Virus record (IMG/VR): IMGVR_UViG_3300034375_009028 | DNA length: 64,000 nt | Direction: 5' to 3' (one strand) | Origin: a virus | Taxonomy: Duplodnaviria > Caudoviricetes | Part shown: piece after piece, positions 1 to 64,000 of the stretch | How the letters are laid out: each line of letters begins with the position of its first letter | How positions within the stretch are numbered: the stretch's first letter is position 1 | Made by a program: the position numbers and the translations under genes | The notes under the pieces: model-generated | The model's input: only the letters and a program-made list of their open reading frames with translations | Told to the model about the DNA's origin: nothing | The model's database searches: none

Positions 1-3000
1 ATTTCCTTGGTTACCTTGGTTACCTTGCAATCCCTGGTTACCCTGGTTGCCTTGATTACCCTGATTACCTTGGTTGCCTTGGTTGCCTTGGAGTCCTTGA
101 TTTCCTTGGTTACCTTGATTACCTTGGTTACCTTGATTACCTTGGTTGCCCTGGTTGCCTTGGCGTCCTTGGTTACCTTGTAGACCCTGGTTACCCTGAT
201 TACCCTGGTTACCCTGGTTACCTTGAGTACCTTGAGGTCCAGCAACAGAAATACTTACAATTAGTTCAGTATTATTACTGATAGTTGTGGTTGTTGATAT
301 AACATTAGTAATTGAAATAGTGTGCCATCCACCAGCACCAGAAGCATTTTGAGTAACTCCTGTAATTTCATATACATTGTATGCTGTTAAATCATTAGCA
401 AGACCAATTCTGATGAATCCTCTCTTGTTTACCGATCCATATTCAGTAATTGTTTGTAGGAATGTGTCAAGATTTACATTATCACTGTTTGTATTATCAA
501 TATAAACTGCTGTTGCACTAGCAATATTTGCATTATTAAATCTTAAATTACCACTTCCAGGATCACTTGCAGTGGTTGAATTATTATAGAAATAATTGTA
601 ACTATTTTCAGAATCTCTACCTTTAATACCCTGGTTTCCTTGAAGACCTTGATTACCTTGGAGACCTTGAGCACCTGCAGGAGTAAAGTTAATTGATAAC
701 TGTTCATTATTTCCTGGTAAAGTACCAGAAATGTAGGTAACAGGTATTCTATAATATCCAGTTTGAGCAATAACATCTCCACTAACTGCAAAAGCATTTA
801 CTGTAGTTTGGTTGGAGTCAGAAGAAGTTATATACAAATAACCTCTAACCAATCCAGTATTTGTTACAGTATCATCCCATGTGTTATACCATGCCGTCTG
901 ATTGTTACCTAGATCATCTAAGTTATCAATATAAAATTCAGTAACAGATGCAATATTGCTATTGTTATATCTTACGACACCATTTCCAGGATCTGCATTA
1001 GTAGTGGTTGTAGAGAAGATATATGGATTTCCTCCACGACTACCAGTATTACCCTGAAGACCCTGATTACCTTGATTGCCCTGGTTACCCTGGTTACCTT
1101 GACGACCTTGATTGCCTTGGAGTCCTTGATTGCCTTGAACACCTTGCTGTCCACTCTTAGTAAAGACAACACTCAAATCTTGCCCATTTGATGGTAAAGA
1201 ACCAGTAAGGTTATTTACAGGTACGCTGTAGTATGTTCCATTATTAACTACTGGACCATCAACAAAGAATACTGCTGTTACATTTGATGTACTATCAGCA
1301 CTACTAATATAAATGTAACCTCTATTAAGTCCATTATTTACTATTGTATCATCAAAAGTATCGTACCAACCAGTTTGATCAACACCAAATGAATCTGTAT
1401 CATCAAAATAAAGAGTGCTTACGTTTGCAATATTGGAATCATTGAATCTAATAACACCTTGTCCACCTGTTCCTGCAGTTGTAGTAGTATCAAAGGAATA
1501 CCTAACACCACCACGGTCTCCAAGCATACCCTGGTTACCCTGGTTACCCTGATTACCTTGGTTACCCTGATTACCTTGGTTGCCTTGATTACCCTGGTTG
1601 CCTTGATTACCTTGAAGACCTTGATTACCTTGGTTACCTTGATTTCCTTGGTTACCTTGATTGCCTTGAAGTCCTTGATTGCCTTGAAGTCCCTGATTAC
1701 CTTGATTACCCTGGTTACCTTGGTTGCCTTGGTTGCCCTGGTTACCTTGATTGCCTTGGAGACCTTGGTTACCTTGATTACCTTGATTACCTTGGTTGCC
1801 TTGCAATCCTTGTAATCCTTGCAATCCTTGTAGACCTTGATTACCCTGATTACCCTGGTTGCCCTGATTACCCTGGTTGCCCTGGTTACCTTGATTACCT
1901 TGATTACCCTGGTTGCCTTGAAGTCCCTGATTACCTTGGTTACCCTGATTACCCTGGTTGCCCTGGTTACCTTGATTACCTTGATTACCCTGGTTACCTT
2001 GAACACCCTGAACACCTGTCTTTGTAAAGAATACCGTTACTGCTTGACCATTTGTGGGGAGATTACCACTTAGATAAGTAACTGGTACTCTATAATATGA
2101 AGTATTGTTCTCAACAGTATTGTTTACATAGAATACCGCAGTAACATTAGTTGCAGAGTCTGCGGAAGTAATGTAAATATATCCTCTATTGAGTCCCGCA
2201 TTAACTACCGTATCGTCCCAAGTGTCATACCAACCAGTCTGATCAACACCGAATTCATCAGTGTCATCAAAATACATGTTTGTAACATTGGCAATTGTTC
2301 CATTATTAAATCTAAGTCTTCCTTGACCACCAGATCCCGCTGTAATAGTTGTGTCAAATAAGTAAGGAACACCACCACGGTCTCCAAGCATACCCTGATT
2401 ACCCTGGTTGCCCTGGTTACCTTGATTACCTTGGTTTCCTTGATTGCCTTGGAGACCTTGATTTCCTTGGTTACCCTGGTTACCCTGGTTACCTTGATTA
2501 CCTTGGTTTCCTTGATTGCCTTGGAGACCTTGATTTCCTTGGTTACCCTGGTTACCTTGGTTACCTTGATTGCCTTGGAGACCTTGGTTACCCTGATTAC
2601 CTTGGTTACCTTGTAGACCTTGGAGACCTTGTAGACCTTGGAGACCTTGCAATCCTTGATTACCTTGGTTGCCTTGGTTACCCTGATTACCTTGGTTGCC
2701 TTGGTTACCCTGATTACCTTGGAGTCCCTGGTTACCCTGATTACCCTGATTACCTTGGAGTCCCTGGTTACCCTGATTACCCTGGTTGCCCTGGTTACCT
2801 TGATTACCTTGGAGTCCTTGATTACCTTGGTTACCTTGATTACCTTGATTGCCTTGGTTACCCTGATTACCTTGGAGACCCTGAATACCTGTCTTTGTAA
2901 AGAAGACTGTAAGTTCTTGATTGTTTGTAGGTAGATTTCCACTTACAAAAGTAACAGGGATGGTATAATAAGTACCATTATCAGTAACAACATCATCTAC

Positions 3001-6000
3001 ATAGAAGATTGCTGTAGTATTACTGGAACTATCTGCAGACGTAATATATACATATCCGCGATTTGAACCAGAATTGACTTGAGTATCATCCCAAGTATCA
3101 TACCAACCAGTTTGATCAACAGCAAATGAATCTGTATCATCAAAATAAAGTTCAGTTACACTACCAATTGTTCCACTATTGAATCTAATTCTTCCTTGAC
3201 CACCAGATCCTGCGGTAGTAGTTGTGTCAAATAAGTAAGGAATGCCACCACGGTCTCCAAGCATACCTTGGTTACCCTGATTACCCTGGTTACCTTGATT
3301 ACCTTGGTTACCTTGATTGCCTTGGAGACCTTGGTTACCCTGGTTACCTTGATTACCTTGGTTACCCTGGTTACCTTGATTGCCTTGGAGACCTTGGTTA
3401 CCCTGGTTACCTTGATTACCTTGGTTACCCTGGTTACCTTGATTGCCCTGAAGTCCCTGGTTGCCTTGATTGCCCTGGTTACCTTGATTACCCTGATTAC
3501 CTTGATTACCCTGGTTACCTTGGTTACCTTGATTACCTTGGAGTCCCTGATTACCTTGGTTACCTTGAGTACCTTGAATACCAGCAAGACCAAAACTTAA
3601 GAATATTGCTTCATTATTAGAGAATCCAGTACCAGCACTAACATTTGAAGTTAAATCTAATGTACTCCATCCATTAGCACCAGCAGACTCTAAAATAACT
3701 CCACCAAGTCTAAAAATATAGAAGTTATTTGCATTTGTTTGAGACTGAATCTTAACAAATCCCTTATTTCCAGGAGATCCATATTGATCAACGAATGAAT
3801 AGAAGTCACTTAAATCTGATCCATTTTCATCTCTATGATCAAGGTATATTTCTGTACTATTCTCAATTGTACTATTATCAAATCTTATAAATCCTTGTCC
3901 AGGATCTGCGGCTGTAGTGCTTGTTGAATAGAAGTATTCAAAAGTATCTCCAGAACTTACACCATCTGGACCTTGAAGACCTTGTAAACCTTGAACACCT
4001 TGGACACCAGATCTTGTAAAGTTAAATACTAACTTTTCAGAGTTGGTTGGTAAAGATCCAGATACATATGCAACAGGAACTCTGTAATAACCAGTCTCTG
4101 CTGTAACTGCTCCTACAACATTAAAGATATTTACATTAGTATCTGCACTATCTGCAGATGTTATTACAAGATTACCACGACTTAAACCTGCATTTAGTTG
4201 AGTATCATCCCAAACATCATACCAAGCGGTCTGATCATTACCTAGGTCATCTAAGTTATCAATATAAATTTCGGTTACAGAACCAATGGTTGCATTATTA
4301 TATCTAAAATTACCATTACCAGGATCTCCATTCTGTGTAGTTGTAGAGAAGATATAAGGAACCCCACCACGGTTGCCGTAGTTACCCTGTAGACCTTGAT
4401 TGCCTTGATTACCCTGGTTACCTTGATTACCTTGGTTGCCCTGGTTACCTTGGTTACCCTGCAATCCTTGATTACCTTGGTTACCCTGGTTACCTTGATT
4501 ACCTTGGTTGCCCTGGTTACCTTGGTTACCCTGCAATCCTTGATTACCTTGGTTACCCTGGTTACCTTGGTTACCCTGGAGACCTTGCAGACCTTGGAGA
4601 CCTTGGAGACCTTGGTTGCCCTGGTTTCCTTGATTACCTTGATTACCCTGGTTACCTTGATTACCCTGGTTACCTTGGAGACCTTGGTTGCCCTGGTTAC
4701 CTTGATTACCTTGGTTACCTTGGAGTCCTTGGAGACCTTGGTTACCTTGAACACCTTGAGGTCCTATAAACGAGAAGCTAATGAATACTGTATCGTTATT
4801 AGAGAAGTTTCCAGAAGATGCATAGAATTGGGTAATGTCAAATGAGAACCATCCAGTAGCACCACCAGTTTGTAATTGAGTATTACCAACAACAAACAAA
4901 TGATATTGGGATGCATCAACAGGATCTACAATCTTAACAAGAGCTTGTCTCTCTAGAATTCCATAGTTCTCAATATCTGCAAGGAAGTCTGACAGATCAG
5001 TTCCACCACTATCAGTGTTGGCAATGTACAACTCAGTTGCACTAGACTGAGTTGAGAAATTATCAAATCTTAATCTTCCAGATCCAGGATTTGCTGCACC
5101 TGTTGAAGAACTGAATGTATAAACATAAGTAGTTTCAGCATTTCTACCACTAAGACCTTGGTTACCTTGTAAACCTTGTGTACCTGTTTTAGTGAAGAAT
5201 ACTGTTAATTCTTGTCCATTAGAAGGAAGAGATCCAGTTAAATAGTTTACTGGAATACTATAATAAGAACCATTATCAGATACAGAACCATCTACTTCAA
5301 AGATAATACTTGTGTTTGTAGAAGAATCTGAGGTAGTAATATAAATGTATCCACGATTCTCTCCAACATTAACTTGAGTATCGTCCCAAGTATCATACCA
5401 AGCGGTTTGATCTATTCCAAATAGATCTGTATCATCAAAATAAAGTGTAGTTGCGTTTGCAATAGCTGGACTATCAAATCTTAATACCCCTTGACCACCA
5501 GAACCTGCTGCGGTAGTAGTATCAAACTCATAAGGAATACCACCACGGTCTCCAAGCATACCCTGCAGACCTTGGTTTCCTTGAAGTCCCTGATTACCTT
5601 GATTACCCTGGTTACCTTGATTACCTTGGTTGCCCTGGTTACCTTGGTTACCCTGCAATCCTTGATTACCTTGGTTACCCTGGTTGCCTTGGTTACCTTG
5701 AAGACCTTGGAGACCTTGGAGACCCTGTAATCCTTGGTTGCCCTGGTTACCCTGGTTACCCTGGTTTCCTTGGTTGCCTTGATTACCCTGGTTACCCTGG
5801 TTACCTTGTAGACCTTGAATACCTGTCTTTGTAAAGAAGATGGTTATATCTTGTGCATTAGAAGGAATATTACCACTCAAATAAGTAACAGGTATTTCCT
5901 GATAATCAGTTTGGTCTGTTATTGCCCCAGTTACTTCAAATATTGCACTAACATTAGTTGCAGAATCTGCTGAGGTAATATAAATGTATCCCCTACCTTC

Positions 6001-8670
6001 TCCAGCAATAACTTGAGTATCATCCCAATTTGCAACCCAAGCAGAGTGATCTACTCCAAAGATATCATTATCATCAACATATATTTGAGTTACACTACCA
6101 ATGGTACTATTATTAAATCTAAAATCTCCATCACCTGAAGATCCAGATCCAGTAGCAGTATTAAATCTATAAGGAATACCACCACGGTCTCCAAGCATAC
6201 CCTGGTTACCTTGTAAACCTTGATTACCCTGGTTTCCTTGGTTGCCTTGATTACCCTGGTTGCCCTGGTTACCTTGGTTGCCTTGATTACCCTGTAGACC
6301 TTGGAGACCTTGGAGACCTTGTAAACCTTGATTACCCTGGTTGCCCTGATTACCTTGGTTACCTTGATTACCTTGGTTACCCTGATTACCTTGGTTGCCT
6401 TGAAGTCCCTGGTTACCTTGGTTACCTTGGTTACCCTGATTACCTTGGTTGCCTTGGTTGCCCTGGTTACCTTGGACACCCTGAGTTCCACTCTTAGTGA
6501 ATAGTACCGTTACTTCTTGACCATTTGAAGGAATATCACCACTTACATAAGTTACAGGAACAGTCCAATAAGTAGTGTTATCTATTACAGCATCATCAAC
6601 ATAGAATATAGAAGTTACATTACCACCAGAATCTGCCGAGGTTACATAGAGGTATCCACGATTTAGTCCAGCATTTAACTGAGTATCGTCAAATGTATCG
6701 TACCAACCAGTTTGATCAGATCCAAAAGAATCTGTATCATCAAAATATAATTCTGTAATATTTGCTGCGGTAGCATTGTTATACCTTAATGATCCTTGTC
6801 CACCCGTACCTGCTGTGGTAGTAGAATCAAAGTCATAACGAATACCACCACGGTCTCCAAGCATACCCTGGTTACCTTGGTTACCCTGATTACCTTGATT
6901 GCCCTGGTTACCCTGGTTACCCTGATTACCTTGGTTGCCTTGGTTACCTTGAAGACCTTGGAGACCTTGGAGACCCTGGTTGCCTTGATTACCTTGGTTG
7001 CCTTGATTACCTTGATTACCTTGGTTGCCCTGGTTTCCTTGTAAACCTTGAATACCAGTTCTACTATGGAACAGTGTTAAAATGTCACCATTAGAAGGTA
7101 ATGTACCAGTTACATACTCTACTGAAATTTTATAGTATCCAGATGCAACTTGATTAACACCATTAATTCTAAAAATGTTTACTGTAGTTCCAGATAAAAT
7201 ATCCGCAGAGATAAAGTATAAGTATCCTCTATCTGGATTCTCAGTATCATCCCAAACATCATACCAAGCAGTCTGATTATTACCAAGATCATCTAAGTTA
7301 TCAATATAAATTTGAGTAACTGAGTTTATTGCCGAGTTGTTATATGCAACATTACCATTTCCAGGATCTTGATCTGTTGTACTCTGAACCCATTCATAAC
7401 GAATACCTCCTCTATCACCAATACCACCCTGAAGACCTTGAAGTCCTTGGTTACCTTGGTTACCTTGGAGACCCTGGTTACCTTGGTTGCCTTGACGACC
7501 TTGGTTACCCTGGAGACCTTGAGCACCTACACCCTGTAATCCCTGGTTACCTTGTAGACCCTGTAAACCTTGTAGACCCTGTACACCTTGAGAACCTACA
7601 CCTTGAAGTCCCTGGTTACCTTGATTGCCCTGATTGCCCTGATTACCTTGGTTGCCCTGGTTACCCTGATTACCTTGTAGACCTTGTAAACCTTGGTTGC
7701 CCTGATTTCCTTGGTTACCTTGGTTACCTTGGTTACCCTGGTTGCCCTGGTTACCTTGATTGCCCTGATTACCTTGACGACCTTGTGTTCCTTGGACACC
7801 TTGAATAGATACGTCAGTAATCGTTGCTTTCTTTAAGCTAGAATCACTAATATCATATAAAAGAAGTAGATCTGACTGTTGAATATCTCCAGTTAATTGT
7901 GGTTTTTGGAATATAAGATTTGGAGATACATTAGTAAGATAAGAATTTGTAACTCCTGTACCAAGAGTTGTTTCTTCTAATACAGTATTTCCATTAATTT
8001 TATAAACTTTTCCACTTGGAACGTTTACATTTTCTGTAATGTAAATAGATGCTGTTCCAGATTGCCAAACAATATCTTTTCTAATTGATGTTGAACCGAT
8101 ACCAATACCAGCACCATCTAGGAGAGCATTATCTCCTACCGATTTTGCAATTCCAATCTTGAAGTCTGGAATATCCAGAGTACCAGTACTAATTGTGATT
8201 GTTTCACCATCAACAACTAGGTTGCCTTTAATTCTAACAATACCTGTGTTATCACCAACACCTGCTGGGTCAAGGGTAATTGTTGATGGACCAGTGATAG
8301 AATCACTATTTACAATAATTGCTTGTCCAAGTGCTCCAGTCTTAAATGATGTACCAGTAACAATACCAGCAACATAAAGATTACTGTTGGCATCAAATCT
8401 TAGATCATCAGAACCTTGTGGGAGATTAGATGCATTTTTGAAGATTACCTGATATGGATCACCTTCTACTGGACCAGCAACACCCTGAAGACCTTGGTTG
8501 CCCTGAAGACCTTGCAGACCTTGATTGCCTTGAAGACCCTGAAGACCTTGTAAACCCTGTAAACCTTGTAGACCTTGGTTGCCTTGAAGACCTTGATTAC
8601 CCTGATTACCTTGGTTGCCCTGGTTACCTTGAAGACCCTGAAGACCTTGCAGACCTTGAGCACCTTGTAA
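1..8670 (-). repeat. Coding 9-bp tandem repeats (GGT AAY CAR) encoding about 14 collagen-like (GNQ/GLQ)n blocks of about 10 to 170 aa
   Basis: Plus-strand units ttggttacc/ctgattacc/ttggttgcc recur throughout 1-8670. Confidence 0.95.
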
Positions 8671-9843
8671 AGCAGCACTCAAAATTGTATCTTTCTTTAA
8701 TAAACCATCAGTCTGATCATAGAAGAGAATAAAATCCTCTGGTTGTGCCTGAGTTTGTACCCTATCATTAATAAATCCAGGATTTGCAGATCTAAGATTT
8801 GAATTTGTAATTCCTAATCCAAGCGTAGTTGCATTTAATACTTCATTTTCAGCAACATAGTATGCTCCATCTGGTTCATGAACACCAAAGTTCACACTAG
8901 ATTGCCAAGCATCAATACTGAATTTGTATTTTATTGATTTTCTTACTGATGTAGAACCAATACCAATAACAGATCCGTCAAGATTAGATTCTAATGTCTC
9001 ATTAGCATTAAAGATAATAGAATCTGTTCCAAGAACAACATCATTATCGAAGAATGTAATTTGACTACTACTAAATCCAATCGGAGTTCCTTTGATTTGA
9101 AGGTCACCCTCAATGAATACAACACCATCTTGGAATGGTACAATACTAATTGATGCTGGACCTAAAATTTTATCACCAGTAAGTGCTAATGAACTATTTG
9201 TATCAAATCCAGTATAGAATGCATCTGCAGTTAGAATACCAGAAATAATATTATCAAAAGATGGAGATGATCCTTGGGTAACAACACCCTTTGGTCCCTT
9301 GTACCTATAAGCAACAAGGTAAACATTTCCAGAGTTTACTCCAGAAGGGACTACAGTTCCATTGAAGTTAAGTACACCTGCAGCATAATCAAAGAACCAA
9401 GTATCATTTGATCCAGCACCAGCTGCAGATAGCTGCACACCACCAGAAGCAGGATCACCTCTATAAACTTTAACAATGTAATCTGGACCAAAGCTAGGAT
9501 CAATCCAATCACCCAGAAGTGTTGAACTGTTATTATTATACGTTGCTCTACATAAAAATGCTCTATTACCACTAACAGTGGGGTCTGCCGTTAATCTTAA
9601 AGCACTTGCTGTTCCATATACCTGTACAATAGAACTAGTTGCTGAAGGTGGAGTTCCTGGAATATCTCCACTCTCTGACCAAATAAGATCAGAACGAATT
9701 ACCAGTGGCGAAGGAATAGCTTCCGCAAATGGTGCTTTTTTGGTGCCTGATAAAGTAGAGTCCTCAGCTATACCAGTTTTGGATGCGGTATAACCTATCT
9801 TCTTTAATAGAAAATCTAGCTTTTGTTCTTGAGATGCTGCCAC
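1..9843 (-). CDS. Giant collagen-like tail fibre or virion fibre protein, >3280 aa, 3' end outside the window
   Basis: Not in the ORF track. GTG start at 9843 behind AAGGGG; translates MAASQEQKLDFLLKKIGYTASKTGIAEDS. The frame was spot-checked by hand at about 8460, 6000, 4260, 240 and 1 and is consistent, though not every codon was read. (G-X-Q)n blocks alternate with a repeated globular domain. Confidence 0.88.
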   Translation of the reverse strand, partial: MAASQEQKLDFLLKKIGYTASKTGIAEDSTLSGTKKAPFAEAIPSPLVIRSDLIWSESGDIPGTPPSATSSIVQVYGTASALRLTADPTVSGNRAFLCRATYNNNSSTLLGDWIDPSFGPDYIVKVYRGDPASGGVQLSAAGAGSNDTWFFDYAAGVLNFNGTVVPSGVNSGNVYLVAYRYKGPKGVVTQGSSPSFDNIISGILTADAFYTGFDTNSSLALTGDKILGPASISIVPFQDGVVFIEGDLQIKGTPIGFSSSQITFFDNDVVLGTDSIIFNANETLESNLDGSVIGIGSTSVRKSIKYKFSIDAWQSSVNFGVHEPDGAYYVAENEVLNATTLGLGITNSNLRSANPGFINDRVQTQAQPEDFILFYDQTDGLLKKDTILSAALQGAQGLQGLQGLQGNQGNQGNQGNQGLQGNQGLQGLQGLQGLQGLQGNQGLQGLQGNQGLQGVAGPVEGDPYQVIFKNASNLPQGSDDLRFDANSNLYVAGIVTGTSFKTGALGQAIIVNSDSITGPSTITLDPAGVGDNTGIVRIKGNLVVDGETITISTGTLDIPDFKIGIAKSVGDNALLDGAGIGIGSTSIRKDIVWQSGTASIYITENVNVPSGKVYKINGNTVLEETTLGTGVTNSYLTNVSPNLIFQKPQLTGDIQQSDLLLLYDISDSSLKKATITDVSIQGVQGTQGRQGNQGNQGNQGNQGNQGNQGNQGNQGNQGLQGLQGNQGNQGNQGNQGNQGNQGNQGLQGVGSQGVQGLQGLQGLQGNQGLQGVGAQGLQGNQGRQGNQGNQGLQGNQGNQGLQGLQGGIGDRGGIRYEWVQSTTDQDPGNGNVAYNNSAINSVTQIYIDNLDDLGNNQTAWYDVWDDTENPDRGYLYFISADILSGTTVNIFRINGVNQVASGYYKISVEYVTGTLPSNGDILTLFHSRTGIQGLQGNQGNQGNQGNQGNQGNQGNQGLQGLQGLQGNQGNQGNQGNQGNQGNQGNQGNQGNQGMLGDRGGIRYDFDSTTTAGTGGQGSLRYNNATAANITELYFDDTDSFGSDQTGWYDTFDDTQLNAGLNRGYLYVTSADSGGNVTSIFYVDDAVIDNTTYWTVPVTYVSGDIPSNGQEVTVLFTKSGTQGVQGNQGNQGNQGNQGNQGNQGNQGLQGNQGNQGNQGNQGNQGNQGNQGNQGLQGLQGLQGLQGNQGNQGNQGNQGNQGNQGNQGNQGLQGNQGMLGDRGGIPYRFNTATGSGSSGDGDFRFNNSTIGSVTQIYVDDNDIFGVDHSAWVANWDDTQVIAGEGRGYIYITSADSATNVSAIFEVTGAITDQTDYQEIPVTYLSGNIPSNAQDITIFFTKTGIQGLQGNQGNQGNQGNQGNQGNQGNQGNQGLQGLQGLQGLQGNQGNQGNQGNQGLQGNQGNQGNQGNQGNQGNQGNQGLQGNQGLQGMLGDRGGIPYEFDTTTAAGSGGQGVLRFDSPAIANATTLYFDDTDLFGIDQTAWYDTWDDTQVNVGENRGYIYITTSDSSTNTSIIFEVDGSVSDNGSYYSIPVNYLTGSLPSNGQELTVFFTKTGTQGLQGNQGLSGRNAETTYVYTFSSSTGAANPGSGRLRFDNFSTQSSATELYIANTDSGGTDLSDFLADIENYGILERQALVKIVDPVDASQYHLFVVGNTQLQTGGATGWFSFDITQFYASSGNFSNNDTVFISFSFIGPQGVQGNQGLQGLQGNQGNQGNQGNQGLQGNQGNQGNQGNQGNQGNQGNQGLQGLQGLQGLQGNQGNQGNQGNQGLQGNQGNQGNQGNQGNQGNQGNQGLQGNQGNQGNQGNQGNQGNQGNQGLQGNYGNRGGVPYIFSTTTQNGDPGNGNFRYNNATIGSVTEIYIDNLDDLGNDQTAWYDVWDDTQLNAGLSRGNLVITSADSADTNVNIFNVVGAVTAETGYYRVPVAYVSGSLPTNSEKLVFNFTRSGVQGVQGLQGLQGPDGVSSGDTFEYFYSTSTTAADPGQGFIRFDNSTIENSTEIYLDHRDENGSDLSDFYSFVDQYGSPGNKGFVKIQSQTNANNFYIFRLGGVILESAGANGWSTLDLTSNVSAGTGFSNNEAIFLSFGLAGIQGTQGNQGNQGLQGNQGNQGNQGNQGNQGNQGNQGNQGNQGLQGNQGNQGNQGNQGNQGNQGLQGNQGNQGNQGNQGNQGNQGLQGNQGNQGNQGNQGNQGNQGMLGDRGGIPYLFDTTTTAGSGGQGRIRFNSGTIGSVTELYFDDTDSFAVDQTGWYDTWDDTQVNSGSNRGYVYITSADSSSNTTAIFYVDDVVTDNGTYYTIPVTFVSGNLPTNNQELTVFFTKTGIQGLQGNQGNQGNQGNQGNQGNQGLQGNQGNQGNQGNQGNQGLQGNQGNQGNQGLQGNQGNQGNQGNQGNQGNQGNQGLQGLQGLQGLQGLQGNQGNQGNQGLQGNQGNQGNQGNQGNQGLQGNQGNQGNQGNQGNQGNQGNQGLQGNQGNQGNQGNQGNQGNQGMLGDRGGVPYLFDTTITAGSGGQGRLRFNNGTIANVTNMYFDDTDEFGVDQTGWYDTWDDTVVNAGLNRGYIYITSADSATNVTAVFYVNNTVENNTSYYRVPVTYLSGNLPTNGQAVTVFFTKTGVQGVQGNQGNQGNQGNQGNQGNQGNQGNQGLQGNQGNQGNQGNQGNQGNQGNQGNQGNQGLQGLQGLQGLQGNQGNQGNQGNQGLQGNQGNQGNQGNQGNQGNQGNQGLQGNQGLQGNQGNQGNQGNQGNQGLQGNQGNQGNQGNQGNQGNQGNQGNQGNQGMLGDRGGVRYSFDTTTTAGTGGQGVIRFNDSNIANVSTLYFDDTDSFGVDQTGWYDTFDDTIVNNGLNRGYIYISSADSTSNVTAVFFVDGPVVNNGTYYSVPVNNLTGSLPSNGQDLSVVFTKSGQQGVQGNQGLQGNQGRQGNQGNQGNQGNQGLQGNTGSRGGNPYIFSTTTTNADPGNGVVRYNNSNIASVTEFYIDNLDDLGNNQTAWYNTWDDTVTNTGLVRGYLYITSSDSNQTTVNAFAVSGDVIAQTGYYRIPVTYISGTLPGNNEQLSINFTPAGAQGLQGNQGLQGNQGIKGRDSENSYNYFYNNSTTASDPGSGNLRFNNANIASATAVYIDNTNSDNVNLDTFLQTITEYGSVNKRGFIRIGLANDLTAYNVYEITGVTQNASGAGGWHTISITNVISTTTTISNNTELIVSISVAGPQGTQGNQGNQGNQGNQGLQGNQGRQGNQGNQGNQGNQGNQGNQGNQGLQGNQGNQGNQGNQGNQGNQGLQGNQGNQGN
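241..7425 (-). repeat. About 12 copies of a 120-130 aa non-collagen domain (GDRGGIPY..FDTTT.AG.GGQG..RFN...YFDD.D.F..DQTGWYDTWDDT....RGYIYITSAD)
   Basis: The GDRGG motif (ccaccacggtctcc) or a variant is seen at about 1017, 1506, 2369, 3245, 4365, 5540, 6179, 6845 and 7404; three divergent copies lie at about 241-610, 3590-3965 and 4765-5155. Confidence 0.85.
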
Positions 9844-9863
9844 AGATCTTACTTCCCCTTACC

Positions 9864-11975
9864 TTATGTAGACGTGAATGACATGGCAGTAATTGACTGC
9901 CCAGAGTTCAATCTCCAACGAATCAAAATGCGATTGTTTGAGTCATTAGATGAAGATTCTGTACCAAATACACATGTAAATGTTCCGCCAGAACCATTCA
10001 TTGCACCACCCGAAGAACATCCTGGTTCTGCTGATGTTGGTACACCAGCACCTCTATATGCTTGGAACATGTCTGCCCAACCATTAGTACCAGATAAAGA
10101 TGAAGTCCATGTAGAATTGTCGGGCATACATACCCAACATCCTGCATACGATCCACTAACTGCTATTCTAAATTCAGATACCTGAGATCTTATAAATTGC
10201 AATTGGAAATATTGTGCTCCAGTTCTACCAGAAGAATAATCTGGTCCTACTGGTAACCAAGATCCACTAGAATAATCTGTTTGATCATGCCTCAAAGCAC
10301 CTCCTCTAACAATAGATTCATATGCTGCTGCAGTAGTAGAAGCACTAAATGATGTGTAAACTGGTGTGGGATTATCTGCACTAGATCCAGCGTTCACTCT
10401 AACAGCATTTCCAGAACCAGTTCCTAAACTATTAACTGCAATGTTATCTTCATCAATAATATTAGTCCTTGCAGTTGTTCCCATCATATTGACTGCAGGA
10501 GTTATAGTTGCTCTTACTGTATCTGACCCATAAGGAGTTGTTGCAGTGTAGGTAGAGAATCTAGTAGCATCAGTATTAACTGTTTGATGAAGATCTCTAG
10601 GTGTTTGAGAAACTAAACATGTTACGCCAGTACCTACACCATAATTCTGAACTGGTGGATTAACACCTCCATCAAAATTAGTATAACTTTTACTTCCACC
10701 ATTTTGAAATCCAGTAGTTTGACCACTAGATGTCAGAAAGGTATTCTGAGTGTACATATCACCCGTAGCATTCTCACAAGTTATTACATAAGTAAATGCA
10801 TTGCTAGAATCTTGTGTGTAATGTGGTACACCAGAAGAATAATTCAAAGTTGGTGAAGGTGGTGTTACTGGAGTAGTAACACTTAAAACAGGTGCAGTGA
10901 CTGTACTTCCATCCTCATACCAATATGCCTGCTGGGTAGTATATGCAAACTGTTGAATGAATGCTTTATTAAATCCATCAGGACATGGAGCATTAATCAA
11001 TCTGGCATCATAAACTTCATAAAATTCAGAGTTAATCCCTGGATTTCTTGATGAGAAGAATGCATCTTTATTGTTTGCAATTTGCAAGGAACCATAGATG
11101 CCATCATTAGATCCAATGGATAAATCTGTAGTACCAACTCCAACAGCATTTACAAATCCAGTAACTGTTCCAGCATCTCCTGGACCATATTCTGTAATAT
11201 AATTTGAAGTAACGGTATTATCAGTATTTCTACTATATTGTGTACCTGCTGATGGCGTCAAATCACCATCAGTATTGTTAGTAGGATTAAATCCTGAACA
11301 CAATCTTCCAACACCAGTCAACCCAGTCAAAGAGAATGGTTCATTTAAAATAGTTGCTGGTGGTTTTGGAACCAATTTCCCTAGAATAAAATTAATTTCA
11401 TTCACAGAGTCTTTGGTATAATCTCCAGTCTCAATTCCAACTGCTCCAGGTAAGAAACCAGCAGATGGGGTTCCAATAACTTGATCACCAAAAAATTCCG
11501 ATGCAGTTACAAATCCAGTAACTCTAACATCACCATCTACGGTTAATTTCTTATCTGCATCTGGATTGGTTAAACCAATACCAACACTCTTTGTTTGAGG
11601 AACGAATACAAAATCTTCATTAGAAGCAAATGATGTAACAACGCCTGTTGTTGCAGTTACAAATCCAATAAATTGTGGTGCAGTTCCTTGAGGATCTGAT
11701 AATTTATCGGTAATTAGATTTTTTAATTTTGATCCATCACCATAATATTCGGTTGCAGTAACTACTCCAACTACTTCAAGATCATTAGATACAACAATAT
11801 CTGAGGCGGTTAGGACCCCAGATATTGTCGCATCTCCTTGTACAGATAACTCCGCTGATGCATAGGTTGTGCCAATTCCGACCCGTCCAGTTACTTCAAG
11901 TACTGTTGAGTCGTCGGTATAAGAAGCTATACCTATTCTAAGATTTTTCTTGCGTTCGCTTAAAAATTTTGACAT
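9864..11975 (-). CDS. Virion structural protein, 703 aa, paralog of 25010-27028
   Basis: Ser/Thr/Gly-rich beta protein with VGIGT motifs; long near-identical stretches shared with the 672-aa ORF (INFILGKLVPKPPAT, NGWADMFQAYRG, FGTESSSND). Confidence 0.75.
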   Translation of the reverse strand: MSKFLSERKKNLRIGIASYTDDSTVLEVTGRVGIGTTYASAELSVQGDATISGVLTASDIVVSNDLEVVGVVTATEYYGDGSKLKNLITDKLSDPQGTAPQFIGFVTATTGVVTSFASNEDFVFVPQTKSVGIGLTNPDADKKLTVDGDVRVTGFVTASEFFGDQVIGTPSAGFLPGAVGIETGDYTKDSVNEINFILGKLVPKPPATILNEPFSLTGLTGVGRLCSGFNPTNNTDGDLTPSAGTQYSRNTDNTVTSNYITEYGPGDAGTVTGFVNAVGVGTTDLSIGSNDGIYGSLQIANNKDAFFSSRNPGINSEFYEVYDARLINAPCPDGFNKAFIQQFAYTTQQAYWYEDGSTVTAPVLSVTTPVTPPSPTLNYSSGVPHYTQDSSNAFTYVITCENATGDMYTQNTFLTSSGQTTGFQNGGSKSYTNFDGGVNPPVQNYGVGTGVTCLVSQTPRDLHQTVNTDATRFSTYTATTPYGSDTVRATITPAVNMMGTTARTNIIDEDNIAVNSLGTGSGNAVRVNAGSSADNPTPVYTSFSASTTAAAYESIVRGGALRHDQTDYSSGSWLPVGPDYSSGRTGAQYFQLQFIRSQVSEFRIAVSGSYAGCWVCMPDNSTWTSSLSGTNGWADMFQAYRGAGVPTSAEPGCSSGGAMNGSGGTFTCVFGTESSSNDSNNRILIRWRLNSGQSITAMSFTST

Positions 11976-12039
11976 TTATCAACCTGATGCATGAGTGGTA
12001 TATACCGTAGATTCTGTTATATAACAGAACTTTATATAG

Positions 12040-12047
12040 TATTTATT
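12040..12047 (-). promoter_or_regulatory. T4-type late promoter variant (AATAAATA)
   Basis: tatttatt 65 nt upstream of the 703-aa gene, followed by an 18-bp palindrome at 12012-12029. Confidence 0.6.
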
Positions 12048-12355
12048 CAATTAAAAGTTTCTTCATCTCCATATTCTCCAGCATCTTCAATAATTTCTTC
12101 TTCTTGAACTTTTGCTTTTTTGCTGGATCTTCTAGAACTTCTTGCTGCCTTTTCTTGCTGCTGTTTTGATAATTCAGTTAAGTCTTGAACCGTATTTTTT
12201 AAAGATTCTACTAATGAATTTAAAGTTGCTACCTTAGCTTCAAGAGAGATATTCTCATTAAAAAGTTTAAATGTTTTTTGTTGATATACAGTTATCAACG
12301 TTTTATAGTCGTCTTCAGAGATATATGAAAATTCATCTCCCTTTTGCCTAGCCAT
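12047..12355 (-). CDS. Hypothetical coiled-coil protein, 102 aa
   Basis: Clean ORF with heptad-like middle section (ISLEAKVATLNSLVESLK). Confidence 0.7.
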   Translation of the reverse strand: MARQKGDEFSYISEDDYKTLITVYQQKTFKLFNENISLEAKVATLNSLVESLKNTVQDLTELSKQQQEKAARSSRRSSKKAKVQEEEIIEDAGEYGDEETFN

Positions 12356-12359
12356 AAAA

Positions 12360-12386
12360 AAATAGGTGTAGTATATACACCTATTT
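12360..12386 (-). terminator. Hairpin (11-bp stem) plus U-tract overlapping a late promoter
   Basis: Minus strand AAATAGGTGTA-TATAC-TACACCTATTT-TTT; AATAAATA overlaps the 5' arm. Confidence 0.6.
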
Positions 12387-12415
12387 ATTATTGATTTAAT
12401 TGTATTATTTTTAAA

Positions 12416-12757
12416 TCAGTTGAGTGTTTCTAGAACAGATACAATCAATTTTAGATCTGTATTTGTACTTCCTTTTACCATAAGTGTATCGCCTTGTTCC
12501 ATAACCAACTTACCTGCAAGCAGGTTAGCGGAATCATTACCAGGAATTGGGAACTGATTAAACAGTTCTGTTGTCACTGCAATACCTGCTTTTGTTCTTC
12601 TGTGGGATACGCTAATGTCTTGACTAGACGCTCCGATATTTGATGCTTGTGCCAGGAGGAGAACCCCCGTGTATCCCACGGGAGCTGTATAGATTCCTAC
12701 TGGAGACTGAGATACAACGTTCGTAATCGTTTTGAATACGTTAAGGGCTAGTGCCAT
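12416..12757 (-). CDS. Small virion structural protein, 113 aa (fibre-associated)
   Basis: Directly follows the giant ORF (3-nt gap); beta-rich, resembling small genes found after cyanophage fibre genes. Confidence 0.65.
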   Translation of the reverse strand: MALALNVFKTITNVVSQSPVGIYTAPVGYTGVLLLAQASNIGASSQDISVSHRRTKAGIAVTTELFNQFPIPGNDSANLLAGKLVMEQGDTLMVKGSTNTDLKLIVSVLETLN

Positions 12758-12760
12758 GGA

Positions 12761-15700
12761 TTACTCTCCTCCGAGTGCGAGAATGAATGGGGTTAGGGTG
12801 GAGAACAACGACTTAGAATATGACGTTCCAGAGATTGTTCCTGTGTTTTGGTTAATAATCAGTCCATCACCGATCTTGAAGTTACCTGACTGGTCAGTAC
12901 TGGTGAAGACCACCAGACCACCATTCAGATTCACGGTTTCATTTTCTGGGATTGTAACTCCTCCATTTTGTGGTAATGCTGTCTTGACATTGATTCCAGA
13001 ACCAATGTATTCAAATGCGTGTGATGAAGCAAGAACTCTGGACTGCTTATAGAAGTAAACATCCATTCCAACTCCAACATCATATGGAACCTGGGTGTCA
13101 AATGTGACGGTAGAGATTCCAGTTACCTTATCGGGTAATGTTGCCTTCGATACTGTGAAGTATGAAGGATAGATAGAAGGAACAATTCTTGCCTGGACAC
13201 CACCAGCTCCTTGTGGAGCAGCGATGCTTACTGCAGGAGGAACAACGAATCCTCTACCACTGGATACAACCTCAACAGAGATGACTGAACCGTTTTCAAC
13301 GGTTGCAATCGCCTGCGCGGGAACACCCCACTCAGTTGTTGGATCCGCAATTGTTACCTCAGGAGTCTCGGTATAACCGCTACCACCGTTGGTAACTTGG
13401 ATCTTATCAAGTTGATAATATAACTTATCAAAGACTGCTACCTGACCGTCAAATGGTCTCTGGGCATTGATTTGAACAGTACCACCAGAACCTGGAGTAT
13501 AGTAGTGAGCGAATGGTCCCTTACCAACGTTAGCGGTAAAGAATGTAGACGCTGCAGAGATTCTAACTGGTGATGGTTCACCCTTCAGGATCGCGTCAGT
13601 AGCAATTCCGATCAGGTTATCAATTGTATCCTGAACATTCTGACATGCCTCAGGAGTATTGTTTGAACCGTATGCTGCGTCATCAAGGAGATCGAAGTTC
13701 TTATTGTTGAGTTGGTTATTGATTGCCAACTGCATGTAGTCTGCAGATGCGCGGAACGCAGTTACAGTTTCAACTTCTTCACCAAGTAGACCCTTAGCAA
13801 GTGGTTCACCTTCTTCATCGAAGTAGTAATTAACCGCAGCGATTGTATTCGCGTTAGTTGAATTTTCTAGGTCATCGCGAACAGATGTTACAAAGTATCC
13901 GATATCTCTTCTGCACTTATTCTCTTGATCAAGGAACGATCCTGGATTATCTACGTAGTTGTCTAGAGTTGTAAGAGTACCAATTCCAATAGACTCGGTA
14001 ATGATTCCGATTCTGTTAGAGATGAAGTCTTGTACATCTTGACATGCATCAGGATTACCCGATCTTGTATAAACAACTGTGTAACCACCAGATCCGTAAA
14101 CTTCAGGTCCGAATGTTAGTGTTAGATCCTTCGCGTAGAGTTGGTTAGATACTGCCTTCGCCATTAGATCGCCAGCAGCGATAAATGCCGTTACAGATTC
14201 TGTCTTCTCTGCGTTTAGACCAGGAGTAATTGGTCTTCCGTTTCCATCGAAGTATTGTCTTGCGAAGTCCTTGGAGTAAGTGTTACCACCAACGAATACG
14301 TCAGTTGCAACAGCATCAACAAGGTATCCAATATCTCTTGCACACTTGTAACCACCTGGGGAAGAAGTAGTTCCGAGTCCGACCAGATCACCTGCGGTTG
14401 TTCCGAATCCAACAGTTTGTCCAAACTCACCGAGGTTGAGTGTGAAGTAACCTTCAGTAACTCCGATTGTTCCATCGTACAGGTCAGAGGTGTTACCAGC
14501 TCCGATGACTGTTGTGATGATTCCAACCAAGTTATCAATGTTACCTTGGACATCCTGACAGGTATTTTCGTTACCAGAAGCAGTGTAGGTAACGATTCCA
14601 ACGCCACCATAGTTTGCAGGACCAGTTGATAATGTCAGATCCTTACGATAGAGTTGGTTAGTGATAGCATCCTTCATGAACTCACCAGAGTATCTGAATG
14701 CTGTCAGTGAAGGTACTTCTTCACCTTCTAGACCACCTCTGATCTTGGTTCCGTCTGCGTAGTAATACTGCTCAGAGAATCCTCTGGAGTAGATATTACC
14801 GCCACTGAATACGTCAGTTGCAACTGCGTCGATGAGGAATCCAAGGTCTCTTGCACACTTGTAACCACCTGGGTTCTCAGTGCTTCCGATTCCACTTGCT
14901 CTATCAAAGATACCAGTGTTGTATGTGAGACCCGAGAGCGAAGCAGTTGTTCCAGCGCCAAGTGCGACTGTTACAATGCCAACCAGAGTATCAACGTTAT
15001 CCTGAACATCCTGACATGCGAGAGCGTTACCAGAGATGAATACGGTATGTGCAACTCCAGGTCCACCATAAGTAGCAGGACCAGAAGAGATTCCAACATC
15101 CTTTCTATAGAGTTGGTTAGTGAGAGCATCCTTCATGAACTCACCAGCACCGCCAAGACCAACAACAGTTGGAGCAACTTCTCCACCGTCGATGTAAACT
15201 GCTCCAGACTCATTGAAGTATTGGAGAGTAAACTCTTGAGAGTACTTGTTACCAGCGATGAATACGTCAGTTGAGACCGCATCAACGAAGAATCCAATGT
15301 CTCTTGCACACTTATAACCACCTGGGGTTGTAGCGCCAGCAGAGACGCTCTGATCAAAGATACCGCCAGTGATAGTTGGAAGACCAGTGGTATTTCCTGC
15401 AGCAACAGTTGCTGTAACAATGCCAGTCAATGTATCAACTTGGTCTTGAATGTCAAGACATGCGGTAGGATCAGTGTTAGTTACATCAGATCCAACTCCG
15501 AAGTATGTTCCACCTGCGGAGACGGTAAGATCAGAGTATGCTGCACCAACCAAGTTGTTGGTAAGTGCGTTCTTCATGTACTTAGCTGCTGCTTGGAAGA
15601 CGAAGATTGACTCATCTTCTTCACCAACTAATCCACCAGTGATTGGGTTACCAGCACCATCAAAGTATTGGAGAGTAAACTCTGTAGCATACTTGTTAGC

Positions 15701-18700
15701 ACCAATAAGTACGTCAAGGGAGATAGCATCGATGAAGAATCCTGTGTCTCTCTTACACTTATCTTCGACTGCACTGAAGTTGAATGCATTGAAGTTTGGA
15801 TTGTTTACAGCATCTGTAAATGCAAGTCCAACAATTACATCCTTATTCAGTTGGATCATTCTGTATGCATCATAGAATCTAGATCTTGCATTTTCTTCCA
15901 GATCACCTGGGAAGAAGAATGTATCATATGCATCATATCCTTGAGCGATAGAACCGATAGATCTATCAATTACTTCCTGTCTGTTCTGTTGAATCAGGCG
16001 GTAAGAATCGAAGTATCTATACTGCTCATCATCTCTTTCATCAAATCCCTTATTAACAACTGGGAGTGAAGTTGTTGTTCCAAGTCCGACAGCGACAGTT
16101 GCGATGCCTACAAGGTTCTCAATGAAGTTTTGTACATCTGCACAAGAATCAGGATTTCTGTTGTCTCCAGTTACCCAATCAGGCGAGAGTGTCAAATCTT
16201 GAGCATTAAGTTGGTTGGTAACTGCTGCTCTTGAGAGATCTCCGAATGCAGTGAATGCAGTTACAGATTCAGATTCTTCACCAAGGAGTCCGTTGGTGAT
16301 TGGGTTACCTGCTCCATCGAAGTAGGAGAGGGCGAATCCAACAATGTTCTTGTTACCACCAGTGTAAAGGTCTCCAGCAACCGCGTCAGCAAGGTAACCA
16401 AGGTCTCTAGCACACTTGAATCCACCTGGGGATGAAGTTGTTCCGATACCTGCCTGATTGAAGTAACCTTCATTCAGAGTTGGTAATCCAGTTGTAGCAC
16501 CTGCACCGATCGCGACTGTAACAATACCAACGATAGTGTCGATATTATCCTGAACATCTTGACATGCATTTGCATTTCCAGAAGGAAGAACTGCTTCTGA
16601 AGTACCACCACCAACGTAGGTAGCAGGACCAGAGGAGATTCCAACATCCTTACGGTTGAGTTGGTTAGTAACTGCCTTCTTAGCGAGATCTGCAACAAAG
16701 TCAAATGCAACGATAGAAGGAGCTTCTTCACCAAGTAAACCATTTGTAGTTGGGTTACCAGCACCATCGAAGTAGAACAGTGTGAAGTCTCTGGAGTAGC
16801 TGTTGCCACCTGTGAATACGTCGATCGCGAGCGCGTCAACAAGGTATCCAACGTCTCTAGCACACTTAACACCACCTGGAGTTGTATTACCAAATCCAGC
16901 AGTATTTTGAATAGTTAACTTAGTGAATGGATCAGTGTTGATAAGGAAGTTACCCTTAGTTTCAGCAGGAAGTGAAGTGGTTGTTCCAAGTCCAACTGCA
17001 ACGGTTGCAATACCTACAAGGTTCTCAATTGCTGCCTGTACATCAGTACAAGCCTCAGCATTACCTGAGAGGAGAACAGGAATATTACCGCCAGGACCAT
17101 TAAATGCTGCCTTACCAGAGGAGATTCCAACATCCTTAGCATTCAGTTGGTTGGTAATTGCCTGCTTCATGTATCCAGAGGCAGATTCGAAGGCAATCAG
17201 TGATTGTGCTTCTTCGCCTACAAGACCATTGGAGATTGGGTTACCAGCACCATCGAAGTAAAGGAGTGAGAAGTCTCTAGTATATGTGTTACCACCTGCG
17301 TGAATATCAGTTGAGACTGCATCAACAAGGAATCCGAGGTCTCTAGCACACTTGAATCCACCTGGGGATGAAGTTGTTCCGATACCTGCGGTTACATCAT
17401 AGTAACCAGAGTTGATTGATGTTGGAGCATCTGCAAATGTTGCGGTTGTTCCAAGTCCAACTACAGCAGTAACGATTCCAACCAGGGTATCAACGTTATC
17501 CTGAACATCTTGACAGGAGTTGATATTTCCAGAAGGAAGAACAGGGATGTCTCCACCTGCGCCACCATAAGTAGCAGCACCAGAAGAGATTCCAACATCC
17601 TTTCTATAGAGTTGGTTGGTCAATGCCTTCTTAATAAGTCCACCAGCAGCGATAAATGCACTGTTCGAAGGAGCTTCTTCGCCAGCAAGTCCACTTGTAA
17701 TCCATCCACGATATGCTGGTTCGTAAGACTTGACTGAATCAGTAGTTGCTCTTACAAATGTGTGAGCGGACTGAGGAAGATGCTTAACAGCACCTGCATC
17801 TGCACTTACGAATTGATGTGTTGTTTGTGGCTCGTGACGGATAGCGTTACCCTCTGCGTAAACAAAGGTGTGAACAGATCCAGCAGCGATTCCTGCATCA
17901 CCAACATTAATTGTAAATGTTCCTGTCTGCTTCTTAAGTCCATTAGCAGTTGCACTTACGAAGGTGTGAGCACCAGTGTAAGAAGATGCGCCAATGTTGA
18001 TCTTAAATGTATTTGGAGTTACTTCAGAGATTTCTAACCAACGACCAGATGCATAATCATATCCAGCGCGAGGATATGCTTTAGATACTGTATTATCATC
18101 AAGTACACATGTGAAGGTCAAAGAAGCATCGTCAAGTTTGATATAATCTCCTTTAGTGAATCCATGAGATGCAACTGTAAGTACTACATCACCAGATGCA
18201 GCATCATATGTTGCGTTAGTTACTGTGTGGGTAGACATTCCAACAGCAGTAATTGATGTAGATACTCCAGAGATTGGATCAGTTGAACGTGGATATGAAT
18301 GCTGAGTAGCATTACCATCTTGGTCGCAAGTAAAGACGAATGAATTATCCTCAAGGATAACTCCACGTCCAACTCCAAGACCATGCTGACCAACAGTAAC
18401 TGTTAAATCACCAGTCGCTGCATTATAATCAGCAGCAGTTGGAGTAAAGTACTTGTTAGGACCAGAAGCACCAACGTTAACTGTTAAAGTATCCGAAGTT
18501 ACTGAAGTAATCTTAACTGATCTACCTGCAAATGGATCAATTCCAGGACGTGGATAAGTCTTCTGTGCTTGGAATCCATCCATTGCACAACTAAATGTGA
18601 AGGAATTATCCTCGATGATAACACCCTCTCCAACACTCAGTGAGTGCTCACCAACAGTAACTGTAAAGTCACCTGTTGCTGGATCATAAGTAGCAGCAGT

Positions 18701-21700
18701 TGGGTTGAATGACCAGTCAGTACCAGAAGCACCAACATTAACTGTGAATGAAGTTGCGCTTGTTCCAGTGATTGTTAATCCATTGGTGTAAGCTAATTGA
18801 CCAATGGTTGGCAGAGAGTGCTCTGTCTTATTACCATCCATTGCACAAGTGAAGGTGAATCCTTCCTTGTCAAGATAGATAACATCATTGGTTTGGAGTG
18901 GGTGACCAGCTCCGATGATTGCAGTGAAGTCTCCAGTTGCTGGATCATAAGTAGCATCGGTTGGTTTCCAACCTGCAGCAGCCTTGAACTGGTTACGTAA
19001 GAATCCTGCAGCGTATGCATTACCACCAGTGAACAGGTCAGTGGAGATTGCATCAACAAGGAATCTAATGTCTCTACCACAAGTAAATCCACCTGGGGAG
19101 AATGTGCTGATTCCTAAAGATTGATTAAACTCTCCAAGATCAAGAGCACCTGTAGTAGTTGGAAGTTGACCTGTTGTTCCAAGACCTACAGCAACAGTGA
19201 CGATACCGACCAAGGAATCGATGTTATCTTGTACATCTAGACATGCATTTTCATTACCAGATCTTAGTACAGGAATGTTTGTTGAACCAACACCAAAGTA
19301 TGCAGTACCAGAAGAGATTCCAACATCCTTATTAAAGAGTTGGTTGGTGATTGCATCCTTCATGTACTCACCAGCAGCTTCAAACGCTACGATTGATGGA
19401 CCTTCCTCACCGAGGAGACCATTAATGATTGGAGCAGCGTTATCGAAGTATTGGAGTGCAAATCCATCAGAGTAGTAGTTACCTGCGGTAAAGAGGTCAA
19501 TCGAGATAGCATCGATAAAGAATCCAGTATCTCTAGCACACTTGAATCCACCTGGGGATGAAGTTGTTCCGAATCCAACAACTGGAGTACCAGCATCAGA
19601 AGCAACAAAGTATCCTTGGTTAATGGTTGCGGTTACATCACCAGCGGTTGCAGTAGTTCCGAGACCAACAACAGAAGTAACAATTCCTACGAGAGTGTCG
19701 ATTGTATCCTGAACATCTTGACATGCATCAGCATTACCAGATTGGTATACAGTATATGCAATACCAGGACCATTGTAAACAGCAGGACCAGAGGAGATTC
19801 CAAGGTTCTTTGTATACAGTTGGTTGGTGATCGCATCCTTCATGAACTCACCAGCGCCGATGAATCCATACAGTGACTGAAGCTCTTCTTCATAGAGACC
19901 TTCACCAATTGGTTGACCAGTTCCGTCATCAAAATACTCAAGGATAAACTCTCTAGAGTAAACGTTACCTCCAGTGAATACGTCAGTTGAGACAGAATCG
20001 ATAAAGTATCCAATGTCTCTTGCACACTTGAATCCACCAGGGGTGCTGGTAGTTCCAATTCCTGCTTGAGCAAAGTAACCTACGTTTCTTGTTGCTGCAA
20101 ACGAACCTGTTTGCTCATTAGCAATTGCCTCAGTAATGATTAATACCAGAGTTGCAATTGTGTCTTGAACATCTTGACATGCAGCAGAGTCGCTATTTGA
20201 AGAAGCGCCAGGTGCTGTAGTGATTCCAGCATCAGTATATGAGAGGTTATTTGTGATTGCCTCATACATCTTATCACGCGCTTGATTGAAGGCGTAGATA
20301 GATTGTACTTCCTCACCATCAATACCATTTGTAATCAGCTGATTATTTGCGAAGTATTGAAGTGTGAAGTCTTGTGAGTATGAGTTACCACCAGTTAAAA
20401 CGTCGAGTGATACTGCATCAACGAAGTATCCAAGGTCTCTCTTACACTTAGTCTCAGTTGAGAGAATTGCAGGATACTGGTTTCTTGTTGCAAGCCAAGC
20501 AGCGTTAACAATATCAGTCTTATTCTTTTGAATCAGACGATATGAATCATAATATCTGGATCTTGCATTAGTTACATCGTCACCAGGGAATACCCAATCA
20601 GTTGGATATTGATCATAGTTAACAACAATGTTACCAATTGATCTATCAATCAGTTCTCTTCTATTTGTCTGGATCAGACGATAGGAGTCAAAGAATCTTG
20701 ATCTTGCGTTGGTGTACTCATCACCTGGGAATGCAAATGTCTTACCGACACCAGCACTGACGTGATAATCAAGTGCAATTGCTGCCAGGGACTTATCAAC
20801 AATTTCCTGTCTGTTCTGCTGAATCAGACGATATGAATCATAGAATCTTGATCTACCTGTTGTCTGGTCATCACCAGGGAAGTAGAAGTCTGGGTGATCA
20901 ATAGCAATAGCACCGAGAGACTTATCAATGATCTCCTGCTTGTTCTGTTGAATCAGACGATAAGAATCAGCGAATCTTGAACGTGCATTGGTTTCAAGAT
21001 CTCCTGGGAAGTAGAACTGATCATAGTTTAATGCTACAGAAGCAAGAGACTTATCAACGATTTCTTGCTTGTTCTGCTGGATTAAACGATAAGAATCATA
21101 GAATCTTGATCTTGATGTGGTCTCAGTATCTCCTGGGAAGAGGAAATAATCGAACATATCATACTTGAAGGAGATTCCTGCAAGTGCCTTATCAACAATT
21201 TCCTGCTTGTTATCGAGAATCAAACGATATGAATCAAAGAATCTTGATCTTTCGTTTGTTTCTGGATCATCTGGGAAGAAGAAGTCTGGGTGATACAGAG
21301 AAATAGTAGCAAGAGACTTATCAATAAGTTCGTCTCTATTAGCATTAACAAGATTATATGAATCTTTAAATCTATTTCTGCTAGAATCTGGGAAGTAGAA
21401 GTCAGGATTCTCTAATGAGATAGAAGCAAGTGATCTATCAATGATTTCCTGCTTGTTCTGTTGGATCAGACGATAAGAATCAAAGAATCTTGATCTTGCA
21501 TTTGTCTGAAGATCATTAGGGAAGTAGAAGTCTGGATGATTTACAGAGATCTCAGCAAGTGATCTATCAACAATTTCCTGCTTGTTCTGTTGAATCAGAC
21601 GATATGAATCGTAGAATCTTGAGGAAGCATTAGTTTGTGCTTCACCTGGGAAGTAGAAATCAGGGTGCTTGAATGCAATAGAAGCAAGAGACTTATCAAG

Positions 21701-22852
21701 AATCTCAGTTCTATTTGCTTCAATCGACTCACTAGCATCTACATATCTACCAGGAGCAACTGTTCTTGTCTCAAAAATGTATCCATAGTTACCAGTTGGA
21801 TACTCAAGTTGAGTAGCTCCACCATCAGAATCACATGTGAATCCAAGACCAGCGATGGTAACTCCCATACCAACGCTTAACTTATGCTCTCTATCGAGAA
21901 CAAATGTACCAATACCTGTTCTAAAGTCGTACTTAGCATCAACGACATTCATTACAGGAGCGTTTGCATCAACTTTAATCTTAAAGACAGATGCATCAAC
22001 TCCAGCTGCAGTGGTTACAATACCAGTATACTTGAGAGGTCCAACGCCATCAGCGACAAGACCGAAGTTACCGAATGATGAGTTAGAGTTGGTAAGGTCG
22101 CAAGCACCACCTGACTGACAAAGGATTGCGGTATCTGAACAGATGGTGAACATGGACACCAACTGAGCGAATGCTTCGTTGAAGATCTTAGCGCCTAAAC
22201 CACCTGGGTTAATCTGGGTATAGGAGTCAAGAACCATGGACTTAATAGGTCCAATAGCATATTCACCATCAATATTCAGACCAATTGTGCCTGGAATAAA
22301 GTTGGTGCAGTTTTGAATATATGGCGACTGATCAATATAAGGAACAACTTCTGGGTTAAATGTAACAATAGCACCATTAGACTTTTGCTCAGGTCCAATG
22401 AATGACATTTCTGCAATGTAGCATCCATTGTCTAACCAGAACAAGTCTCCTTGATTTTTTGGAGTAACCGTAACTTCACGAAGTGAGTCTCCAACGACTG
22501 ATACGTTATCGGGAAGTACGATTGGGTTATCTTCTAGATAAACTCCAGCACTAATTTTAATAACTGTTCCTGGGACAGACTCTGCGACGGCAGCTTTAAT
22601 GGTTCTTTTTGCGTCTCCGAGTTTCTTACCTGTGTTGTTGTCGTTACCATCTTGCGTTACATATAGGACATTTATTACCGTTGCTCCAGCACCGACTCTA
22701 ACGATGTCCGTTCCAATGCCAGGACGTTCTCTAGCAATGTAAATCTCGCCATCATTAGTGTTGATGGCGATTTCACCTAATGGAAGGTCAGAAACTGACG
22801 GTATTTTGTTTGGTACAGAAGATCTTTTAAATCTAATCTTAGGATTTGCCAT
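12761..22852 (-). CDS. Giant tail-fibre-like virion protein, 3363 aa, with nested repeats
   Basis: N-terminal KIRFKRSS...LGEIAINTNDG fibre-attachment motif, a beta-helix-like region (YVTQDGNDNN..AKRTIKAA), 12 RF.DSYRLIQQN repeats, 12 KC.RD / AC.DVQ repeats and 5 T.A.Y..TGD...H...FTC beta units. Confidence 0.85.
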   Translation of the reverse strand: MANPKIRFKRSSVPNKIPSVSDLPLGEIAINTNDGEIYIARERPGIGTDIVRVGAGATVINVLYVTQDGNDNNTGKKLGDAKRTIKAAVAESVPGTVIKISAGVYLEDNPIVLPDNVSVVGDSLREVTVTPKNQGDLFWLDNGCYIAEMSFIGPEQKSNGAIVTFNPEVVPYIDQSPYIQNCTNFIPGTIGLNIDGEYAIGPIKSMVLDSYTQINPGGLGAKIFNEAFAQLVSMFTICSDTAILCQSGGACDLTNSNSSFGNFGLVADGVGPLKYTGIVTTAAGVDASVFKIKVDANAPVMNVVDAKYDFRTGIGTFVLDREHKLSVGMGVTIAGLGFTCDSDGGATQLEYPTGNYGYIFETRTVAPGRYVDASESIEANRTEILDKSLASIAFKHPDFYFPGEAQTNASSRFYDSYRLIQQNKQEIVDRSLAEISVNHPDFYFPNDLQTNARSRFFDSYRLIQQNKQEIIDRSLASISLENPDFYFPDSSRNRFKDSYNLVNANRDELIDKSLATISLYHPDFFFPDDPETNERSRFFDSYRLILDNKQEIVDKALAGISFKYDMFDYFLFPGDTETTSRSRFYDSYRLIQQNKQEIVDKSLASVALNYDQFYFPGDLETNARSRFADSYRLIQQNKQEIIDKSLGAIAIDHPDFYFPGDDQTTGRSRFYDSYRLIQQNRQEIVDKSLAAIALDYHVSAGVGKTFAFPGDEYTNARSRFFDSYRLIQTNRRELIDRSIGNIVVNYDQYPTDWVFPGDDVTNARSRYYDSYRLIQKNKTDIVNAAWLATRNQYPAILSTETKCKRDLGYFVDAVSLDVLTGGNSYSQDFTLQYFANNQLITNGIDGEEVQSIYAFNQARDKMYEAITNNLSYTDAGITTAPGASSNSDSAACQDVQDTIATLVLIITEAIANEQTGSFAATRNVGYFAQAGIGTTSTPGGFKCARDIGYFIDSVSTDVFTGGNVYSREFILEYFDDGTGQPIGEGLYEEELQSLYGFIGAGEFMKDAITNQLYTKNLGISSGPAVYNGPGIAYTVYQSGNADACQDVQDTIDTLVGIVTSVVGLGTTATAGDVTATINQGYFVASDAGTPVVGFGTTSSPGGFKCARDTGFFIDAISIDLFTAGNYYSDGFALQYFDNAAPIINGLLGEEGPSIVAFEAAGEYMKDAITNQLFNKDVGISSGTAYFGVGSTNIPVLRSGNENACLDVQDNIDSLVGIVTVAVGLGTTGQLPTTTGALDLGEFNQSLGISTFSPGGFTCGRDIRFLVDAISTDLFTGGNAYAAGFLRNQFKAAAGWKPTDATYDPATGDFTAIIGAGHPLQTNDVIYLDKEGFTFTCAMDGNKTEHSLPTIGQLAYTNGLTITGTSATSFTVNVGASGTDWSFNPTAATYDPATGDFTVTVGEHSLSVGEGVIIEDNSFTFSCAMDGFQAQKTYPRPGIDPFAGRSVKITSVTSDTLTVNVGASGPNKYFTPTAADYNAATGDLTVTVGQHGLGVGRGVILEDNSFVFTCDQDGNATQHSYPRSTDPISGVSTSITAVGMSTHTVTNATYDAASGDVVLTVASHGFTKGDYIKLDDASLTFTCVLDDNTVSKAYPRAGYDYASGRWLEISEVTPNTFKINIGASSYTGAHTFVSATANGLKKQTGTFTINVGDAGIAAGSVHTFVYAEGNAIRHEPQTTHQFVSADAGAVKHLPQSAHTFVRATTDSVKSYEPAYRGWITSGLAGEEAPSNSAFIAAGGLIKKALTNQLYRKDVGISSGAATYGGAGGDIPVLPSGNINSCQDVQDNVDTLVGIVTAVVGLGTTATFADAPTSINSGYYDVTAGIGTTSSPGGFKCARDLGFLVDAVSTDIHAGGNTYTRDFSLLYFDGAGNPISNGLVGEEAQSLIAFESASGYMKQAITNQLNAKDVGISSGKAAFNGPGGNIPVLLSGNAEACTDVQAAIENLVGIATVAVGLGTTTSLPAETKGNFLINTDPFTKLTIQNTAGFGNTTPGGVKCARDVGYLVDALAIDVFTGGNSYSRDFTLFYFDGAGNPTTNGLLGEEAPSIVAFDFVADLAKKAVTNQLNRKDVGISSGPATYVGGGTSEAVLPSGNANACQDVQDNIDTIVGIVTVAIGAGATTGLPTLNEGYFNQAGIGTTSSPGGFKCARDLGYLADAVAGDLYTGGNKNIVGFALSYFDGAGNPITNGLLGEESESVTAFTAFGDLSRAAVTNQLNAQDLTLSPDWVTGDNRNPDSCADVQNFIENLVGIATVAVGLGTTTSLPVVNKGFDERDDEQYRYFDSYRLIQQNRQEVIDRSIGSIAQGYDAYDTFFFPGDLEENARSRFYDAYRMIQLNKDVIVGLAFTDAVNNPNFNAFNFSAVEDKCKRDTGFFIDAISLDVLIGANKYATEFTLQYFDGAGNPITGGLVGEEDESIFVFQAAAKYMKNALTNNLVGAAYSDLTVSAGGTYFGVGSDVTNTDPTACLDIQDQVDTLTGIVTATVAAGNTTGLPTITGGIFDQSVSAGATTPGGYKCARDIGFFVDAVSTDVFIAGNKYSQEFTLQYFNESGAVYIDGGEVAPTVVGLGGAGEFMKDALTNQLYRKDVGISSGPATYGGPGVAHTVFISGNALACQDVQDNVDTLVGIVTVALGAGTTASLSGLTYNTGIFDRASGIGSTENPGGYKCARDLGFLIDAVATDVFSGGNIYSRGFSEQYYYADGTKIRGGLEGEEVPSLTAFRYSGEFMKDAITNQLYRKDLTLSTGPANYGGVGIVTYTASGNENTCQDVQGNIDNLVGIITTVIGAGNTSDLYDGTIGVTEGYFTLNLGEFGQTVGFGTTAGDLVGLGTTSSPGGYKCARDIGYLVDAVATDVFVGGNTYSKDFARQYFDGNGRPITPGLNAEKTESVTAFIAAGDLMAKAVSNQLYAKDLTLTFGPEVYGSGGYTVVYTRSGNPDACQDVQDFISNRIGIITESIGIGTLTTLDNYVDNPGSFLDQENKCRRDIGYFVTSVRDDLENSTNANTIAAVNYYFDEEGEPLAKGLLGEEVETVTAFRASADYMQLAINNQLNNKNFDLLDDAAYGSNNTPEACQNVQDTIDNLIGIATDAILKGEPSPVRISAASTFFTANVGKGPFAHYYTPGSGGTVQINAQRPFDGQVAVFDKLYYQLDKIQVTNGGSGYTETPEVTIADPTTEWGVPAQAIATVENGSVISVEVVSSGRGFVVPPAVSIAAPQGAGGVQARIVPSIYPSYFTVSKATLPDKVTGISTVTFDTQVPYDVGVGMDVYFYKQSRVLASSHAFEYIGSGINVKTALPQNGGVTIPENETVNLNGGLVVFTSTDQSGNFKIGDGLIINQNTGTISGTSYSKSLFSTLTPFILALGGE

Positions 22853-22886
22853 TAACCCAATTGCAGAAAGTTGTTTTTGTTAATTT

Positions 22887-22894
22887 TATTTATA
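22887..22894 (-). promoter_or_regulatory. T4-type late promoter TATAAATA
   Basis: Perfect consensus 35 nt upstream of the giant ORF start. Confidence 0.8.
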
Positions 22895-22905
22895 ATAAAG
22901 ACGAC

Positions 22906-23418
22906 TCAAGCGCCATATACGCCACAATCTAGTGTGATATTTGTTAGCAGTCTCTCTTCATTTACACAATCAATAACTTGAGACTTTCCAGCACAGTCAT
23001 TAATCCAAAGAGCACCTGCTTCAATAGCAGCGTATGCTTCAGGAATAACACTGTTGCCGTCTAGCTCCGCACGCTGAACGAACTTCATTCTGTCATCATC
23101 ATTATCATAATACATTACTGCTTTCTCTGATGCATTGGTAGCAGTATCAAAGTAGTTCAGAACAACACCAACATCATTACCTAAATCTTGAGATGGTGGA
23201 ACTAACTCACCAGTTTCGGGATCATCTACAAGACCAAGCTCAATCAGAGGGTCTCTAAGTGTAAAGGTCTCAGAATCTACTAGGAATCTACCACCATCAA
23301 TTAAGAGGTCTCCTGTAATATTAGCATTACCAATAACTGTCAAAACTGTTTCATTATCGGTATAATCTTCTATACCGATAGTCAATTCCCTCTGAGTTGG
23401 GCTTAAATATTTTGCCAT
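22906..23418 (-). CDS. Virion structural protein, 170 aa
   Basis: Shares an N-terminal MAKYLS...IG...YTD.ET.L.V.GN motif with the 703-aa and 672-aa ORFs; ends LDCGVY; GATAAATA upstream at 23447-23454. Confidence 0.7.
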   Translation of the reverse strand: MAKYLSPTQRELTIGIEDYTDNETVLTVIGNANITGDLLIDGGRFLVDSETFTLRDPLIELGLVDDPETGELVPPSQDLGNDVGVVLNYFDTATNASEKAVMYYDNDDDRMKFVQRAELDGNSVIPEAYAAIEAGALWINDCAGKSQVIDCVNEERLLTNITLDCGVYGA

Positions 23419-23471
23419 TGTTGGAATCTTACGGGTTTTGTATTATTATTTATCGAAAGTATATTTCTAAA

Positions 23472-23987
23472 TCAATATTCTCCACCGTCAAAGTCGATTC
23501 TATTATCAAGATCAACATCAAGTTGATCAAGAAGCTCATCTGGAAGACCAGGCTCAATAGGATCTGTGACAGATGCTCTAAGAACTTCATCTGGATTCTT
23601 AACAGTATACTTGCCAGTAGATGCATCGTATATAATAATGTAGTTATTTTGCTCATTAGTAGAATCAACATCAGAAAGATTTCTGAATTGTGGAGAGACT
23701 ACATTACTGAAGTAATCAATAACCTCTTGTGGCAATCCAGGTTGATTTGGTTCAGATATAACTGCAGAAGATAATACTTGGTCTGGGTTAACAGACTTAT
23801 ATGTCGCTGTTGCAGAGTCATACATTAATACATACTGATCACTCTGATTTGACAAATCAACGTCTTGAAGATCTGCTAATTTTCTAGCCATAATTATTCC
23901 TGATCTTGTTGTGACATTGTACTTTCTTGTGGTCTTTGCTCCTACCGTTACTCCATAACTAATTGATCCTAGGATTCTATTACTCAT
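23472..23987 (-). CDS. Virion structural protein with internal duplication, 171 aa
   Basis: Two copies of L.DVD...Q...Y...YD..T..Y...NPD.VL..V...P..PGLP; ends DFDGGEY. Confidence 0.7.
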   Translation of the reverse strand: MSNRILGSISYGVTVGAKTTRKYNVTTRSGIIMARKLADLQDVDLSNQSDQYVLMYDSATATYKSVNPDQVLSSAVISEPNQPGLPQEVIDYFSNVVSPQFRNLSDVDSTNEQNNYIIIYDASTGKYTVKNPDEVLRASVTDPIEPGLPDELLDQLDVDLDNRIDFDGGEY

Positions 23988-24325
23988 CTGGTCGTGTCCT
24001 CCACAATTACAGTTCCAGTGATAACCCTAACAACAAAATCTAATTCAGTATTTTCAATAAAAATATCAAATTGATTTCTACCAGAAGGTAGAGTAGAAGT
24101 CATTGTTCTCCCCATAGATATATTAACTTCAGAGTCTGCAGTAGTAATTCCAACCTTAAATGGATACTCTTTGGGAGAAGATGGATGTTTTTTTAATATT
24201 GCTATTGCATTAGAATATAAGAGGTTCAATGGACCTCCATCATCGCCTGTTAAAAAGAAGGAAGATTCAAAATCAGTTCCTTTTTCTATGACTAGATTAA
24301 CTATGGAAGCCGAACCTGCTGTCAT
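23984..24325 (-). CDS. Small baseplate or fibre adaptor-like protein, 113 aa
   Basis: NLVIEKGTDF motif typical of small phage beta-sandwich structural proteins; GATAAATA at 24350-24357. Confidence 0.6.
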   Translation of the reverse strand: MTAGSASIVNLVIEKGTDFESSFFLTGDDGGPLNLLYSNAIAILKKHPSSPKEYPFKVGITTADSEVNISMGRTMTSTLPSGRNQFDIFIENTELDFVVRVITGTVIVEDTTR

Positions 24326-24361
24326 TGTACTATGATTAGATTTTTGAACTATTTATCGAAT

Positions 24362-24991
24362 TCAGTAGCTTCCACCATCAAAATCTGTTAACGCTCCGAT
24401 ACCACCAACATATCTCCATCCTTTTATGTAAACATCAGACCCACCAGATATTAATCCAGGAACATTATCACCTGAGAAATTTAAAACACCAGAAGAATAG
24501 TCAAAGAACCATTCATCATTACTTCCACTACCACCTGCAGAAAGTTTAATGCCCCCAGCATTTGGGTCTCCAGCATAAACCTCTACGATATAATCTGGTC
24601 CGTATTGTGTGTCTATCCAATTAATAACATTGATAGAACTATTATCACCATATACAGATCTTGCAATAAAACTTCTTCTACCACCAACCGTATTATCTTC
24701 TGTCATTCTAAATGCATTTGTCTGCCCATAAACTTCTATCAATTTGTATGATGGATATCTCCAATCGTCAGGAATGATAATTAAGTCTGTTGTTGGAGGA
24801 GTAACTGGTATTAATCCAGACTCAAACCACAATCCATTATTTGATATGATTAAAGGTGATGGAAGTGCCTCAGCAAATGGTGCCTTCTTTGTTCCTGAAA
24901 TACTAGAATCTTCAGCAATTCCTGTCTTTGATGAGGAATAACCTAACTTTTTTAAAAGGTAGTCAACCTTTTGTTGGATTGAAATTGCCAT
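24362..24991 (-). CDS. Free-standing paralog of the collagen fibre N-terminal domain, 209 aa
   Basis: QQKVDYLLKKLGYSSSKTGIAEDSSISGTKKAPFAEALPSPL versus EQKLDFLLKKIGYTASKTGIAEDSTLSGTKKAPFAEAIPSPL at 9843. Confidence 0.8.
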   Translation of the reverse strand: MAISIQQKVDYLLKKLGYSSSKTGIAEDSSISGTKKAPFAEALPSPLIISNNGLWFESGLIPVTPPTTDLIIIPDDWRYPSYKLIEVYGQTNAFRMTEDNTVGGRRSFIARSVYGDNSSINVINWIDTQYGPDYIVEVYAGDPNAGGIKLSAGGSGSNDEWFFDYSSGVLNFSGDNVPGLISGGSDVYIKGWRYVGGIGALTDFDGGSY

Positions 24992-25009
24992 TTCTTTTAG
25001 ATCTTAGTA

Positions 25010-27028
25010 TTAGGTATTTCTAAATGACAAAGTGTTGATCTGATTTCCAGAATTCAATTTAAATCTAACTAGAATTCTATTGTTAGCATCATTTGACGAT
25101 GACTCAGTTCCAAATACTGCAGTAAAGGTTCCTGTAGATCCTGTCATATTACCAGCAAATGCTGCTCCAGGAAGAGCAGTTGTTGGAATACCAGAACCAC
25201 GGTATGCTTGGAACATATCTGCCCAACCATTAGTACCAGATAAAGATGAAGTCCATGCAGGATTATCAGGCATACAAATCCAACATCCTGTATAAGAACC
25301 ATTAACTACAATTTCAAACTCAGAGACATTAGATCTTATAAACTGCATTTGAAAATATTGTGATCCTGTTCTACCTACAGAGTAATCTGGTCCAACTGGA
25401 AGATGACCTGTGGAATAATTTGTTTGGTCATGCTTCAAGTCTCCACCAACAACAACAGCTTCGTAGGTTGGCATAGTATTAGAAGCAACCCAAGTGGTAT
25501 AAACAGGAGTTGGATTATCCCCAGCAGATCCAGCATTTACTCTAACTGCATTTCCAGATCCAGTTCCCAAAGTTTGAACTAAAATATTATCTTCATCAAT
25601 CACATTTGTTCTAGCAGTTGTACCCATAATATTTACAATTTGTGGTATAGTCGCACGTACAACATCAGATCCATAAGGAGTTGATGCAGTATAGTTTGAA
25701 AACTTTTGGTTATCTGCAGTTACTCTAATATGAAGATCTCTAGGTGTCTGTGAAACTGTACAAGTAACTCCAACACCAACTCCAAAATTTCTTACTGGTG
25801 GATTAACTCCATTAGTAAAATCTGTATAAGATTTATTACCACCATTCTGGAATCCTGTAGTTTGTCCAGAAGAAGTTAAGAATGTATTGTTAGAATACAT
25901 ATCACCAGTTGCATTCTGGCAAATGATCTCATAAAAGAATGCATTGTTAGATGCTTGTGTATAATGAGGAATTCCAGAAGAATAATTAAATGTTGGTGAA
26001 GGTGGAGTTATTGGAGTTGTTGAGATTAGGACTGGTGCAGATACTGCACTCGGATCTTCATAGTACAAATATTTTTCAGACTCATAGATATTTGTATCTA
26101 CCTGATGTTGAATATATGCCATATTAAAGCCATTGGGTGAATTGGCATTTAATATTCTAGAATCATAAACCTCATAAAAATCCGATGCAATACCAGTATT
26201 TCTAGATGAGAAGAATGCATCTTTATCATTTAAGATTTCTAATGCACCATAAACTCCATCATCACTAGTAGCATCGTTAGTAATACTATTGTCTGGATTG
26301 ATGACATCGTTACTTGTCATCATTCTTTGCCCCTCAACACTGAAGTTGATCATTGCATTTACATTGCCTTGATCTCCAGGACCATACTCAGTTAACCAAG
26401 TAGAGGTAACTGAGTTGCTGGTATTTCTTGGGTATTGTGTTCCAGCAGAAGGAGAAAAAACACCAACAGTATTATTTGTAAACGCAAATCCAGAACAAAG
26501 TCTTGCAACTCCAAGTCCAACCAGATCCAAAGGTGCATTTAAAACTGTTGCTGGTGGTTTTGGAACTAGTTTACCAAGAATAAAGTTTATATCATTGATA
26601 GAATTTTTGGTAAAATCGTCAATCTCAATTTCAACTGCTCCAGGTTTAAATCCACCATCAGGTTCTCCAAACCTCAATGGACCATAGTATTCTCCAGCAG
26701 AAACAAAATTGTTAACATCTACATAGTCCCTAAAAATTGTAGGACCATTTACATCTAAATCTCTTTCTGGAGATGCTGTGGTATTACCAATAGATACCTT
26801 TCCCCTAAAGCTACTAACTCCAGAGACAACAGTATCATTTGATTTGAGAGTAGTATCAACATTTAAAACTCCAGAAACTAAACCATCTCCCTGAACGTGG
26901 AAGTCTGACTTAGCTTCTGAAGTTTTTATACCGACATTACCAGTTACCTGAAGAGCAGTTTCATTGTCAGTATATGAGGCAACACCTACTCTTAGTTTTC
27001 TGTTTAGTTGACTTAAGTATTTTGCCAT
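25010..27028 (-). CDS. Virion structural protein, 672 aa, paralog of 9864-11975
   Basis: Colinear similarity to the 703-aa ORF; late-promoter-like TAAATA boxes at 27071-27082. Confidence 0.75.
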   Translation of the reverse strand: MAKYLSQLNRKLRVGVASYTDNETALQVTGNVGIKTSEAKSDFHVQGDGLVSGVLNVDTTLKSNDTVVSGVSSFRGKVSIGNTTASPERDLDVNGPTIFRDYVDVNNFVSAGEYYGPLRFGEPDGGFKPGAVEIEIDDFTKNSINDINFILGKLVPKPPATVLNAPLDLVGLGVARLCSGFAFTNNTVGVFSPSAGTQYPRNTSNSVTSTWLTEYGPGDQGNVNAMINFSVEGQRMMTSNDVINPDNSITNDATSDDGVYGALEILNDKDAFFSSRNTGIASDFYEVYDSRILNANSPNGFNMAYIQHQVDTNIYESEKYLYYEDPSAVSAPVLISTTPITPPSPTFNYSSGIPHYTQASNNAFFYEIICQNATGDMYSNNTFLTSSGQTTGFQNGGNKSYTDFTNGVNPPVRNFGVGVGVTCTVSQTPRDLHIRVTADNQKFSNYTASTPYGSDVVRATIPQIVNIMGTTARTNVIDEDNILVQTLGTGSGNAVRVNAGSAGDNPTPVYTTWVASNTMPTYEAVVVGGDLKHDQTNYSTGHLPVGPDYSVGRTGSQYFQMQFIRSNVSEFEIVVNGSYTGCWICMPDNPAWTSSLSGTNGWADMFQAYRGSGIPTTALPGAAFAGNMTGSTGTFTAVFGTESSSNDANNRILVRFKLNSGNQINTLSFRNT

Positions 27029-27077
27029 TGAATCAAAGTTATGGGTTACTTCATGACAAAATTGATCGTATATTTAT

Positions 27078-27605
27078 TTATGTCTTACTCTGCTTGTCAA
27101 ATTCAAACATTCCATGTTCAGATCCCCAAACCATTTTTTTAGTCTCTGGATCATAACCTCTATCAATGACTTTATACTTAGTTTTTGTTAATGCAGACAT
27201 AGTAAATAAGAAAGACTTTTTACCATTTCTCTCTACAATACAATCACATCCCATAATTCTACCAACATACTGATTGTTTTCTTTTATAAAAATACAATCA
27301 CAATTTTCATTTAATTCTAATTGATCCTCAGTAATTTGATCTAGATTTTTAAATTCAAGATGTTTTTTTCCATCTTTTACTTTATAACTTGAAACAATAA
27401 TTCTATCGTTTACTTCTTTAAAGTCTAAAACAAATTGCCTATAAGGAGGTTCTCCTCTAACAGTATATTTTTGTTCTCCATAAATCATACCATTATCTAA
27501 GAGAACATGACGTAAACTAATTTGGGAGTATTGAGATGGATAAGAGAATGCTTGCCTTCTATTATTAAAAGATCCAAGTAACCATTCTTTAAACTCTTCA
27601 ATCAT
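27078..27605 (-). CDS. cpeT: CpeT/CpcT-like (T-type) phycobilin lyase
   Basis: F.EWLLGSFNNRRQAFSYPSQY..I.L.H, YGEQ.Y.....PYRQF, GCDC.VER and VWGSEHG.F.F motifs. Confidence 0.85.
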   Translation of the reverse strand: MIEEFKEWLLGSFNNRRQAFSYPSQYSQISLRHVLLDNGMIYGEQKYTVRGEPPYRQFVLDFKEVNDRIIVSSYKVKDGKKHLEFKNLDQITEDQLELNENCDCIFIKENNQYVGRIMGCDCIVERNGKKSFLFTMSALTKTKYKVIDRGYDPETKKMVWGSEHGMFEFDKQSKT

Positions 27606-28297
27606 TCGGTACTTCCTCTCCTTGTACGACGTGTTAATGTAGAAAATAAAACTTTACCTATGGCAGAAATCAAATTACCTTCAATTTCATTAAACACATT
27701 CATATTTAATTTGAATGCATAATTTGCCTCTTCAATTATATCATCAATTTCATGTTGGTCAAAGGGCAATTCATCTAACACATTTCTATAATTAGTTTTA
27801 AATTCTTTCTCGTCTGGAATGTCAGTAAAAAGATAAAAGTTCATTCCTGCATCATCAACCTTCAATGCAGTTTGAGCAATACTTTTTAAGAGTTGTCCTC
27901 CAGACAAATCTCCAATATACCTAGTGTAATGATGTGCAATTAAAAGATCCTGATTAGACTTAGAGACTTCTTTAATTCTTGCAACATATTCTTTACAAGA
28001 CTTTGTTTGTGTAATTAAATCTCTCCAATCAATACCAAGATAATATTGCAAGTCTTTTTCTAAAGACTTTTTGCGGAACAATTCAGGATAATAAATGTTA
28101 CGCAAAATGGTATCACTTTTATGATTCTCAAACTCCTCTTCCATTGCAGAGTATATAAAATATAAATCTGAGAGAAGTCTAATATAAGATTTTTTTTCAA
28201 CAACCCCTTTTAAAAAGCAGGTAATAAATCCTGTGTTCTCTGCCATAGTATGGGACTTTTTAGTTCCCTCTCTAATTTGTTTAGATAGATCTGTCAT
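27602..28297 (-). CDS. ho1: Heme oxygenase (cyanobacterial ho1 type)
   Basis: REGTKKSHTMAENTGFI..FLKG (proximal His) and HHYTRYIGDLSGGQ. Confidence 0.95.
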   Translation of the reverse strand: MTDLSKQIREGTKKSHTMAENTGFITCFLKGVVEKKSYIRLLSDLYFIYSAMEEEFENHKSDTILRNIYYPELFRKKSLEKDLQYYLGIDWRDLITQTKSCKEYVARIKEVSKSNQDLLIAHHYTRYIGDLSGGQLLKSIAQTALKVDDAGMNFYLFTDIPDEKEFKTNYRNVLDELPFDQHEIDDIIEEANYAFKLNMNVFNEIEGNLISAIGKVLFSTLTRRTRRGSTE

Positions 28298-29106
28298 TTA
28301 TTTGCTCCAGGTTCAGAAACTTTTCCAAGGTAAGGATTGTAATCAGTAATTACATTAATATCAACTCTTGCTCCAGCAGTTTTCCAGAAATTCAAAATAC
28401 CTTCATAAGAATTTTTATGGAATTTATCTATATGATCTGGATGGATTGATGATCCCAATTGTAATGTATACAAAAGTATAGGAGCAGCGTAGGTTGCCCC
28501 AGAATTATAAATCAAATCATCAGCAACAGGACGAGGTTTAACACCATTATCAAGTTTATATTTATCACCCCTCACATGATTCCTAATAATTTTTTCTGCA
28601 TGGTGTCTAGTGATTACATAACATGCTGTAGAAAAATCATTCACAAACCGATTATGAATAGGAACTACAATATCCCCCGTGCAAATAATAGCAAGTTGCA
28701 AAACATCCCAAGCATAAGGAGCCCTAGCTACAAAATCTTGCCAGGTAAAATTCCAGTAAGATACAGTTTCTAGACTACAATCATCTTCCATGATAACAGC
28801 ATATGGAGAATCAGAAGTTTCATACCAATGCTTGATCGCCTTAATATGTGATGTCACACATCCAATCTCTCCAGAAGACATCATATCTGGATATTTTCCT
28901 TTGATAATATCACTAAGATCGTCATTCCTACCATCATAAGCAGATATACGATTATAGTTTTGTATACCCCAATATTTAAATTGGTCCTCCATGTACTGTC
29001 GTCTTTCAGTATCACTATCCATGTTTATATAATAGACAGGACCAAATCCACTAAGCTTATATTGTGCTTTGTTTTTATCTTCTGGAAAATTAAGCATGGC
29101 GTTCAA
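28294..29106 (-). CDS. Glycosyltransferase family 25-like
   Basis: YYINMD...ERRQYM, EIGCVTSHIKAI, VIMEDD. Confidence 0.8.
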   Translation of the reverse strand: MNAMLNFPEDKNKAQYKLSGFGPVYYINMDSDTERRQYMEDQFKYWGIQNYNRISAYDGRNDDLSDIIKGKYPDMMSSGEIGCVTSHIKAIKHWYETSDSPYAVIMEDDCSLETVSYWNFTWQDFVARAPYAWDVLQLAIICTGDIVVPIHNRFVNDFSTACYVITRHHAEKIIRNHVRGDKYKLDNGVKPRPVADDLIYNSGATYAAPILLYTLQLGSSIHPDHIDKFHKNSYEGILNFWKTAGARVDINVITDYNPYLGKVSEPGANK

Positions 29107-30040
29107 TTACTTTTTCAATACTTGGAATATAATGGTTGCGAAGAACTTCTTTCCATTCAAAGTTCTTTGAATATTCAATAATTTCTTCTCTATGATTTAC
29201 TGAATATTCTCTATTTTTTATAATAGCATCTTCAACATATTCAAGATCTTCTATTTTACTTTCTGGAATTACTGTAATAAATTCTTTATCTAAATCAAGA
29301 TTTGCTTTGCCCCATTCACAAACAACTACTCCTAATCCAGCAGCAAGAGCTTCCATACAAACAAGTGGATGTGCTTCCCCATCCGAAAGAAGTACTAAAT
29401 TACCATAGTCAGTCAGATCATTATAAAGAGTTTCTTTTGACCATTCACCAAGATAGTTTTTAGAAGTATTAAATCTTTGGTCTGCTAAATTTCCAGCAAA
29501 CCAAAGACTATCAATACTTTGGAACATATGCTGACGCTTACGATAATCAATTTTAGCAAGATAGATACTTCTGTCTGCATATTCTGGAGTATCTGTTACA
29601 CGGAATCTTTCCCTATTAACGCCATTAGGAGTTACATAAGTATTTTCCTTAGGAATATTAAACATCACATTATAAACACTTTGAATTCCAGGAGATAGGC
29701 AAAAAACATTTGGTTTAATTCTTTGGAATTCATTCGCAACATTTACGTATCCACCAAACATTTCTTTGCGTTCCAAATATCCAAAATGACTAGTGATTGC
29801 ATTTGGATATTGAATATATGGAACAATAGGAATGAATTCATCATAATGGACATGAACAAAATCTGGAACAAAAGCATTTATTCCATTAATAATTTGTCTA
29901 AAGTCTTTTGTATTGATAATTTGAACTTCATGTCCTAGTTCTTCTAGAGCATTTTTTGTGTCCCATACTAGAATTTCAACTGCTCCCCAACCTGTTGGGG
30001 GAATAGGCATAATTCCAGGACCTACTAATGTAATTTTCAT
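29090..30040 (-). CDS. GT-B (GT4-like) glycosyltransferase
   Basis: GPGIMPIPPTGWGAVE N-terminus and LLSDGEAHPLVCMEALAAG (E-x7-E motif). Confidence 0.8.
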   Translation of the reverse strand: MKITLVGPGIMPIPPTGWGAVEILVWDTKNALEELGHEVQIINTKDFRQIINGINAFVPDFVHVHYDEFIPIVPYIQYPNAITSHFGYLERKEMFGGYVNVANEFQRIKPNVFCLSPGIQSVYNVMFNIPKENTYVTPNGVNRERFRVTDTPEYADRSIYLAKIDYRKRQHMFQSIDSLWFAGNLADQRFNTSKNYLGEWSKETLYNDLTDYGNLVLLSDGEAHPLVCMEALAAGLGVVVCEWGKANLDLDKEFITVIPESKIEDLEYVEDAIIKNREYSVNHREEIIEYSKNFEWKEVLRNHYIPSIEKVIERHA

Positions 30041-30504
30041 TTTAATTTATCGGGGTAATCTGTACAAATTCCATAACAACTAGTAACACGAAGGTTATCC
30101 CAACTCATGTTATTCCATTCTGGCATCACAATAACAGTATTGTTAGTATATCTCTTTCCTGGATAAGCCCATATTTGATGTTTGCTTGTTAGTGTATAAT
30201 CATCTTCTTGATGCCAAAAATAATTATATCCAGAAGTGAGAGAACTCATATGGTGCAAAGTATCTAGGTCTTTGCAATGTATCCATAAATTATCTTGCCT
30301 TGCTGCCAACCAAAACAAAGTAACTAAATGATCTGGTTCATCATGTCCCAACCAATAAGTGTCCGTTTGTCTATGATATCTAAGATCAATTTCAACATCA
30401 TATCCTTTACTAATACACTCATCAACTTGAGAGGGAAGATTTTCTAACCTGGGGTCAGGACCATTTGTGTTCGCTCGATGAGCAATAATTCTTTTCTGTT
30501 TCAT
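30037..30504 (-). CDS. Small GDPD/PLC-like phosphodiesterase
   Basis: IIAHRAN, GYDVEIDL, LGHD, LWIHCKD, GICTDYP. Confidence 0.7.
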   Translation of the reverse strand: MKQKRIIAHRANTNGPDPRLENLPSQVDECISKGYDVEIDLRYHRQTDTYWLGHDEPDHLVTLFWLAARQDNLWIHCKDLDTLHHMSSLTSGYNYFWHQEDDYTLTSKHQIWAYPGKRYTNNTVIVMPEWNNMSWDNLRVTSCYGICTDYPDKLK

Positions 30505-31232
30505 AGTTTTTGTCTAACACATGCGGCGTCCATCGTGCATGGGGCAAGATCAGAAAGATTAAACCTTCTCAAGAATGACCCCATCTTAAATGCTTCTGGA
30601 GATGGTTCCCAAATACCTTGATAAACATGTTCAATGTCATCAAATGCATTTTTTGACCACTCAAGATACCTAGATCCAAAAAATTGGATTGTGTCTGGAA
30701 ATCTGGGATGATGTCCAGGCAAATAAAACTTACTAGAATCGCATTGATTTAAATCAGGAAATCTAATTAGAGAAGTATCATATCTAGCCAACACAATAAA
30801 ATCATATTCGGTTCCAGTCTGTTTGGTATGTTCTTCAACCAAATTAGATACCTTTTGAATAGAACGTAACTGTGACATTACATTACTGTAATTTTTTTCA
30901 TTCCAATGATTTCCTTGTGGATGCTTCCCTGTGAATTTAGCATCTATAAAAGATTTTGCTTTGGGGGGAAGAACAAAAGTTTCTGGAGCATCATACTCAA
31001 GAACAACTGGTTTATAATTTCTATCAATTACATCCAAAGCATCTTTTGGAATTGGGCATCTACTAATCTTTGACCAACTAGAATAATCATATTCTCCTCC
31101 GTCTTCTGTCCACCAAGTGTGACAAAAAACATCAGTATCGTATCTGTTTAAAATTGTCTGTTTATATGTGTTGATCACTTTAGGAGTATCAACAAATCTA
31201 GGTTGTCCAAAAAACGCTAATGCTACTTTCAT
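30501..31232 (-). CDS. Putative glycosyltransferase-like protein (KVALAFFGQPR family)
   Basis: ALAFFGQPR, DVFCHTW, YDFIVLARYD, DTIQFF; paralog of 33202-33915. Confidence 0.55.
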   Translation of the reverse strand: MKVALAFFGQPRFVDTPKVINTYKQTILNRYDTDVFCHTWWTEDGGEYDYSSWSKISRCPIPKDALDVIDRNYKPVVLEYDAPETFVLPPKAKSFIDAKFTGKHPQGNHWNEKNYSNVMSQLRSIQKVSNLVEEHTKQTGTEYDFIVLARYDTSLIRFPDLNQCDSSKFYLPGHHPRFPDTIQFFGSRYLEWSKNAFDDIEHVYQGIWEPSPEAFKMGSFLRRFNLSDLAPCTMDAACVRQKL

Positions 31233-31831
31233 TTACTGTACCCAAATGCCATAAAGTCTTCTTTAGTGTGATTATACACTATTTCTTTTAATTCGTCAGT
31301 GTAATATGTTTCAAAAGAATCATGTTTAGTATCATTCGTTTTTGGGAACGATACTGAATCAAAAGAAAGATTTGTTTTTTTAACAAACAGATCTTCCCAT
31401 TCTTCTTGTATATTTTCAAACTTTAATATATTAACCTCAACATCACCTCTATTTTTAATAAAATCAATTTGCCTTAAAGGAGATTGTTCTGTCCAATAAT
31501 TTCTGGGTGGTCTAGGGTCTCCATCAGTATGAGTGGGCCAATCGTGGAACTCTCCACTTTTTACCCACTCTTCAAAATTATTATACTTCATAATAAACTT
31601 ATGATTATGTCTCCTATGCTGAGACCACCATGAAACAAACCTATCATAAGGATTTCTAACTATCATAAAGTATTGATAATCCTTATAATCTGGGATAGAT
31701 TTTACATAATATTCAACGGTATCGTGCCAATAACTAAAATCAAATCCCTTAGGAGACAACAAAACATTTAATGTTGTAGTACATGCTCTAGGATTTCCAA
31801 TAAAAATTATTTTTTGTTGTCTATTAATCAT
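31229..31831 (-). CDS. Sulfotransferase (Sulfotransfer_2-like)
   Basis: 5'-PSB-like PRACTTT, 3'-PB VRNPYDRFVSWW and a C-terminal YYTDE..EIVY...KEDF..FGY. Confidence 0.8.
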   Translation of the reverse strand: MINRQQKIIFIGNPRACTTTLNVLLSPKGFDFSYWHDTVEYYVKSIPDYKDYQYFMIVRNPYDRFVSWWSQHRRHNHKFIMKYNNFEEWVKSGEFHDWPTHTDGDPRPPRNYWTEQSPLRQIDFIKNRGDVEVNILKFENIQEEWEDLFVKKTNLSFDSVSFPKTNDTKHDSFETYYTDELKEIVYNHTKEDFMAFGYSK

Positions 31832-33205
31832 TCAAATATCCCCATCATAATGTTCAAGGAAGTAATTCAAATCTTCTGGAGTACCAATACCCCACATACC
31901 AGACTTATCGATTTCTTTGATTCGAATCTTCTTGCCATCATCAATCGCTTCATTAAATACTGGGCAAACGTAATATTCATTATTAACACGAATATCCTTT
32001 TCAATCATCTGCTCAGCATACTTAACATAATCAGAACCCTTCTTCCAATAATAGATACCAACTGTAGCGTGCTCAGAAATAGGTTTCTTCTCAGCAACCT
32101 CTGCAACGTATCCATCCTCTCCCAGTTTAGCATAAGACCACTTAGGATGGGTTGCGGGGAAAGTAACAATTCCACCATCAACCTCACCATTTTGGAATGC
32201 ATATAGAGTCTCGTTAGAGTCCCATTCAACAAACTGGTCAGAGTTTGCCATTACTAGCGGTTCATCTTTGTTGATGAATTCTTTCGCAAGTAGAGTGGTA
32301 CAAGCTGCGCCTTCGGTGATACCATCGACTTGTACAATGTTACAACCAGGAGCAATGAGAGGTAACAGGTAATTAAGGTTATACTTGTCATAATGTTCTT
32401 TTTGTACAATAAATGTATAGTTTGCTTTGATGTTCAGGTTCTCCACAACAACCTGAATCATTGGTTTACCTTTAACTTCAATCAAGGGTTTGGGGAAGGT
32501 GTATCCCTGACTAGCAAACCTGCTGCCAGCACCTGCCATAGGAATCAGAACATTCATAGTCTTGCTCTCCCATGCAACTTTTTTCTTTGTTCCATTAAGA
32601 ATTTTTTTAATGCGATCGATCTTACTCTGATTAAGATCTTTACGATCTTCTACAGGAACAAGATGGCACTTACTATCTAAAGCACCCTGGCGACCAATAT
32701 GACTATCTTCAATAATAACAGTATCATTTGGAAGAGCACCAAGTGCAGTCATACACTTCCAATACATTGCTGGAAATGGTTTGTTACGAACAACGTCTTC
32801 ATTAGAGACGTACATGTCAACAAATTCAAGAAGTCCCAAACGCAGAAGAATAATCTTGACAGTATTACGAATACTGTTAGAAGCAACAGCAATTTTATAA
32901 CCAGCATCTACAAGTTGCTGGAAATAACCCATAAGTTGATAATCTTTAGCGACACAATCGTTAAAAATTTTGAGGGTTGCTTCTTGCTTGTCTCTCCAGA
33001 TTTTATCATATTGATCTACTGGGAGACCTTTATTTTTTGTTAGTAGTTCTAGTTTTGCTTTTGTAGGAAGACCATCATAGATGCTGACATGCTCTTCTCT
33101 ACTAATTGCGTATTCTGGACCAAGTGCCTGGTTTAGTGCATCGTAATGATAATCTTTACTATCAATTAGTACACCATCTAAATCAAAAATAACAAGTTTC
33201 GTCAT
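31832..33205 (-). CDS. HAD phosphatase fused to an NTP-sugar nucleotidyltransferase
   Basis: N-terminal FDLDGVL, KP and IEDS HAD motifs; C-terminal LIPMAGAGSRF...PKPLI and WGIGTPEDL. Confidence 0.88.
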   Translation of the reverse strand: MTKLVIFDLDGVLIDSKDYHYDALNQALGPEYAISREEHVSIYDGLPTKAKLELLTKNKGLPVDQYDKIWRDKQEATLKIFNDCVAKDYQLMGYFQQLVDAGYKIAVASNSIRNTVKIILLRLGLLEFVDMYVSNEDVVRNKPFPAMYWKCMTALGALPNDTVIIEDSHIGRQGALDSKCHLVPVEDRKDLNQSKIDRIKKILNGTKKKVAWESKTMNVLIPMAGAGSRFASQGYTFPKPLIEVKGKPMIQVVVENLNIKANYTFIVQKEHYDKYNLNYLLPLIAPGCNIVQVDGITEGAACTTLLAKEFINKDEPLVMANSDQFVEWDSNETLYAFQNGEVDGGIVTFPATHPKWSYAKLGEDGYVAEVAEKKPISEHATVGIYYWKKGSDYVKYAEQMIEKDIRVNNEYYVCPVFNEAIDDGKKIRIKEIDKSGMWGIGTPEDLNYFLEHYDGDI

Positions 33206-33915
33206 CTTACGTTTTTCCTATCTCTCCAAAGTAAATATTTCCAATTGTTTTTTGTAATTGGAAGTTCATGTCTTTTCTGTGCATTGAATCCAAGAATACA
33301 TTCTGGATTTATCTCTGCACCCATCTCACATAACTCAACAAAATTATCATATACGTCAAGATATTTATCCATCAATTCAGAAGACCCAAAAGCAAAGTGA
33401 TCATTTATACCATGCTCAAGATGTGCAAATTCATTTAATACATTGACAGTATTTAAATCGTAATTAGTTACTGGTCCAATCTCTCTAACAAAATATTCAT
33501 CTGTTCTAAGTCTAATCACACAATCATACTTAAAATTATTTTCTTGCTCATACTGTTTTTTAAGTTCATTGGCACAACTTAAACTATAGAACATTGAAAT
33601 AATGTTATTGACTGGGTGAGGAAATCTACTATCAGGAACAATATCCTCAGCTTCAAATTCTTTTGGTTCTTCAAAAACAATTTTCTTTGGTTGCCATTTG
33701 TCTGACATAAATTGTTTTAAATCGGATTCCCAACGTCCTCTGTCTTTATACTGATCCCAGAAGTATGAACCTACCCACGCTTCATCATACCAGATATGTG
33801 CAAATACATCAATCTCGCTATCTTGGTTTGCTTCCCAAAAAGTATTCAAATGATTCTTATAACATTCTTTCAGGTGTCTAGGTTGTCCTGAATACAATAA
33901 AGCAATTTTAGACAT
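33202..33915 (-). CDS. Putative glycosyltransferase-like protein (KIALLYSGQPR family); start revised to MSKIALL
   Basis: SGQPR, DVFAHIW, YDCVIRLRTD, NDHFAFG; the revised start overlaps the GT6 stop by 8 nt. Confidence 0.55.
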   Translation of the reverse strand: MSKIALLYSGQPRHLKECYKNHLNTFWEANQDSEIDVFAHIWYDEAWVGSYFWDQYKDRGRWESDLKQFMSDKWQPKKIVFEEPKEFEAEDIVPDSRFPHPVNNIISMFYSLSCANELKKQYEQENNFKYDCVIRLRTDEYFVREIGPVTNYDLNTVNVLNEFAHLEHGINDHFAFGSSELMDKYLDVYDNFVELCEMGAEINPECILGFNAQKRHELPITKNNWKYLLWRDRKNVR

Positions 33916-34627
33916 GATACTTACTATTATCTTTAGATAGGTGTACAATTTTTGGGTCAAAGGTGCATGAGTCTGCAAATACTTCTGGATATGCAAATGA
34001 TGGATGAACAACAAAAACATCTTCTCTATTTTGAGAATAGAATTTGTTTAAATGACTCTCATCATGCCAAGTAGCAATTATATCCTTTTCATAATCTTCA
34101 TCAATCCTACGATCAAGTTCATTAATTAAATCAAGAACTTCAGGAATTCTACCACCCCACAAACAACCTTGGAAATATACTGAGATATCATCACCTTCTG
34201 TAAAAGAAGCATTGGATAATTTAGTGGTATCAAATGCTCCAGTCCCACTATCGTGAGGTGTCATTTTTAGATAATGGCATGGATGATGAACGCCAATATA
34301 TTTCTTAGATTCATCAATAATGTCAGATACATTTACAGTATCAACAACCAACATATCTGCATCTAAAAAGACCAACCAATCACAATCCTCTAGATCACCA
34401 AAAGCTTTATTAAGCATTTTAAATCTGTAAAGAGTTATAAATGGCCAGTCCAAGTGCTCCTGCGAATAAATTACTGCATTGTCTGGTGCTTCTGGAATCT
34501 CACCATCAGTGAATACCAAATATTTTTTTTCTACATCAGGAAGAAAAAACTTTTCGCAATTCTCATACCATCTAGGTAAAAAGTTTAGATACTTACTTGT
34601 TCCAATAAAAACTACAGCGACTTTCAT
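33908..34627 (-). CDS. Family 6 glycosyltransferase (ABO/alpha-1,3-Gal(NAc)T-like); start revised to MKVAVVFIG
   Basis: FIGTSKY..F, CEKFFL, LVFTD, FLDADM (DxD), YFQGCLWGG and WHDESHLNKF are GT6 signatures. Confidence 0.88.
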   Translation of the reverse strand: MKVAVVFIGTSKYLNFLPRWYENCEKFFLPDVEKKYLVFTDGEIPEAPDNAVIYSQEHLDWPFITLYRFKMLNKAFGDLEDCDWLVFLDADMLVVDTVNVSDIIDESKKYIGVHHPCHYLKMTPHDSGTGAFDTTKLSNASFTEGDDISVYFQGCLWGGRIPEVLDLINELDRRIDEDYEKDIIATWHDESHLNKFYSQNREDVFVVHPSFAYPEVFADSCTFDPKIVHLSKDNSKYHV

Positions 34628-35418
34628 TAAATTACAATCCAATCAGGGCAATAAAGATCCTTTGTGTCCAGGTGTGCATTTCCAGGTCCAAACCATTTTT
34701 GTGGGGCAATTACCTTTTCGCTATTGGACAACCATGCACCCCACCAAGAGAATGAAGAGTTTGCAATAATATGTCCACTACACAAGGACATTAAACACAT
34801 ATCAACATAGTTAATATTATTTTCAGCAATCATAAATCTTTCATCATCAAACAAAGATTGTTGATTGCACCATTCAGTATCATCAGAAAAAATAATCACT
34901 GTTCTATCATTATCAAAATGAGATAGAGCTTCTTCATAATAAGACAATTCCAAAGCATGATGATTTGGATTGGTAGTATAATCTGTTCTTCGAATATGAA
35001 GTGCTACTGGATTATCTACAGTTTGAATCATTTCTTTTGCTGGTTCCAAATACTCAGATCCAAAAGTAAAGTCTTCTTTGATCTCATCTTTGATGTGAGC
35101 AAAGTATTTTTCAGATTGAAAGTATCCTTCAAGATTTACCCACTTTGGGCAATTATTAAATAACTCTTCATCAAAAGCAAAGGAACTTTCTTTTACAGTT
35201 TCTCTTTCTCCACAAACAAATTGAACATTAAGTGCCTTTAGTCCTTTTAAAGTAAAGGCATAAAATAATTGATGATCAACATATTCGTTCGGAACTTTTT
35301 TTGGAGGAGGGATCATCCAATTTAAATTATTATTAGCAGCAATTCCACGCAGTGATGCGTATTGGAACATTTGATTTCCAAGTCTGCCAAGTTTTCCTAA
35401 GTTATTAAATCCTATCAT
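34627..35418 (-). CDS. Alpha-1,2-fucosyltransferase, GT11
   Basis: GRLGNQMFQYA, GYFQSEKYF, HIRRTDY, IIANSSFSWWGAWL. Confidence 0.92.
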   Translation of the reverse strand: MIGFNNLGKLGRLGNQMFQYASLRGIAANNNLNWMIPPPKKVPNEYVDHQLFYAFTLKGLKALNVQFVCGERETVKESSFAFDEELFNNCPKWVNLEGYFQSEKYFAHIKDEIKEDFTFGSEYLEPAKEMIQTVDNPVALHIRRTDYTTNPNHHALELSYYEEALSHFDNDRTVIIFSDDTEWCNQQSLFDDERFMIAENNINYVDMCLMSLCSGHIIANSSFSWWGAWLSNSEKVIAPQKWFGPGNAHLDTKDLYCPDWIVI

Positions 35419-36340
35419 AATTACCTAAAAACCAATTGTACGTTAACTCTAATCCTTCACGAAGATCATACTGATGTTTGAATCCAAGATTTTTTAATTT
35501 ATCAACATTCATCAATTTCCTGGGAGTACCATTTGGTTTACTAGTATCCCATTTTATTTCACCTTTAAATCCTATAACTTCTGACATTGTTTCTGTCAGT
35601 TCTTTAATTGATATATCTTCACCTGTTCCAATGTTAATGATCTCAGGTTCACTATATTCTTGCATACAGAATACAGTCGCTTCAGCCATATCCTCAATAA
35701 ACAAAAATTCTCTAAGAGGAGAACCATCTCCCCAGCACCAAAATTCTGAGTCACCATTTAGTTTTGCTTCATTCATTCTACGCATAATTCCAGGAATAAC
35801 ATGACTGGATTCTGCATTAAAATTATCATTTGGACCGTATAGATTTGTTGGTTGTAATGCTATTGCATCAAATCCATATTGCTGCCTATATGACTGGCAC
35901 ATTTTTATACCAGCAATTTTTGCAATCGCATATGCATCATTAGTCGGTTCTAAAGGACCAGACATTAACTGATCTTCAGTAATAGGAATAGTAGGATGCT
36001 TTGGGTAAATGCAAGATGACCCAAGAAAGAGAAGTTTTTTTACTCTATTCTTATATGATGCTTCAATTACATTTGATTGAATCATCAGATTTTGATAGAT
36101 AAAATCTGCAGGATAAGTGGCATTAGCGTATATACCTCCAACTTTTGCTGCAGCAAGAAAAACATAATCTGGTTCTGCCTCTTGCAAATAAAGTTGAGTT
36201 TCTACCTGATCCGTAAAATCAACCTCTTTTCTAGTTGCAGATATAATATTCCTATATCCTTTTTTACGAAGATTTCTCACTATTGCTGATCCAACTAAAC
36301 CATTAGCACCAGCAACCAATATTTTAGAATCACTGTCCAT
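35405..36340 (-). CDS. fcl: GDP-L-fucose synthase; start revised to MDSDSKIL
   Basis: [57 protein letters not shown]. Confidence 0.95.
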
Positions 36341-37337
36341 AGATACACATATCCTCAATTAATTGATCAAATGTAATTTTTGGTTCCCACCCTAATTTTT
36401 GCTTTGCTTTTGTTGGATCTCCAAGAAGAGATTCAACTTCAGATGGTCGGAAGTATTTAGCATTTACTTTTACAACTGTTTTACCAGTATTTTTATCAAC
36501 GCCAATCTCTTCTATTCCTTCTCCACTCCATTCAATATTCATCCCAAAATAAAAAGCAGATTTTTCAACAAATTCTTTAACAGAATATTGCTCTCCTGTA
36601 GCAATAACATAATCATCTGCTTCCTCTTGTTGAAGCATCAACCACATAGCTTCAACATAATCTTTTGCATGACCCCAATCCCTTTTTGCATTTAGATTTC
36701 CTAAGTATAAGCATTCCTGAAGACCTGCAGAAATTCTAGACAATCCTCTAGTAATTTTACGAGTCACAAAAGTTTCACCACGACGAGGAGACTCATGATT
36801 GAATAAAATTCCAGTACAAGCATACATTCCATAAGATTCACGATAATTCTTTGTGATCCAATATCCATAAAGTTTAGCAACACCATATGGAGACCTTGGA
36901 TAAAAAGGTGTGGTTTCTTTTTGAGGTACTTCTTGCACTAATCCATATAACTCTGAAGTAGATGCTTGATATATCCTACAATGACGTTCTAATCCCAAAA
37001 TCCTCACTGCTTCAAGAATACGAAGAGTTCCCAGTCCATCAACATTACCAGTATACTCTGGCAATTCAAAAGACACCTTTACATGACTTTGAGCCGCTAG
37101 ATTATAAATTTCATCTGGTTGAGACTTCTGCAATACATGAACAATATTTGCAGAATCAGTCATGTCCCCATAATGAAGATGAAGATTTGGATGATTAAAG
37201 ATATGATCAATACGATGTGTGTTGATCATAGAAGCACGACGAATGACTCCATGAACTTCATATCCTTTCTCAAGAAGAAGTTCTGTAAGGTATGAACCAT
37301 CTTGCCCAGTAATTCCAGTTATTAATGCACGTTTCAT
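36330..37337 (-). CDS. gmd: GDP-mannose 4,6-dehydratase
   Basis: [63 protein letters not shown]. Confidence 0.97.
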
Positions 37338-37408
37338 AAATTCAAAAAGTTTATACTTCTAGTATATCATATGATATCAATAAATACTACTACAATTCTA
37401 ACAGCATT

Positions 37409-38062
37409 ATGGATAAAAAAATAACAGTAAAAAAATTTGATGGTAATTACTTTTATAAAGCAAGCAATATTGTTCCAGAATATTTAATTGATAAGTTAGA
37501 ATCCACTTCAGTAGAATGGTTAGAATCTACTAGAAAAGATGTATTCTTCAAAAAATCTGGAGATAAAGATTTCAAAGAAAATAAAGAACATTATCCGCCA
37601 GAAGCATCTTCAGAACTAATATCAAATATGAATGTTAGTTCTAATAATATGTGGACAAACTATTTGTCATCTATTAAAGCACATGTGTTGGAGTATTGTA
37701 AATTAACAAAAACAAAATATCCACTAAAATTAGATTCTACATGGGTTACGAGAGTAGCAGATGTAGATATCCCAGGAGCTTATGATAGGAATCAATTAAG
37801 ATACTTAAGAGAAAATCATAATAATCTTGGAAACATGCATAGTCATAAAGGTAAAAGAATTGGTGTTATATTTTATTTAAAAAATCCAGACCCAAAGTAT
37901 GGAACAGTAATTAGATTAAATAACAATAAAATATTCCAAAATAATGGTGAAGAAAATAGTTTGTTGATATTTAACCCAGAGTTATACCATACTGCAATAT
38001 ACCCAAGTGAAGAAGATTTGCAAAAAAGTCCAAGAATAACAATAGTAACTGATTTTGTTTAA
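37409..38062 (+). CDS. Putative 2OG-Fe(II) oxygenase-fold protein (HxH type); only convincing plus-strand gene
   Basis: MHSH..RIGVIFYL, LLIFNPELYHTA, PRITIV; AATAAATA late box at 37379-37386. Confidence 0.65.
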   Translation: MDKKITVKKFDGNYFYKASNIVPEYLIDKLESTSVEWLESTRKDVFFKKSGDKDFKENKEHYPPEASSELISNMNVSSNNMWTNYLSSIKAHVLEYCKLTKTKYPLKLDSTWVTRVADVDIPGAYDRNQLRYLRENHNNLGNMHSHKGKRIGVIFYLKNPDPKYGTVIRLNNNKIFQNNGEENSLLIFNPELYHTAIYPSEEDLQKSPRITIVTDFV

Positions 38063-38682
38063 GGAAGAATCCAATCTGGCACATGGAATGGTTCATTTAT
38101 ATACCAATCAAAAATAATACAGCATTTTGAATATTGGTTCCTTCTAGGATAATATTGTGTACTTCGATATTTTGTTCCATCAAATATTACTAACCTATTC
38201 TCAAATGTCTTTATGTGATCAGTAGATACTCCACGTTCATTTACTACAATATAAGTATTTGGATCGATATTCTTTAACAAATATATTGATCTTATAAATC
38301 GTTTTTTTACTTGACCTTCAGGGTCTTTTATTTTAGATATTGTATCACTATAACATCTTCCTTTGGTAGATGTTGGTACATTTCTTTCAGCAAAACAAGA
38401 AAACGGTGTGAGCGAGTATTCATCAATTCCACGACTTTTTATGTATGAAGTAACATGCTTTTTAACTTCCAAACAAAATACGTTCCAACAGTTTAAAGAA
38501 TATGGAAAATACTTATCAGAAGTTAAAGCCAGTCCGTGACAATCTATAATAGATTTTGTTATATCAATATAATCAGTAGATAATAAATTAAGAGTCAAAT
38601 GAAGATTGCATTGAATATATAATTCATTTCTGATCTTCTCACTAAAAACATCATCTATAATCAAGAATTTATTTGTTTCCAT
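38059..38682 (-). CDS. Degenerate 2OG-oxygenase-like protein lacking iron ligands
   Basis: LIIDDVFS, RSIYLLKN, ENRLVIFDG and CIIFDW fit the fold pattern, but no HxD/HxH or distal His is seen. Confidence 0.45.
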   Translation of the reverse strand: METNKFLIIDDVFSEKIRNELYIQCNLHLTLNLLSTDYIDITKSIIDCHGLALTSDKYFPYSLNCWNVFCLEVKKHVTSYIKSRGIDEYSLTPFSCFAERNVPTSTKGRCYSDTISKIKDPEGQVKKRFIRSIYLLKNIDPNTYIVVNERGVSTDHIKTFENRLVIFDGTKYRSTQYYPRRNQYSKCCIIFDWYINEPFHVPDWILP

Positions 38683-39493
38683 ATATTTTATTCATATAAT
38701 TGGAAGAATGTAGTGGAGATATTTTTTCAAACATCTTTGTGTTATTTGGACACATAGAACAAACAGGTTCTTCTTGTCTACTAAAAAAATCAATAACCTT
38801 AATGTCACTATCTGTTGGTAGTAATGGTTTATATCTCAAATAAGGATTCCATTTAGATGACAATTTATCTCCATACTTTTGTTTTTGTACTGGCAAATAC
38901 GCAAGTGGCGCACATTTATATATTTTAAAATCATTCAAGGTAAAATTATTTTGACCACCTGGGCAGTTATCCCAAGACTTTTTATAGTCATAAGTACCAA
39001 GTGGCTCTATAGAAGACCCATACCCACTATACGTTTTTAACCAGTAATTAGATGCATCATGAATTCTATAATTCACACCAGATTCAATTATTTTTGAAAT
39101 AGACTTTTCAAATAACCTAACATAATTTAAATCTTTGGAATGCTTTGTTATTGTCAGTATGCATTTATTTTTCTTTAGAGCCTCAGTTAATCCAGGAACT
39201 CTATCAAAAAGAAGTCCATTAGACACCAACTCAAGTTCTTGATCATCTTGAACATCCCAAACTTCTTTGGTCATGTATATTATATCTACAATTTGTTTAT
39301 TGAGTAATGGTTCTCCACCCAACATAGAAAGTTCTAATGGTCTTATTCTCTTATTCCAAGAGAGATACCATTTCTCCAACAAATCTAAACTAAAATTTTG
39401 CCTATAACCATCATTAGTATAATGCCCGCACCCCTGACATGTAAAATTACATGAATGAGTTACGTGCCATTCTAAATGAGATATTGTCAACAT
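38669..39493 (-). CDS. Radical SAM protein with a Cys-containing C-terminal extension
   Basis: CNFTCQGC (CxxxCxxC), GGEPLLN, SNGLL, and C-terminal WDNC..KC..CSMCP (Twitch/SPASM-like). Confidence 0.88.
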   Translation of the reverse strand: MLTISHLEWHVTHSCNFTCQGCGHYTNDGYRQNFSLDLLEKWYLSWNKRIRPLELSMLGGEPLLNKQIVDIIYMTKEVWDVQDDQELELVSNGLLFDRVPGLTEALKKNKCILTITKHSKDLNYVRLFEKSISKIIESGVNYRIHDASNYWLKTYSGYGSSIEPLGTYDYKKSWDNCPGGQNNFTLNDFKIYKCAPLAYLPVQKQKYGDKLSSKWNPYLRYKPLLPTDSDIKVIDFFSRQEEPVCSMCPNNTKMFEKISPLHSSNYMNKIYGNK

Positions 39494-39507
39494 TGTTTTA
39501 TGAAAAT

Positions 39508-39533
39508 AAAAAAAGGGGGATGGTCAATCCCCC
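39508..39533 (-). terminator. Rho-independent terminator
   Basis: GGGGGAT-TGACC-ATCCCCC followed by T7. Confidence 0.85.
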
Positions 39534-39755
39534 AGAGCACATGCACGCCACCAATTTTATTATTTTAGATGATAAATTGGAAAACATCCACACGGAAGGG
39601 GATTTTTTCGGTGTAACCACCACTAAATTTTTGACTGGAATTTAGAAACCAGGCGGGAGTTATCCCATCCGCACCAGGGTTTTTAACGTGTCTCCATCAC
39701 GGGCATTTTTTGGGAAGACTCCACCAGTACTGTTATAGTCCATCCGTGACTCAAG
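39534..39755 (-). ncRNA. Structured RNA resembling the cyanophage manA RNA motif
   Basis: Intergenic and rich in short stems, with four UGGUG elements. GAGTCACGGATGGAC..ACTGGTGGAGTC, CCCTGGTGCGGATGGG and CCCCTTCCGTGTGG match my recollection of manA RNAs. The position just downstream of tRNAs also fits. Needs an Rfam check. Confidence 0.65.
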
Positions 39756-39758
39756 TTT

Positions 39759-39986
39759 TTAAATAGCTTCTACAGAAGAAGTAATTTCTTCCATATCTTG
39801 ACTAATATAATCGATTAGAATTTCATAATCATCCATAGGATCACCAGAGAAGACAACGCCCTCATTTTCATAAAAACGTCGAACCTTTTTATACAACTTT
39901 GGATTTTTTACATCCAAATAAAAATCACCATTTGCTGCTGCTTGAAGAGTTTGAATGTCTTTTTTGAATTTAGTGATAAGAGTCAT
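39759..39986 (-). CDS. Conserved cyanomyovirus hypothetical protein; start revised to MTLITKFKKD
   Basis: YLDVKNPKLYKKVRRFYENEGVVFSGDP.DDYE; the longer ORF would overlap the tRNA. Confidence 0.75.
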   Translation of the reverse strand: MTLITKFKKDIQTLQAAANGDFYLDVKNPKLYKKVRRFYENEGVVFSGDPMDDYEILIDYISQDMEEITSSVEAI

Positions 39987-40038
39987 TGTCTTGAATGTTG
40001 ACCTTAAAGTATAATGTCTAGGGTAAATAATTACCCTA

Positions 40039-40111
40039 TGCTCCTTGCGTGGATCGAACACGCCTCAGGCGAATTATGAGTTCGCTGCATTCACCAGATT
40101 GCTAAAGGAGC
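40039..40111 (-). tRNA. tRNA with CAU anticodon (Met or lysidine Ile2)
   Basis: GCTCCTT/AAGGAGC acceptor, GCGAA-CTCATAA-TTCGC anticodon arm, TTCGATC T-loop. Confidence 0.9.
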
Positions 40112-40205
40112 AAGTGGGAAGAACCATGCCCTTCCCATACGACTCTACGGAAGATACCCGTAGTAGAAGTTGGCGTCTACTTAGTTAATCGCTAAGGACT
40201 ACCAA
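40112..40205 (-). ncRNA. Candidate three-hairpin RNA in the tRNA-Ile to tRNA-CAU spacer
   Basis: Stems TTGGT.GTC-CTTAG/CTAAG..GAC-GCCAA, CTACGG/CCGTAG and TGGGAAG/CTTCCCA fill the whole spacer. Confidence 0.45.
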
Positions 40206-40277
40206 TAGGACTGCTGGGAATTGAACCCAGTTCACACCGTTATAAGCAGTGGGCCTTAACCAATAGGCGACAGTCCC
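40206..40277 (-). tRNA. tRNA-Ile(UAU)
   Basis: GGGACTG/CAGTCCT acceptor, CACTG-CTTATAA-CGGTG anticodon arm, GTTCAATTC. Confidence 0.92.
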
Positions 40278-40288
40278 ATGAAGAGAAG

Positions 40289-40420
40289 TTAATTTAAGGA
40301 GGACCCGATTAACTTCGACTTAAGCATTTTAGCACGTTTTTTTGCTGACCGCAATGCTTGTGGTTTTAAATGGCGCTTCTGTTCTTTTTTAGAATGATGC
40401 TGCCAGTTCGGGGTGGTCAT
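40289..40420 (-). CDS. Small basic conserved cyanophage protein, 43 aa (MTTPNWQHHSKKEQKRHLKPQALR...)
   Basis: Hand-translated; lies behind a consensus early promoter. Confidence 0.7.
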   Translation of the reverse strand: MTTPNWQHHSKKEQKRHLKPQALRSAKKRAKMLKSKLIGSSLN

Positions 40421-40443
40421 CGATCTTGTTTGGATGGTTCGCT

Positions 40444-40472
40444 ATTATAATATAGCATTTTTAGAAAGTCAA
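40444..40472 (-). promoter_or_regulatory. Sigma70-type early promoter
   Basis: TTGACT-17 nt-TATAAT. Confidence 0.85.
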
Positions 40473-40657
40473 CAAGCCTCATCGTGATTTGTATAGATTT
40501 GTAGGAGTGAATCATCATACGGAATCATTACAGCATTATTTCCACCCTCCCCAACAATAACTATATGCTCTCCTTTTTCAACCCTATCAATCAATTCATC
40601 CCAGTTCTGTTGAAATTCTTTAACTGTATATTTTGGAAGTGATTCGTAATCTTTCAT
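40469..40657 (-). CDS. Phd/YefM antitoxin-like protein, 62 aa
   Basis: TVKEFQQNWDELIDRVEKGEHIVI.GEGGNNAVMIP follows the Phd/YefM N-terminal pattern. Confidence 0.6.
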   Translation of the reverse strand: MKDYESLPKYTVKEFQQNWDELIDRVEKGEHIVIVGEGGNNAVMIPYDDSLLQIYTNHDEAC

Positions 40658-41235
40658 TTTAATTTAGGTCCATACATCCAAGTAACTAGAGAAGTTCTAT
40701 TTCCTCTTAATATTGGAGTTACCCTATGAGGTGTTCTAGAATCAAAAATAATAATACTTCCCCTTTCTTTTGGTGCTTTAATTATATTACCAGAGTAATC
40801 CATAAGTTCCAAATCACCTCCATCATAATCTGCAGGATCCGTCACTAATAAACTAGCACTTAACTTCCTAGTATAATTGGAATACTGTGAAGTTCCATAA
40901 TCACAATGCCAATGGTAATGACCCTCTTTACCATATGAGGTTACTTGTATAGACTGTAATATATTTAAATCATATTCCCAACACTGACTATTTGCTACTC
41001 CAATGTAATGGGAAAATAAACTAGATACCCAATGAGTTTCATACCACCATCTAATTTTAGAATTTCTAATTTTTAAATCTTTAAATCCAACATTAGTATC
41101 ACTTCCACCAACTCTTGCTTCTTCTGGATCTTCAACGTTTTCAAGATCTTCAATTTCTTCAAGAATTAGATCAATAAGTTTTGGTGGAATTACTTCTTTA
41201 TAAAATATAAAAGAATCTGCAACAACGTGGGTCAT
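40654..41235 (-). CDS. 2OG-Fe(II) oxygenase (PKHD/P4Hc-like)
   Basis: HYHWHCD (HxD), RKLSAS, GGDLE, HRVTPI.RGNRTSLVTW. Confidence 0.9.
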   Translation of the reverse strand: MTHVVADSFIFYKEVIPPKLIDLILEEIEDLENVEDPEEARVGGSDTNVGFKDLKIRNSKIRWWYETHWVSSLFSHYIGVANSQCWEYDLNILQSIQVTSYGKEGHYHWHCDYGTSQYSNYTRKLSASLLVTDPADYDGGDLELMDYSGNIIKAPKERGSIIIFDSRTPHRVTPILRGNRTSLVTWMYGPKLK

Positions 41236-41255
41236 AATAAACTAATATAGTTTAA

Positions 41256-41329
41256 TCGGAGTGATAGGATTCGAACCTACGGCATCCGCCTCCCAAAGAC
41301 GGCGCTCTACCAAGCTGAGCTACACTCCG
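41256..41329 (-). tRNA. tRNA-Pro(UGG)
   Basis: CGGAGTG/CACTCCG acceptor, CCGTC-TTTGGGA-GGCGG anticodon arm. Confidence 0.95.
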
Positions 41330-41341
41330 TTAATAAAGTAT

Positions 41342-41370
41342 ATTATATATTAAAGTGTTGATTCTGTCAA
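41342..41370 (-). promoter_or_regulatory. Sigma70-type early promoter
   Basis: TTGACA-17 nt-TATAAT upstream of tRNA-Pro. Confidence 0.88.
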
Positions 41371-41487
41371 CTATTCTTCAAGATCTTCGTATAGTGGACA
41401 GGGTTCTTCAAATAAACATTCGATTCTAAGTTGATTTGTTCTATCGTAAAGATCCCTGTAAAAAATTTCCCTTTCTTCTTCGGTCAT
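41371..41487 (-). CDS. Small acidic hypothetical protein, 38 aa
   Basis: Hand-translated MTEEEREIFYRDLYDRTNQLRIECLFEEPCPLYEDLEE; ATGA overlap with the upstream ORF. Confidence 0.6.
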   Translation of the reverse strand: MTEEEREIFYRDLYDRTNQLRIECLFEEPCPLYEDLEE

Positions 41488-41666
41488 TTATCTTTGAATA
41501 AATCTTCTAGTTGTTTGCGGGTGTTGGTCATTTTTTCTTTTTCACGCTCTGAATGTTTATATCCATGCTTACCATGAAAAATAAAATGACCTTGGCATAT
41601 CATAGTTATACCAAAAAGGAATAGGGTCACTACTCCTAACCATTCTACAATGTGATATTCAACCAT
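41484..41666 (-). CDS. Small membrane protein, 60 aa
   Basis: One hydrophobic helix followed by CQGHFIFHGKHGY. Confidence 0.6.
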   Translation of the reverse strand: MVEYHIVEWLGVVTLFLFGITMICQGHFIFHGKHGYKHSEREKEKMTNTRKQLEDLFKDK

Positions 41667-41860
41667 GGGAATACTGGTGGTATAACTCCTATCAATCTCA
41701 GTAGTCCTTCAGCAAATAAAGCAAGAACCACCCAACCGACGCACATACTAATGATAGAAGCATTACGGTTGTGTTGTCGTATTGCTGCATCAATCATCTC
41801 CTGACACTCTTGTTTTGTTATCAGACTATTATTTTTTGTCATTTGGATAATCCTTCTCAA
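41645..41860 (-). CDS. Small membrane protein, conserved in cyanophages
   Basis: ECQEMIDAAIRQHNRNASIISMCVGWVVLALFAEGLLRL. Confidence 0.65.
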   Translation of the reverse strand: MRRIIQMTKNNSLITKQECQEMIDAAIRQHNRNASIISMCVGWVVLALFAEGLLRLIGVIPPVFPWLNITL

Positions 41861-42083
41861 GCTCTGTAAGTCTTTTTGCCCAGGTTACTCCACCATCCAT
41901 ACCAACACATGGATTTATGCAAGTGTCATCTCCTAGTTTATTACAAACAAGTCCAGCAAGATCTAATTCATTTCCAGGTTTTCCTGTCCCCGACCAATAA
42001 TGTTGACCATTTAACCAAAGGGCTCCACACTTAGGACATTCTTTTCTTTCCAAAGAAAGATCAGAAACTTTTCTATTGTCCAT
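41829..42083 (-). CDS. Cys-rich (Zn-ribbon-like) hypothetical protein
   Basis: CPKC..W.NGQHYWSGTG...DLAGLVCN....CINP. Confidence 0.65.
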   Translation of the reverse strand: MDNRKVSDLSLERKECPKCGALWLNGQHYWSGTGKPGNELDLAGLVCNKLGDDTCINPCVGMDGGVTWAKRLTELEKDYPNDKK

Positions 42084-42291
42084 TTTCGTACTCCTTAAGG
42101 AACTTCTTAAAATCGGTCGTATCCTTAATAAGTTGCCTCTTAAGTCTCCAACCCATCCACTTCATTCTTACCAGTATGAAAAAATATCGAATCTGTAAAT
42201 CAGCATACTGAACGAGTTTCATGGTCTCATTATATCCAGCAAAGGCAACTAATGCCACGAATGTTAGCATTAGAAGATAAAAACCTGCCAT
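42073..42291 (-). CDS. Small membrane-anchored hypothetical protein
   Basis: N-terminal hydrophobic helix. Confidence 0.6.
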   Translation of the reverse strand: MAGFYLLMLTFVALVAFAGYNETMKLVQYADLQIRYFFILVRMKWMGWRLKRQLIKDTTDFKKFLKEYENGQ

Positions 42292-42364
42292 TTTAGATTC
42301 CCATATAGATCTATGTAGACATTAAATCATTTCTTAATTATTGAATGTCATTGTTGTTACTAAA

Positions 42365-42451
42365 CGGTGAGTCTCGGATTCGAACCGAGGGTGCCCGTGA
42401 AGACACATTAGTTTTCAAGACTAACGCAATAAACCGCTCTGCCAACTCACC
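42365..42451 (-). tRNA. tRNA-Ser(UGA)
   Basis: GGTGAGT/ACTCACC acceptor, TTAGT-CTTGAAA-ACTAA anticodon arm, long variable arm. Confidence 0.93.
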
Positions 42452-42806
42452 CTATAATTTCCAACAAACCAGCGTGTATTTTACGATGGCAGGGAGCACA
42501 GAGCATATAACATTTGTCTATCTCTGCTTGGATTGTCTCCCATTTATATCCTTTATGCGCTAAGGTTGCAACCTCTCTTTCTTTATTTGATTTATCTATA
42601 TGATGAAAATCAAAACAACAAGGAGGGTGATAATCACCACAAAGCTCACAACATCCACGATCCAGTTTAAGTTGATTCAATTTTTCAACCATTAACTGTT
42701 TATTGTTCTTTTCTCTTTGGTATTTTACCTTTTTGAATTCAGAACTTTGTTTTTGTGCCCAGAGTCGTTGTGCCTCTCTTTGCTTTTCTTTATCCTTGTA
42801 TGGCAT
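42447..42806 (-). CDS. HNH endonuclease, 119 aa
   Basis: CELC...FDFHHID...EIDKCYMLCAPCHRKIH. Confidence 0.85.
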   Translation of the reverse strand: MPYKDKEKQREAQRLWAQKQSSEFKKVKYQREKNNKQLMVEKLNQLKLDRGCCELCGDYHPPCCFDFHHIDKSNKEREVATLAHKGYKWETIQAEIDKCYMLCAPCHRKIHAGLLEIIG

Positions 42807-42819
42807 AAAGTTATTTATG

Positions 42820-42847
42820 GTTCTAATTTATTTATAAAAATTAGAAC
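42820..42847 (-). promoter_or_regulatory. Late promoter TATAAATA in the loop of a 10-bp hairpin upstream of the HNH gene
   Basis: GTTCTAATTT/AAATTAGAAC stem; tatttata at 42829-42836. Confidence 0.75.
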
Positions 42848-42849
42848 TT

Positions 42850-43098
42850 TTATCGGACTTCAAAATCCAATTTGCGAACTTTACGCTGTCTTCTCTGTTC
42901 TTGAAATTCAAGATCTTTTTGAGAGAGAACGTTCTTATTTTGTTCTTTATTGTTATAGTTTAACATAACAACTCTAGTTAAGTCAAGTGCTGTAACGCTA
43001 TCATTTTTTACGGTCATCATATTTGGACAACCACAAACTTGTGTTTTAAAAGTACTTGCAATCTCTCTATTGCAATCTTTGCATCTTACTACTAACAT
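42850..43098 (-). CDS. Conserved Zn-ribbon hypothetical protein
   Basis: VRCKDC...QVCGCPNM; TATAAATA at 43129-43136. Confidence 0.7.
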   Translation of the reverse strand: MLVVRCKDCNREIASTFKTQVCGCPNMMTVKNDSVTALDLTRVVMLNYNNKEQNKNVLSQKDLEFQEQRRQRKVRKLDFEVR

Positions 43099-43137
43099 AA
43101 TCTAACATCCAAATCACCGTAGATGATTTATTTATAA

Positions 43138-43209
43138 TGGGCGATACTGGAATCGAACCAGTGACTCATTCCTTGTAAGGGAATTACTCTACCGCTGAGT
43201 TAATCGCCC
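43138..43209 (-). tRNA. tRNA-Val(UAC)
   Basis: GGGCGAT/ATCGCCC acceptor, TTCC-CTTACAA-GGAA anticodon arm. Confidence 0.93.
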
Positions 43210-43219
43210 GATTCTTTTT

Positions 43220-43248
43220 ATTATAACAGACAAATATTATCTTGTCAA
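43220..43248 (-). promoter_or_regulatory. Sigma70-type early promoter
   Basis: TTGACA-17 nt-TATAAT upstream of tRNA-Val. Confidence 0.88.
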
Positions 43249-43589
43249 CTATCTCTACCATAGATATCATCATACCTTACAATATCATCCTCTTCAAGAT
43301 AAGAACCACTTTGTATCTCTATAATTTTTAGAGGAACAATACCTGGATTTGTAAGTCTATGTTTTTTAGTCTGTGGTATATAAGTACTTTGACCTTCTGC
43401 CAGCAAATAATTTTTATCTTCTAATTGAACTAATGCTGTTCCAGAAACAACCACCCAGTGCTCAGACCTGTGGTGGTGCATTTGTAAGGATAGACTGGCA
43501 GCAGGATTTACTTCTATTTGCTTTACTTTATATCTAGGACCAACATCAACAACTTTATACCATCCCCATGGTCTTTCAATCATCTCCAT
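43245..43589 (-). CDS. Mannose-6-phosphate isomerase type II cupin (ManC C-terminal-like)
   Basis: ERPWGWY, SLSLQMHHHRSEHWVVVSG, HRLTNPG..PL.IIEIQSGSYL.EDDIVR. Confidence 0.9.
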   Translation of the reverse strand: MEMIERPWGWYKVVDVGPRYKVKQIEVNPAASLSLQMHHHRSEHWVVVSGTALVQLEDKNYLLAEGQSTYIPQTKKHRLTNPGIVPLKIIEIQSGSYLEEDDIVRYDDIYGRDS

Positions 43590-43716
43590 TTTTTAATTCC
43601 TCCAAATAATCTATCCACCACTGAGGATCTTTTGTCATTCTCCATCTAGGAACATCCATTCCTTTCTCAGAATAATATTCAAATAAAGCACTATCTATAA
43701 TCTGTCCTATCTCCAT
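43576..43716 (-). CDS. Small hypothetical protein, 46 aa; start revised to MEIGQII
   Basis: EYYSEKGMDVPRWRMTKDPQWWIDYL; overlaps its neighbours like an operon gene. Confidence 0.55.
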   Translation of the reverse strand: MEIGQIIDSALFEYYSEKGMDVPRWRMTKDPQWWIDYLEELKNGDD

Positions 43717-43903
43717 ATTCCTCTTCCTCTTCATCAACGTCTGCATATGGATTTGCCACGAAGGGTCCTCGTTTTCGTAAAGGTTCTTTTCTGACATAAT
43801 CCGATTCAGCATTTACGGCTTCTACCCAAACTGCAAGTTTCATTACAATGAATATAATTGCAAGTGGCAAGAAACATGCCACAACTATTAAAGATTGAGT
43901 CAT
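43691..43903 (-). CDS. Small membrane protein, conserved in cyanophages
   Basis: Hydrophobic N-terminus, then NPYADVDEEEEEYGD. Confidence 0.65.
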   Translation of the reverse strand: MTQSLIVVACFLPLAIIFIVMKLAVWVEAVNAESDYVRKEPLRKRGPFVANPYADVDEEEEEYGDRTDYR

Positions 43904-43934
43904 GAAAATACCAAAAGTATTTGATCTATTTATA

Positions 43935-44007
43935 TGGAGAATAGGAGACTCGAACTCCTGACTTCAACCTTGCAAAGGTTGCACTCTACCAACTGAGTTA
44001 ATTCCCC
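43935..44007 (-). tRNA. tRNA-Ala(UGC)
   Basis: GGGGAAT/ATTCTCC acceptor, CAACC-TTTGCAA-GGTTG anticodon arm. Confidence 0.95.
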
Positions 44008-44127
44008 AGGTGGGGAGTGTTAGAGGACTCCCCTATAACGGGGGCGATCAACTCCCCGACCTAGAAGAAACCCCCTAGGATTTAGTTGCTACGGCATTCT
44101 GGTTTATCTTTCCAGCGCGAGTAGCAA
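44008..44127 (-). ncRNA. Candidate four-hairpin RNA in the tRNA-Thr to tRNA-Ala spacer
   Basis: TTGCTAC/GTAGCAA enclosing CTGG/CCAG, then CCTAG/CTAGG, CGGGG/CCCCG and GGGGAGT/ACTCCCC. Confidence 0.45.
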
Positions 44128-44201
44128 AGCCACTTACCCGACTTGAACGGGTGACCTGAGCTTTACAAAAACCCTGCTCTATCCAGCTGAGCTAAAGTGG
44201 C
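44128..44201 (-). tRNA. tRNA-Thr(UGU)
   Basis: GCCACTT/AAGTGGC acceptor, TTTGTAA loop. Confidence 0.92.
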
Positions 44202-44203
44202 AA

Positions 44204-44275
44204 CTCCACAACCTGGATTCGAACCAGGGACCAAGTGATTAACAGTCACCGACTCTACCGCTGAGCTATTGTGGA
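44204..44275 (-). tRNA. tRNA-Asn(GUU)
   Basis: TCCACAA/TTGTGGA acceptor, CTGTTAA loop. Confidence 0.95.
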
Positions 44276-44458
44276 TTAATAGGGTTTAACACCCTGTTCC
44301 TTGCAAAGTTTGAAGTAGAGTTTATAATACCTCTTCTTCATCTCATCAAGGATTTTGTTGTCCTCTTCAAAACCCAAGTACTTGGTATGGGCATAACACC
44401 CTTCAAGTTCACCTATTAATAATAAGATTTTTATTGGGTCCATAATGAATAAGGACAA
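44276..44458 (-). CDS. Small hypothetical protein between tRNA-Gly and tRNA-Asn
   Basis: Fills the spacer exactly; IGELEGCYAHTKYLGF..D..IL..MK.RYYKLYF. Confidence 0.6.
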   Translation of the reverse strand: MSLFIMDPIKILLLIGELEGCYAHTKYLGFEEDNKILDEMKKRYYKLYFKLCKEQGVKPY

Positions 44459-44459
44459 G

Positions 44460-44531
44460 AGCGGAGTATCGGAATCGAACCGACGACATCTAACTTGGAA
44501 GGATAGCGTTCTACCGCTGAACTAACTCCGC
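44460..44531 (-). tRNA. tRNA-Gly(UCC)
   Basis: GCGGAGT/ACTCCGC acceptor, CTTCCAA loop. Confidence 0.95.
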
Positions 44532-44824
44532 ATTTCTAGATGAACTTCTCTGTGACAGTTTGCACATAGCATAGAACACTTATCGAGTTCTGTCAAGATC
44601 TTGTTCCAAGACCAAAGGCGAATCTTATTCCAAGATGCTTCCTTCTGACTTGGATCAAGGTGGTGGAACTCTAACACATCAGGATATTTATCATATCCGC
44701 AGCGTTCACAAGAACCACCCTTATATGCTACAGCATCTAACTTACGTTGACGCCATCTTTGTATACAATACTGATTAAAAGAAGATTTCTCTTCTTCGTT
44801 CATCAGTTTATAAGGTTTACTCAT
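44522..44824 (-). CDS. HNH endonuclease, 100 aa
   Basis: CERC...LEFHHLDP...ELDKCSMLCANCHREVH. Confidence 0.87.
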   Translation of the reverse strand: MSKPYKLMNEEEKSSFNQYCIQRWRQRKLDAVAYKGGSCERCGYDKYPDVLEFHHLDPSQKEASWNKIRLWSWNKILTELDKCSMLCANCHREVHLEMRS

Positions 44825-44829
44825 AAGAT

Positions 44830-44858
44830 TAGATTAGAACGTTCTAATCTATTTAGTA
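44830..44858 (-). promoter_or_regulatory. Late-type box (TACTAAATA) overlapping a 22-bp perfect palindrome upstream of the HNH gene
   Basis: tagattagaacgttctaatcta at 44830-44851; atttagta at 44851-44858. Confidence 0.65.
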
Positions 44859-44865
44859 AACCAAG

Positions 44866-44938
44866 CAGGCAAGGTAGGACTCGAACCTACAATCGGCAAC
44901 TTAGAAGGTTGATGCATTATCCATTATGCTACTTGCCC
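44866..44938 (-). tRNA. tRNA-Arg(UCU)
   Basis: GGGCAAG/CTTGCCT acceptor, CTTCTAA loop. Confidence 0.92.
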
Positions 44939-44986
44939 AGGTGAGAGACTTACACAAGGTTTGGACCCCCCGTTGCTCATGAGACA

Positions 44987-45015
44987 ATCATAACACGTAA
45001 AGTGTAGATTGTCAA
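44987..45015 (-). promoter_or_regulatory. Sigma70-type early promoter
   Basis: TTGACA-17 nt-TATGAT. Confidence 0.75.
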
Positions 45016-45088
45016 CGGGGCATACGGGACTTGAACCCGTGATCTCCGCCGTGACAGGGCGGCGTCATAACCACTAGACCAATGCCCC
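45016..45088 (-). tRNA. tRNA-Asp(GUC)
   Basis: GGGGCAT/ATGCCCC acceptor, CTGTCAC loop. Confidence 0.95.
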
Positions 45089-45092
45089 AAGG

Positions 45093-45174
45093 TGGGTAGG
45101 GAGGGATTCGAACCCCCGAAGGCGGAGCCGACGGATTTACAGTCCGTTTCCATTAACCACTCGGACACCTACCC
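45093..45174 (-). tRNA. tRNA-Tyr(GUA)
   Basis: GGGTAGG/CCTACCC acceptor, CTGTAAA loop, long variable arm. Confidence 0.95.
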
Positions 45175-45187
45175 GATTGACCTTCAT

Positions 45188-45216
45188 ATTATACAGGAGA
45201 AGGTCTGTCCTGTCAA
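45188..45216 (-). promoter_or_regulatory. Sigma70-type early promoter heading the tRNA cluster
   Basis: TTGACA-17 nt-TATAAT. Confidence 0.88.
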
Positions 45217-45455
45217 ATCGTATCGATTTCTTGATCTTCTGTCCAAGAATAATCTTCAATAGCAAGATACTCCAATTTAAAGTTAGTCTCTTCAGAATCA
45301 TTTGTCAACGGTTCAATCCATTCAAAAAATTCTTCAGAGATTGCTACTGCATCAAATTGAGATTGAATGTCACCTTCTGCGAGTTGATGAACCCTATCTA
45401 TAGACCAATTAACAATGTCAACAATTAGATCTCCATCCTTAGTCTTGTTTTCCAT
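45213..45455 (-). CDS. Acidic hypothetical protein, 80 aa; start revised to MENKTKD
   Basis: The revised start overlaps the end of the upstream nuclease gene. Confidence 0.6.
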   Translation of the reverse strand: MENKTKDGDLIVDIVNWSIDRVHQLAEGDIQSQFDAVAISEEFFEWIEPLTNDSEETNFKLEYLAIEDYSWTEDQEIDTI

Positions 45456-45876
45456 AGTAGTCTTTTCGGAAGTATCTGCTGAGGATGTTGCTATTGTAGT
45501 ATGCTGGTTCTCCGTTGTCAAGAGATTCTGTGAGGACATTGTTGACAAAGAGTTGTCTGGTTTCTTCGAAATTTGTTTTGCCCTTTGTTTTATGTAATGA
45601 GATAATAGTACGACTAAAATTTGATTTACCAAATTTGAGAACGTCTTCTTTAAGTTCTGGACAAGACCCATAATAGTTCTTCCAATCTGATTCCTGTTTT
45701 ACTTTTCTTTTTTTGCCCTTTGGTGTTCTAAACGACCAAAAATACTTTCTCCCAATGTACGATCGTCCGTTGGACTTATTGGCAATGTGATACACAAAAC
45801 CATAAAAGTCCAAAATATCATCAGAAGTAAAAGGTCTCTCCAAATAGGTCCATGGGTTTTCATAATCTATACTCAT
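45439..45876 (-). CDS. GIY-YIG nuclease, T4 endonuclease II-like
   Basis: GFVY.I.N..NGRSYIGRK.FW...ESDWKNYYGS...E.....NVL......YNSNI. Confidence 0.8.
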   Translation of the reverse strand: MSIDYENPWTYLERPFTSDDILDFYGFVYHIANKSNGRSYIGRKYFWSFRTPKGKKRKVKQESDWKNYYGSCPELKEDVLKFGKSNFSRTIISLHKTKGKTNFEETRQLFVNNVLTESLDNGEPAYYNSNILSRYFRKDYYGKQD

Positions 45877-46021
45877 CTAGAGCGTCCAATACCTTATTGA
45901 GGTATTTATGCGCCAAATCCTTTTCCCCCTGCCAAACAGTTTTTGGTTCCTGATCGACTTGGTGCTTCAATTTTAGCACACGCACTTTAAATTCTTCTCT
46001 AGTAAGTTGATTTTTTGGCAT
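45860..46021 (-). CDS. Small conserved cyanophage protein, 53 aa (MPKNQLTREEFKVRVLKLK...LAHKYLNKVLD)
   Basis: Hand-translated; missing from the ORF track. Confidence 0.7.
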   Translation of the reverse strand: MPKNQLTREEFKVRVLKLKHQVDQEPKTVWQGEKDLAHKYLNKVLDALDEYRL

Positions 46022-46052
46022 AAAACTTAATACATCTAATCTAATTATACAT

Positions 46053-46077
46053 AAAAAAATCCCCCTTTGCAGGGGGA
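46053..46077 (-). terminator. Rho-independent terminator
   Basis: TCCCCCT-GCAA-AGGGGGA followed by T7 after the 405-aa gene. Confidence 0.85.
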
Positions 46078-46084
46078 GGATTGA

Positions 46085-47302
46085 TCAACCGTTATTTCTT
46101 CTTCTCTCTCTTGCAGCGTCTCTTTCCTTCTTCGCTCTTTCAATTGCATCCTTCTTGCCACCTTCACCGTAGTAATTATAAAGAGTTCTTCTATCAGATC
46201 TTCTTTCTGCAGGTGTTCTCTCTGGTGATTTTTTAGCAGCAGAATTTCTTGCAACCGACGAACTTCTGCTCATACGTACATCTGGATCTGCAGAGGTTCC
46301 AATCTTTTCTGGATTACGACGATGCCAACCAGATTCTGCAATTGCTTCAACTGCTTCTGGTTCCAGATATACCATGATTGATTCTGCATCCTGAAGATCT
46401 TCTGCATATCCTTCTACACAGAGATACTCAAGAACCAGATCATAGGTATCAAACTCTTCACCAAGTCTAGAAGCAACTCTACCTGCTTTATCAGAAACTT
46501 TACGTGCAAGTCTACCTACTGCACCTTTTGCTTTTGACTTAGCAGAATCTGCTGCATCGCCAGCAGAACGCTTCGCTCTTGCATATCTATTCTTCAAACT
46601 TTGCTTTGCTCTTCCAGCAGCATCACCTGCTGCCTGAGCAGCAGATCTACCTGCGCTGTATGCCTTTACAGCACCTCTTGATGCCTTAGCAACTGCACGA
46701 CCTTTGATGTCCTTCGCAACTGCCTTACGGAGCTCTCCTCTACCCTTAGAGGATTGGGTCTTAAGACCAGCACCCTTCATAAGGTTACGCTTAGAAGCAT
46801 ACTTAGCAAGTCCTACATGGGACTGTTGCTTAGTATCCTTTACCTTTGCCTTTACTGCAGATTTAGCATCACTAGATGCTTTCTGTGCTTTACCAATAGC
46901 ACTCTTAACTTTACCCTTTACTGCAGCAACTTGTGCTGCTCTCTTATCAGATCTCTCTTTTGCTGCTGCTCTGCCTCTTGCCTCTCTAGCAGACTTCTCA
47001 GAAGAAGCCATATATTGCTTTCTTGCAGCAGCACGAGCTGCCATATCTACTCTTGCTTCATCAAGAATTTCTTCAAAAATTTCTTCAATCTCTTCTGGTT
47101 CAAAACCTTCATCTAACATATCATAAACCAAGTCTTCGATAACATCTTCTTCTGAGATGATATCTTCAATGATCATTTCATACTCTTCATCTAGAGTATC
47201 ACTATTCTGAGTATTGTAAGTATAGTCTTCTGTTAAGGATTCTGTCGAAGTATTTTTACTGTAAATACTTAGATATTCATTGTTTAGTGCTCTAAAATCC
47301 AT
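46085..47302 (-). CDS. Late, probably head-internal protein with acidic and Lys/Arg/Ala-rich blocks, 405 aa
   Basis: AATAAATA at 47328-47335; L/I-x-E motifs separate the basic blocks. Confidence 0.6.
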   Translation of the reverse strand: MDFRALNNEYLSIYSKNTSTESLTEDYTYNTQNSDTLDEEYEMIIEDIISEEDVIEDLVYDMLDEGFEPEEIEEIFEEILDEARVDMAARAAARKQYMASSEKSAREARGRAAAKERSDKRAAQVAAVKGKVKSAIGKAQKASSDAKSAVKAKVKDTKQQSHVGLAKYASKRNLMKGAGLKTQSSKGRGELRKAVAKDIKGRAVAKASRGAVKAYSAGRSAAQAAGDAAGRAKQSLKNRYARAKRSAGDAADSAKSKAKGAVGRLARKVSDKAGRVASRLGEEFDTYDLVLEYLCVEGYAEDLQDAESIMVYLEPEAVEAIAESGWHRRNPEKIGTSADPDVRMSRSSSVARNSAAKKSPERTPAERRSDRRTLYNYYGEGGKKDAIERAKKERDAARERRRNNG

Positions 47303-47345
47303 GACCTGTCGATTCTAAATACGGATATATTTATTTATCAAAAAG

Positions 47346-47498
47346 TCAATTTTTAATCCCACGGATCTGGTATTTTAATTTTAGTGCTTGAAGCATCCAA
47401 GCGTCCGTCAGTTGTTTTGGTCCGTGAATAAGAACCTCCACCGCTTTTGGATGGAGGTTCGGATCTGATAGTGCTCTTTTCTTCCAGTCTTCTGTCAC
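47346..47498 (-). CDS. Small conserved protein, 50 aa (MTEDWKKRALSDPNL...GPKQLTDAWMLQALKLKY)
   Basis: Hand-translated; GTGA overlap with the nrdB stop. Confidence 0.65.
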   Translation of the reverse strand: MTEDWKKRALSDPNLHPKAVEVLIHGPKQLTDAWMLQALKLKYQIRGIKN

Positions 47499-48676
47499 AA
47501 TTGAAAACCAGCGAAAGTATCTTTCTTAACATCTTGTTTAATTCCACCAACAATATAAGATTCAACTTCAGTCTCTTGAGGTGCAACCTGAAGACCCTTA
47601 GATGAGATCCAATGTTCAGTCCAGGGAAGAGGATTATTCTTTGCTGGAACATCATAAACAGGTTTCAATCCAATAGACTTAAGACGGCGATTTGCAATCC
47701 ACTCAACATATTGATAAAGAAGTTTATCATTGAGTCCAATCATACTTCCATCTTTGAATAGATATTCTGCCCAACGCTTTTCTTCATTTACACATTGATC
47801 AAACATACTGTAAACCCATCTCTCTTCTTCTTTAGCAATTTTTGCCATATCGGGATCATCACCATCCCGCCACTTGTTCATAATGTTTTGAGTGATTGCG
47901 AGATGTTGGTTTTCATCTCTTGCAATAAGGGAGATGATCTTAGCACTTCCCTCCATAAGTTTAAGCTCACCGAAAGCAAAAGAACATGCAAAACTAACAT
48001 AGAAACGAATACCCTCAAGAATGTTGACATTTGCAACTGCCCTGTAAAGTTTACGCTTTAGTTCATAACGATTTTCTTTAAAGTATCCAGCACCCTCTTG
48101 TGCATGTACCCATTCATCTGTATTACCATACTGCTGTGCGGCACGGATAAAATCATCATATGATTGAGTTACACTAGAAGCACGTTCAAGAATACGATCA
48201 TTTTTAATGATCGTATCAAATACTTCTGAAGGATCTGGATAGATATTTTTAATGATATATGTATATGAACGACTATGGATCATTTCCATAAATCCCCATA
48301 CTTCCATACATGCTTCTAATTCAGGTAAGCTACAGTAAGGAATAAAAGCCATCCCAGGACCACGCCCTTGTACGGAGTCAAGCATAATCTGGTATTTGAG
48401 GTTAGAGGTATAGATATGCTTTTGTTCTGGACGAAGTGTTTGATAATCTCCACGATCTTTCTGCAATGAAACTTCTTCTGGTCTCCAAAAATATCCAAGT
48501 TGTTGAGTTGTAAGTTTATCAAAAATTGGATATTTGTAGGAATCATACCTTTGGATTCCCAAAGGTTGTCCAAAAAACATTGGTTGTTTTTTAGTATTTA
48601 CTTCTGCAGTATTAAATACTGTCATTCCAGTAACTTTGGAAGAATTTTTACTTGTGTCTACGAAATTAAATTCCAT
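47495..48676 (-). CDS. nrdB: Ribonucleotide reductase class Ia beta subunit
   Basis: FWRPEEVSL, LDSVQGR, EMIHSRSY, EGIRFY..FA, RDENQH, VAPQETE. Confidence 0.97.
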   Translation of the reverse strand: MEFNFVDTSKNSSKVTGMTVFNTAEVNTKKQPMFFGQPLGIQRYDSYKYPIFDKLTTQQLGYFWRPEEVSLQKDRGDYQTLRPEQKHIYTSNLKYQIMLDSVQGRGPGMAFIPYCSLPELEACMEVWGFMEMIHSRSYTYIIKNIYPDPSEVFDTIIKNDRILERASSVTQSYDDFIRAAQQYGNTDEWVHAQEGAGYFKENRYELKRKLYRAVANVNILEGIRFYVSFACSFAFGELKLMEGSAKIISLIARDENQHLAITQNIMNKWRDGDDPDMAKIAKEEERWVYSMFDQCVNEEKRWAEYLFKDGSMIGLNDKLLYQYVEWIANRRLKSIGLKPVYDVPAKNNPLPWTEHWISSKGLQVAPQETEVESYIVGGIKQDVKKDTFAGFQL

Positions 48677-48708
48677 ACTTGCAATTACCCTTAGATTATT
48701 TAAAAAAT

Positions 48709-51006
48709 TTAAATTTTACAACTTTCACAATCTTCTTGAGAAGAATTGGTAAGATCATCTAAAATATTACTTAAAGACAAATTATTTTCTTCTACCAATT
48801 CATCATCTTTCATATCATAAGTTTGATGGTAGTAAGAAGTCTTCCATCCATACTTATATGTTGATAGGAAGTCGTTAGCAATAACTGTAGTTGGTACTTC
48901 TTTATCTGGATAATTTTCTGGATTGTAACTCCAGTTTCCACTGATGGCTTGATCGAAGAACTTCTGCATTACAGCAACAATATTAATATAACCACGATTA
49001 GACTCCATATCCCACAACAAAGTATAATTATTCTTCAATGTAGAATACGATGGAACAATCTGCTTAAGAGGTCCTTTCTTTGATTTCTTAATGGACAAAT
49101 ATCCGCGAGGTGGTTCAATTCCGTTTGTTGCATTTGACACAACGGAACTGCTCTCTGATGGCATTTGTGCAGACAATGTTGAGTGCCTGAGACCATAGGT
49201 GGAGATAGATGCCCTAAGAGATTCCCAATCATGCGTCAACTCCTGAGAAGAGATCTCGTCAACATCCTTCTTGTATGTATCAATTGGCAGAATTCCATCA
49301 GAATATTTTGTACGATGGAAGTACTCACATGCACCCTTTTCTTTTGCAATTTCGTTCGATGCTTTGAGAAGATAATACTGGAAAGATTCAGACAATCCAT
49401 GCACTGCATCCCATGCTTCTTGAGAGTCGTATTTGAACCCAAGTTTCGCCAAATAGTGCGCTAACCCAATAAACCCTATACCAAGCGATCTACGTGCCTT
49501 AGTGGCGATCTCAGCGGCAATTACAGGGTATTTTTGATAGTCTATCAACTCTTCCAATCCACGAACAGATAATTCACAAAGATCCTCAAGTTCAGAGTCT
49601 GATTTTACCTTACCAACATTAATAGCAGAAAGAATACAAAGTGCAATCTCACCTTCCCCATCAATATGCTGAAGAGGATCTGTGGGGAGAGTGATCTCCT
49701 GACACAGATTAGACATGTTCACTTTATCCTTGAAGGATGAATGAGTATTGCAGTGGTCGATATTCATGATGTAAACACGACCAGTCTCTGCGCGTTCCTT
49801 GAGAAGATCTAGAATAAGTTCTTGAGCCCCGACAGTTTTTCTTGGAAGAGACTGATCTCGTTCATAAGATTCATATAGACTGTCAAATCGATCAGTGCCA
49901 AAAGCATCATACAAACCAGGAACGTCGTGTGGAGAGAAGAGTGAGATTTCTCGGTTTTGGATGAAACGTTCATAGAAAAGTTTACTGATTTGAATGCTAT
50001 AGTCTAATCCCCTAACACGGTTGTCTGGGGTTCCCTTATTATTTTTTAAGACAATGATGTCTTCGATTTCTTGGTGCCAGATTGGGAAGTGTACTGTCGC
50101 TGATCCACCTCGGATGCCATTCTGTGTACAGCATCGGACAGTTGACTCAAACTTTTTGAGGAACGGTACAACGCCTGTGTGCTGAACTTCTCCACCTCGG
50201 ATCTTACTGTTGATGCCACGGATTCGACCTGCGTTGATACCGATTCCCGCCCTTTGTGCAACGTAGCGGCCAATTGCCATATCAGAGCTAAAGATAGAAT
50301 CGAGGGTGTCATCAACATCAACAAGAACACAGCTAGCAAATTGTCGAAGTGGAGTTCGCACTCCCGCCATGATAGGTGTGGGAATGTTGATTTTGTGCTT
50401 GCTGATTGCGTCGTAGTATCGTTTTGCATAATAGAGTCTTGTGTGTTTTGGATACTCTGCAAAGATAGTTAAAGCAATCATGATATACATGAATTGTGGA
50501 GTTTCATAAATCTTTCCACTGCTTCTATCTTGCACGAGGTACTTATCAACGACCTGACGTAGACCTGCATAAGTGAATAACATGTCACGATCATGATCAA
50601 TCCAATGATCAGCTTTTGCCAGTTCCTCTTCAGTATAAGAAGTAAGAATCTGTTGGTCATATACGCCTAGATCTACATTCTTTCTAATATGATTTATCAA
50701 ATTAGGAATTTCATGGATTCTTCCATGGATACTTTTCCTAATAGAAAACAAAAGCAACCTTGCAGCAACATATTGATAGTTTGGGTGTTCAATATCAATC
50801 AAATCAGAAGCAGAGCGAATCAGAATCTCTTGAATTTCTGCTGTAGTAATACCATCGTAAAATTGAATACCAGATTGGATCTCAACTTGACTTGCAGATA
50901 CTCCAGACAAATCTCTACATGCTTGCTCCACCATTACATGCATTTTATCAAGATTGATAGCCTCAACCTTTCCATTCCTTTTAATAACCTTAATTCCGTT
51001 GCTCAT
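48709..51006 (-). CDS. nrdA: Ribonucleotide reductase class Ia alpha subunit with ATP cone; start revised to MSNGIKV
   Basis: KRNG ATP cone, PTPIMAG, SCVL, SNLCQEI, ALCILS, AQMPSESSS..SN.TNGIEP, C-terminal CESCKI. Confidence 0.97.
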   Translation of the reverse strand: MSNGIKVIKRNGKVEAINLDKMHVMVEQACRDLSGVSASQVEIQSGIQFYDGITTAEIQEILIRSASDLIDIEHPNYQYVAARLLLFSIRKSIHGRIHEIPNLINHIRKNVDLGVYDQQILTSYTEEELAKADHWIDHDRDMLFTYAGLRQVVDKYLVQDRSSGKIYETPQFMYIMIALTIFAEYPKHTRLYYAKRYYDAISKHKINIPTPIMAGVRTPLRQFASCVLVDVDDTLDSIFSSDMAIGRYVAQRAGIGINAGRIRGINSKIRGGEVQHTGVVPFLKKFESTVRCCTQNGIRGGSATVHFPIWHQEIEDIIVLKNNKGTPDNRVRGLDYSIQISKLFYERFIQNREISLFSPHDVPGLYDAFGTDRFDSLYESYERDQSLPRKTVGAQELILDLLKERAETGRVYIMNIDHCNTHSSFKDKVNMSNLCQEITLPTDPLQHIDGEGEIALCILSAINVGKVKSDSELEDLCELSVRGLEELIDYQKYPVIAAEIATKARRSLGIGFIGLAHYLAKLGFKYDSQEAWDAVHGLSESFQYYLLKASNEIAKEKGACEYFHRTKYSDGILPIDTYKKDVDEISSQELTHDWESLRASISTYGLRHSTLSAQMPSESSSVVSNATNGIEPPRGYLSIKKSKKGPLKQIVPSYSTLKNNYTLLWDMESNRGYINIVAVMQKFFDQAISGNWSYNPENYPDKEVPTTVIANDFLSTYKYGWKTSYYHQTYDMKDDELVEENNLSLSNILDDLTNSSQEDCESCKI

Positions 51007-51977
51007 ACTTTTTTCCAAACAGTAAACTTCAGTTTTGCTTCTAGACCAGAATATGTATTTAATTTTATCAGCTTATTAACGTCATGTCCAGCATTAACCA
51101 TATCATTAATATCCTTTTCATTTATTGAAGAAGGCCAGATGACAACTTTTTGTCCAGTTTCGATAACACGGGAAATTCTTGATAGGATTTCTCTATTGCG
51201 CGGTTCGTTATCATATACCCAAACAGCATCGCTAATCCCCCAGTTGTCAATATTAGCGTCAGCTCCACACATAGCAATCGAATTGCAAAGGAATGTGCTG
51301 TCGAATGGTCCTTCTGTAACGTAGACAGTAGAGTCTTTCTGAATTTTGTCGAGTCCATAAATCTTTGGTGCTTCCTCATCTAGCATTATAGTAATATACT
51401 TAACCTTGCTAGGTCCGATAGACCTTCCTTGTATACCCACTAATTTATTATCATAAACAATAGGTATAATTATTCTAGGTTCATCATATGTAGTATCAAC
51501 AAAAGTTTTCTTCAAACTATTAACCCAAGTTTTAAATTTGGATGTGTAATAAAATTTATCTGGATCTATATTTCTACTTTCCAAATATGTTTTAGATTCC
51601 TCATTTTCTGATGCTTTGGGTAGATCTAATTTAAAAGTTTTTTTAAAAACTGGTTCTTTGAATTCAAATTTTGGTTCACTAGAAACAAAATTCTTACCTG
51701 TTTTATTCTCTTTGAATTTTTCCATAGAATAACTCTTATGAAGCGGAGCATCAAACTGCTTCAAAAAATTATTAAATGAAATACTTATACCACAATTATG
51801 GCATTTATAATTTAAATTATTCTTGACTGAGTACAAGTATCCTCGGGTCTTATTCTTATTTTTCTGAGAGTCTCCACAAATAGGACACCTAAAATTGTAT
51901 AGACCAATCTTTACTTTCTTAAATTTCTGAAGTCTTCCAGAGATTAAGTTGACGTATTTACTGTCGATAAGATCCAT
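51003..51977 (-). CDS. DNA primase (T4 gp61-like)
   Basis: CPICGDS..CHNCG zinc finger, RIIIP, YVTEGPFDS, YDNEPRN, KDINDM. Confidence 0.95.
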   Translation of the reverse strand: MDLIDSKYVNLISGRLQKFKKVKIGLYNFRCPICGDSQKNKNKTRGYLYSVKNNLNYKCHNCGISISFNNFLKQFDAPLHKSYSMEKFKENKTGKNFVSSEPKFEFKEPVFKKTFKLDLPKASENEESKTYLESRNIDPDKFYYTSKFKTWVNSLKKTFVDTTYDEPRIIIPIVYDNKLVGIQGRSIGPSKVKYITIMLDEEAPKIYGLDKIQKDSTVYVTEGPFDSTFLCNSIAMCGADANIDNWGISDAVWVYDNEPRNREILSRISRVIETGQKVVIWPSSINEKDINDMVNAGHDVNKLIKLNTYSGLEAKLKFTVWKKV

Positions 51978-51999
51978 ACTAAGTCAGTGGAATCAACCT

Positions 52000-52028
52000 A
52001 TGATAACACTACCAAATTCTTCTGTCAA
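52000..52028 (-). promoter_or_regulatory. Sigma70-type promoter for primase-nrdAB
   Basis: TTGACA-17 nt-TATCAT. Confidence 0.75.
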
Positions 52029-52128
52029 CATCAAAACTTAAAAGACAAACACTGAGTATACTTGTCCATTTTACTACAGTGTTTGATACTTTTTGTAAAT
52101 CGTAGATAGACTTTGATCTTGTCGTCAT
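52009..52128 (-). CDS. Possible small protein, 39 aa (MTTRSKSIYDLQKVSNTVVKWTSILSVCLL)
   Basis: Hand-translated; AATAAATA just upstream. Confidence 0.4.
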   Translation of the reverse strand: MTTRSKSIYDLQKVSNTVVKWTSILSVCLLSFDVDRRIW

Positions 52129-52147
52129 GGTTTTTTAGCAACCACAA

Positions 52148-52585
52148 CTATTTATTTTTTATTACTTCAGTATTAGCACCTTTATTGTTTTTATTCACCA
52201 CCTTATCAGAGTTGATCAATGGTTGTAAGATTCCTGCTACACCTACTATAAAAGTAAGGAGGGTTGCCATTCCTACAATAGTCCATTTTGTTTTCGAAAC
52301 ATCTTCTAATTTCGCCTCTATAGAAGATATTTTATCATCAAACTTATTTTCTAACTCAGTTATCTCCAGTTTAATTCCATCAAACATTTTTAAAATTAAC
52401 TCATCATTCCTAGCACTTTGATCTATCCTTTCTTCATGCTTTGTAAGAATCTGAGCAATTCTATTATTTCCTTCAGAGATTTTATCGACTGCTGTCTCTA
52501 ACTTAGTCAGCATTTCTCGGGAGAGATCCTCGTAAATATTAAGTTTGGATTCTAAAACTGCTAACTTGGAATCTCCCCTAAACAT
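52148..52585 (-). CDS. Coiled-coil protein with a C-terminal transmembrane helix
   Basis: Heptad region followed by WTIVGMATLLTFIVGVAGIL. Confidence 0.7.
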   Translation of the reverse strand: MFRGDSKLAVLESKLNIYEDLSREMLTKLETAVDKISEGNNRIAQILTKHEERIDQSARNDELILKMFDGIKLEITELENKFDDKISSIEAKLEDVSKTKWTIVGMATLLTFIVGVAGILQPLINSDKVVNKNNKGANTEVIKNK

Positions 52586-52586
52586 T

Positions 52587-52805
52587 TTACTTACCTTTAG
52601 AGTTTTTACTTCTTAAAAATTTACTATACTCTTTAGGTAATTTACGCATAACTTTAGATCTACCATCCAACTTACCTAACGCAGGATCATATCCTGCTAC
52701 TGGTCCAGATTTATCAGCGGAACCACTAAACCCACCACCAGTACCTGGAGCGTTAGCAACCATATTCTCTCGAATTATCTGGATTACTTTATCGATTGAG
52801 TTCAT
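52587..52805 (-). CDS. Small conserved hypothetical protein; start revised to MNSIDKV
   Basis: ANAPGTGGGFSGSA...GPVAGYDP; ATGA overlap. Confidence 0.65.
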   Translation of the reverse strand: MNSIDKVIQIIRENMVANAPGTGGGFSGSADKSGPVAGYDPALGKLDGRSKVMRKLPKEYSKFLRSKNSKGK

Positions 52806-53182
52806 TTGGTTCCTATATTTTTTAATTCTTCTAAACAATATTCATCTATTTGAATGTCGTGAATGTATGTTCTTGGATACTCTGGGATTCTATCCAAGAA
52901 CATTACAAACGTTTTCATAGTGCTCCAGAGTTCACGTTCTATTTTATAGAATAACATTGGAGTTGTTGCATCTCCAAAAATATTATACAAAATAATAAAA
53001 TGATTTATTAACAAATGAGACTTTAATTGCCCAGTATTTTTATATCTTTTAAGTAATCTTTTTATATACTTAAAATGATTCAAATCGCGATTAAAGTCTT
53101 CTTTTGTTACTGACTGTGGATTCTCATAATTCTTTATAGCGAATAATAAAAAATTATCTTCATTCAACTCCGTAAAATTCAT
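52802..53182 (-). CDS. Conserved T4-like hypothetical protein
   Basis: LNEDNFLLFAIKNY.NP...EDF..DL..FKYIKRLL......LLINH.IILYN.FG. Confidence 0.75.
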   Translation of the reverse strand: MNFTELNEDNFLLFAIKNYENPQSVTKEDFNRDLNHFKYIKRLLKRYKNTGQLKSHLLINHFIILYNIFGDATTPMLFYKIERELWSTMKTFVMFLDRIPEYPRTYIHDIQIDEYCLEELKNIGTK

Positions 53183-53195
53183 TCTTCACCGTTTA

Positions 53196-54026
53196 TCAGC
53201 TAATTGACAATCCTGCAGCATCGGAAGTCTCAGAAGCTCCACCAGCAGTTGTAATAACAACTCTATACTGATATCCATCGAGTGAAGAATCAGTTAGAGT
53301 TACACCAAGACCAGCGGTTGCAGATCCAATAACGGTTGCACCATCAGAGAGGTTGGTGTATGCAGCACCAACGCTAGATGCGTACTGCCACTGATAGGAT
53401 AGTGATGCTCCAGGTGTTGCAACTGCAAGTACATTAAAGAGTGCATCATAAGGAAGATCACCTGTTGTGATTGCAATACCTGCAGGTTGAGTATTAATAG
53501 TAATGAACTCGTCTGGAATAGTTGCATCGTCATCTGCATCACCAAATGCCGAATATCCAACAGCACCTGTAGAGATTCCAGAGAATGCAACTAAAGTCTC
53601 AGACTTAACTCTCAATTCTCCATGTTGATCAACGTAGGTGTGAACACCAACCCAACCACCATGTGCTACTTCATACTTAGTTCCTCTAACTGCACCAGTC
53701 TCAAATTGATCAACACCGCGAATTGCTGAATCTTGAGTATCAGCGTCTGCAAGTGTATATACAGGTTTTTGAGAGATTGTATACTCAACTGCTGTTGGAG
53801 TTGCTGCACCGCTCAAATAGCGGATAGTAGCAATACCAAGGGTAGTCTCATCAGTAATTGAAGCAATAACTGCCTCTCCAAAAGTTGCCCCTACACCAAT
53901 GGTAATAACGCTACCTACAGTAGCTGCTCTAAATGATGTTCCAGTTCCAGTAATAGTATTGTTAGCATAATCAATAGTTACTGTACCAGGAGAATAAATA
54001 CTGTCCGCTGTTCCCCAGAGTGCCAT
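53196..54026 (-). CDS. Virion structural protein with a C-terminal Ig-like domain
   Basis: MALWG start, AHGGWVG, SYQWQ...GYQYRVVI; TATAAATA at 54059-54066. Confidence 0.7.
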   Translation of the reverse strand: MALWGTADSIYSPGTVTIDYANNTITGTGTSFRAATVGSVITIGVGATFGEAVIASITDETTLGIATIRYLSGAATPTAVEYTISQKPVYTLADADTQDSAIRGVDQFETGAVRGTKYEVAHGGWVGVHTYVDQHGELRVKSETLVAFSGISTGAVGYSAFGDADDDATIPDEFITINTQPAGIAITTGDLPYDALFNVLAVATPGASLSYQWQYASSVGAAYTNLSDGATVIGSATAGLGVTLTDSSLDGYQYRVVITTAGGASETSDAAGLSIS

Positions 54027-54074
54027 GTTACTTCCTTAAATTAAATCTAGTATGTTTTTATTTATAAATTTCGG

Positions 54075-54266
54075 TCAGGCAGTCTCTTCTGTTTTGAATA
54101 AAAGTGCCTCAACTACGTCAACTGCTCCGTCATCCAACTTGTTGTCAGTGGACTCTGCTAGAGAGCGAAGAATCGAAATCAAATAACGACGAACTTCCTC
54201 TCTCTCAAGGAGATTGCTTAATGTTCTTTTTGCCAGTGGTAGTAATAATGCCCACATAATTTTCAC
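54075..54266 (-). CDS. Small hypothetical protein
   Basis: LAESTDNKLDD.AVDVV motif. Confidence 0.65.
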   Translation of the reverse strand: MKIMWALLLPLAKRTLSNLLEREEVRRYLISILRSLAESTDNKLDDGAVDVVEALLFKTEETA

Positions 54267-54295
54267 CTTATAGAATATAATATATATACAAAAAC

Positions 54296-56089
54296 TTAGT
54301 CAAATCTTGAAGACATCATTTCTTGAGATCTCTTAGCAGCAGCACGACGCGCTGCTATTTTTTGTGCAGGAGATCTTGGAGCACCCCATTGACCAGCAGT
54401 GGGTGGTTTCTTACCAGGAACCTTCTTACGCTGTCCAGCAGGTGTTCCTTCCATACCACGAATCATTCTTTTTACATGAGTGAATGCTTTGTCATCCTTC
54501 GCACCACCTTTAGCAGTTGGTTTACCAGTCTTGGTATTGATACCAGTTTCTTTTTCTGCACGATTCAATTCATTAATATTATTCGATTCACCAACCATAG
54601 AACGAATTCTTTGTCTGGCATTTTCAACTTGCTTCCTTTCAGTATCCTTTTGCTTTGCAGTTACTGAAGGATCACTTTCTTCATTACTTACAACTTTCTT
54701 AACATCCTTTGCAACTTTTCCTGCGGTCTTAACGCCAGAAGCAAATCCCTTACCAAACTCAGATGCTGCCTTTCCTCCAACTGTTGCTGCTTTTTTAGCA
54801 GTCTTCATTGCTGCATTATGGCGATCCATTCCTTTTTTATAAGCATCTACTGCGCGGAATACTCCTCTTGCAATAGCATCTCTAACTGGTTTTTTATTTG
54901 GTTGCTTTTGCTTAGCGGATGCTGTTGGAACTGAAGGTGCTTTTGCTGCTGGTTTTGCTGCTGGTTTTGCTGCAGATGCCTTCTTTGCTGCCTTTGCTTT
55001 TTCTTTAGCATCAATCTCAGCTTTTACTTGTTCGTAACTCTTACCACCTTTTCTCTTTTTAGCAGCTCTTGCTTCATCCAATTCAATATCTTCATTTAAT
55101 TGAGAATTGTAATAAGAATTCAATTCCATTACAAAATCAAAAAATCTATCAATTCCAATTTCTTCGATTACATACTCAACACCTTCTTCATTTAATCCTT
55201 CATTATAAAAATAATCTGTAGCATAATTAACAGATTCGATGATGTAATCTTCTGTGAGATTTACATCTTCAATCAAAACACCACCAAGATTATCTACTGC
55301 TTCTTTTAATTCTGGGTTAATAGTAATGTACTTACCATTATTTACACCATTTCCAGTGACTTTTTTTTCTTTAGTCTCAGTCTCTGCCTCAAAAAGATTT
55401 AATTCAGATCTCCAATCAGAGTAATCTTCATTCTTTTTCTTACGAGTATCCTTCCCGTCAGGTACTCCACCCTTCTTACGCTGGATGGCATTATGAACTG
55501 CGCCAGCATGTTCCTTAGAACCACTCTCAACTTTACCGTCACCATCATAATCCTTCTTCTTAGGATTGCCTTTTGGTGCTTGAAGTGCGGCGGCAGTCTG
55601 TTCTCCTTTCTTGCGCTCTCCCTCATATGGAGTTCCATAGTTAGTTGGAGTAACAGAAGCAATCTGTGGGTTCTTTCTTAATTGATGAATCTTTTTAGTA
55701 TCAGCATATCTACGATAAGATTTTCCAAAACCTTTTGCTGGTTTTACCAATACTTTCTGTTTTGATGCTTCATCAATCTCATACTCTTCTTTTTTAGTAT
55801 CACCACCACCAAAAAGCATTGCTTTTGCAGCGTCCTTTACGGGAGAAGATGCACTGGAATTTTGAAGAACCTGATTAAATGCTCTCTCTAAAGGCAAATC
55901 TTCTCTTCTTGCCTTATATCTAGTATCATAAGCAAGCTGTCTTGCTGCTTTCTTGATAGCATCTCCACCATCACCACCAGCATTAGTTGGTTGCTCTTTT
56001 TTATTTGCAATCTTTGGTTGGATCTTCGCTTCCATTTCAGTCAAATATACTCTATGAAGATCAGTAACAATATGCTGTAATTTTTCCAT
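54296..56089 (-). CDS. Late, probably head-internal protein with Lys/Ala-rich blocks, 597 aa
   Basis: Alternating acidic and basic segments (AKKASAAKPAAKPAAK), KDYDGDG.VE motif and multiple L/I-x-E sites. Confidence 0.6.
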   Translation of the reverse strand: MEKLQHIVTDLHRVYLTEMEAKIQPKIANKKEQPTNAGGDGGDAIKKAARQLAYDTRYKARREDLPLERAFNQVLQNSSASSPVKDAAKAMLFGGGDTKKEEYEIDEASKQKVLVKPAKGFGKSYRRYADTKKIHQLRKNPQIASVTPTNYGTPYEGERKKGEQTAAALQAPKGNPKKKDYDGDGKVESGSKEHAGAVHNAIQRKKGGVPDGKDTRKKKNEDYSDWRSELNLFEAETETKEKKVTGNGVNNGKYITINPELKEAVDNLGGVLIEDVNLTEDYIIESVNYATDYFYNEGLNEEGVEYVIEEIGIDRFFDFVMELNSYYNSQLNEDIELDEARAAKKRKGGKSYEQVKAEIDAKEKAKAAKKASAAKPAAKPAAKAPSVPTASAKQKQPNKKPVRDAIARGVFRAVDAYKKGMDRHNAAMKTAKKAATVGGKAASEFGKGFASGVKTAGKVAKDVKKVVSNEESDPSVTAKQKDTERKQVENARQRIRSMVGESNNINELNRAEKETGINTKTGKPTAKGGAKDDKAFTHVKRMIRGMEGTPAGQRKKVPGKKPPTAGQWGAPRSPAQKIAARRAAAKRSQEMMSSRFD

Positions 56090-56098
56090 TCCCGTGAA

Positions 56099-56668
56099 TT
56101 ACGCTTTTTTCTTATATTTATTTATAAAATTTCTAATGCTCTTTACATCAGACATCTTCATTGTATATTTTCTCAGAGAGTCTGTACCAACTTCTCTCTG
56201 ACTTGCAGGAACCCCACAATCATCAGTCCACTCAACAACATCACTGATCCAAGATTTGAACATCTCTCCATCTTCAGTAACACAAATTAAATGGTTGGTC
56301 CCTCTTCTAACAATCTTACCAACCAATTGAGTGTTTAAATTCTGGACGTATTGACCCTCACAAAAAATCTCACCTCTAATATACCTTTCTCTTAAGTTAC
56401 TATTCTCTTCTACCTTTTTCTTTAGCAGTTTAGTTTGAGTCGCAACTGGTCTTTGATTATTTTGAGTTCTTATTTGCTTAGGATCTTGTTTACCTAAAAT
56501 TTGGTTTTGATTATAAAACTTTAATCTTCCATTAACATTTTTAGCAATAAATTCTCCAGTATTTTTGTCATGATATCCGCCATGACCATCTGGCACTAAA
56601 CCAAGTCGCCTCCCTTGAATGGAGGCGATAGACCTTGACTCATTGATAAATTGTGAGAATTTTTTCAT
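56099..56668 (-). CDS. Protein with a capsid-targeting-like N-terminus; resembles the termini of the cyanophage 'cytidyltransferase' gene
   Basis: MKKFSQFINE start, DGHGG.HD...EF.AK, and GKIVRRGTNHLICVTEDGEMFKSWI; no HxGH-type motif. Confidence 0.55.
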   Translation of the reverse strand: MKKFSQFINESRSIASIQGRRLGLVPDGHGGYHDKNTGEFIAKNVNGRLKFYNQNQILGKQDPKQIRTQNNQRPVATQTKLLKKKVEENSNLRERYIRGEIFCEGQYVQNLNTQLVGKIVRRGTNHLICVTEDGEMFKSWISDVVEWTDDCGVPASQREVGTDSLRKYTMKMSDVKSIRNFINKYKKKA

Positions 56669-56698
56669 GATTGTTTTGATATAATAATATTTATTCTT

Positions 56699-57820
56699 TT
56701 AAATCTCTTTACTTTTATTTCGATTTGAATAATCTCTAGAAAATATTCCTCCTCTCAATCCGTCCTTATATTTTGTATTTGATGTTGAAATTCTTCTTGA
56801 AGACTCTCCTTTCCTTGCGGCAAGTGTTGGTTCGTAACCAGCTTGAAGTGAAGTAATATTGTTTTTATTTACAACTTTATTAAAATCCAATTTGAGTATA
56901 GATCTTTTATCTCTAGTTGCTCCAACCTTTTTAATTTTAGGAGTACCTTGGGTAATAAAATCTACGCTATCGTATCCAGATACTTTTTTACAATCTGGTC
57001 CAAAGACTGCCATCTTTTTCAATTCTCTACTTTTAATTGGTCTCCAAAGAGTATTAAAATCATCAGAATAAGTGTCCCAATTATCAATCACAAAATCTTT
57101 AAATCCCTTAACTTCATCATGTTTAGATATCTCATTACCTGCCCTATCAGATATTCCCCCATATTGTTGAAAAGATTTTGCATCAGTTCCCAATTTATAA
57201 GATATAAACCCAACTTCTTTTGGATTATTAGAACCATCAAATGCAACTATAACAAAATCTGCTTTCTTTGTTCCAACACCACCAACAAAGCCAGCTACAT
57301 TAGTATAAGTTTTAGATTTTATTTTTAAATCTACAGGTTTTCCATTACCCAATCTCTGTATTTCAGAATTCAATCTTTTAATAACTTCAACTTCAGATCT
57401 TTCAGATGGAATTCTTGCCAATGAACGATTAACAGAAAATGCTTTTATTAATAAATCGTTCCATATAGATCCAACTTTTGCAGCAAAATCTTTACCATTA
57501 CGAAACTTAAATAATATTCTTATTGCAGTGTCTCTATCACTCAATCGAAGATAAGAAGTAATCTCTATCCCATTAAAAGAAGATCCAGGTAACTTTTTTT
57601 CTTCAAATTGTATTTTATTCTTCTTTAAAAAATCTTCAACCAATTCAAGAGAATCTGGTCTATCATTTGACTTAACAATAATAGTTGCATATTGTTGATT
57701 TTTATTATTAGAGTTTGGAAATTTACCAGATCTCTCCACAACAATTTTGTTACTGTTAAGTCCTTTTTGAAGTTTTTTAAGTATAGTTTCGTTTGTAAGA
57801 TTATTCATTGATACAAACAT
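56699..57820 (-). CDS. Putative PD-(D/E)xK-like nuclease, 373 aa
   Basis: KKADFVIV...ISYK....SFQQYGGIS; AT-rich; TATAAATA at 57828-57835. Confidence 0.45.
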   Translation of the reverse strand: MFVSMNNLTNETILKKLQKGLNSNKIVVERSGKFPNSNNKNQQYATIIVKSNDRPDSLELVEDFLKKNKIQFEEKKLPGSSFNGIEITSYLRLSDRDTAIRILFKFRNGKDFAAKVGSIWNDLLIKAFSVNRSLARIPSERSEVEVIKRLNSEIQRLGNGKPVDLKIKSKTYTNVAGFVGGVGTKKADFVIVAFDGSNNPKEVGFISYKLGTDAKSFQQYGGISDRAGNEISKHDEVKGFKDFVIDNWDTYSDDFNTLWRPIKSRELKKMAVFGPDCKKVSGYDSVDFITQGTPKIKKVGATRDKRSILKLDFNKVVNKNNITSLQAGYEPTLAARKGESSRRISTSNTKYKDGLRGGIFSRDYSNRNKSKEI

Positions 57821-57833
57821 TTATACCTATTTA

Positions 57834-57916
57834 TACCCAGTATAGGACTTGAACCTACACGTCACAAGGACAACAGGACCTAAACCTGCCGCGTCTACCA
57901 ATTCCGCCAACTGGGC
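57834..57916 (-). tRNA. tRNA-Leu(UAG)
   Basis: GCCCAGT/ACTGGGT acceptor, GCAGG-TTTAGGT-CCTGT anticodon arm, long variable arm. Confidence 0.92.
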
Positions 57917-57951
57917 AATAAAATATGGATTAATCCATATTTGTTAAAATA

Positions 57952-58356
57952 TCAAACGTCACCTTCAGAGCGAACTTCTGACCTTTCAATACTAAACGTA
58001 CCCTCAGGATATCGTGCAGAAAGTTTTTCAAAGTTCATTTGCAAGACATCATCAAAAGAAATGTCTAGTGCCATACATGCTTGAGCAAGATACCAACAAA
58101 TGTCTCCAAGTTCTCGCTTCATATGAAATGTGTTTTCTTCACTATATGGTTTTCCTTGGAATACAATCTTTTTGACTACTTCAGTAAACTCACCAGCTTC
58201 TGCAGTAAGACCAAATGCAGCAGTCAGAAGTTGTGTTACATTAGCACCACTTGCCTCAAGTTCATTAATCCTAGTCAAAAATACAGGATACTCCAAACTC
58301 GGAGCACTAGTAGTTTGCTTCACAAAATCAATATACTTTTCAGTATCAATAGTCAT
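57952..58356 (-). CDS. mazG: MazG-like nucleotide pyrophosphohydrolase
   Basis: GLTAEAGEFTEVVKK..FQGK, KRELGDICWY, N.EKL..RYP. Confidence 0.92.
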   Translation of the reverse strand: MTIDTEKYIDFVKQTTSAPSLEYPVFLTRINELEASGANVTQLLTAAFGLTAEAGEFTEVVKKIVFQGKPYSEENTFHMKRELGDICWYLAQACMALDISFDDVLQMNFEKLSARYPEGTFSIERSEVRSEGDV

Positions 58357-58395
58357 GAGATTAAAAAATTAGAATGGTTAGTTTAACACAGATTT

Positions 58396-59616
58396 TTATC
58401 TCTGTCTAGTGTTGCCGTAATGAATTACTTCAAGATCAGGATCCTCAAACTTTCTCCAAGGATCAACTACAACACTACCTTTTGGAATTTCACAATACAA
58501 TTCATCTTCTGAATTACTATACCAATACTTGTAGGTAGTTGTAGCACTATGTGCAAGAAGAAAGATTGCTGGTTCTTTACTAGTATAAGTGTCTCCAGTA
58601 TATTTGTCAACATATATTGGAGTTATTCCAGACTGTTGGCAGTAGTGTCCAACCAATAAACTGTAACTTCCGTCAATATAAGGCACTCTTGGTTTGTATG
58701 CTTTGCCATGAATAACAATAGGTAATTGATATTCGTTTGATAACTTTACTAAGTAATCTGCAAGATTTCTTGCTTGACCTTCTCTAGAACCCATCACAGA
58801 TTCAAAAATATCATAACCAAGTTCTAATTTATATGAAAGATATCTTAGTGCAATATTATCTCTGGGATGACAAGCACCACCATCTCCCATTCCAGCAGTC
58901 ATATAAGAAGAGTTTATAATTCTATTTTCAGCTGAACACAATGCTTGAGTAACAACATCGACATTGATATTTCCTTGCCTCATAGCAACATCTTGGATCA
59001 TATTTACATATCCAATTTTTGTACTAATAAAGGTATTATAAAAAACTTTTATACATTCACACTCATCCCAAGTACCAACAATATACTTAGGATCATTTTC
59101 CATAATTGTTTTGTAGAACTCTATTAGTTCTTTTGCGTCTCCATTTTCATATCCATCTTCGGTTCCAATCATTACCATTTCTGGATTTACCATATCCCAA
59201 GATACCGTTCCCATAGCAATAAGGTATGGATTATAAACAAATCTCATATTACTAACTAAAGGTTTAAACTGTTGTCTAGTAGTTCCAGGAAGAACTGTAG
59301 ATATCAAAACAACAAGTTGACCATTAGCATATTGATTAATCTGAGATAAACAATCTTTAACTATAGAGTAATCAAAATCTTTTGGTTCTAAATGCATGGA
59401 AGGAGTACTTCCATCATAATCTGGATGATGTGGTGTTGGAACGGCAATGAAAATAATTTCAGACTTATCAACAACAGTTTTTATATTGGGGCAAATTTTA
59501 ATTTCAGTACTATGACGTTTAAGAATATCGTATCCATAAACAGTATGTCCTTTACGTGCTATTTCATTTGCACAAGGATTTCCAAGTTTACCTAACCCAA
59601 TAAATCCAATATTCAT
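58396..59616 (-). CDS. UDP-glucose/GDP-mannose dehydrogenase family protein
   Basis: GFIGLGKLG, IAVPTP, ISTVLPGTT, ECIKVFYNTF, GGACHPRD (catalytic Cys). Confidence 0.9.
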   Translation of the reverse strand: MNIGFIGLGKLGNPCANEIARKGHTVYGYDILKRHSTEIKICPNIKTVVDKSEIIFIAVPTPHHPDYDGSTPSMHLEPKDFDYSIVKDCLSQINQYANGQLVVLISTVLPGTTRQQFKPLVSNMRFVYNPYLIAMGTVSWDMVNPEMVMIGTEDGYENGDAKELIEFYKTIMENDPKYIVGTWDECECIKVFYNTFISTKIGYVNMIQDVAMRQGNINVDVVTQALCSAENRIINSSYMTAGMGDGGACHPRDNIALRYLSYKLELGYDIFESVMGSREGQARNLADYLVKLSNEYQLPIVIHGKAYKPRVPYIDGSYSLLVGHYCQQSGITPIYVDKYTGDTYTSKEPAIFLLAHSATTTYKYWYSNSEDELYCEIPKGSVVVDPWRKFEDPDLEVIHYGNTRQR

Positions 59617-60578
59617 TATTCTCTCTCCAGGTCTAAAGTAACGCAGTGAAATCCACCACTAAGAGTTCTTTGATGTCTCATGGGTAACATTGCACATTCA
59701 ATTCCATAAGTTTCTAATATTTTTCTTGTTGGGTGTTGATCTTCTTGTAGTGCGACTAGATTAGGAGATACACTAAATAAATTCATATTAGACCACTCTG
59801 AAGCATTATTATAACCTGGATAATATCCAATGTCCACTGGGTCTGGGCAATTTATAACATTCCATGTATTAAAAGGATATGGAAGCATATCTATTGATTT
59901 AACTCTTGTTGGATTGACCATTAATAGACCTTCCCTCAAAAAACAAACCGTAGTGTCAATGTGTACATAAGTATAGATATCTTTTACGACTCTAACTGTT
60001 GCTTTAGATCCTAGAATCCTTTGAAGTAACTTTGCTCCTGCCATATTACCACTATTAGAAACAAGATATAAAACATCATTATTTGCACGGATAATATTAG
60101 CAGCATCAAAAGCTGGAGTAACCTCAGTTAATGCAAGTTTATCTGGGTTTTTAATGCAAGATTCATCATACAATCCATCGTGATAAGAACAAGGGATTTC
60201 AATAGTATTTGGAATATGATGTCTAAATGATCTCCAATTACCCCTTCTAGATCTAAGAGGTTGTGGTGTTGCTATAGATACATCACCATGAACAAAAACA
60301 GAATCTCTTGGACAGTAATTATAGTAATCTGTAGGTTCTCTTTTTGGTCTTAGAACTTCTACACCTTCACCACGTAAAAAATTACAAAATACTTCTAGAT
60401 CTTCATTTGCTTCCTCTATAACTTTTTCTGGATATAAACCAGATGGTACTTCTGAAACATCTTCTATTCCAGCATAATTAATTGTTCTCAAACTTTTATC
60501 CATTGGAGGAATTTTTGCATAATCAGCAACTCCAACAATTACCTTTTTTAATTTGTCCCATTCATTAGTTGACTTCAT
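59616..60578 (-). CDS. Amidinotransferase (AGAT/StrB1-like pentein)
   Basis: NEWDKL..VIVG, YCPRD, FDAAN, HIDTT, RTLSGGFHCVTLDL.R; the Asp/His/Cys triad pattern is intact. Confidence 0.9.
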   Translation of the reverse strand: MKSTNEWDKLKKVIVGVADYAKIPPMDKSLRTINYAGIEDVSEVPSGLYPEKVIEEANEDLEVFCNFLRGEGVEVLRPKREPTDYYNYCPRDSVFVHGDVSIATPQPLRSRRGNWRSFRHHIPNTIEIPCSYHDGLYDESCIKNPDKLALTEVTPAFDAANIIRANNDVLYLVSNSGNMAGAKLLQRILGSKATVRVVKDIYTYVHIDTTVCFLREGLLMVNPTRVKSIDMLPYPFNTWNVINCPDPVDIGYYPGYNNASEWSNMNLFSVSPNLVALQEDQHPTRKILETYGIECAMLPMRHQRTLSGGFHCVTLDLERE

Positions 60579-60585
60579 TTTTTTT

Positions 60586-61389
60586 TTAAAATTGTGAGGT
60601 TAATACAATCATATCAGAATCATTTTTTTTACCATAAGTAAAAAATTCATCCAGACTATATCTTAAATGTTTTTTCATCCACCAGTAATAATATGCACAC
60701 CTGGATCTTTCGTGATGAACTCTGTCAATATGCAAACTAAATTCTGTACTTGGGAGATCATTATTTGTTGTTATTAAAGGAATACAATATGTTTTACCAG
60801 TATGACCTATAAAGTAATCGACTGTTGCAGAATTTGAATTATAGTTTTTTATAGCAACACTCTTATCAAAAAAATATTTTTCTCCTCGGCAATGTAGAGA
60901 TAAAAGTTTTTCAACATAATCTCTATTCAAAACAACTGGACCAAAATAAGTGTGCCTCAATTTTGGATGAAGGAAGAAAGGAATAAATTCTGTAGATTCA
61001 AATCCCAATTGAATACAATCCCAATCATAAGGAACTCTATTCATGAGGTATTCCCAATCAAAATTCCAATACTCTATCAAGTTTAAATCATAATCATCTT
61101 CCATTAATAACAAATATTCTTCATCTGTTGTAGTAAACCATTTTTTAATAAATTCTAAATGTGTCACTGCATTAGATAAGCAGTATGCAGGCATTCCCAT
61201 TACATCACCGTCTATATATTTTGTTCCCCATTCTTTAATATTTGAGGCCAAGAATTTAGATCCAGAAACTCTTGTGTAATCAACCTTCCAATAATTAAAC
61301 TGATCTTCCATATATTTTCTACGGTCAGATCTATTATCTAAATTAAAATAGTATATGTGGGGAAAATTTTTTAATTTATTCATGACCAT
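60586..61389 (-). CDS. GT25-like glycosyltransferase, paralog 4
   Basis: YYFNLDNRSDRR, THLEFIK, LLMEDD, PYDWDCIQLG. Confidence 0.75.
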   Translation of the reverse strand: MVMNKLKNFPHIYYFNLDNRSDRRKYMEDQFNYWKVDYTRVSGSKFLASNIKEWGTKYIDGDVMGMPAYCLSNAVTHLEFIKKWFTTTDEEYLLLMEDDYDLNLIEYWNFDWEYLMNRVPYDWDCIQLGFESTEFIPFFLHPKLRHTYFGPVVLNRDYVEKLLSLHCRGEKYFFDKSVAIKNYNSNSATVDYFIGHTGKTYCIPLITTNNDLPSTEFSLHIDRVHHERSRCAYYYWWMKKHLRYSLDEFFTYGKKNDSDMIVLTSQF

Positions 61390-62180
61390 GATACACTCTT
61401 TTTAATCATTCCTTTATCATTTGGTTTTCCATATAAAAACATTTCGTCCAATTGATATTTTTTACTATCAAATCTCCACCATTCATAATACTTTATTCTA
61501 TTGTTTTTAACTAAAGAATATTTTTTACTCTTATCATCAAAAAATTCCAAGTTGCCTGGAAATATTGGGAAGCAATAAGTCTTTCCACAGTGACCTATAA
61601 AATAATCAACAGTTCCAGATTTTAAACCAAACTTTTTATTTGCAATTTTATTGGTTAAATTATACTTATCATCTACACAATGAAGTTTTATAATCTTCTT
61701 TACATACCTCCTATTCAACATCGCAATATTAAAAGTATGTCCAGGAACTATTGGATGAAGATAGAAGGGTATATAATTGAGATTTTCAAATCCAAGTAGA
61801 AGACAATCCCAATCATAGGGAATTCTATTCATAATCTCTTGCCAATCAAATGGCAAATATTCTAAAGTACCAAAATCTATAATATCTCTAGATATAATTA
61901 AAGATTCTTCTTCAGTGCTATTATACCAATTTTTTAAAAAGTCTAAAACTGATATTGCATAAGATGCAGTAGATACCGACAATTTATAATTTTTTTTATC
62001 TAAAATAAGATCCTTCCATTCGGATAAATTATTTTTATTAAATTTTAATGGAACCCTTTCATAAGAAGAAACTTTATAATTGCTTAAATTAGTTTCAATG
62101 TACTCTTTACGGTTACTATGCTCATCAGAATTAAAATAATATATCTTTGGGATATTTTTTAATTTATTTTTCAAATCCAT
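61380..62180 (-). CDS. GT25-like paralog 3 with a degenerate acidic motif
   Basis: Colinear with its neighbours (PYDWDCLLLG, DYFIGH.GKTY) but IISRD replaces LMEDD. Confidence 0.65.
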   Translation of the reverse strand: MDLKNKLKNIPKIYYFNSDEHSNRKEYIETNLSNYKVSSYERVPLKFNKNNLSEWKDLILDKKNYKLSVSTASYAISVLDFLKNWYNSTEEESLIISRDIIDFGTLEYLPFDWQEIMNRIPYDWDCLLLGFENLNYIPFYLHPIVPGHTFNIAMLNRRYVKKIIKLHCVDDKYNLTNKIANKKFGLKSGTVDYFIGHCGKTYCFPIFPGNLEFFDDKSKKYSLVKNNRIKYYEWWRFDSKKYQLDEMFLYGKPNDKGMIKKSVSWS

Positions 62181-62209
62181 AACTAATATAATATTTTTTT
62201 TTATTTATT

Positions 62210-63112
62210 TTAATTTCTAAAATACTCTAAATAAGCATCACCATACTTATCTGTAGAAGTTTGTGTGATATCATATGATCTAAATTTTTCTGGTTTCAAT
62301 GACATTCTATCATGAATACTATCACCATAAGAAAAAAATGCGTCTAGATCATAATTTATAGACTCATTTTGCCACCAAAAATAGCAAGTATTTCTAGCAT
62401 TAACATCTCCACCAAATCTATAAAAACTTTGCAAAGTGCTATTATTTTCAAAGCTACCAAAATTTGGATTTATTGTTATTAATGGCATACAATATGTTCT
62501 TCCATTATGAACCATAAAATAATCAACTGTTCCAGATCCAGAGTTTTTTGTATTTACATGCCAAGGATAGTTGCATATTTTATGTACTAACTCATATTCA
62601 TCTCCATTACAATGAAGATCTAATATTTTTTCAACATACTCTCTCCTCAAAAGAACAGGACCAAAGTCATGAGCATCTTCTATTGGATGCAAATGAAATT
62701 TTATTTTCTCTGGATTTTCAAAACCCAATAATATACAATCCCAGTCGTAAGGGATTCTATTCATAATGTCATCCCAATCAAAAAACCAGTATTGAATTAG
62801 TCCAATATCATAATCATCTTCCATCAAAAGAACATAATCATCTTTAGATTCTCTATACCACTTCTTTAAAAAATCCAAATGAGTGATTGCATTGGCAGCA
62901 ACTGGAACCATCAAATGATAATCTTTAATATCTAAAATAAGATTTTTCCATTTACTATTCTCAGAAGCAAGATATTTTGTTCCAGATATTCTTTCATAAT
63001 CAATCCCATAGCGATCAAATTGATTTACCATCCAGTTTTTTCTATCTTTTCTATTATCAAGGTTAAAAAAATAAACCTTGGGCATATTTTTTACTTTTGC
63101 TTTTAAATCCAT
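62210..63112 (-). CDS. GT25-like glycosyltransferase, paralog 2
   Basis: YFFNLDNRKDRK, THLDFLK, LLMEDD, PYDWDCILLG. Confidence 0.75.
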   Translation of the reverse strand: MDLKAKVKNMPKVYFFNLDNRKDRKNWMVNQFDRYGIDYERISGTKYLASENSKWKNLILDIKDYHLMVPVAANAITHLDFLKKWYRESKDDYVLLMEDDYDIGLIQYWFFDWDDIMNRIPYDWDCILLGFENPEKIKFHLHPIEDAHDFGPVLLRREYVEKILDLHCNGDEYELVHKICNYPWHVNTKNSGSGTVDYFMVHNGRTYCMPLITINPNFGSFENNSTLQSFYRFGGDVNARNTCYFWWQNESINYDLDAFFSYGDSIHDRMSLKPEKFRSYDITQTSTDKYGDAYLEYFRN

Positions 63113-63954
63113 ATCATCAATTTTTCATTTTCATCTCTATAAACTTCTGTTGTACGAATATCATACATCGCTTCCATCCTCCATTCATTATCTTTATTAT
63201 AGTTAAAGATCTGAAATTTTGTATATAACTTACTTCTCTGTTTCCACCAATATGAAATAGATTGGGAAGCAAGTTTGTTAACTAGATGTTCATTATCATT
63301 TGGTATATATTCAGTATTCAGAGAAAATATTGGTAAGACATACGTCAAACCAATATCAAATAAGAATTCACTAGTAGAACCATACTGAACCTCTTTTATT
63401 CTTTTATTTCTATTATTGTAATGGAGTAAAAACTTACTACCTTTAGTATGATAGTACTTTACTTTTTTAGCAAAATACCTAGTTATCATGAAGCAATTAG
63501 AAGAAGTATTATAATAATCTAAAGACTTTTTAGATTTTTCTATTTCAAATGGATGGAGATGCATTTTTACTGAACGAAGTCTGGAATGATAAAACTTAAT
63601 ACAATCCCAATTGTAAGGTAAATTATTGATCAAATAATCCCAGTCAAAAATCCAATTTTGAGATGTAGATAGATCAACATTATCTTCCATTATTATACAA
63701 GTTTCAGAATCATTACCATCATACCAATCAACTATGGTTTTTATTAGATTAAGTGATTTTGATAATTCGTACTCTGTTGTATATATTTTTTCATCTTCTA
63801 TATCATTTTTCCATTCTTCAAAGTTTTCTATCTTATATTTTTTCTCTATAAACTTATAATTGCTAATGTTATAAAAATCAAATTGATTTTTCATATATTC
63901 TCTTTTTTCAAGAGAATCTGTCAGACAAAAAATGGGGGGCAAGTTATTAAGCAT
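63103..63954 (-). CDS. GT25-like glycosyltransferase, paralog 1
   Basis: EKREYMKNQF, IIMEDN, PYNWDCI, HLHP. Confidence 0.68.
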   Translation of the reverse strand: MLNNLPPIFCLTDSLEKREYMKNQFDFYNISNYKFIEKKYKIENFEEWKNDIEDEKIYTTEYELSKSLNLIKTIVDWYDGNDSETCIIMEDNVDLSTSQNWIFDWDYLINNLPYNWDCIKFYHSRLRSVKMHLHPFEIEKSKKSLDYYNTSSNCFMITRYFAKKVKYYHTKGSKFLLHYNNRNKRIKEVQYGSTSEFLFDIGLTYVLPIFSLNTEYIPNDNEHLVNKLASQSISYWWKQRSKLYTKFQIFNYNKDNEWRMEAMYDIRTTEVYRDENEKLMIWI

Positions 63955-64000
63955 ATCAAAACTCCATCAATATCTTGGAAGTTTCATCTTCATATTTCTA

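What the first reader, a model, noticed from the sequence alone, without database searches (positions are those of the whole stretch)
1..41235. Candidate phage collagen-modification system: collagen fibre plus 2OG hydroxylases plus five GT25-like enzymes
Seen: one genome segment holds a giant collagen, two intact 2OG-Fe(II) oxygenases (37409, 40654), five GT25-like genes (28294 and four at 60586-63954) and nucleotide-sugar synthesis genes. Established: GT25 includes the animal procollagen galactosyltransferases (COLGALT), and mimivirus hydroxylates and glycosylates its own collagen-like proteins. Inference: the phage may decorate its own fibre. Because the fibre lacks Lys and Pro, the acceptor would have to be Asn (beta-hydroxy-Asn or direct N-linkage) or Thr/Ser in the beads, which would be new chemistry. 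The alternative is modification of host LPS, since bacterial GT25s are LOS galactosyltransferases.
Basis: inference. Interest (0 to 1): 0.75.

Follow-up and report, generated by a model that had tools for sequence, protein, structure and literature searches.

The report
Cyanophage collagen fibre beside glycan islands
A marine T4-like cyanophage encodes a giant proline- and lysine-free collagen-like tail fibre and, in the same 64 kb, several sugar-building gene islands; the parts are real, but they are separate, widely shared modules rather than the animal or giant-virus type of collagen-modifying kit, so decoration of the fibre is possible and unproven.

Summary
The window comes from an undeposited T4-like cyanomyovirus. 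The GNQ/GLQ collagen fibre is real: 413 triplets, with 1 Lys and 4 Pro inside the tracts. One 2OG oxygenase (40654-41235) is canonical. The other (37409-38062) has no Pfam match and no visible HxD. One GT25 gene passes Pfam, and the other four are divergent paralogues in the same phage family (phrog_2835).

These parts do not form one system. Replication genes, a tRNA array and cpeT/ho1 lie between them.

True phage collagen-modifying cassettes exist in S-PRM1, S-CAM9 and roseophage CRP-6. Each has a lysyl hydroxylase + COLGALT-like GT25 + PLOD-GT fusion next to a G-x-Lys fibre, and the scan had seen such fusions before on other DNA. The window and 47 related records lack this enzyme, and the window's collagen has no lysine acceptor.

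The 28294-type GT25 travels with GT11, GMD and GT6 in a glycan-building island found in many collagen-less cyanophages. A wcaG RNA gates that island here.

Collagen-bearing cyanomyoviruses were nevertheless all island-bearing: 9/19 against 0/12, uncorrected for phylogeny. Fibre glycosylation therefore stays open at roughly 0.2-0.3.

The parts
1..9843 (-). N-terminal 3281 aa of a giant collagen-like fibre (the gene runs off the window). It has a 393-aa N-terminal domain, 16 GNQ/GLQ tracts and 12 globular beads.
   Evidence: PF01391. Residues 1-190 resemble the 'tail protein' of phiCbK-like phages. The beads resemble tail-fibre proteins of Pelagibacter phage HTVC010P and a collagen protein of Actinomycetia phage DSL-LC01.
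9864..11975 (-). 703-aa protein directly upstream of the fibre gene; paralogue of 25010-27028
   Evidence: phrog_8578; paralogy seen through tblastn on relative G002
12761..22852 (-). 3363-aa giant fibre-like protein; its ends match a tail-fibre protein of S-PRM1
   Evidence: 44-49% identity to S-PRM1 gp156 at both ends
22887..22894 (-). TATAAATA, a T4-type late-promoter-like motif 35 nt upstream of the giant gene's ATG
   Evidence: all 7 matches in the window lie on the coding strand, though the total number is what chance gives
24362..27028 (-). Second copy of the two-gene fibre module: a 672-aa paralogue of 9864-11975 plus a 209-aa protein like the fibre's N-terminal domain
27078..28297 (-). 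CpeT bilin-lyase-like gene and heme oxygenase gene, lying between the fibre genes and glycan island I
   Evidence: PF06206 131 bits, PF01126 257 bits
28294..29106 (-). GT25 glycosyltransferase, the widespread cyanophage type
   Evidence: PF01755 53.9 bits; phrog_2835 E 4.5e-122; 99 phage records; its only PDB relative is mimivirus R655, E 5.5e-5
29090..30040 (-). Glycosyltransferase (phage family; weak GT4-like match)
   Evidence: phrog_33732 E 1.7e-183; PF13439 24.8 bits, below the cut-off
31229..31831 (-). Sulfotransferase-like protein
   Evidence: PF03567 36.1 bits
31832..33205 (-). HAD phosphatase + sugar-nucleotidyltransferase fusion
   Evidence: PF13419 87.5 bits, PF00483 41.2 bits
33908..34642 (-). 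GT6 glycosyltransferase
   Evidence: PF03414 74.7 bits
34627..35418 (-). GT11 (alpha-1,2-fucosyltransferase family)
   Evidence: PF01531 93.9 bits; next to the GT25 gene in 62 of 80 related loci
35405..37337 (-). GDP-mannose 4,6-dehydratase and an Fcl-like epimerase/reductase (the GDP-fucose route)
   Evidence: PF16363 525 bits; PF01370 218 bits
37409..38062 (+). 217-aa protein on the opposite strand; possibly a divergent DSBH protein, not shown to be an intact 2OG oxygenase
38669..39493 (-). Radical SAM protein, the first gene after the wcaG RNA
   Evidence: PF04055 34.1 bits
39515..39702 (-). wcaG RNA motif (39609-39702) followed by a strong intrinsic terminator (39533-39515) just before the radical SAM gene
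   Evidence: RF01761 60.4 bits against a gathering score of 42; terminator
40654..41235 (-). Canonical 2OG-Fe(II) oxygenase (P4H-like family); a 12/12 sigma-70 consensus lies at 41370-41342
   Evidence: PF13640 57.8 bits; motif read; promoter; homologues in 351 phage records
43245..43589 (-). Mannose-6-phosphate isomerase cupin
   Evidence: PF01050 166.6 bits
58396..60578 (-). UDP-sugar dehydrogenase and an amidinotransferase-like protein heading glycan island II
   Evidence: PF03721/PF00984; weak ADI-fold hit; a similar block in S-SCSM2R is annotated as inosamine amidinotransferase
60586..63954 (-). Four tandem divergent GT25-like paralogues (60586-61389, 61380-62180, 62210-63112, 63103-63954)
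   Evidence: phrog_2835 E 1e-47 to 1e-25; alignment A1. The acidic MEDD motif is replaced by SRDI in 61380-62180 and by MEDN in 63103-63954.

Best explanation
The segment is a juxtaposition of independent cyanomyovirus modules, not one collagen-modification system.

(1) A late tail-fibre block. It holds the giant 3363-aa protein, a duplicated two-gene fibre module, and the GNQ/GLQ collagen fibre. The fibre's Pro- and Lys-free G-x-Gln triple helix most likely needs no hydroxylation (inferred).

(2) Glycan island I (28.3-39.5 kb). It is gated by a wcaG RNA plus terminator. It makes GDP-fucose with GMD and the Fcl-like enzyme, and it builds a short fucosylated, probably sulfated oligosaccharide. 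The inferred order is: the GT25 enzyme adds a beta-hexose, GT11 adds alpha-1,2-fucose to it, and GT6 adds an alpha-Gal/GalNAc, giving a blood-group-like motif.

(3) Glycan island II (58.4-64 kb). Its four extra GT25-like paralogues extend a second, amino- or guanidino-sugar chain.

The acceptor is not shown. I judge a host-envelope glycoconjugate or another non-collagen acceptor more likely than the collagen helix. The single canonical 2OG oxygenase is a generic cyanophage gene with no demonstrated link to the fibre.
For: MODULES ARE SEPARATE: cpeT/ho1, 12 tRNAs, RNR and primase lie between them.

GT25 BELONGS TO A GLYCAN CLUSTER: In 80 related viral loci the 28294-type GT25 sits with GT11 (62/80), an epimerase (53/80), GMD (28/80) and GT6 (20/80). 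It sits with fibre genes in at most 4/80 and with a collagen ORF in 2/80. GT11 presence mirrors GT25 presence across genomes, 18/19 against 0/12.

THE ISLAND EXISTS WITHOUT COLLAGEN: Ten of 19 GT25-bearing complete genomes have no collagen. These include S-SCSM1, which holds the closest deposited homologues of both the GT25 (67%) and the 2OG oxygenase (50%) and carries 24 2OG oxygenases (PMC9602691).

THE FIBRE TYPE EXISTS WITHOUT GT25: 28 of 36 long viral records with the bead domain have no GT25-like gene, including 0 of 11 that are at least 90% complete.

REGULATION: wcaG RNAs typically precede exopolysaccharide genes (PMC2864571). Sigma-70-type promoters precede the 2OG gene and the wcaG region, whereas a late-type TATAAATA precedes the fibre block.

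NOT THE CANONICAL SYSTEM: Real phage collagen cassettes look different, and the window and 47 related records lack their PLOD-GT domain.

LITERATURE: Such clusters are read as LPS or cell-wall genes (PMC1079782, PMC9602691, PMC12801897).
Against: Collagen-bearing cyanomyoviruses were all island-bearing (9/19 against 0/12, p=0.005), and multi-copy GT25 genomes were 5/5 collagen-positive.

In S-CAM7 the orthologous GT25 gene lies directly upstream of four collagen-bearing fibre genes.

In the close relative G002, GT11-like and GT25-like genes also lie downstream of the collagen gene, so glycan genes flank the fibre block on both sides.

The only solved relative of the GT25 is mimivirus R655, a putative collagen glycosyltransferase (PMC9546862).

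The window encodes no initiating phosphoglycosyltransferase, flippase, polymerase or ligase for a lipid-linked pathway.

Pattern scans of 185,579 prokaryote genomes found no cellular relative of this GT25 type.

The order of the GT steps and the promoter classes are inferred from family knowledge and motif scans only.
Confidence: 0.5

Rival explanations
1. Virion glycosylation. The island glycosyltransferases, including some GT25-like paralogues, decorate the phage's own fibres in the cytoplasm before assembly. The sugars go on Thr/Ser of the beads or on Asn/Gln of the helix, without any prior hydroxylation.
For: Genome-level co-occurrence of collagen with the island and with GT25 copy number. 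Adjacency in S-CAM7 and in 2 of 80 loci. Glycan genes on both sides of the fibre block in G002. The GT25's nearest solved relative is viral, mimivirus R655. No lipid-carrier machinery is found in the window. No cellular relatives were found. Phage-encoded virion glycosylation is known in mycobacteriophages (Freeman 2023, cited in PMC12801897), and collagen-fibre modification cassettes exist in other phages.
Against: Half of the GT25-bearing genomes have no collagen. Most bead-collagen viruses have no GT25. The association is not corrected for phylogeny and is equally strong for GT11. No acceptor motif is conserved, since the X position varies among N, L, T, V, A and S in relatives. The island sits behind a wcaG RNA and sigma-70-like promoters rather than a late promoter.
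Confidence: 0.25
2. The 2OG oxygenases hydroxylate the GNQ helix (for example to beta-hydroxy-Asn), and the GT25-like enzymes then glycosylate the hydroxyl groups. This would be a lysine-free analogue of the animal and mimivirus pathway.
For: A 2OG oxygenase, a sulfotransferase and GT25-like genes share a genome with a collagen fibre. Iyer et al. predicted hydroxylation followed by sulfation of collagen-like and tail-collar proteins in bacterial operons (PMC2938197). Bona fide phage cassettes also contain two PF13640 oxygenases.
Against: The one sure oxygenase belongs to a family present in 351 phage records, collagen-free ones included, and lies behind its own sigma-70-like promoter 31 kb from the fibre gene. 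The second candidate lacks a visible metal-binding carboxylate. No Asp/Asn beta-hydroxylase family match was found. Asn is not conserved in the relatives' collagens. The GT25-likes show no COLGALT1 similarity, whereas S-PRM1 gp162 matches it at E 7e-23.
Confidence: 0.07
3. The glycosyltransferases, the amidinotransferase, the radical SAM enzyme and the oxygenases make a small glycosylated metabolite (aminoglycoside-like) rather than a macromolecular glycan.
For: The similar S-SCSM2R block is annotated with inosamine amidinotransferase, an AHBA-synthase-like aminotransferase and a radical SAM maturase, and its authors discuss it as antibiotic synthesis (PMC12801897). Iyer et al. proposed secondary-metabolite roles for cyanophage dioxygenase arrays (PMC2938197).
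Against: GT11, GT6 and GMD/Fcl are typical of cell-surface oligosaccharides. No scaffold-forming enzyme (cyclitol synthase, NRPS or PKS) was seen in the window.
Confidence: 0.08

Closest known systems
Animal LH3/PLOD3 + COLGALT1 and mimivirus L230/R699/R655 collagen lysine hydroxylation and glycosylation
   Same: A virus encodes both collagen-like proteins and GT25-family enzymes. The window's GT25 has mimivirus R655 as its only solved relative (E 5.5e-5).
   Different: The helix has no Lys (1 in 413 triplets). There is no lysyl hydroxylase domain, no PLOD-GT domain and no detectable COLGALT1 similarity, and the enzymes are not next to the fibre gene. R655's own activity is untested (PMC9546862).
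Phage LH/GT25/PLOD-GT fusion cassettes (S-PRM1 gp162, S-CAM9 gp218, S-8S53/55/56, roseophage CRP-6 gp58)
   Same: Marine phage; collagen-bearing tail fibre; PF13640 oxygenases and a GT25 domain in the genome.
   Different: In those phages one 590-614-aa enzyme lies one to three genes after a fibre whose collagen has Lys at Y (23/59, 22/59 and 26/99 triplets). In S-PRM1 this enzyme combines a COLGALT1-like GT25 (E 7e-23), an LH3/R699-like GT (E 4e-33) and an L230-like lysyl hydroxylase (E 1e-9). The window has neither the enzyme nor the lysines.
'LPS' / cell-wall glycan gene clusters of cyanomyoviruses (P-SSM2, S-SCSM1, S-SCSM2R, S-SM2, S-SSM7)
   Same: Same gene families, including orthologous GT25 (57-67% identity), GT11, GMD/Fcl, epimerases and wcaG RNA. 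P-SSM2 also combines a collagen-like ORF with 24 such genes (PMC1079782, PMC9602691).
   Different: Five GT25-like paralogues lie in this one window, whereas most genomes have one. Only S-SCSM2R has a comparable five. No product or acceptor is known for any of these clusters.
Bacterial GT25 lipooligosaccharide glycosyltransferases (Pfam PF01755, 'LPS biosynthesis protein')
   Same: 28294-29106 passes the family's Pfam threshold over the N-terminal half, including the acidic motif region.
   Different: It shows no similarity to the solved bacterial GT25 chains (8xlz, 8xc8) that S-PRM1 gp162 does hit. Four paralogues fall below the Pfam threshold. Pattern scans found no cellular relatives.
Predicted bacterial operons for hydroxylation and sulfation of collagen-like or tail-collar proteins (Iyer et al. 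2010, PMC2938197)
   Same: 2OG oxygenase, sulfotransferase and a collagen-like protein in one genome region.
   Different: Those operons are compact and use the beta-hydroxylase and PhyH families plus PAPS synthesis. Here the genes are scattered and the oxygenase is P4H-like.

Membership tests
Collagen triple-helix repeat protein (PF01391) | Long uninterrupted Gly-X-Y tracts recognised by the family profile | tested here: met
   16 tracts, 413 triplets; PF01391 57.7 bits on residues 780-1000
Collagen triple-helix repeat protein (PF01391) | Imino-acid (Pro/Hyp) content typical of known collagens | tested here: not met
   4 Pro in 413 triplets; X is mostly Asn or Leu and Y is Gln in 375 of 413. 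Relatives share Gln at Y.
Glycosyltransferase family 25 (PF01755) | Score above Pfam's gathering threshold (24 bits) | tested here: inconclusive
   Met by 28294-29106 (53.9 bits). Not met by 62210-63112 (19.7), 60586-61389 (16.3), 61380-62180 or 63103-63954 (no hit). All five belong to phrog_2835.
Glycosyltransferase family 25 (PF01755) | Acidic metal-binding (DxD-type) motif of GT-A enzymes | tested here: inconclusive
   MEDD is present in three paralogues. It is SRDI in 61380-62180 and MEDN in 63103-63954 (alignment A1). Which residues bind the metal was not established.
Animal/mimivirus-type collagen lysine hydroxylation-glycosylation system | Lys in the Y position of Gly-X-Y as acceptor | tested here: not met
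   1 Lys in 413 triplets, against 22-26 per tract in S-PRM1, S-CAM9 and CRP-6
Animal/mimivirus-type collagen lysine hydroxylation-glycosylation system | Lysyl hydroxylase (LH) domain and PLOD-type GT domain | tested here: not met
   No Pfam hit in any window ORF of 100 aa or more. PF25342 was found in only 1 of 48 related records, S-PRM1. The rest of this phage's genome could not be searched.
Animal/mimivirus-type collagen lysine hydroxylation-glycosylation system | COLGALT-type GT25 catalytic domain | tested here: not met
   The profile of the five paralogues and 28294-29106 alone hit only R655 in the PDB (E 0.003 and 5.5e-5), with no COLGALT1 hit. S-PRM1 gp162 hits COLGALT1 at E 7e-23.
Animal/mimivirus-type collagen lysine hydroxylation-glycosylation system | Enzyme genes adjacent to the collagen substrate gene (as in the phage cassettes) | tested here: not met
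   The nearest GT25 gene is 18 kb from the fibre gene and the sure oxygenase is 31 kb away.
2OG-Fe(II) oxygenase (PF13640) | Profile match plus the HxD...H metal triad and a 2OG-binding Arg | tested here: met
   For 40654-41235: 57.8 bits; H110-C-D112, H170, R180
2OG-Fe(II) oxygenase (PF13640) | The same features in 37409-38062 | tested here: not met
   No Pfam hit at E=10 and no His-x-Asp/Glu in the sequence. There are only a weak phrog_81 hit and language-model look-alikes. The fold model was unusable.
wcaG RNA (RF01761) | Covariance-model score above Rfam's gathering score | tested here: met
   60.4 bits against 42, full length 1-98, at 39609-39702(-)
Cyanomyovirus glycan ('LPS') island | GT25 linked with GT11 and nucleotide-sugar genes, present or absent as a unit | tested here: met
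   GT11 beside GT25 in 62/80 loci. GT11 is present in 18/19 GT25-bearing and 0/12 GT25-free genomes.

The most novel reading that the evidence does not exclude
The Pro- and Lys-free G-x-Gln collagen fibres of this cyanophage clade are glycosylated by the phage-specific GT25-like paralogues that flank the fibre genes. The sugars would go on Asn, Gln, Thr or Ser rather than on hydroxylysine. That would be a new collagen modification chemistry, and it would explain why collagen-bearing cyanomyoviruses always carry the glycan island and why GT25 copy number rises with it.
Probability: 0.15. Interest if true: 0.8.

Novelty: new member of a known kind. Interest (0 to 1): 0.4.

Why it matters
The substrates of the large 'LPS-like' gene islands of marine cyanophages have been unknown since 2005. 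This window can now also be set against bona fide phage collagen-lysine modification cassettes found in deposited genomes, and it fails that comparison. If the fibres are glycosylated all the same, the chemistry would be new. If they are not, the window is one more example of a known island type next to an unusual G-x-Gln collagen fibre.

Tried and rejected
- No whole genome is held for the window, and an exact 50-mer from it is absent from IMG/VR. The rest of this phage could therefore not be searched for an LH/PLOD enzyme or for further GT25 genes.
- The AlphaFold model of 37409-38062 without an alignment was unusable (pLDDT 29.6), and the MAFFT alignment with sure oxygenases was unreliable.
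- The model of the 150-aa repeat of the 3363-aa protein reached only pLDDT 57.8, so I did not search folds with it.
- IMG/VR contigs fetched through the RNR gene were mostly too short for genome-level counts.
- The type-1 bead and the N-terminal domain of the fibre have no homologue in any deposited cyanophage. Collagen therefore had to be scored with the generic PF01391 profile.
- Two pattern scans of 185,579 prokaryote genomes found no relative of the GT25-like family. These scans depend on motifs and do not prove absence.
- TATAAATA is no more frequent than chance in the window (7 found against 6.6 expected), and sigma-70-like sites are at background frequency. The promoter classes are suggestions only.
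- Heme oxygenase, tried as a non-glycan control gene, was too rare to be useful (2/31).
- A DNA-modification role for the GT25-likes was considered and dropped for lack of any supporting evidence.


Full report
WHAT THE WINDOW IS. Nearly all genes lie on the minus strand. The best DNA matches among 50,697 phage records are cyanomyoviruses (S-8S56, S-CAM9, S-PRM1), at about 74% identity over at most 12% of a 20-kb query, so this is an undeposited T4-like cyanophage. No whole genome is held for it. IMG/VR holds close relatives whose fibre beads are 91% identical (L001-L003). One of them, G002 (116.7 kb), is syntenic with the window from the glycan island through both giant genes.

CHECK OF THE OBSERVATION: THE COLLAGEN. 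ORF 1-9843(-) encodes 3281 aa and runs off the window. It has a 393-aa N-terminal domain, 16 Gly-X-Y tracts totalling 413 triplets (262 GNQ, 86 GLQ) and 12 beads, most of them 117 aa. Only 1 Lys and 4 Pro lie inside the tracts. PF01391 recognises the tracts. Residues 1-190 resemble a 'tail protein' of phiCbK-like phages. The beads resemble tail-fibre proteins of Pelagibacter phage HTVC010P and a collagen protein of an Actinomycetia phage. This fits a virion fibre.

CHECK OF THE OBSERVATION: THE OXYGENASES. 40654-41235 is a canonical 2OG-Fe(II) oxygenase: PF13640 at 57.8 bits, with H110-x-D112, H170 and R180. 37409-38062(+) is not shown to be one. It has no Pfam hit at E=10, a C-terminal phrog_81 hit at E=7e-4, language-model look-alikes in PF13640 clusters, no His-x-Asp/Glu, and a failed fold model.

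CHECK OF THE OBSERVATION: THE GT25 GENES. Of the five 'GT25-like' genes only 28294-29106 passes Pfam (53.9 bits). The four at 60586-63954 score 19.7 bits, 16.3 bits or nothing. All five belong to phrog_2835 and align at 25-31% identity. Two of them (61380-62180 and 63103-63954) have lost part of the acidic MEDD motif.

CHECK OF THE OBSERVATION: THE SUGAR GENES AND THE LAYOUT. GMD, an Fcl-like enzyme, GT11, GT6, a sulfotransferase, a HAD-nucleotidyltransferase fusion, a UDP-sugar dehydrogenase and a Man-6-P isomerase cupin are all present. The parts are not contiguous. Between them lie cpeT and ho1, a radical SAM gene, 12 tRNAs, RNR, primase and MazG.

WHAT A REAL PHAGE COLLAGEN-MODIFICATION SYSTEM LOOKS LIKE. 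While testing co-occurrence I found that S-PRM1 encodes a compact cassette directly after its tail-fibre genes. It consists of gp158, gp159, two PF13640 oxygenases (gp160, gp161) and gp162.
- gp158 is 1824 aa and has one 59-triplet tract of GPK/GEK/GQK/GPT, with Lys at Y in 23 triplets.
- gp162 is 614 aa. It joins a GT25 domain (PF01755 102 bits; COLGALT1 E 7e-23), a PLOD-type GT domain (PF25342 156 bits; LH3 E 4e-33; mimivirus R699 E 3e-31) and a lysyl hydroxylase domain (mimivirus L230 E 1e-9).

The same enzyme occurs in S-CAM9, S-8S53/55/56, a single-cell marine virus and roseophage CRP-6, in every case annotated as hypothetical or merely as a 2OG-Fe(II) oxygenase family protein. In S-CAM9 and CRP-6 it again follows a tail fibre whose collagen has Lys at Y (22/59 and 26/99 triplets). 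Earlier reports of this scan describe such fusions on other DNA. I found no paper on them in the searchable library.

The window fails every defining feature of this system. It has no Y-position lysine, no LH or PLOD-GT domain (also absent from 47 related records), no COLGALT1-grade similarity and no adjacency to the fibre gene.

WHAT THE GT25 GENES KEEP COMPANY WITH. Homologues of 28294-29106 occur in 99 phage records, nearly all cyanomyoviruses and usually in one copy. S-SCSM2R has five. The family fills 2990 metagenomic clusters. In 80 IMG/VR loci its neighbours within 10 kb are GT11 (62), an epimerase (53), GMD (28) and GT6 (20). Fibre genes appear in at most 4 loci and a collagen ORF in 2. 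Across 31 complete or near-complete genomes, GT11 is present in 18 of 19 GT25-bearing and 0 of 12 GT25-free genomes.

The GT25 enzyme is therefore a fixed member of an oligosaccharide-building island. From what is established about these families, I infer the following order. GT25 enzymes are inverting beta-hexosyltransferases. GT11 makes Fuc-alpha-1,2-Gal. GT6 adds alpha-1,3-Gal/GalNAc to that. So GT25 acts first, then GT11, then GT6, fed by GDP-fucose from GMD and the Fcl-like enzyme. This order is inference and was not tested.

REGULATION. A wcaG RNA (RF01761, 60.4 bits) followed by a strong terminator lies immediately upstream of the island's first gene. Such RNAs typically precede exopolysaccharide or high-light genes in marine cyanobacteria and cyanophages (PMC2864571). 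A perfect sigma-70 consensus precedes the 2OG gene, and a TATAAATA lies 35 nt before the giant fibre gene's ATG. These are motif matches at background frequency, so they only suggest early-type and late-type expression.

In 25 complete isolate genomes, PF01391 collagen above the cut-off occurs in 4 of 13 GT25-bearing genomes (S-SCSM2R, P-SSM2, S-CAM7, S-PRM1) and in 0 of 12 GT25-free ones (one-sided Fisher p=0.057). Six near-complete IMG/VR relatives all have GT25, and five of them have collagen. Adding them gives 9/19 against 0/12 (p=0.005). Genomes with two or more phrog_2835 matches are 5/5 collagen-positive, against 4/14 for single-copy genomes (p=0.011).

In S-CAM7 the orthologous GT25 gene lies directly upstream of four collagen-bearing fibre genes. 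In G002, GT11-like and GT25-like genes also lie downstream of the 4408-aa collagen ORF.

These results favour a link, but several points weaken it:
- The IMG/VR genomes were picked through GT25 or through similarity to the window.
- The G-x-Gln collagen genomes are probably one clade.
- GT25-bearing genomes are larger (about 215 kb against 178 kb).
- The association is with the island as a whole.
- Ten of 19 island-bearing genomes have no collagen. These include S-SCSM1, the closest deposited relative for both the GT25 and the oxygenase.
- The bead-type collagen occurs in 28 of 36 long viral records without any GT25-like gene.

THE ACCEPTOR QUESTION. The relatives' collagens are all Pro- and Lys-free, but their X position varies: GTQ, GLQ, GVQ, GAQ, GSQ, GIQ, GTT. 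Gln at Y is what is conserved. This weakens Asn as a required acceptor. From memory of host-guest peptide studies (Persikov et al. 2000; not checked here), Gln is among the better non-imino residues at Y. A G-x-Gln helix may therefore need no modification.

OVERALL READING. I put 0.5 on independent modules, with the islands building oligosaccharides for a non-collagen acceptor, most likely a host-envelope glycoconjugate as the literature assumes (PMC1079782, PMC9602691). Virion or fibre glycosylation without hydroxylation gets 0.25. It is supported by the co-occurrence, the flanking arrangement, the R655 relationship, the lack of lipid-carrier genes, and the absence of cellular relatives in pattern scans. 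The strict hydroxylase-plus-GT25 version gets 0.07, and a small-molecule product gets 0.08.

USE OF EARLIER NOTES. Notes of this scan on the same genome place further GT25-like genes just beyond the window's right end, in the head operon behind a late motif, and downstream of the fibre. I could not check these. If they are true, they would raise the virion-glycosylation reading.

Noticed in passing
L185 (S-PRM1 NC_055761.1 122963-131804); L277 (S-CAM9 NC_031922.1 27398-36254); L278 (Roseobacter phage CRP-6 MK613348.1 33029-36641): Deposited phage genomes carry an essentially unannotated (hypothetical or generic 2OG oxygenase) 590-614-aa enzyme; S-PRM1 gp162 fuses a COLGALT-like GT25 domain, a PLOD/LH3-type GT domain and a lysyl hydroxylase domain. 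It is encoded one to three genes after a tail fibre whose collagen tract has Lys at the Y position (23/59, 22/59 and 26/99 triplets). This is an animal/mimivirus-type collagen lysine modification kit in bacteriophages. The scan has reported similar fusions on other DNA.
   Followed up: yes
window 12761-22852 (-): The 3363-aa fibre-like protein holds 12 repeats of about 150 aa. Each has 'KCARD[IL]G[YF]' and a second conserved Cys. A profile of 11 of the 12 repeats hits only C-phycocyanin alpha chains among its best 27 PDB matches, at residues 79-113 (the Cys84 bilin site), with E 0.03-0.6. Pfam Phycobilisome gives 36 bits summed. Genes for CpeT lyase and heme oxygenase lie 4-5 kb upstream. The fold model was only pLDDT 57.8 (four helices).
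   Followed up: partly
window 39515-39702 (-): A wcaG RNA motif (RF01761, 60.4 bits) is followed by a strong intrinsic terminator (GGGGGATTGACCATCCCCC + T7) about 20 nt before the radical SAM gene that heads glycan island I. This looks like a riboswitch-type gate.
   Followed up: partly
L270, L271, L272, L273, L274, L002, L004, L006, L014 (IMG/VR relatives): A family of Pro- and Lys-free 'G-x-Gln' collagens, up to 4408 aa, runs through this cyanophage clade. Gln at Y is conserved while X varies (N, L, T, V, A, S, I).
   Followed up: partly
window 9864-11975 / 1-9843 versus 25010-27028 / 24362-24991: A duplicated two-gene fibre module. A roughly 700-aa protein is followed by a protein with the phiCbK-like N-terminal domain. 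One copy continues into the giant collagen and the other stops after 209 aa.
   Followed up: partly
window 37409-38062 (+): This is the only sizeable plus-strand gene in the island. It resembles phage PF13640 proteins by language-model features, but it has no His-x-Asp/Glu (candidates H137-N-N, H144-S-H, H146-K-G). It could be an inactive, three-His or halogenase-like variant.
   Followed up: partly
window 61380-62180 and 63103-63954 (-): Two of the four tandem GT25-like paralogues have lost part of the conserved acidic MEDD motif (SRDI and MEDN). They may be inactive or may use a different mechanism.
   Followed up: no
window 40206-45174 and 57834-57916 (-): Twelve tRNA genes, eleven of them in an array between the two glycan islands, are interspersed with small ORFs and late-type TATAAATA motifs (42829, 43129, 43927).
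   Followed up: no
L267 9779-12246 (G002, IMGVR_UViG_3300025853_009406): In the close relative, a GT11-like and a further divergent GT25-like gene lie about 5 kb downstream of the collagen gene. Glycan genes therefore bracket the fibre block. The corresponding region of this phage lies outside the window.
   Followed up: partly

Follow-up and report, generated by a model that had tools for sequence, protein, structure and literature searches.

Gene context

The DNA analysed here, referred to as the window in the following, is a 64,000-nt stretch from an uncultured T4-like cyanomyovirus. Among isolates, Synechococcus phages come nearest to it, each covering at most about one-fifth of the queried stretches. 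On the minus strand, a structured RNA lies between a small open reading frame (ORF) and a gene for a radical SAM protein, in the following setting:

39759..39986, minus strand: 75-aa ORF (PHROG 552), with its stop codon 8 nt before the RNA
38669..39493, minus strand: radical SAM gene, 274 aa (Pfam PF04055), the first gene past the terminal hairpin of the RNA
38059..38682, minus strand: 207-aa ORF of no assigned family, overlapping the radical SAM stop codon; the last gene of the putative read-through unit
37409-38062, plus strand: 217-aa ORF with a weak 2OG-Fe(II) oxygenase PHROG hit, convergent with the 207-aa gene

The radical SAM protein carries a CxxxCxxC motif near its N-terminus, and its start is conserved in the related loci L050 and L205. 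The 217-aa ORF breaks an otherwise all-minus glycan island, sitting between the radical SAM unit and gmd. Since this convergent ORF intervenes, gmd and fcl, which lie 2 kb away, fall outside any unit that would be read through from the RNA.

On the upstream side, a minus-strand sigma-70 consensus promoter near 43228 feeds a unit of tRNA genes and small ORFs that ends at the terminal hairpin. This promoter, located just before the tRNA-Val gene, is a perfect consensus (TTGACA, 17 nt, TATAAT with an upstream TG). Between it and the glycan genes, the hairpin is the sole strong minus-strand terminator; in the entire 64-kb window, only three strong hairpin-plus-U-run sites are found on this strand, namely this hairpin and those at 46082-46058 and 28500-28481. 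At the head of the tRNA cluster (46082-46040, minus strand), an 8-bp hairpin with a U-run is directly followed by TGTATAAT, forming a terminator-promoter junction, and three T4-late-type TATAAATA boxes lie inside the cluster at 43934, 43136 and 42836 (minus strand). Like the sigma-70 promoter, these boxes feed the unit that ends at the terminal hairpin.

Family and architecture of the RNA

The initial annotation had described the element as a manA-like RNA, a family label that is wrong. In a scan with the Rfam covariance models, the stretch 39702-39609 (minus strand) matched the wcaG family (RF01761) with 60.4 bits (E 9.5e-9), well above the gathering score of 42, and a second, weak wcaG match of 15.9 bits, spanning a further module of the RNA, was obtained at 39588-39479. 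By contrast, manA (RF01745) gave no match in 39300-40000, even at E <= 10, and nothing at the gathering threshold across the 64-kb window. The two families have a general resemblance, both being orphan riboswitch candidates from the same 2010 survey that occur in the same phages, and the window RNA is likewise a cyanophage orphan RNA near tRNA genes; it has, however, no match to manA in sequence or structure, and we regard the probability of its being a manA RNA as negligible.

The wcaG family is an already known orphan. In the 2010 survey (Weinberg et al., 2010; PMC2864571), it was graded as a certain RNA, with cis-regulation and a riboswitch nature both considered probable, and its two UGGYG motifs were proposed as possible sites for a dimeric protein (supplement of the same study). 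Genome papers that appeared later merely repeat this account, and the literature since 2010 describes neither a ligand nor an expression platform for wcaG.

Across 39680-39514, the terminal hairpin included, the window RNA has about 78% identity to the phages S-PM2, S-RSM4, ACG-2014e and S-CAM4; the conserved stretch therefore exceeds the Rfam model by far. Two scans of viral contigs, one for an invariant tail and one for the core motif, yielded 132 distinct wcaG cores, which come in two forms. In short forms, the tail follows directly after helix P3, whereas long forms, among them the window RNA and those of S-PM2 and S-RSM4, possess an inserted module of about 60 nt with an invariant C-rich segment and a pseudoknot (P4/P5). 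The window RNA thus belongs to the long forms of wcaG; it measures about 250 nt (approximately 39751-39503, minus strand) and is built of the following parts, listed 5' to 3' and all on the minus strand:

39737..39751: 5' hairpin 1, 4 bp with a 7-nt loop (helix 1 of the alignment: 96% of cells paired, three of four pairs changed on both sides)
39722-39726: UGGUG no. 1, reached through an A-rich linker after hairpin 1 (sequence reading)
39687..39701: small hairpin 2, 4 bp with a 7-nt loop, built as hairpin 1 (sequence reading)
39609..39702: catalogued wcaG core RF01761 (covariance-model match)
39664..39676: motif UGGUGCGGAUGGG with UGGUG no. 2 (invariant in the alignment)
39654..39667: P2 hairpin of the core (helix 2 of the alignment: 99% of cells paired, almost without variation)
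39623..39652: core pseudoknot, CUGG/CCAG (39652-49 with 39638-35) interleaved with P3 (39645-40 with 39628-23)
39610..39622: UGGUG no. 3 and a 4-bp hairpin (GGUG with CACC), lineage-specific to the window and L050
39594..39604: C-rich segment AAUCCCCUUCC, the proposed antiterminator strand (alignment and folding)
39551..39588: third module, a pseudoknot of P4 (39588-85 with 39571-68) and P5 (39580-74 with 39557-51)
39538..39552: invariant 15-nt tail, overlapping UGGUG no. 4 (39553-39549) by the last four bases of UGGUG
39515..39533: terminal hairpin, 7 bp with the loop UGACC (folding and relatives)
39503..39514: U7-A-U4 tract (sequence reading)

Hairpins 1 and 2 are each followed by an A-rich linker and a UGGUG. 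Hairpin 2 (39701-39687) occupies the place of the Rfam helix P1, which in the Rfam alignment is poorly paired and contains non-standard pairs; accordingly, that alignment places no canonical P1 directly 5' of UGGUGCGG in the window RNA, and some wcaG hits are without P1 according to the authors of the family. P2 and P3 are present together with the conserved flanking UGGYG motifs (UGGUG at 39676 and 39622), and CCCCUUCC is nearly invariant among long forms, S-PM2 being one of the lineages in which the C-rich segment does vary.

The window RNA thus shares with the catalogued family a core above threshold, the invariant 13-nt motif, P2, P3 and the UGGYG repeats, as well as the T4-like cyanophage setting with sugar-nucleotide genes nearby. 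It differs from it in the small 4-bp hairpin that replaces P1, in the third pseudoknot module between P3 and the tail, and in running on into a conserved hairpin outside the 98-position model. Its next genes also differ, being the radical SAM gene and the 207-aa ORF, with gmd following only after the convergent ORF; members of the family are expected in cyanophage or marine DNA ahead of exopolysaccharide or high-light genes.

We assessed the structure in an alignment of 28 long forms against 500 shuffles. The native fold with both pseudoknots is paired in 93.7% of cells, compared to 86.0% in the shuffles, and has a covariation score of 0.227, compared to 0.089, with none of the 500 shuffles being as good in either measure; when the structure is slid by one to three columns, only 35-56% remain paired. 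The CUGG/CCAG helix and P3 of the core are 100% and 99% paired, with changes on both sides in two of four and five of six pairs, respectively. P4 and P5 are 96% and 97% paired with compensatory changes, and their interleaved topology is the same as that of the core pseudoknot. The folding energy of the whole RNA is unremarkable (z = -1.49), so that the evidence for a structured RNA is the covariance-model hit and the covariation, which bear out the earlier view of a structured orphan cyanophage RNA.

Likewise, the four proposed UGGUG-containing modules are all present. Their UGGUG 5' ends lie at 39726, 39676, 39622 and 39553, and the four copies compare with 0.78 expected from the minus-strand rate over the whole window (Poisson P = 0.008). 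The accompanying suggestion that the repeats may be protein-binding sites agrees with the one already published for wcaG.

A coding or leader-peptide reading of the region was rejected, as L050, the closest relative, differs by an indel of net one base and does not preserve the 41-codon frame at 39623-39498. In S-RSM4, a hypothetical CDS of 37 aa (SRSM4_042; L002:2457-2570) has been annotated that falls wholly within the wcaG RNA, where the Rfam hit spans 2474-2568; this CDS is probably no real gene. In the RefSeq record of S-PM2, about 1.5 kb upstream of the wcaG RNA (L001:989-2474) carry no annotated feature.

The 75-aa ORF was considered as a dedicated partner of the RNA. We rejected it, as its homologues, which lie near wcaG RNAs in many phage contigs, are no more than syntenic neighbours at variable distance. 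In L138, L205, L211, L221 and others, a single small wcaG-type hairpin module follows the PHROG 552 gene directly and immediately precedes the start codon (ATG) of a small ORF, likely for a membrane protein; further modules lie behind this ORF, so that modules and mini-ORFs are interleaved.

The terminal hairpin and the gap before the radical SAM gene

The terminal hairpin pairs 39533-39527 with 39521-39515, giving 7 bp, five of them G-C, around a 5-nt loop, with a predicted energy of -11.1 kcal/mol in isolation. U7 (39514-39508) follows directly, and then A and U4. This is the canonical shape of an intrinsic terminator, a G+C-rich hairpin with an immediate U-run, and just 14 nt separate the end of U7 from the radical SAM ATG (39493), as had been noticed from the sequence.

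The earlier remark that this gap holds no promoter is equally accurate, since a consensus scan of the 14 nt returned no sigma-70-like site. Sigma-70, leaderless and late promoters in the gap were each rejected, either because key -10 bases are absent or because transcription would start downstream of the conserved ATG. What had been observed at this locus is therefore correct on the minus strand in everything but the label 'manA-like': the feature is real and correctly located, and the terminator is genuine in form. The switch proposed along with it is a different matter, and finds no confirmation when relatives are compared.

Alternative pairing of the hairpin

The switch was proposed on the basis of an upstream strand that could take the 5' arm of the terminator. 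Indeed, AAUCCCCU (39604-39597), within the C-rich segment, can pair with GGGGGAUU (39533-39526) over 8 bp with one G-U, and the two folds exclude each other. They are predicted to be nearly isoenergetic, with -69.2 kcal/mol for the antiterminator and -70.0 kcal/mol for the terminator fold, a difference of 0.8. In the predicted ensemble, the terminator has a probability of 0.68 and the antiterminator of 0.31, values that shift with the chosen 5' boundary; for a transcript that still lacks the 3' arm, the predicted probability of the antiterminator helix is about 0.99. By these predictions, the RNA has a mutually exclusive alternative helix of comparable stability, which is one feature of a riboswitch-type expression platform.

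Such folds are what one would expect of a regulated attenuator, in which a ligand, protein or tRNA bound to the wcaG modules would stabilize the helix between the C-rich strand (39604-39597) and the G-run, block the terminator and let the polymerase enter the radical SAM gene. This is in essence the model of the initial annotation with the family corrected. Further observations speak for it, apart from the promoterless gap. The C-rich segment is invariant in the long-form alignment and without a partner in the hairpin state, as a switch would predict. It occupies the place that the P2 3' strand has in the core, and with the long-range helix the third module would be complete. The alternative pairing is also predicted more often for hairpins with a U-run and no tRNA gene (6/8) than for tRNA-linked ones (12/47; Fisher P = 0.011, from only about five lineages), and the 5' arms are G-rich in 97% of wcaG-adjacent terminators, compared to 59% of other hairpins.

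The comparison of relatives, however, speaks against this model. When the antiterminator was examined for covariation, as had been suggested, none was found in the 28 relatives: its pairs are formed in 77.5% of cases, compared to 77.3% in shuffles, of which 285 out of 500 are as good. There is no register preference either, since sliding the strands by +1 column improves the pairing to 86%. Changes in the 5' arm, such as G to A, are compensated by the 3' arm of the hairpin and not by the C-rich segment, and across the relatives the eight pairs amount to nothing beyond a C-run facing a G-run. Moreover, the G-rich arms are no more complementary to the core, or to the 3' strand of P2, than those of control G-rich hairpins. 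An antiterminator in short forms was tested by comparing each RNA's own arm (-10.18 kcal/mol) with swapped arms (-9.83 +/- 0.17 kcal/mol); at P ~0.02, uncorrected for relatedness, the difference is too weak given how related these sequences are, and we rejected this candidate.

An antiterminator helix is therefore plausible but unproven by comparison, and we consider regulated attenuation a possible, if rather unlikely, explanation. What stands of the claimed explicit expression platform is the terminator shape, the gap free of a promoter and the exclusive folds; set against it are the lack of covariation in the pairs and the family-wide occurrence of the hairpin.

T-box leaders pair a UGGN sequence with the NCCA end of a tRNA. 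With these and with riboswitch platforms, the window RNA has in common a hairpin with a U-run, an upstream strand able to take its 5' arm and UGG motifs. It differs from them in that the alternative helix shows no covariation, in having no known ligand and no specifier-like element, and in that this hairpin, in other wcaG RNAs, usually stands ahead of tRNA genes or of an independent promoter.

The hairpin in relatives

The terminal hairpin is found throughout the wcaG family; its stem varies with pairing kept, while the loop stays UGAC. Among 63 distinct hairpin-bearing long forms, 47 have a tRNA gene 3-8 nt downstream (43 Gly, 4 Leu). In S-PM2 and S-RSM4, for instance, a tRNA-Gly gene begins 3-4 nt past the stretch that matches the window. 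The hairpin is thus a conserved end element of wcaG RNAs that mostly abuts tRNA genes, which argues against its being a platform for the radical SAM gene and, more generally, against the attenuator model. Among the 47 tRNA-linked hairpins, 21 carry a U-run of at least 4 directly before a tRNA gene without a promoter of its own, and hairpins of this kind must therefore often be read through, or be regulated.

Another eight of the 63 long forms have a U-run but no tRNA gene, and five of these continue with a late-promoter-like AATAAATA box. A direct fusion of the hairpin to the start of a radical SAM gene occurs only in the window and in L050, which represent one lineage. In L033, L103, L139, L247, L308 and L205, a AATAAATA box lies 15-25 nt after the hairpin and U-run, an arrangement that looks like a late promoter behind a terminator. 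The window retains only a truncated box of the AATAAATA type after its hairpin.

In short forms, the hairpin is commonly combined with a promoter. A -10 box lies within 15 nt of the hairpin in 60 of the 69 short forms that adjoin protein genes, and in 53 of these 60 a TTGCAT, TTGACA or TTTACA hexamer is found exactly 17 nt upstream of the -10 box, inside the loop of the hairpin, whose stems have 8-13 bp. As the -35-like hexamer is thus held in the loop at a fixed distance, the terminator overlaps a sigma-70 promoter for the next gene in these forms. The short forms in L120-L235, for example L145, L176 and L199, have the -35-like loop hexamer 17 nt before TATAAT. A promoter of its own for the downstream gene is accordingly seen in most short-form relatives, though not in the window; a separate start had been named as an outcome that would speak against the switch.

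These junctions resemble the PeSL, composite terminator-promoter cassettes of T4-like phages (PMC2839356, PMC4122927). As in PeSL, the stem-loop at the end of short-form wcaG RNAs holds the -35 box for an early promoter in its loop, and what lies downstream of the wcaG end element differs widely between loci, as would be the case at shuffling junctions. The window differs in that no acceptable -10 box follows its -35-like loop, which leaves it without the composite of loop -35, 17-nt spacer and -10 past the U-run, and in that its hairpin is fused to the start of an ORF. The wcaG composites also differ from generic gene boundaries: in the 2.2 Mb of loci examined, 56 of the 68 composites of hairpin, U-run and -10 box come right after a wcaG tail, and we therefore rejected a reading of the short-form terminators as generic cassette boundaries.

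The tRNA adjacency, which implies processing into a discrete RNA, and the frequent promoters of the short forms would also fit a free-standing, stable RNA that acts in trans or sponges a protein. Its hairpin would serve only to define and stabilize the 3' end, and the radical SAM gene, which is normally independent of wcaG, would use an unrecognized start with no link to the RNA. The published proposal of protein sites in the UGGUG repeats is in line with such a role. In the window, however, the 14-nt gap is too short to hold a sigma-70 or late promoter with its start site ahead of the conserved ATG, the late-promoter-like box of L205, L033 and L139 is truncated, and the RNA has no known trans target; we regard this explanation as unlikely. 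Short-form wcaG RNAs are non-randomly associated with sugar-nucleotide genes (as also reported by Weinberg et al., 2010; PMC2864571), which hints at a link in cis.

Relatives of the radical SAM gene

The proposed gating of the radical SAM gene by the RNA can also be viewed from the side of the gene. A protein search supplied 20 relatives of the radical SAM gene. A wcaG RNA within 1.5 kb upstream is seen in just one of them, L320, which belongs to the lineage of the window and shares its contig with L050. An Rfam scan of 18 of the 19 others returned no wcaG hit upstream of the gene, and in 18 of the 19 the sequence looks coding right up to the gene. With 18 of the 20 relatives lacking an upstream wcaG RNA, the gene normally does without one, and a dedicated radical SAM regulator was rejected. 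In L205, which was found separately, a short-form wcaG RNA, a terminator and a late-like box precede the radical SAM gene. Considering this arrangement and the general lack of wcaG RNAs before this gene, the junction in the window looks like a product of shuffling that lost its promoter, as far as sequence comparison can tell.

The L205 contig, a cyanophage contig which has about 25 tRNA genes, also contains a strong match to the cyanobacterial permuted tmRNA at 665-928 (RF01851, 113 bits; RF04321, 87 bits).

Complementarity to host tRNA ends

Since UGGUG can be read as the complement of CACCA, we compared the motifs with tRNA ends. The 13-nt motif (39676-39664, minus strand) is a perfect Watson-Crick complement of the mature 3' end of the host tRNA-Leu, covering the CCA, the discriminator base, the whole acceptor strand and two bases of the T-stem. 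In a host set of genomes G001-G102, the matching tRNA-Leu acceptor end or pair is found in 101/101 genomes of the picocyanobacterial family, and the reversed pattern, used as a control, has almost nothing in the host genomes. A rough estimate puts the chance of such a match at 6e-4 (13 UGG sites x 45 tRNAs / 4^10). In relatives, the motif of a sister module complements tRNA-Pro(CGG) over 11 nt. The other three UGGUG sites and the tail of the window RNA gave only random coding hits in the host genomes and no long match to a tRNA end, and the 13 phage tRNAs of the window have no long match to the motifs. The tRNA-Leu match may stem either from function or from descent from an antisense tRNA fragment. 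That wcaG modules are sensors or binders of host tRNA 3' ends is a speculative idea to which we assign a low probability.

Discussion

Given these observations, the interpretation that had been attached to the locus is partly supported: the RNA, the terminator shape and the exclusive folds hold up, whereas the manA assignment, a dedicated platform and covariation of the switch do not. With moderate confidence, we favor the explanation that the hairpin belongs to the RNA itself as its 3' element and closes the tRNA/wcaG unit as a leaky terminator, such that the two downstream genes would need read-through.

By this explanation, transcription of the tRNA-cluster unit would yield the wcaG RNA as its final product. 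In tRNA-linked relatives, cleavage by RNase P would leave the hairpin as the 3' end of the RNA. In the window, shuffling of cassettes may have fused a U7-bearing hairpin to the radical SAM gene, which normally follows another ORF. Fused directly to this gene, the hairpin with its U7 would act as an intrinsic terminator of the tRNA/wcaG transcript, and the radical SAM and 207-aa genes would be reached only by read-through transcripts. With the C-rich segment competing against the 3' arm for one and the same G-run, this termination is probably partial, and nothing shows a ligand that sets the balance between the folds.

Not everything fits easily with a leaky terminator. The 21 tRNA-linked hairpins with a U-run, the invariance of the C-rich segment, the bias of the alternative pairing toward U-run contexts and the association with sugar-nucleotide genes all count against it. 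By analogy alone, the wcaG RNA can be likened to the stable RNAs C and D of the phage T4 tRNA cluster, which are small, structured RNAs of unknown function that are co-transcribed and processed with tRNAs.

Taken together, the window and roughly 200 relatives show that the 98 nt catalogued so far make up just one portion of a modular RNA. The wcaG RNA always ends in a conserved hairpin that usually meets a tRNA gene or its own promoter, and this argues against a simple control from a 5'-UTR. The window is one of the few natural fusions of the hairpin to an ORF without a promoter in between, which makes it a convenient template for studying whether wcaG RNAs control termination in the first place. 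Finally, the complementarity to tRNA-Leu provides a concrete candidate partner for wcaG. If the match were indeed functional, an uncharged or damaged tRNA end docking on the motifs could tip the balance between terminator and antiterminator where the phage tRNA cluster ends, and read-through into phage tRNA or auxiliary genes would be coupled to the state of the host tRNA pool.

Follow-up and report, generated by a model that had tools for sequence, protein, structure and literature searches.

A candidate guanidino-sugar cassette built around a StrB1-like amidinotransferase in a T4-like cyanomyovirus

What might a phage build with an arginine amidinotransferase encoded among glycosyltransferases? 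The question is raised by the end of the 64,000-nucleotide stretch of viral DNA analyzed here (the window), where six ORFs lie on the minus strand between 58396 and 63954: four complete GT25-like glycosyltransferase (GT) paralogs, an amidinotransferase, and a UDP-glucose dehydrogenase (UGDH)-like gene (Table 1). The ORFs are exactly as the first-pass annotation described them, with successive spacings of -10, +29, -10, +7, and -1 nt and a GC content of 0.27 to 0.34, the minimum of the window. The stop of the amidinotransferase gene and the start of the dehydrogenase gene share 1 nt (TAATG; junction sequence gagaaTAATGaat). This junction is at most 4 nt in the inspected loci of the same architecture (type 1), and the dehydrogenase gene is predicted to be translationally coupled to the amidinotransferase gene.

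The apparent count of four GT paralogs arises because the window end cuts a fifth. Codons 63999..63967 read ...MKMKLPRY* (stop TGA, 63969..63967), and this C terminus corresponds to that of the GT preceding the GT_a ortholog in contigs L004 and L006. The earlier expectation of more genes beyond position 64000 is borne out in near-identical contigs (gene order L004 to L009), where the fifth GT, a mini DegT, a sulfotransferase, and a small 2OG/Fe(II) oxygenase lie upstream. The full order is 2OG/Fe(II) oxygenase, Sulfotransfer_2, mini DegT, five (elsewhere six) GT25-like genes, StrB1-like amidinotransferase, and UGDH-like gene. As such, the six genes of the window appear to be the downstream two-thirds of a cassette of 10 genes, or of 11 in loci with a sixth GT, in a T4-like cyanomyovirus, inserted in the near-identical contigs between the gp41 helicase and MazG. 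MazG comes next in those type-1 loci that extend far enough downstream; it is a backbone flank at the downstream edge of the insertion and stands outside the pathway.

Table 1. Features at the cassette end of the window
Feature	Coordinates	Strand	Remarks
Fifth GT25-like paralog, last ~10 codons	63967..64000	-	Truncated by window end
GT_a, 283 aa	63103..63954	-	GT25-like
GT_b, 300 aa	62210..63112	-	GT25-like; 10-nt overlap with GT_a
GT_c, 266 aa	61380..62180	-	GT25-like
GT_d, 267 aa	60586..61389	-	GT25-like
StrB1-like L-arginine amidinotransferase, 320 aa	59616..60578	-	1bwd match
UDP-glucose/GDP-mannose-dehydrogenase-family protein, Glu-less subfamily, 406 aa	58396..59616	-	Pfam domains
MazG pyrophosphohydrolase	57952..58356	-	Pfam MazG, 2e-09
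T4-type late-promoter-like TATAAATA, first copy past the cassette	57828..57835	-	7 nt upstream of next gene

Sequence comparison places the 320-aa protein in the amidinotransferase family (AGAT/StrB1; pentein superfamily); a Pfam search gave no match. Its best solved match is StrB1 (1bwd; E = 6.5e-62), full length over residues 4 to 319, with HsvA, AGAT, and SxtG matching at 1e-28 to 1e-34. When PDB bit scores are taken as a proxy for placement against known relatives, StrB1 reaches 213 bits versus 103 to 121 for AGAT, HsvA, and SxtG (AGAT, 117). The catalytic motifs CPRD (D92), FDAAN (D158), HID (H206), and GGFHC (C312) are all present, and the four residues line up with their motif counterparts in StrB1 and AGAT and are invariant in 18 phage homologs. 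No genes for cyclitol formation or phosphorylation (inositol dehydrogenase, kinase) occur in the window or in the full L004 to L009 cassette. The phage enzyme is predicted to work like StrB1, yet we do not file it as StrB1. Homologs number 4914 at E ≤ 1e-10, and IMG/VR yields 182 matches. The nearest "cellular" homologs, from Bdellovibrionales metagenome-assembled genomes, are 46 to 47% identical and lack neighboring GTs; their loci hold a DegT-unknown-amidinotransferase trio amid housekeeping genes, the middle gene looks viral, and these homologs may be phage derived. The only long amidinotransferase fusion, P0272, was considered as a clue to a partner and set aside; it is a bacterial StrB1-like protein whose C-terminal half, which is unassigned, gave no clue.

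The genes that accompany the amidinotransferase were surveyed in 80 IMG/VR viral contigs carrying it, with informative loci as denominators. At least one GT25-like gene is present in 66/66 loci and at least three in 61/66, a mini DegT is linked in 65/66, and the oxygenase in 55/66. The sulfotransferase (34/64) and the dehydrogenase (34/74) are linked in far fewer, and the dehydrogenase is an accessory of one sub-lineage rather than a constant partner. The first-pass annotation had held that a plain amidinotransferase unlinked to the GT and dehydrogenase genes would speak against a common pathway, and the GT and DegT counts do not bear such a refutation out. The core is found again in a second architecture (type 2), where it sits elsewhere in the genome, and in the cultured Synechococcus phage S-SCSM2R, and so it has the behavior of a single mobile unit with a joint function. 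S-SCSM2R, grown on Synechococcus WH7803, is the sole cultured carrier found. The gene set has thus been seen before: the 2025 description of this phage annotates DegT, GTs, and 2OG oxygenases together with an amidinotransferase 67% identical to that of the window, without functional work, and names the amidinotransferase an "antibiotic synthesis gene" (PMC12801897).

The DegT-family gene supplies the upstream aminotransferase that the first-pass annotation had proposed to look for. At ~200 aa, it scores 57 to 77 bits in Pfam and retains both the PLP-binding Lys, within SFQxxKHL, and the pyridine-N Asp, within IIDAA. Profile positions ~240 to 360, the whole C-terminal domain, are missing, so that aminotransferase activity is only predicted. 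The oxygenase (~170 aa) has an invariant HxD...H...R motif and a 2OG-oxygenase fold in its model (pLDDT 92), and its best structural matches include prolyl hydroxylases, among them viral collagen P4H. The cassette encodes no flippase, polymerase, priming transferase, kinase, or nucleotidyltransferase, and no cassette protein has a hydrophobic segment.

The four complete GT paralogs share 26 to 45% mutual identity and all match phrog_2835 (GT_a, 1.2e-25; GT_b, 6.7e-41; GT_c, 7.2e-27; GT_d, 1.4e-47). Against Pfam GT25 (PF01755, cut-off 24 bits), two fall below the threshold at 16.3 and 19.7 (GT_b) bits and the other two have no match. GT_a aligns with the other paralogs, carries the invariant Asp and a PYxWD motif, and has a positional ortholog in all type-1 loci. 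In a sequence alignment, 90% or more of 61 paralogs share one Asp of the acidic motif, a candidate metal-binding (DXD-type) motif; it is mostly MEDDxD, with SRDIID in GT_c. The AlphaFold2 model of GT_d (pLDDT 95.1) places GT25 enzymes first in every structure library searched, with matches to COLGALT1, Mimivirus R655, beta-1,4-GalT, LpsA/Lic2B/LgtB/LgtE, and viral GT25 proteins; TM scores are ~0.5 for COLGALT1, R655, LpsA, Lic2B, and LgtB/E and up to 0.75 for the viral proteins. GT_d is accordingly modeled with a GT25-type GT-A fold. The order and best-hit identity of the five GTs are kept across type-1 loci whose amidinotransferases are 65 to 93% identical to that of the window.

The enzyme identities that the first-pass annotation named were right, and its statement that amidinotransferase and dehydrogenase both keep their catalytic residues holds for the former and in part for the latter. 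The dehydrogenase passes the Pfam cut-offs (UDPG_MGDP_dh_N, PF03721, 66 bits; central domain, PF00984, 56 bits) and retains Cys249 (GGACHPRD), Lys190, Asn194, and Asp253, whereas the canonical NPEFLxEG is replaced by NPYLIAMG, with both Glu gone. It scores 144 bits against TIGR03026, below the 189.8-bit cut-off, and the first motif Glu is absent from all 150 of its nearest cluster representatives. It is a member of a large UGDH-like subfamily without the canonical Glu pair, and because that pair is missing, uronate formation is not assured. The earlier statement that this dehydrogenase family makes uronic acids was thus overstated for such a member, and nothing supports the suggested uronamide of a guanidino compound. 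The nearest homologs are proteins of Synechococcus phage Bellamy (58% identical) and Pelagibacter phage HTVC008M (47%). UGDH-like fusions, examined for clues to a partner, contained only methyltransferase domains, inteins, or unassignable parts.

It can be hypothesized that these enzymes act in series. A sugar carbon would be oxidized to a ketone, possibly by the 2OG oxygenase; alternatively, a 4-keto nucleotide sugar could come from the host or be made by the GDP-mannose 4,6-dehydratase that the phage itself encodes. Any such origin of the keto group is conjectural, and the occurrence of a dehydratase homolog in 2/5 large cassette-bearing contigs, four of which are incomplete, is uninformative. 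The mini DegT would transaminate the ketone to an amino sugar, and the amidinotransferase would transfer the amidino group of L-arginine to the amine, giving a guanidino sugar. Each positionally conserved GT25-like paralog could then add one residue, yielding a short defined oligosaccharide, which in this lineage may also gain a uronic acid, through the UGDH-like enzyme, and sulfate. Given that every enzyme is soluble and that the cassette is devoid of flippase, polymerase, and priming transferase, the chain would be assembled in the cytoplasm, straight onto a macromolecule. This acceptor could be the host lipid A-core, on the model of GT25 enzymes in lipooligosaccharide (LOS), or else a protein of the phage or host, on the model of GT25 enzymes that act on collagen hydroxylysine.

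StsC, a DegT/StrS-family aminotransferase, is the pathway partner of StrB1. Since the logic of oxidation, transamination, amidination, and glycosylation parallels streptidine synthesis, a guanidino-sugar glycan is the best reading of the cassette, and we incline, without much confidence, to the view that it makes a guanidino sugar built into a short decorated sugar chain. More tentative, and somewhat less likely than not as a whole, is the fuller proposal that cyanophages build inside infected cells a zwitterionic short oligosaccharide (guanidino sugar, uronate, and sulfate) on the host lipid A-core or a virion protein, its sugar made by a minimal three-enzyme set of 170-aa 2OG oxygenase, 200-aa single-domain DegT, and StrB1-like amidinotransferase. 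A literature search for guanidino-sugar glycans found nothing relevant.

Five known systems come nearest to the cassette. The streptidine branch (StrI, StsC, StrB1) shares the oxidize-transaminate-amidinate logic with arginine as donor, the Asp/His/Cys residues, and a DegT-family partner; the phage cassette differs in having no cyclitol genes or kinase, a small 2OG oxygenase as candidate oxidant in place of an NAD dehydrogenase, an aminotransferase of only ~200 aa, and a setting amid five or six GTs. The GT25 LOS transferases of Neisseria, Haemophilus, and Mannheimia (LgtB/LgtE, Lic2B, LpsA) resemble the phage GT at fold level and likewise comprise several soluble paralogs that add one sugar each to a short defined chain without Wzx/Wzy machinery, whereas the phage GTs fall below the Pfam GT25 cut-off and operate in a cyanobacterial host. 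Collagen hydroxylysine glycosylation (lysyl hydroxylase and COLGALT1) also combines a 2OG oxygenase with a GT25-fold transferase, and Mimivirus L230/R655/R699 are its viral precedent (PMC9546862); unlike the phage cassette, it has no role for a DegT or an amidinotransferase. In S-SCSM2R, ORF302-310 place the amidinotransferase beside a 2OG oxygenase, a DegT-like "AHBA synthase," and GT25-like GTs (PMC12801897), but the layout is type 2 with a radical SAM gene, and the UGDH lies elsewhere, beside a NadE-like gene, with NPEF kept. The UGDH-NadE-carbamoyltransferase-methyltransferase islands of Bellamy and HTVC008M show the same Glu-less NPYLIA(M/Q)G but lack an amidinotransferase and pair the dehydrogenase with a NadE-like amidating enzyme.

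Other products could be envisaged. The "antibiotic synthesis gene" label (PMC12801897) would imply a secondary metabolite that is soluble and not bound to a macromolecule, either an aminoglycoside-like pseudo-oligosaccharide or a guanidino glycoside of another type, for release or for use in the cell. StrB1, the closest characterized enzyme, and the DegT/StsC logic do derive from streptomycin biosynthesis, oxidation, transamination, and sulfation are typical tailoring steps there, and S-SCSM2R additionally has its radical SAM enzyme; however, the cassette lacks a cyclitol synthase, inositol dehydrogenase, kinase, exporter, and resistance gene, five or six GT25-like enzymes typify LOS or protein glycosylation, and an antibiotic is of little obvious use to a lytic phage. 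We consider such a metabolite improbable. Similarly unlikely is an amidination that involves no sugar, in which a protein residue, once hydroxylated by the oxygenase, receives sugar from the GT25-like enzymes, and the amidinotransferase modifies an amino acid, polyamine, or protein lysine. COLGALT1 and Mimivirus R655 among the GT matches, the prolyl hydroxylases among the oxygenase matches, and the polyamine amidinotransferase HsvA fit that scheme, and a large bacterial clade of amidinotransferase homologs (35 to 40% identity) adjoins SbnA/SbnB-like and adenylation/PCP genes, a context that suggests NRPS-like amino-acid rather than sugar chemistry and counts against the guanidino-sugar reading. 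The window also encodes a giant collagen-like (GNQ/GLQ)n protein, but its repeats hold no Lys, Pro, Ser, or Thr and are free of hydroxylatable residues, and its inter-repeat domain is missing from a complete cassette-bearing genome; it was rejected as an obligate acceptor. Nor does such amidination leave a role for the near-universally linked DegT.

A role of the cassette in sugar hypermodification of phage DNA, on the pattern of T-even glucosyl-hmC or Bacillus phage SP-15, seems very unlikely. The insertion does lie between replication genes and MazG/RNR, and SP-15, whose DNA reportedly carries glucuronate-type sugars, has a UGDH homolog. Against this, MazG is a backbone gene, a thymidylate-synthase-family hydroxymethylase was not found in a complete 246.5-kb cassette-bearing genome, and we know of no GT25-type GT-A enzyme that acts as a DNA glycosyltransferase. 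A Tet/JBP search of the same genome was empty and is uninformative, as its control also gave nothing. It is equally hard to credit a plain arginine:glycine amidinotransferase, that is, a creatine/guanidinoacetate auxiliary metabolic gene placed in a glycan island by chance. Homologs are labeled "glycine amidinotransferase" in their sources, but the bit score to StrB1 is nearly twice that to AGAT, and the linkage to DegT and GTs approaches 100% of informative loci in two genomic architectures.

On expression, the late-promoter-like TATAAATA is absent from 58396-64000 and from the whole L006 and L012 cassettes; as the motif is about as frequent in the window as chance would give, cassette timing remains a matter of inference. 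Four RNA libraries yielded contigs that match portions of the cassette with 95 to 100% identity, although such contigs cannot prove transcription or rank genes.

Glycan islands are abundant and hypervariable in cyanomyoviruses, and the candidate guanidino-sugar cassette is probably new sugar chemistry in this known kind of phage island. The island is widespread, recurring in many uncultured relatives, and gives a chemically specific prediction, an arginine-derived guanidino sugar, and its minimal DegT and Glu-less UGDH-like subfamily are of enzymological interest. If the prediction is true, the cassette would provide the first case of a glycoconjugate with a guanidino sugar and show phages recharging a surface by a new route: on the cell or virion, the sugar would carry a permanent positive charge that could alter adsorption, superinfection, and grazing.

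The putative guanidino-glycan cassette occupies the part of the window with the lowest GC content (0.27-0.34), where every gene lies on the minus strand and the genes are tightly packed (spacings of -10, +29, -10, +7, and -1 nt); the ATG of the dehydrogenase gene shares one base with the TAA of the amidinotransferase gene (TAATG). The window derives from a T4-like cyanomyovirus, with no close cultured phage found by megablast; it also encodes heme oxygenase, cpeT, and an NrdA that shares 84% identity with its counterpart in Synechococcus phages Sf-CH5/CH8 and 83% with the S-T4 protein. The cassette directly follows replication genes, and this position, together with the lack of TATAAATA in the cassette, hints weakly at pre-late expression.

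Features of the window and of two other loci
Feature	Position	Strand	Description	Basis
Fifth GT paralog, C terminus	63999..63967	minus	ends in MKMKLPRY and a stop	
GT_a	63103..63954	minus	first of four paralogous proteins (266-300 aa), first in transcription order	ORF reading
GT_b	62210..63112	minus	second paralog	ORF reading
GT_c	61380..62180	minus	third paralog	ORF reading
GT_d	60586..61389	minus	fourth paralog	ORF reading
Amidinotransferase	59616..60578	minus	320 aa, after the four paralogs	StrB1 homology
UGDH-like dehydrogenase	58396..59616	minus	406 aa, after the amidinotransferase	Pfam domains
MazG	58356..57952	minus	after the dehydrogenase	Pfam MazG
Second glycan island	28294-39493	minus	adjoins heme oxygenase and cpeT	
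Collagen-like giant ORF	1-9843	minus	>3281 aa, runs off the window start	
Second giant ORF	12761-22852	minus	3363 aa, without collagen repeats	
Segment compared with nearest relative (L004)	52638-63997			
S-SCSM2R ORF266	L089:23354-24247		second, distant amidinotransferase	
Three-gene unit of a Pseudobdellovibrionaceae MAG	L091:5949-9026		mini-DegT, 437-aa protein, amidinotransferase	

The amidinotransferase has no Pfam match, and among solved structures it aligns end to end with StrB1 (1bwd; E 6.5e-62, 213 bits), ahead of HsvA (121 bits), AGAT (117 bits), and SxtG (103 bits). StrB1 is the L-arginine:inosamine-phosphate amidinotransferase of streptomycin biosynthesis. As the motifs CPRD, FDAAN, HID, and GGFHC are kept and D92, D158, H206, and C312 are invariant among 18 phage homologs (63-93% identity), the protein is classified here as a StrB1-branch enzyme with its catalytic site intact and not as a plain AGAT. 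Aquatic metagenomes contain very many members of the family (4914 proteins at E<=1e-10). Bacterial homologs with 35-40% identity have SbnA/SbnB-like and adenylation/PCP genes as neighbors, which suggests that the family can also serve amino acid chemistry. In some 60 bacterial loci besides L104, L106, and L107, SbnA-like (PALP) and SbnB-like (ornithine cyclodeaminase) genes precede the amidinotransferase and an adenylation-PCP protein of ~1700 aa follows it, forming a conserved guanidino amino acid pathway that is apparently undescribed. A further unit lies among housekeeping genes of a Pseudobdellovibrionaceae MAG, with a mini-DegT and an amidinotransferase 44% and 46% identical to the phage proteins; since, judged by language-model features, the only proteins similar to its middle protein are viral hypothetical ones, phage-to-cell transfer or mis-binning is suggested.

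Upstream of the window edge, the order could be read from metagenome contigs that share about 98% nucleotide identity with the window in the genes for the UGDH-like protein, MazG, and the next backbone protein, and 93% protein identity in the amidinotransferase. Going upstream, the fifth GT comes first, then a 196-aa DegT/DnrJ/EryC1 protein (mini-DegT), a member of Sulfotransfer_2, and a protein of 170 aa, beyond which lie gp41 helicase, UvsX, and DNA polymerase. The mini-DegT matches both core parts of the DegT profile and retains the PLP lysine (SFQxxKHL) and Asp (IIDAA) without the C-terminal domain. The 170-aa protein has an invariant HxD...H...R and is modeled (pLDDT 92) with a 2OG/Fe(II)-oxygenase fold, to which prolyl hydroxylases, AsqJ-type oxygenases, and PolD come closest.

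Linkage was assessed in the best 80 of 182 related loci from an IMG/VR scan (amidinotransferase 63-93% identical), with each partner counted only where the flanking sequence was sufficient. At least one GT25-like gene was present in 66/66 loci and three or more in 61/66, accompanied by the mini-DegT (65/66) and the small 2OG oxygenase (55/66). The sulfotransferase was found in 34/64 loci and a UGDH-like gene directly downstream of the amidinotransferase in 34/74. The first-pass annotation would have been refuted by a plain Arg:Gly amidinotransferase unlinked to the glycosyltransferase and dehydrogenase genes; linkage thus holds for the glycosyltransferases, whereas for the dehydrogenase it is lineage specific only. 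Two architectures are distinguished. Type 1, that of the window, has the order oxygenase, sulfotransferase, DegT, five or six GTs, amidinotransferase, and UGDH-like gene, always between gp41 and MazG; in the inspected loci, the amidinotransferase/UGDH junction is kept within 4 nt. In type 2, the DegT, oxygenase, and amidinotransferase genes stand, in this order, between three or four GTs and a further GT, without UGDH or sulfotransferase genes, at another genome position; the cultured phage S-SCSM2R, which infects Synechococcus WH7803, carries a type-2-like cluster plus a radical SAM gene. This census shows the dehydrogenase and sulfotransferase to be accessories.

The dehydrogenase has N-terminal and central UDPG_MGDP_dh domains above Pfam cut-offs, aligns with human UGDH up to residue 399, and retains Cys249, Lys190, Asn194, and Asp253. 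NPYLIAMG replaces the conserved NPEFLxEG, however, with loss of both Glu residues, the first of which is the base for thioester hydrolysis in human UGDH. The loss is a subfamily trait: Glu occurs at that position in 0 of the 150 nearest cluster representatives, nearly all of which have GGxCHPRD; homologs in phages Bellamy and HTVC008M are likewise Glu-less, and the S-SCSM2R UGDH retains NPEF. We therefore name the enzyme UGDH-like and regard uronate formation as its likely predicted activity, for which the His adjoining the Cys could stand in as base. The subfamily is large (437 cluster representatives at E<=1e-30) and carries NP[YFSAQ]xIAMG and GGxCHPRD instead of NPEFLxEG and GGxCFxKD; fusions to an MTS methyltransferase domain occur in some members and an intein in one.

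The window GTs match Pfam GT25 below cut-off only, and all four match phrog_2835 'glucosyltransferase'. Identity to GT_a is 24-31% for the other window GTs and the fifth paralog. GT_d was modeled with AlphaFold2 on the basis of 61 paralogs (pLDDT 95), and the best matches of this model are human collagen hydroxylysine galactosyltransferase COLGALT1, Mimivirus R655, a bacterial beta-1,4-galactosyltransferase, the LOS enzymes LpsA, Lic2B, LgtB, and LgtE, and dozens of viral GT25-annotated proteins (TM up to 0.75). Because each GT in type 1 loci finds its best match at the same position in other loci, the paralogs are old, each probably with its own job. Compared with the nearest relative, UGDH, MazG, and the next gene are 98% identical in nucleotides, the amidinotransferase gene 90%, and the four GT genes 81-87%, which indicates a recombination boundary or faster evolution of the GT part.

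Elsewhere in the window, the second glycan island encodes a bona fide GT25 (53.9 bits), GDP-mannose 4,6-dehydratase, a fucose-synthase-like epimerase, a HAD-nucleotidyltransferase fusion, Sulfotransfer_2, GT4, a radical SAM protein, and GT11 and GT6, the enzyme pair of H/ABO-type antigens. In the collagen-like giant ORF, 16 runs of (GNQ/GLQ)n triplets (1239 aa altogether) alternate with a regular period with domains of ~117 aa that resemble an HTVC010P tail fiber and an Actinomycetia-phage collagen-repeat protein. The sole Pfam match of the second giant ORF is a weak, partial Phycobilisome-protein match at residues 768-834.

The constant set comprises an oxidant, a DegT-family aminotransferase, an arginine amidinotransferase, and glycosyltransferases. 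It follows the same logic as streptidine formation by StrI, StsC, and StrB1, but sits in a glycan-building context. It can be hypothesized that a keto sugar is aminated, that the amino sugar is amidinated to a guanidino sugar, and that this is incorporated into a short oligosaccharide, to which uronate and sulfate may also be added in the window lineage. Tailoring may act on a nucleotide sugar or on the completed chain. A bulky substrate would fit the missing C-terminal domain of the mini-DegT. Hydrophobic segments are absent from all cassette proteins, which are predicted to be soluble; as flippase, polymerase, and priming transferase are also lacking from the cassette, direct cytoplasmic extension of lipid A-core would fit, as performed by GT25 enzymes in LOS, and protein glycosylation fits equally well.

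Protein hydroxylation and glycosylation could also proceed with the amidinotransferase acting off-sugar. The fold matches to COLGALT1/R655 and prolyl hydroxylases encourage this reading, as does the collagen-like protein of the window, and it stays alive because the family can serve amino acid chemistry in bacteria. However, it leaves DegT without a role, the GNQ/GLQ repeats offer no hydroxylatable residues, and the domain of the collagen-like protein is absent from a complete cassette-bearing genome. Sugar modification of DNA is unlikely, as a complete 246.5-kb genome with the cassette yielded no thymidylate-synthase-family hydroxymethylase; a Tet/JBP search of it was also empty, but its control was uninformative. 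A soluble aminoglycoside-like product is the rival reading taken for S-SCSM2R, the one cultured phage with the module, published in December 2025, whose genes were called antibiotic synthesis genes by annotation (PMC12801897), although cyclitol, kinase, export, and resistance genes are absent from the cassette. The ORF266 protein of that phage, encoded next to KdsA/KdsB and 2OG oxygenases, is reported in its virion proteome (PMC12801897).

A literature search on guanidino sugars in glycans found no paper. This analysis adds a Glu-less dehydrogenase subfamily, predicted fold assignments for the GT and oxygenase, and a case that hydroxymethyl-pyrimidine DNA routes are unlikely. It also adds a census of two architectures in which dehydrogenase and sulfotransferase are accessories, and it identifies the GT genes as the most diverged part (81-87% in nucleotides) between otherwise 98%-identical phages.
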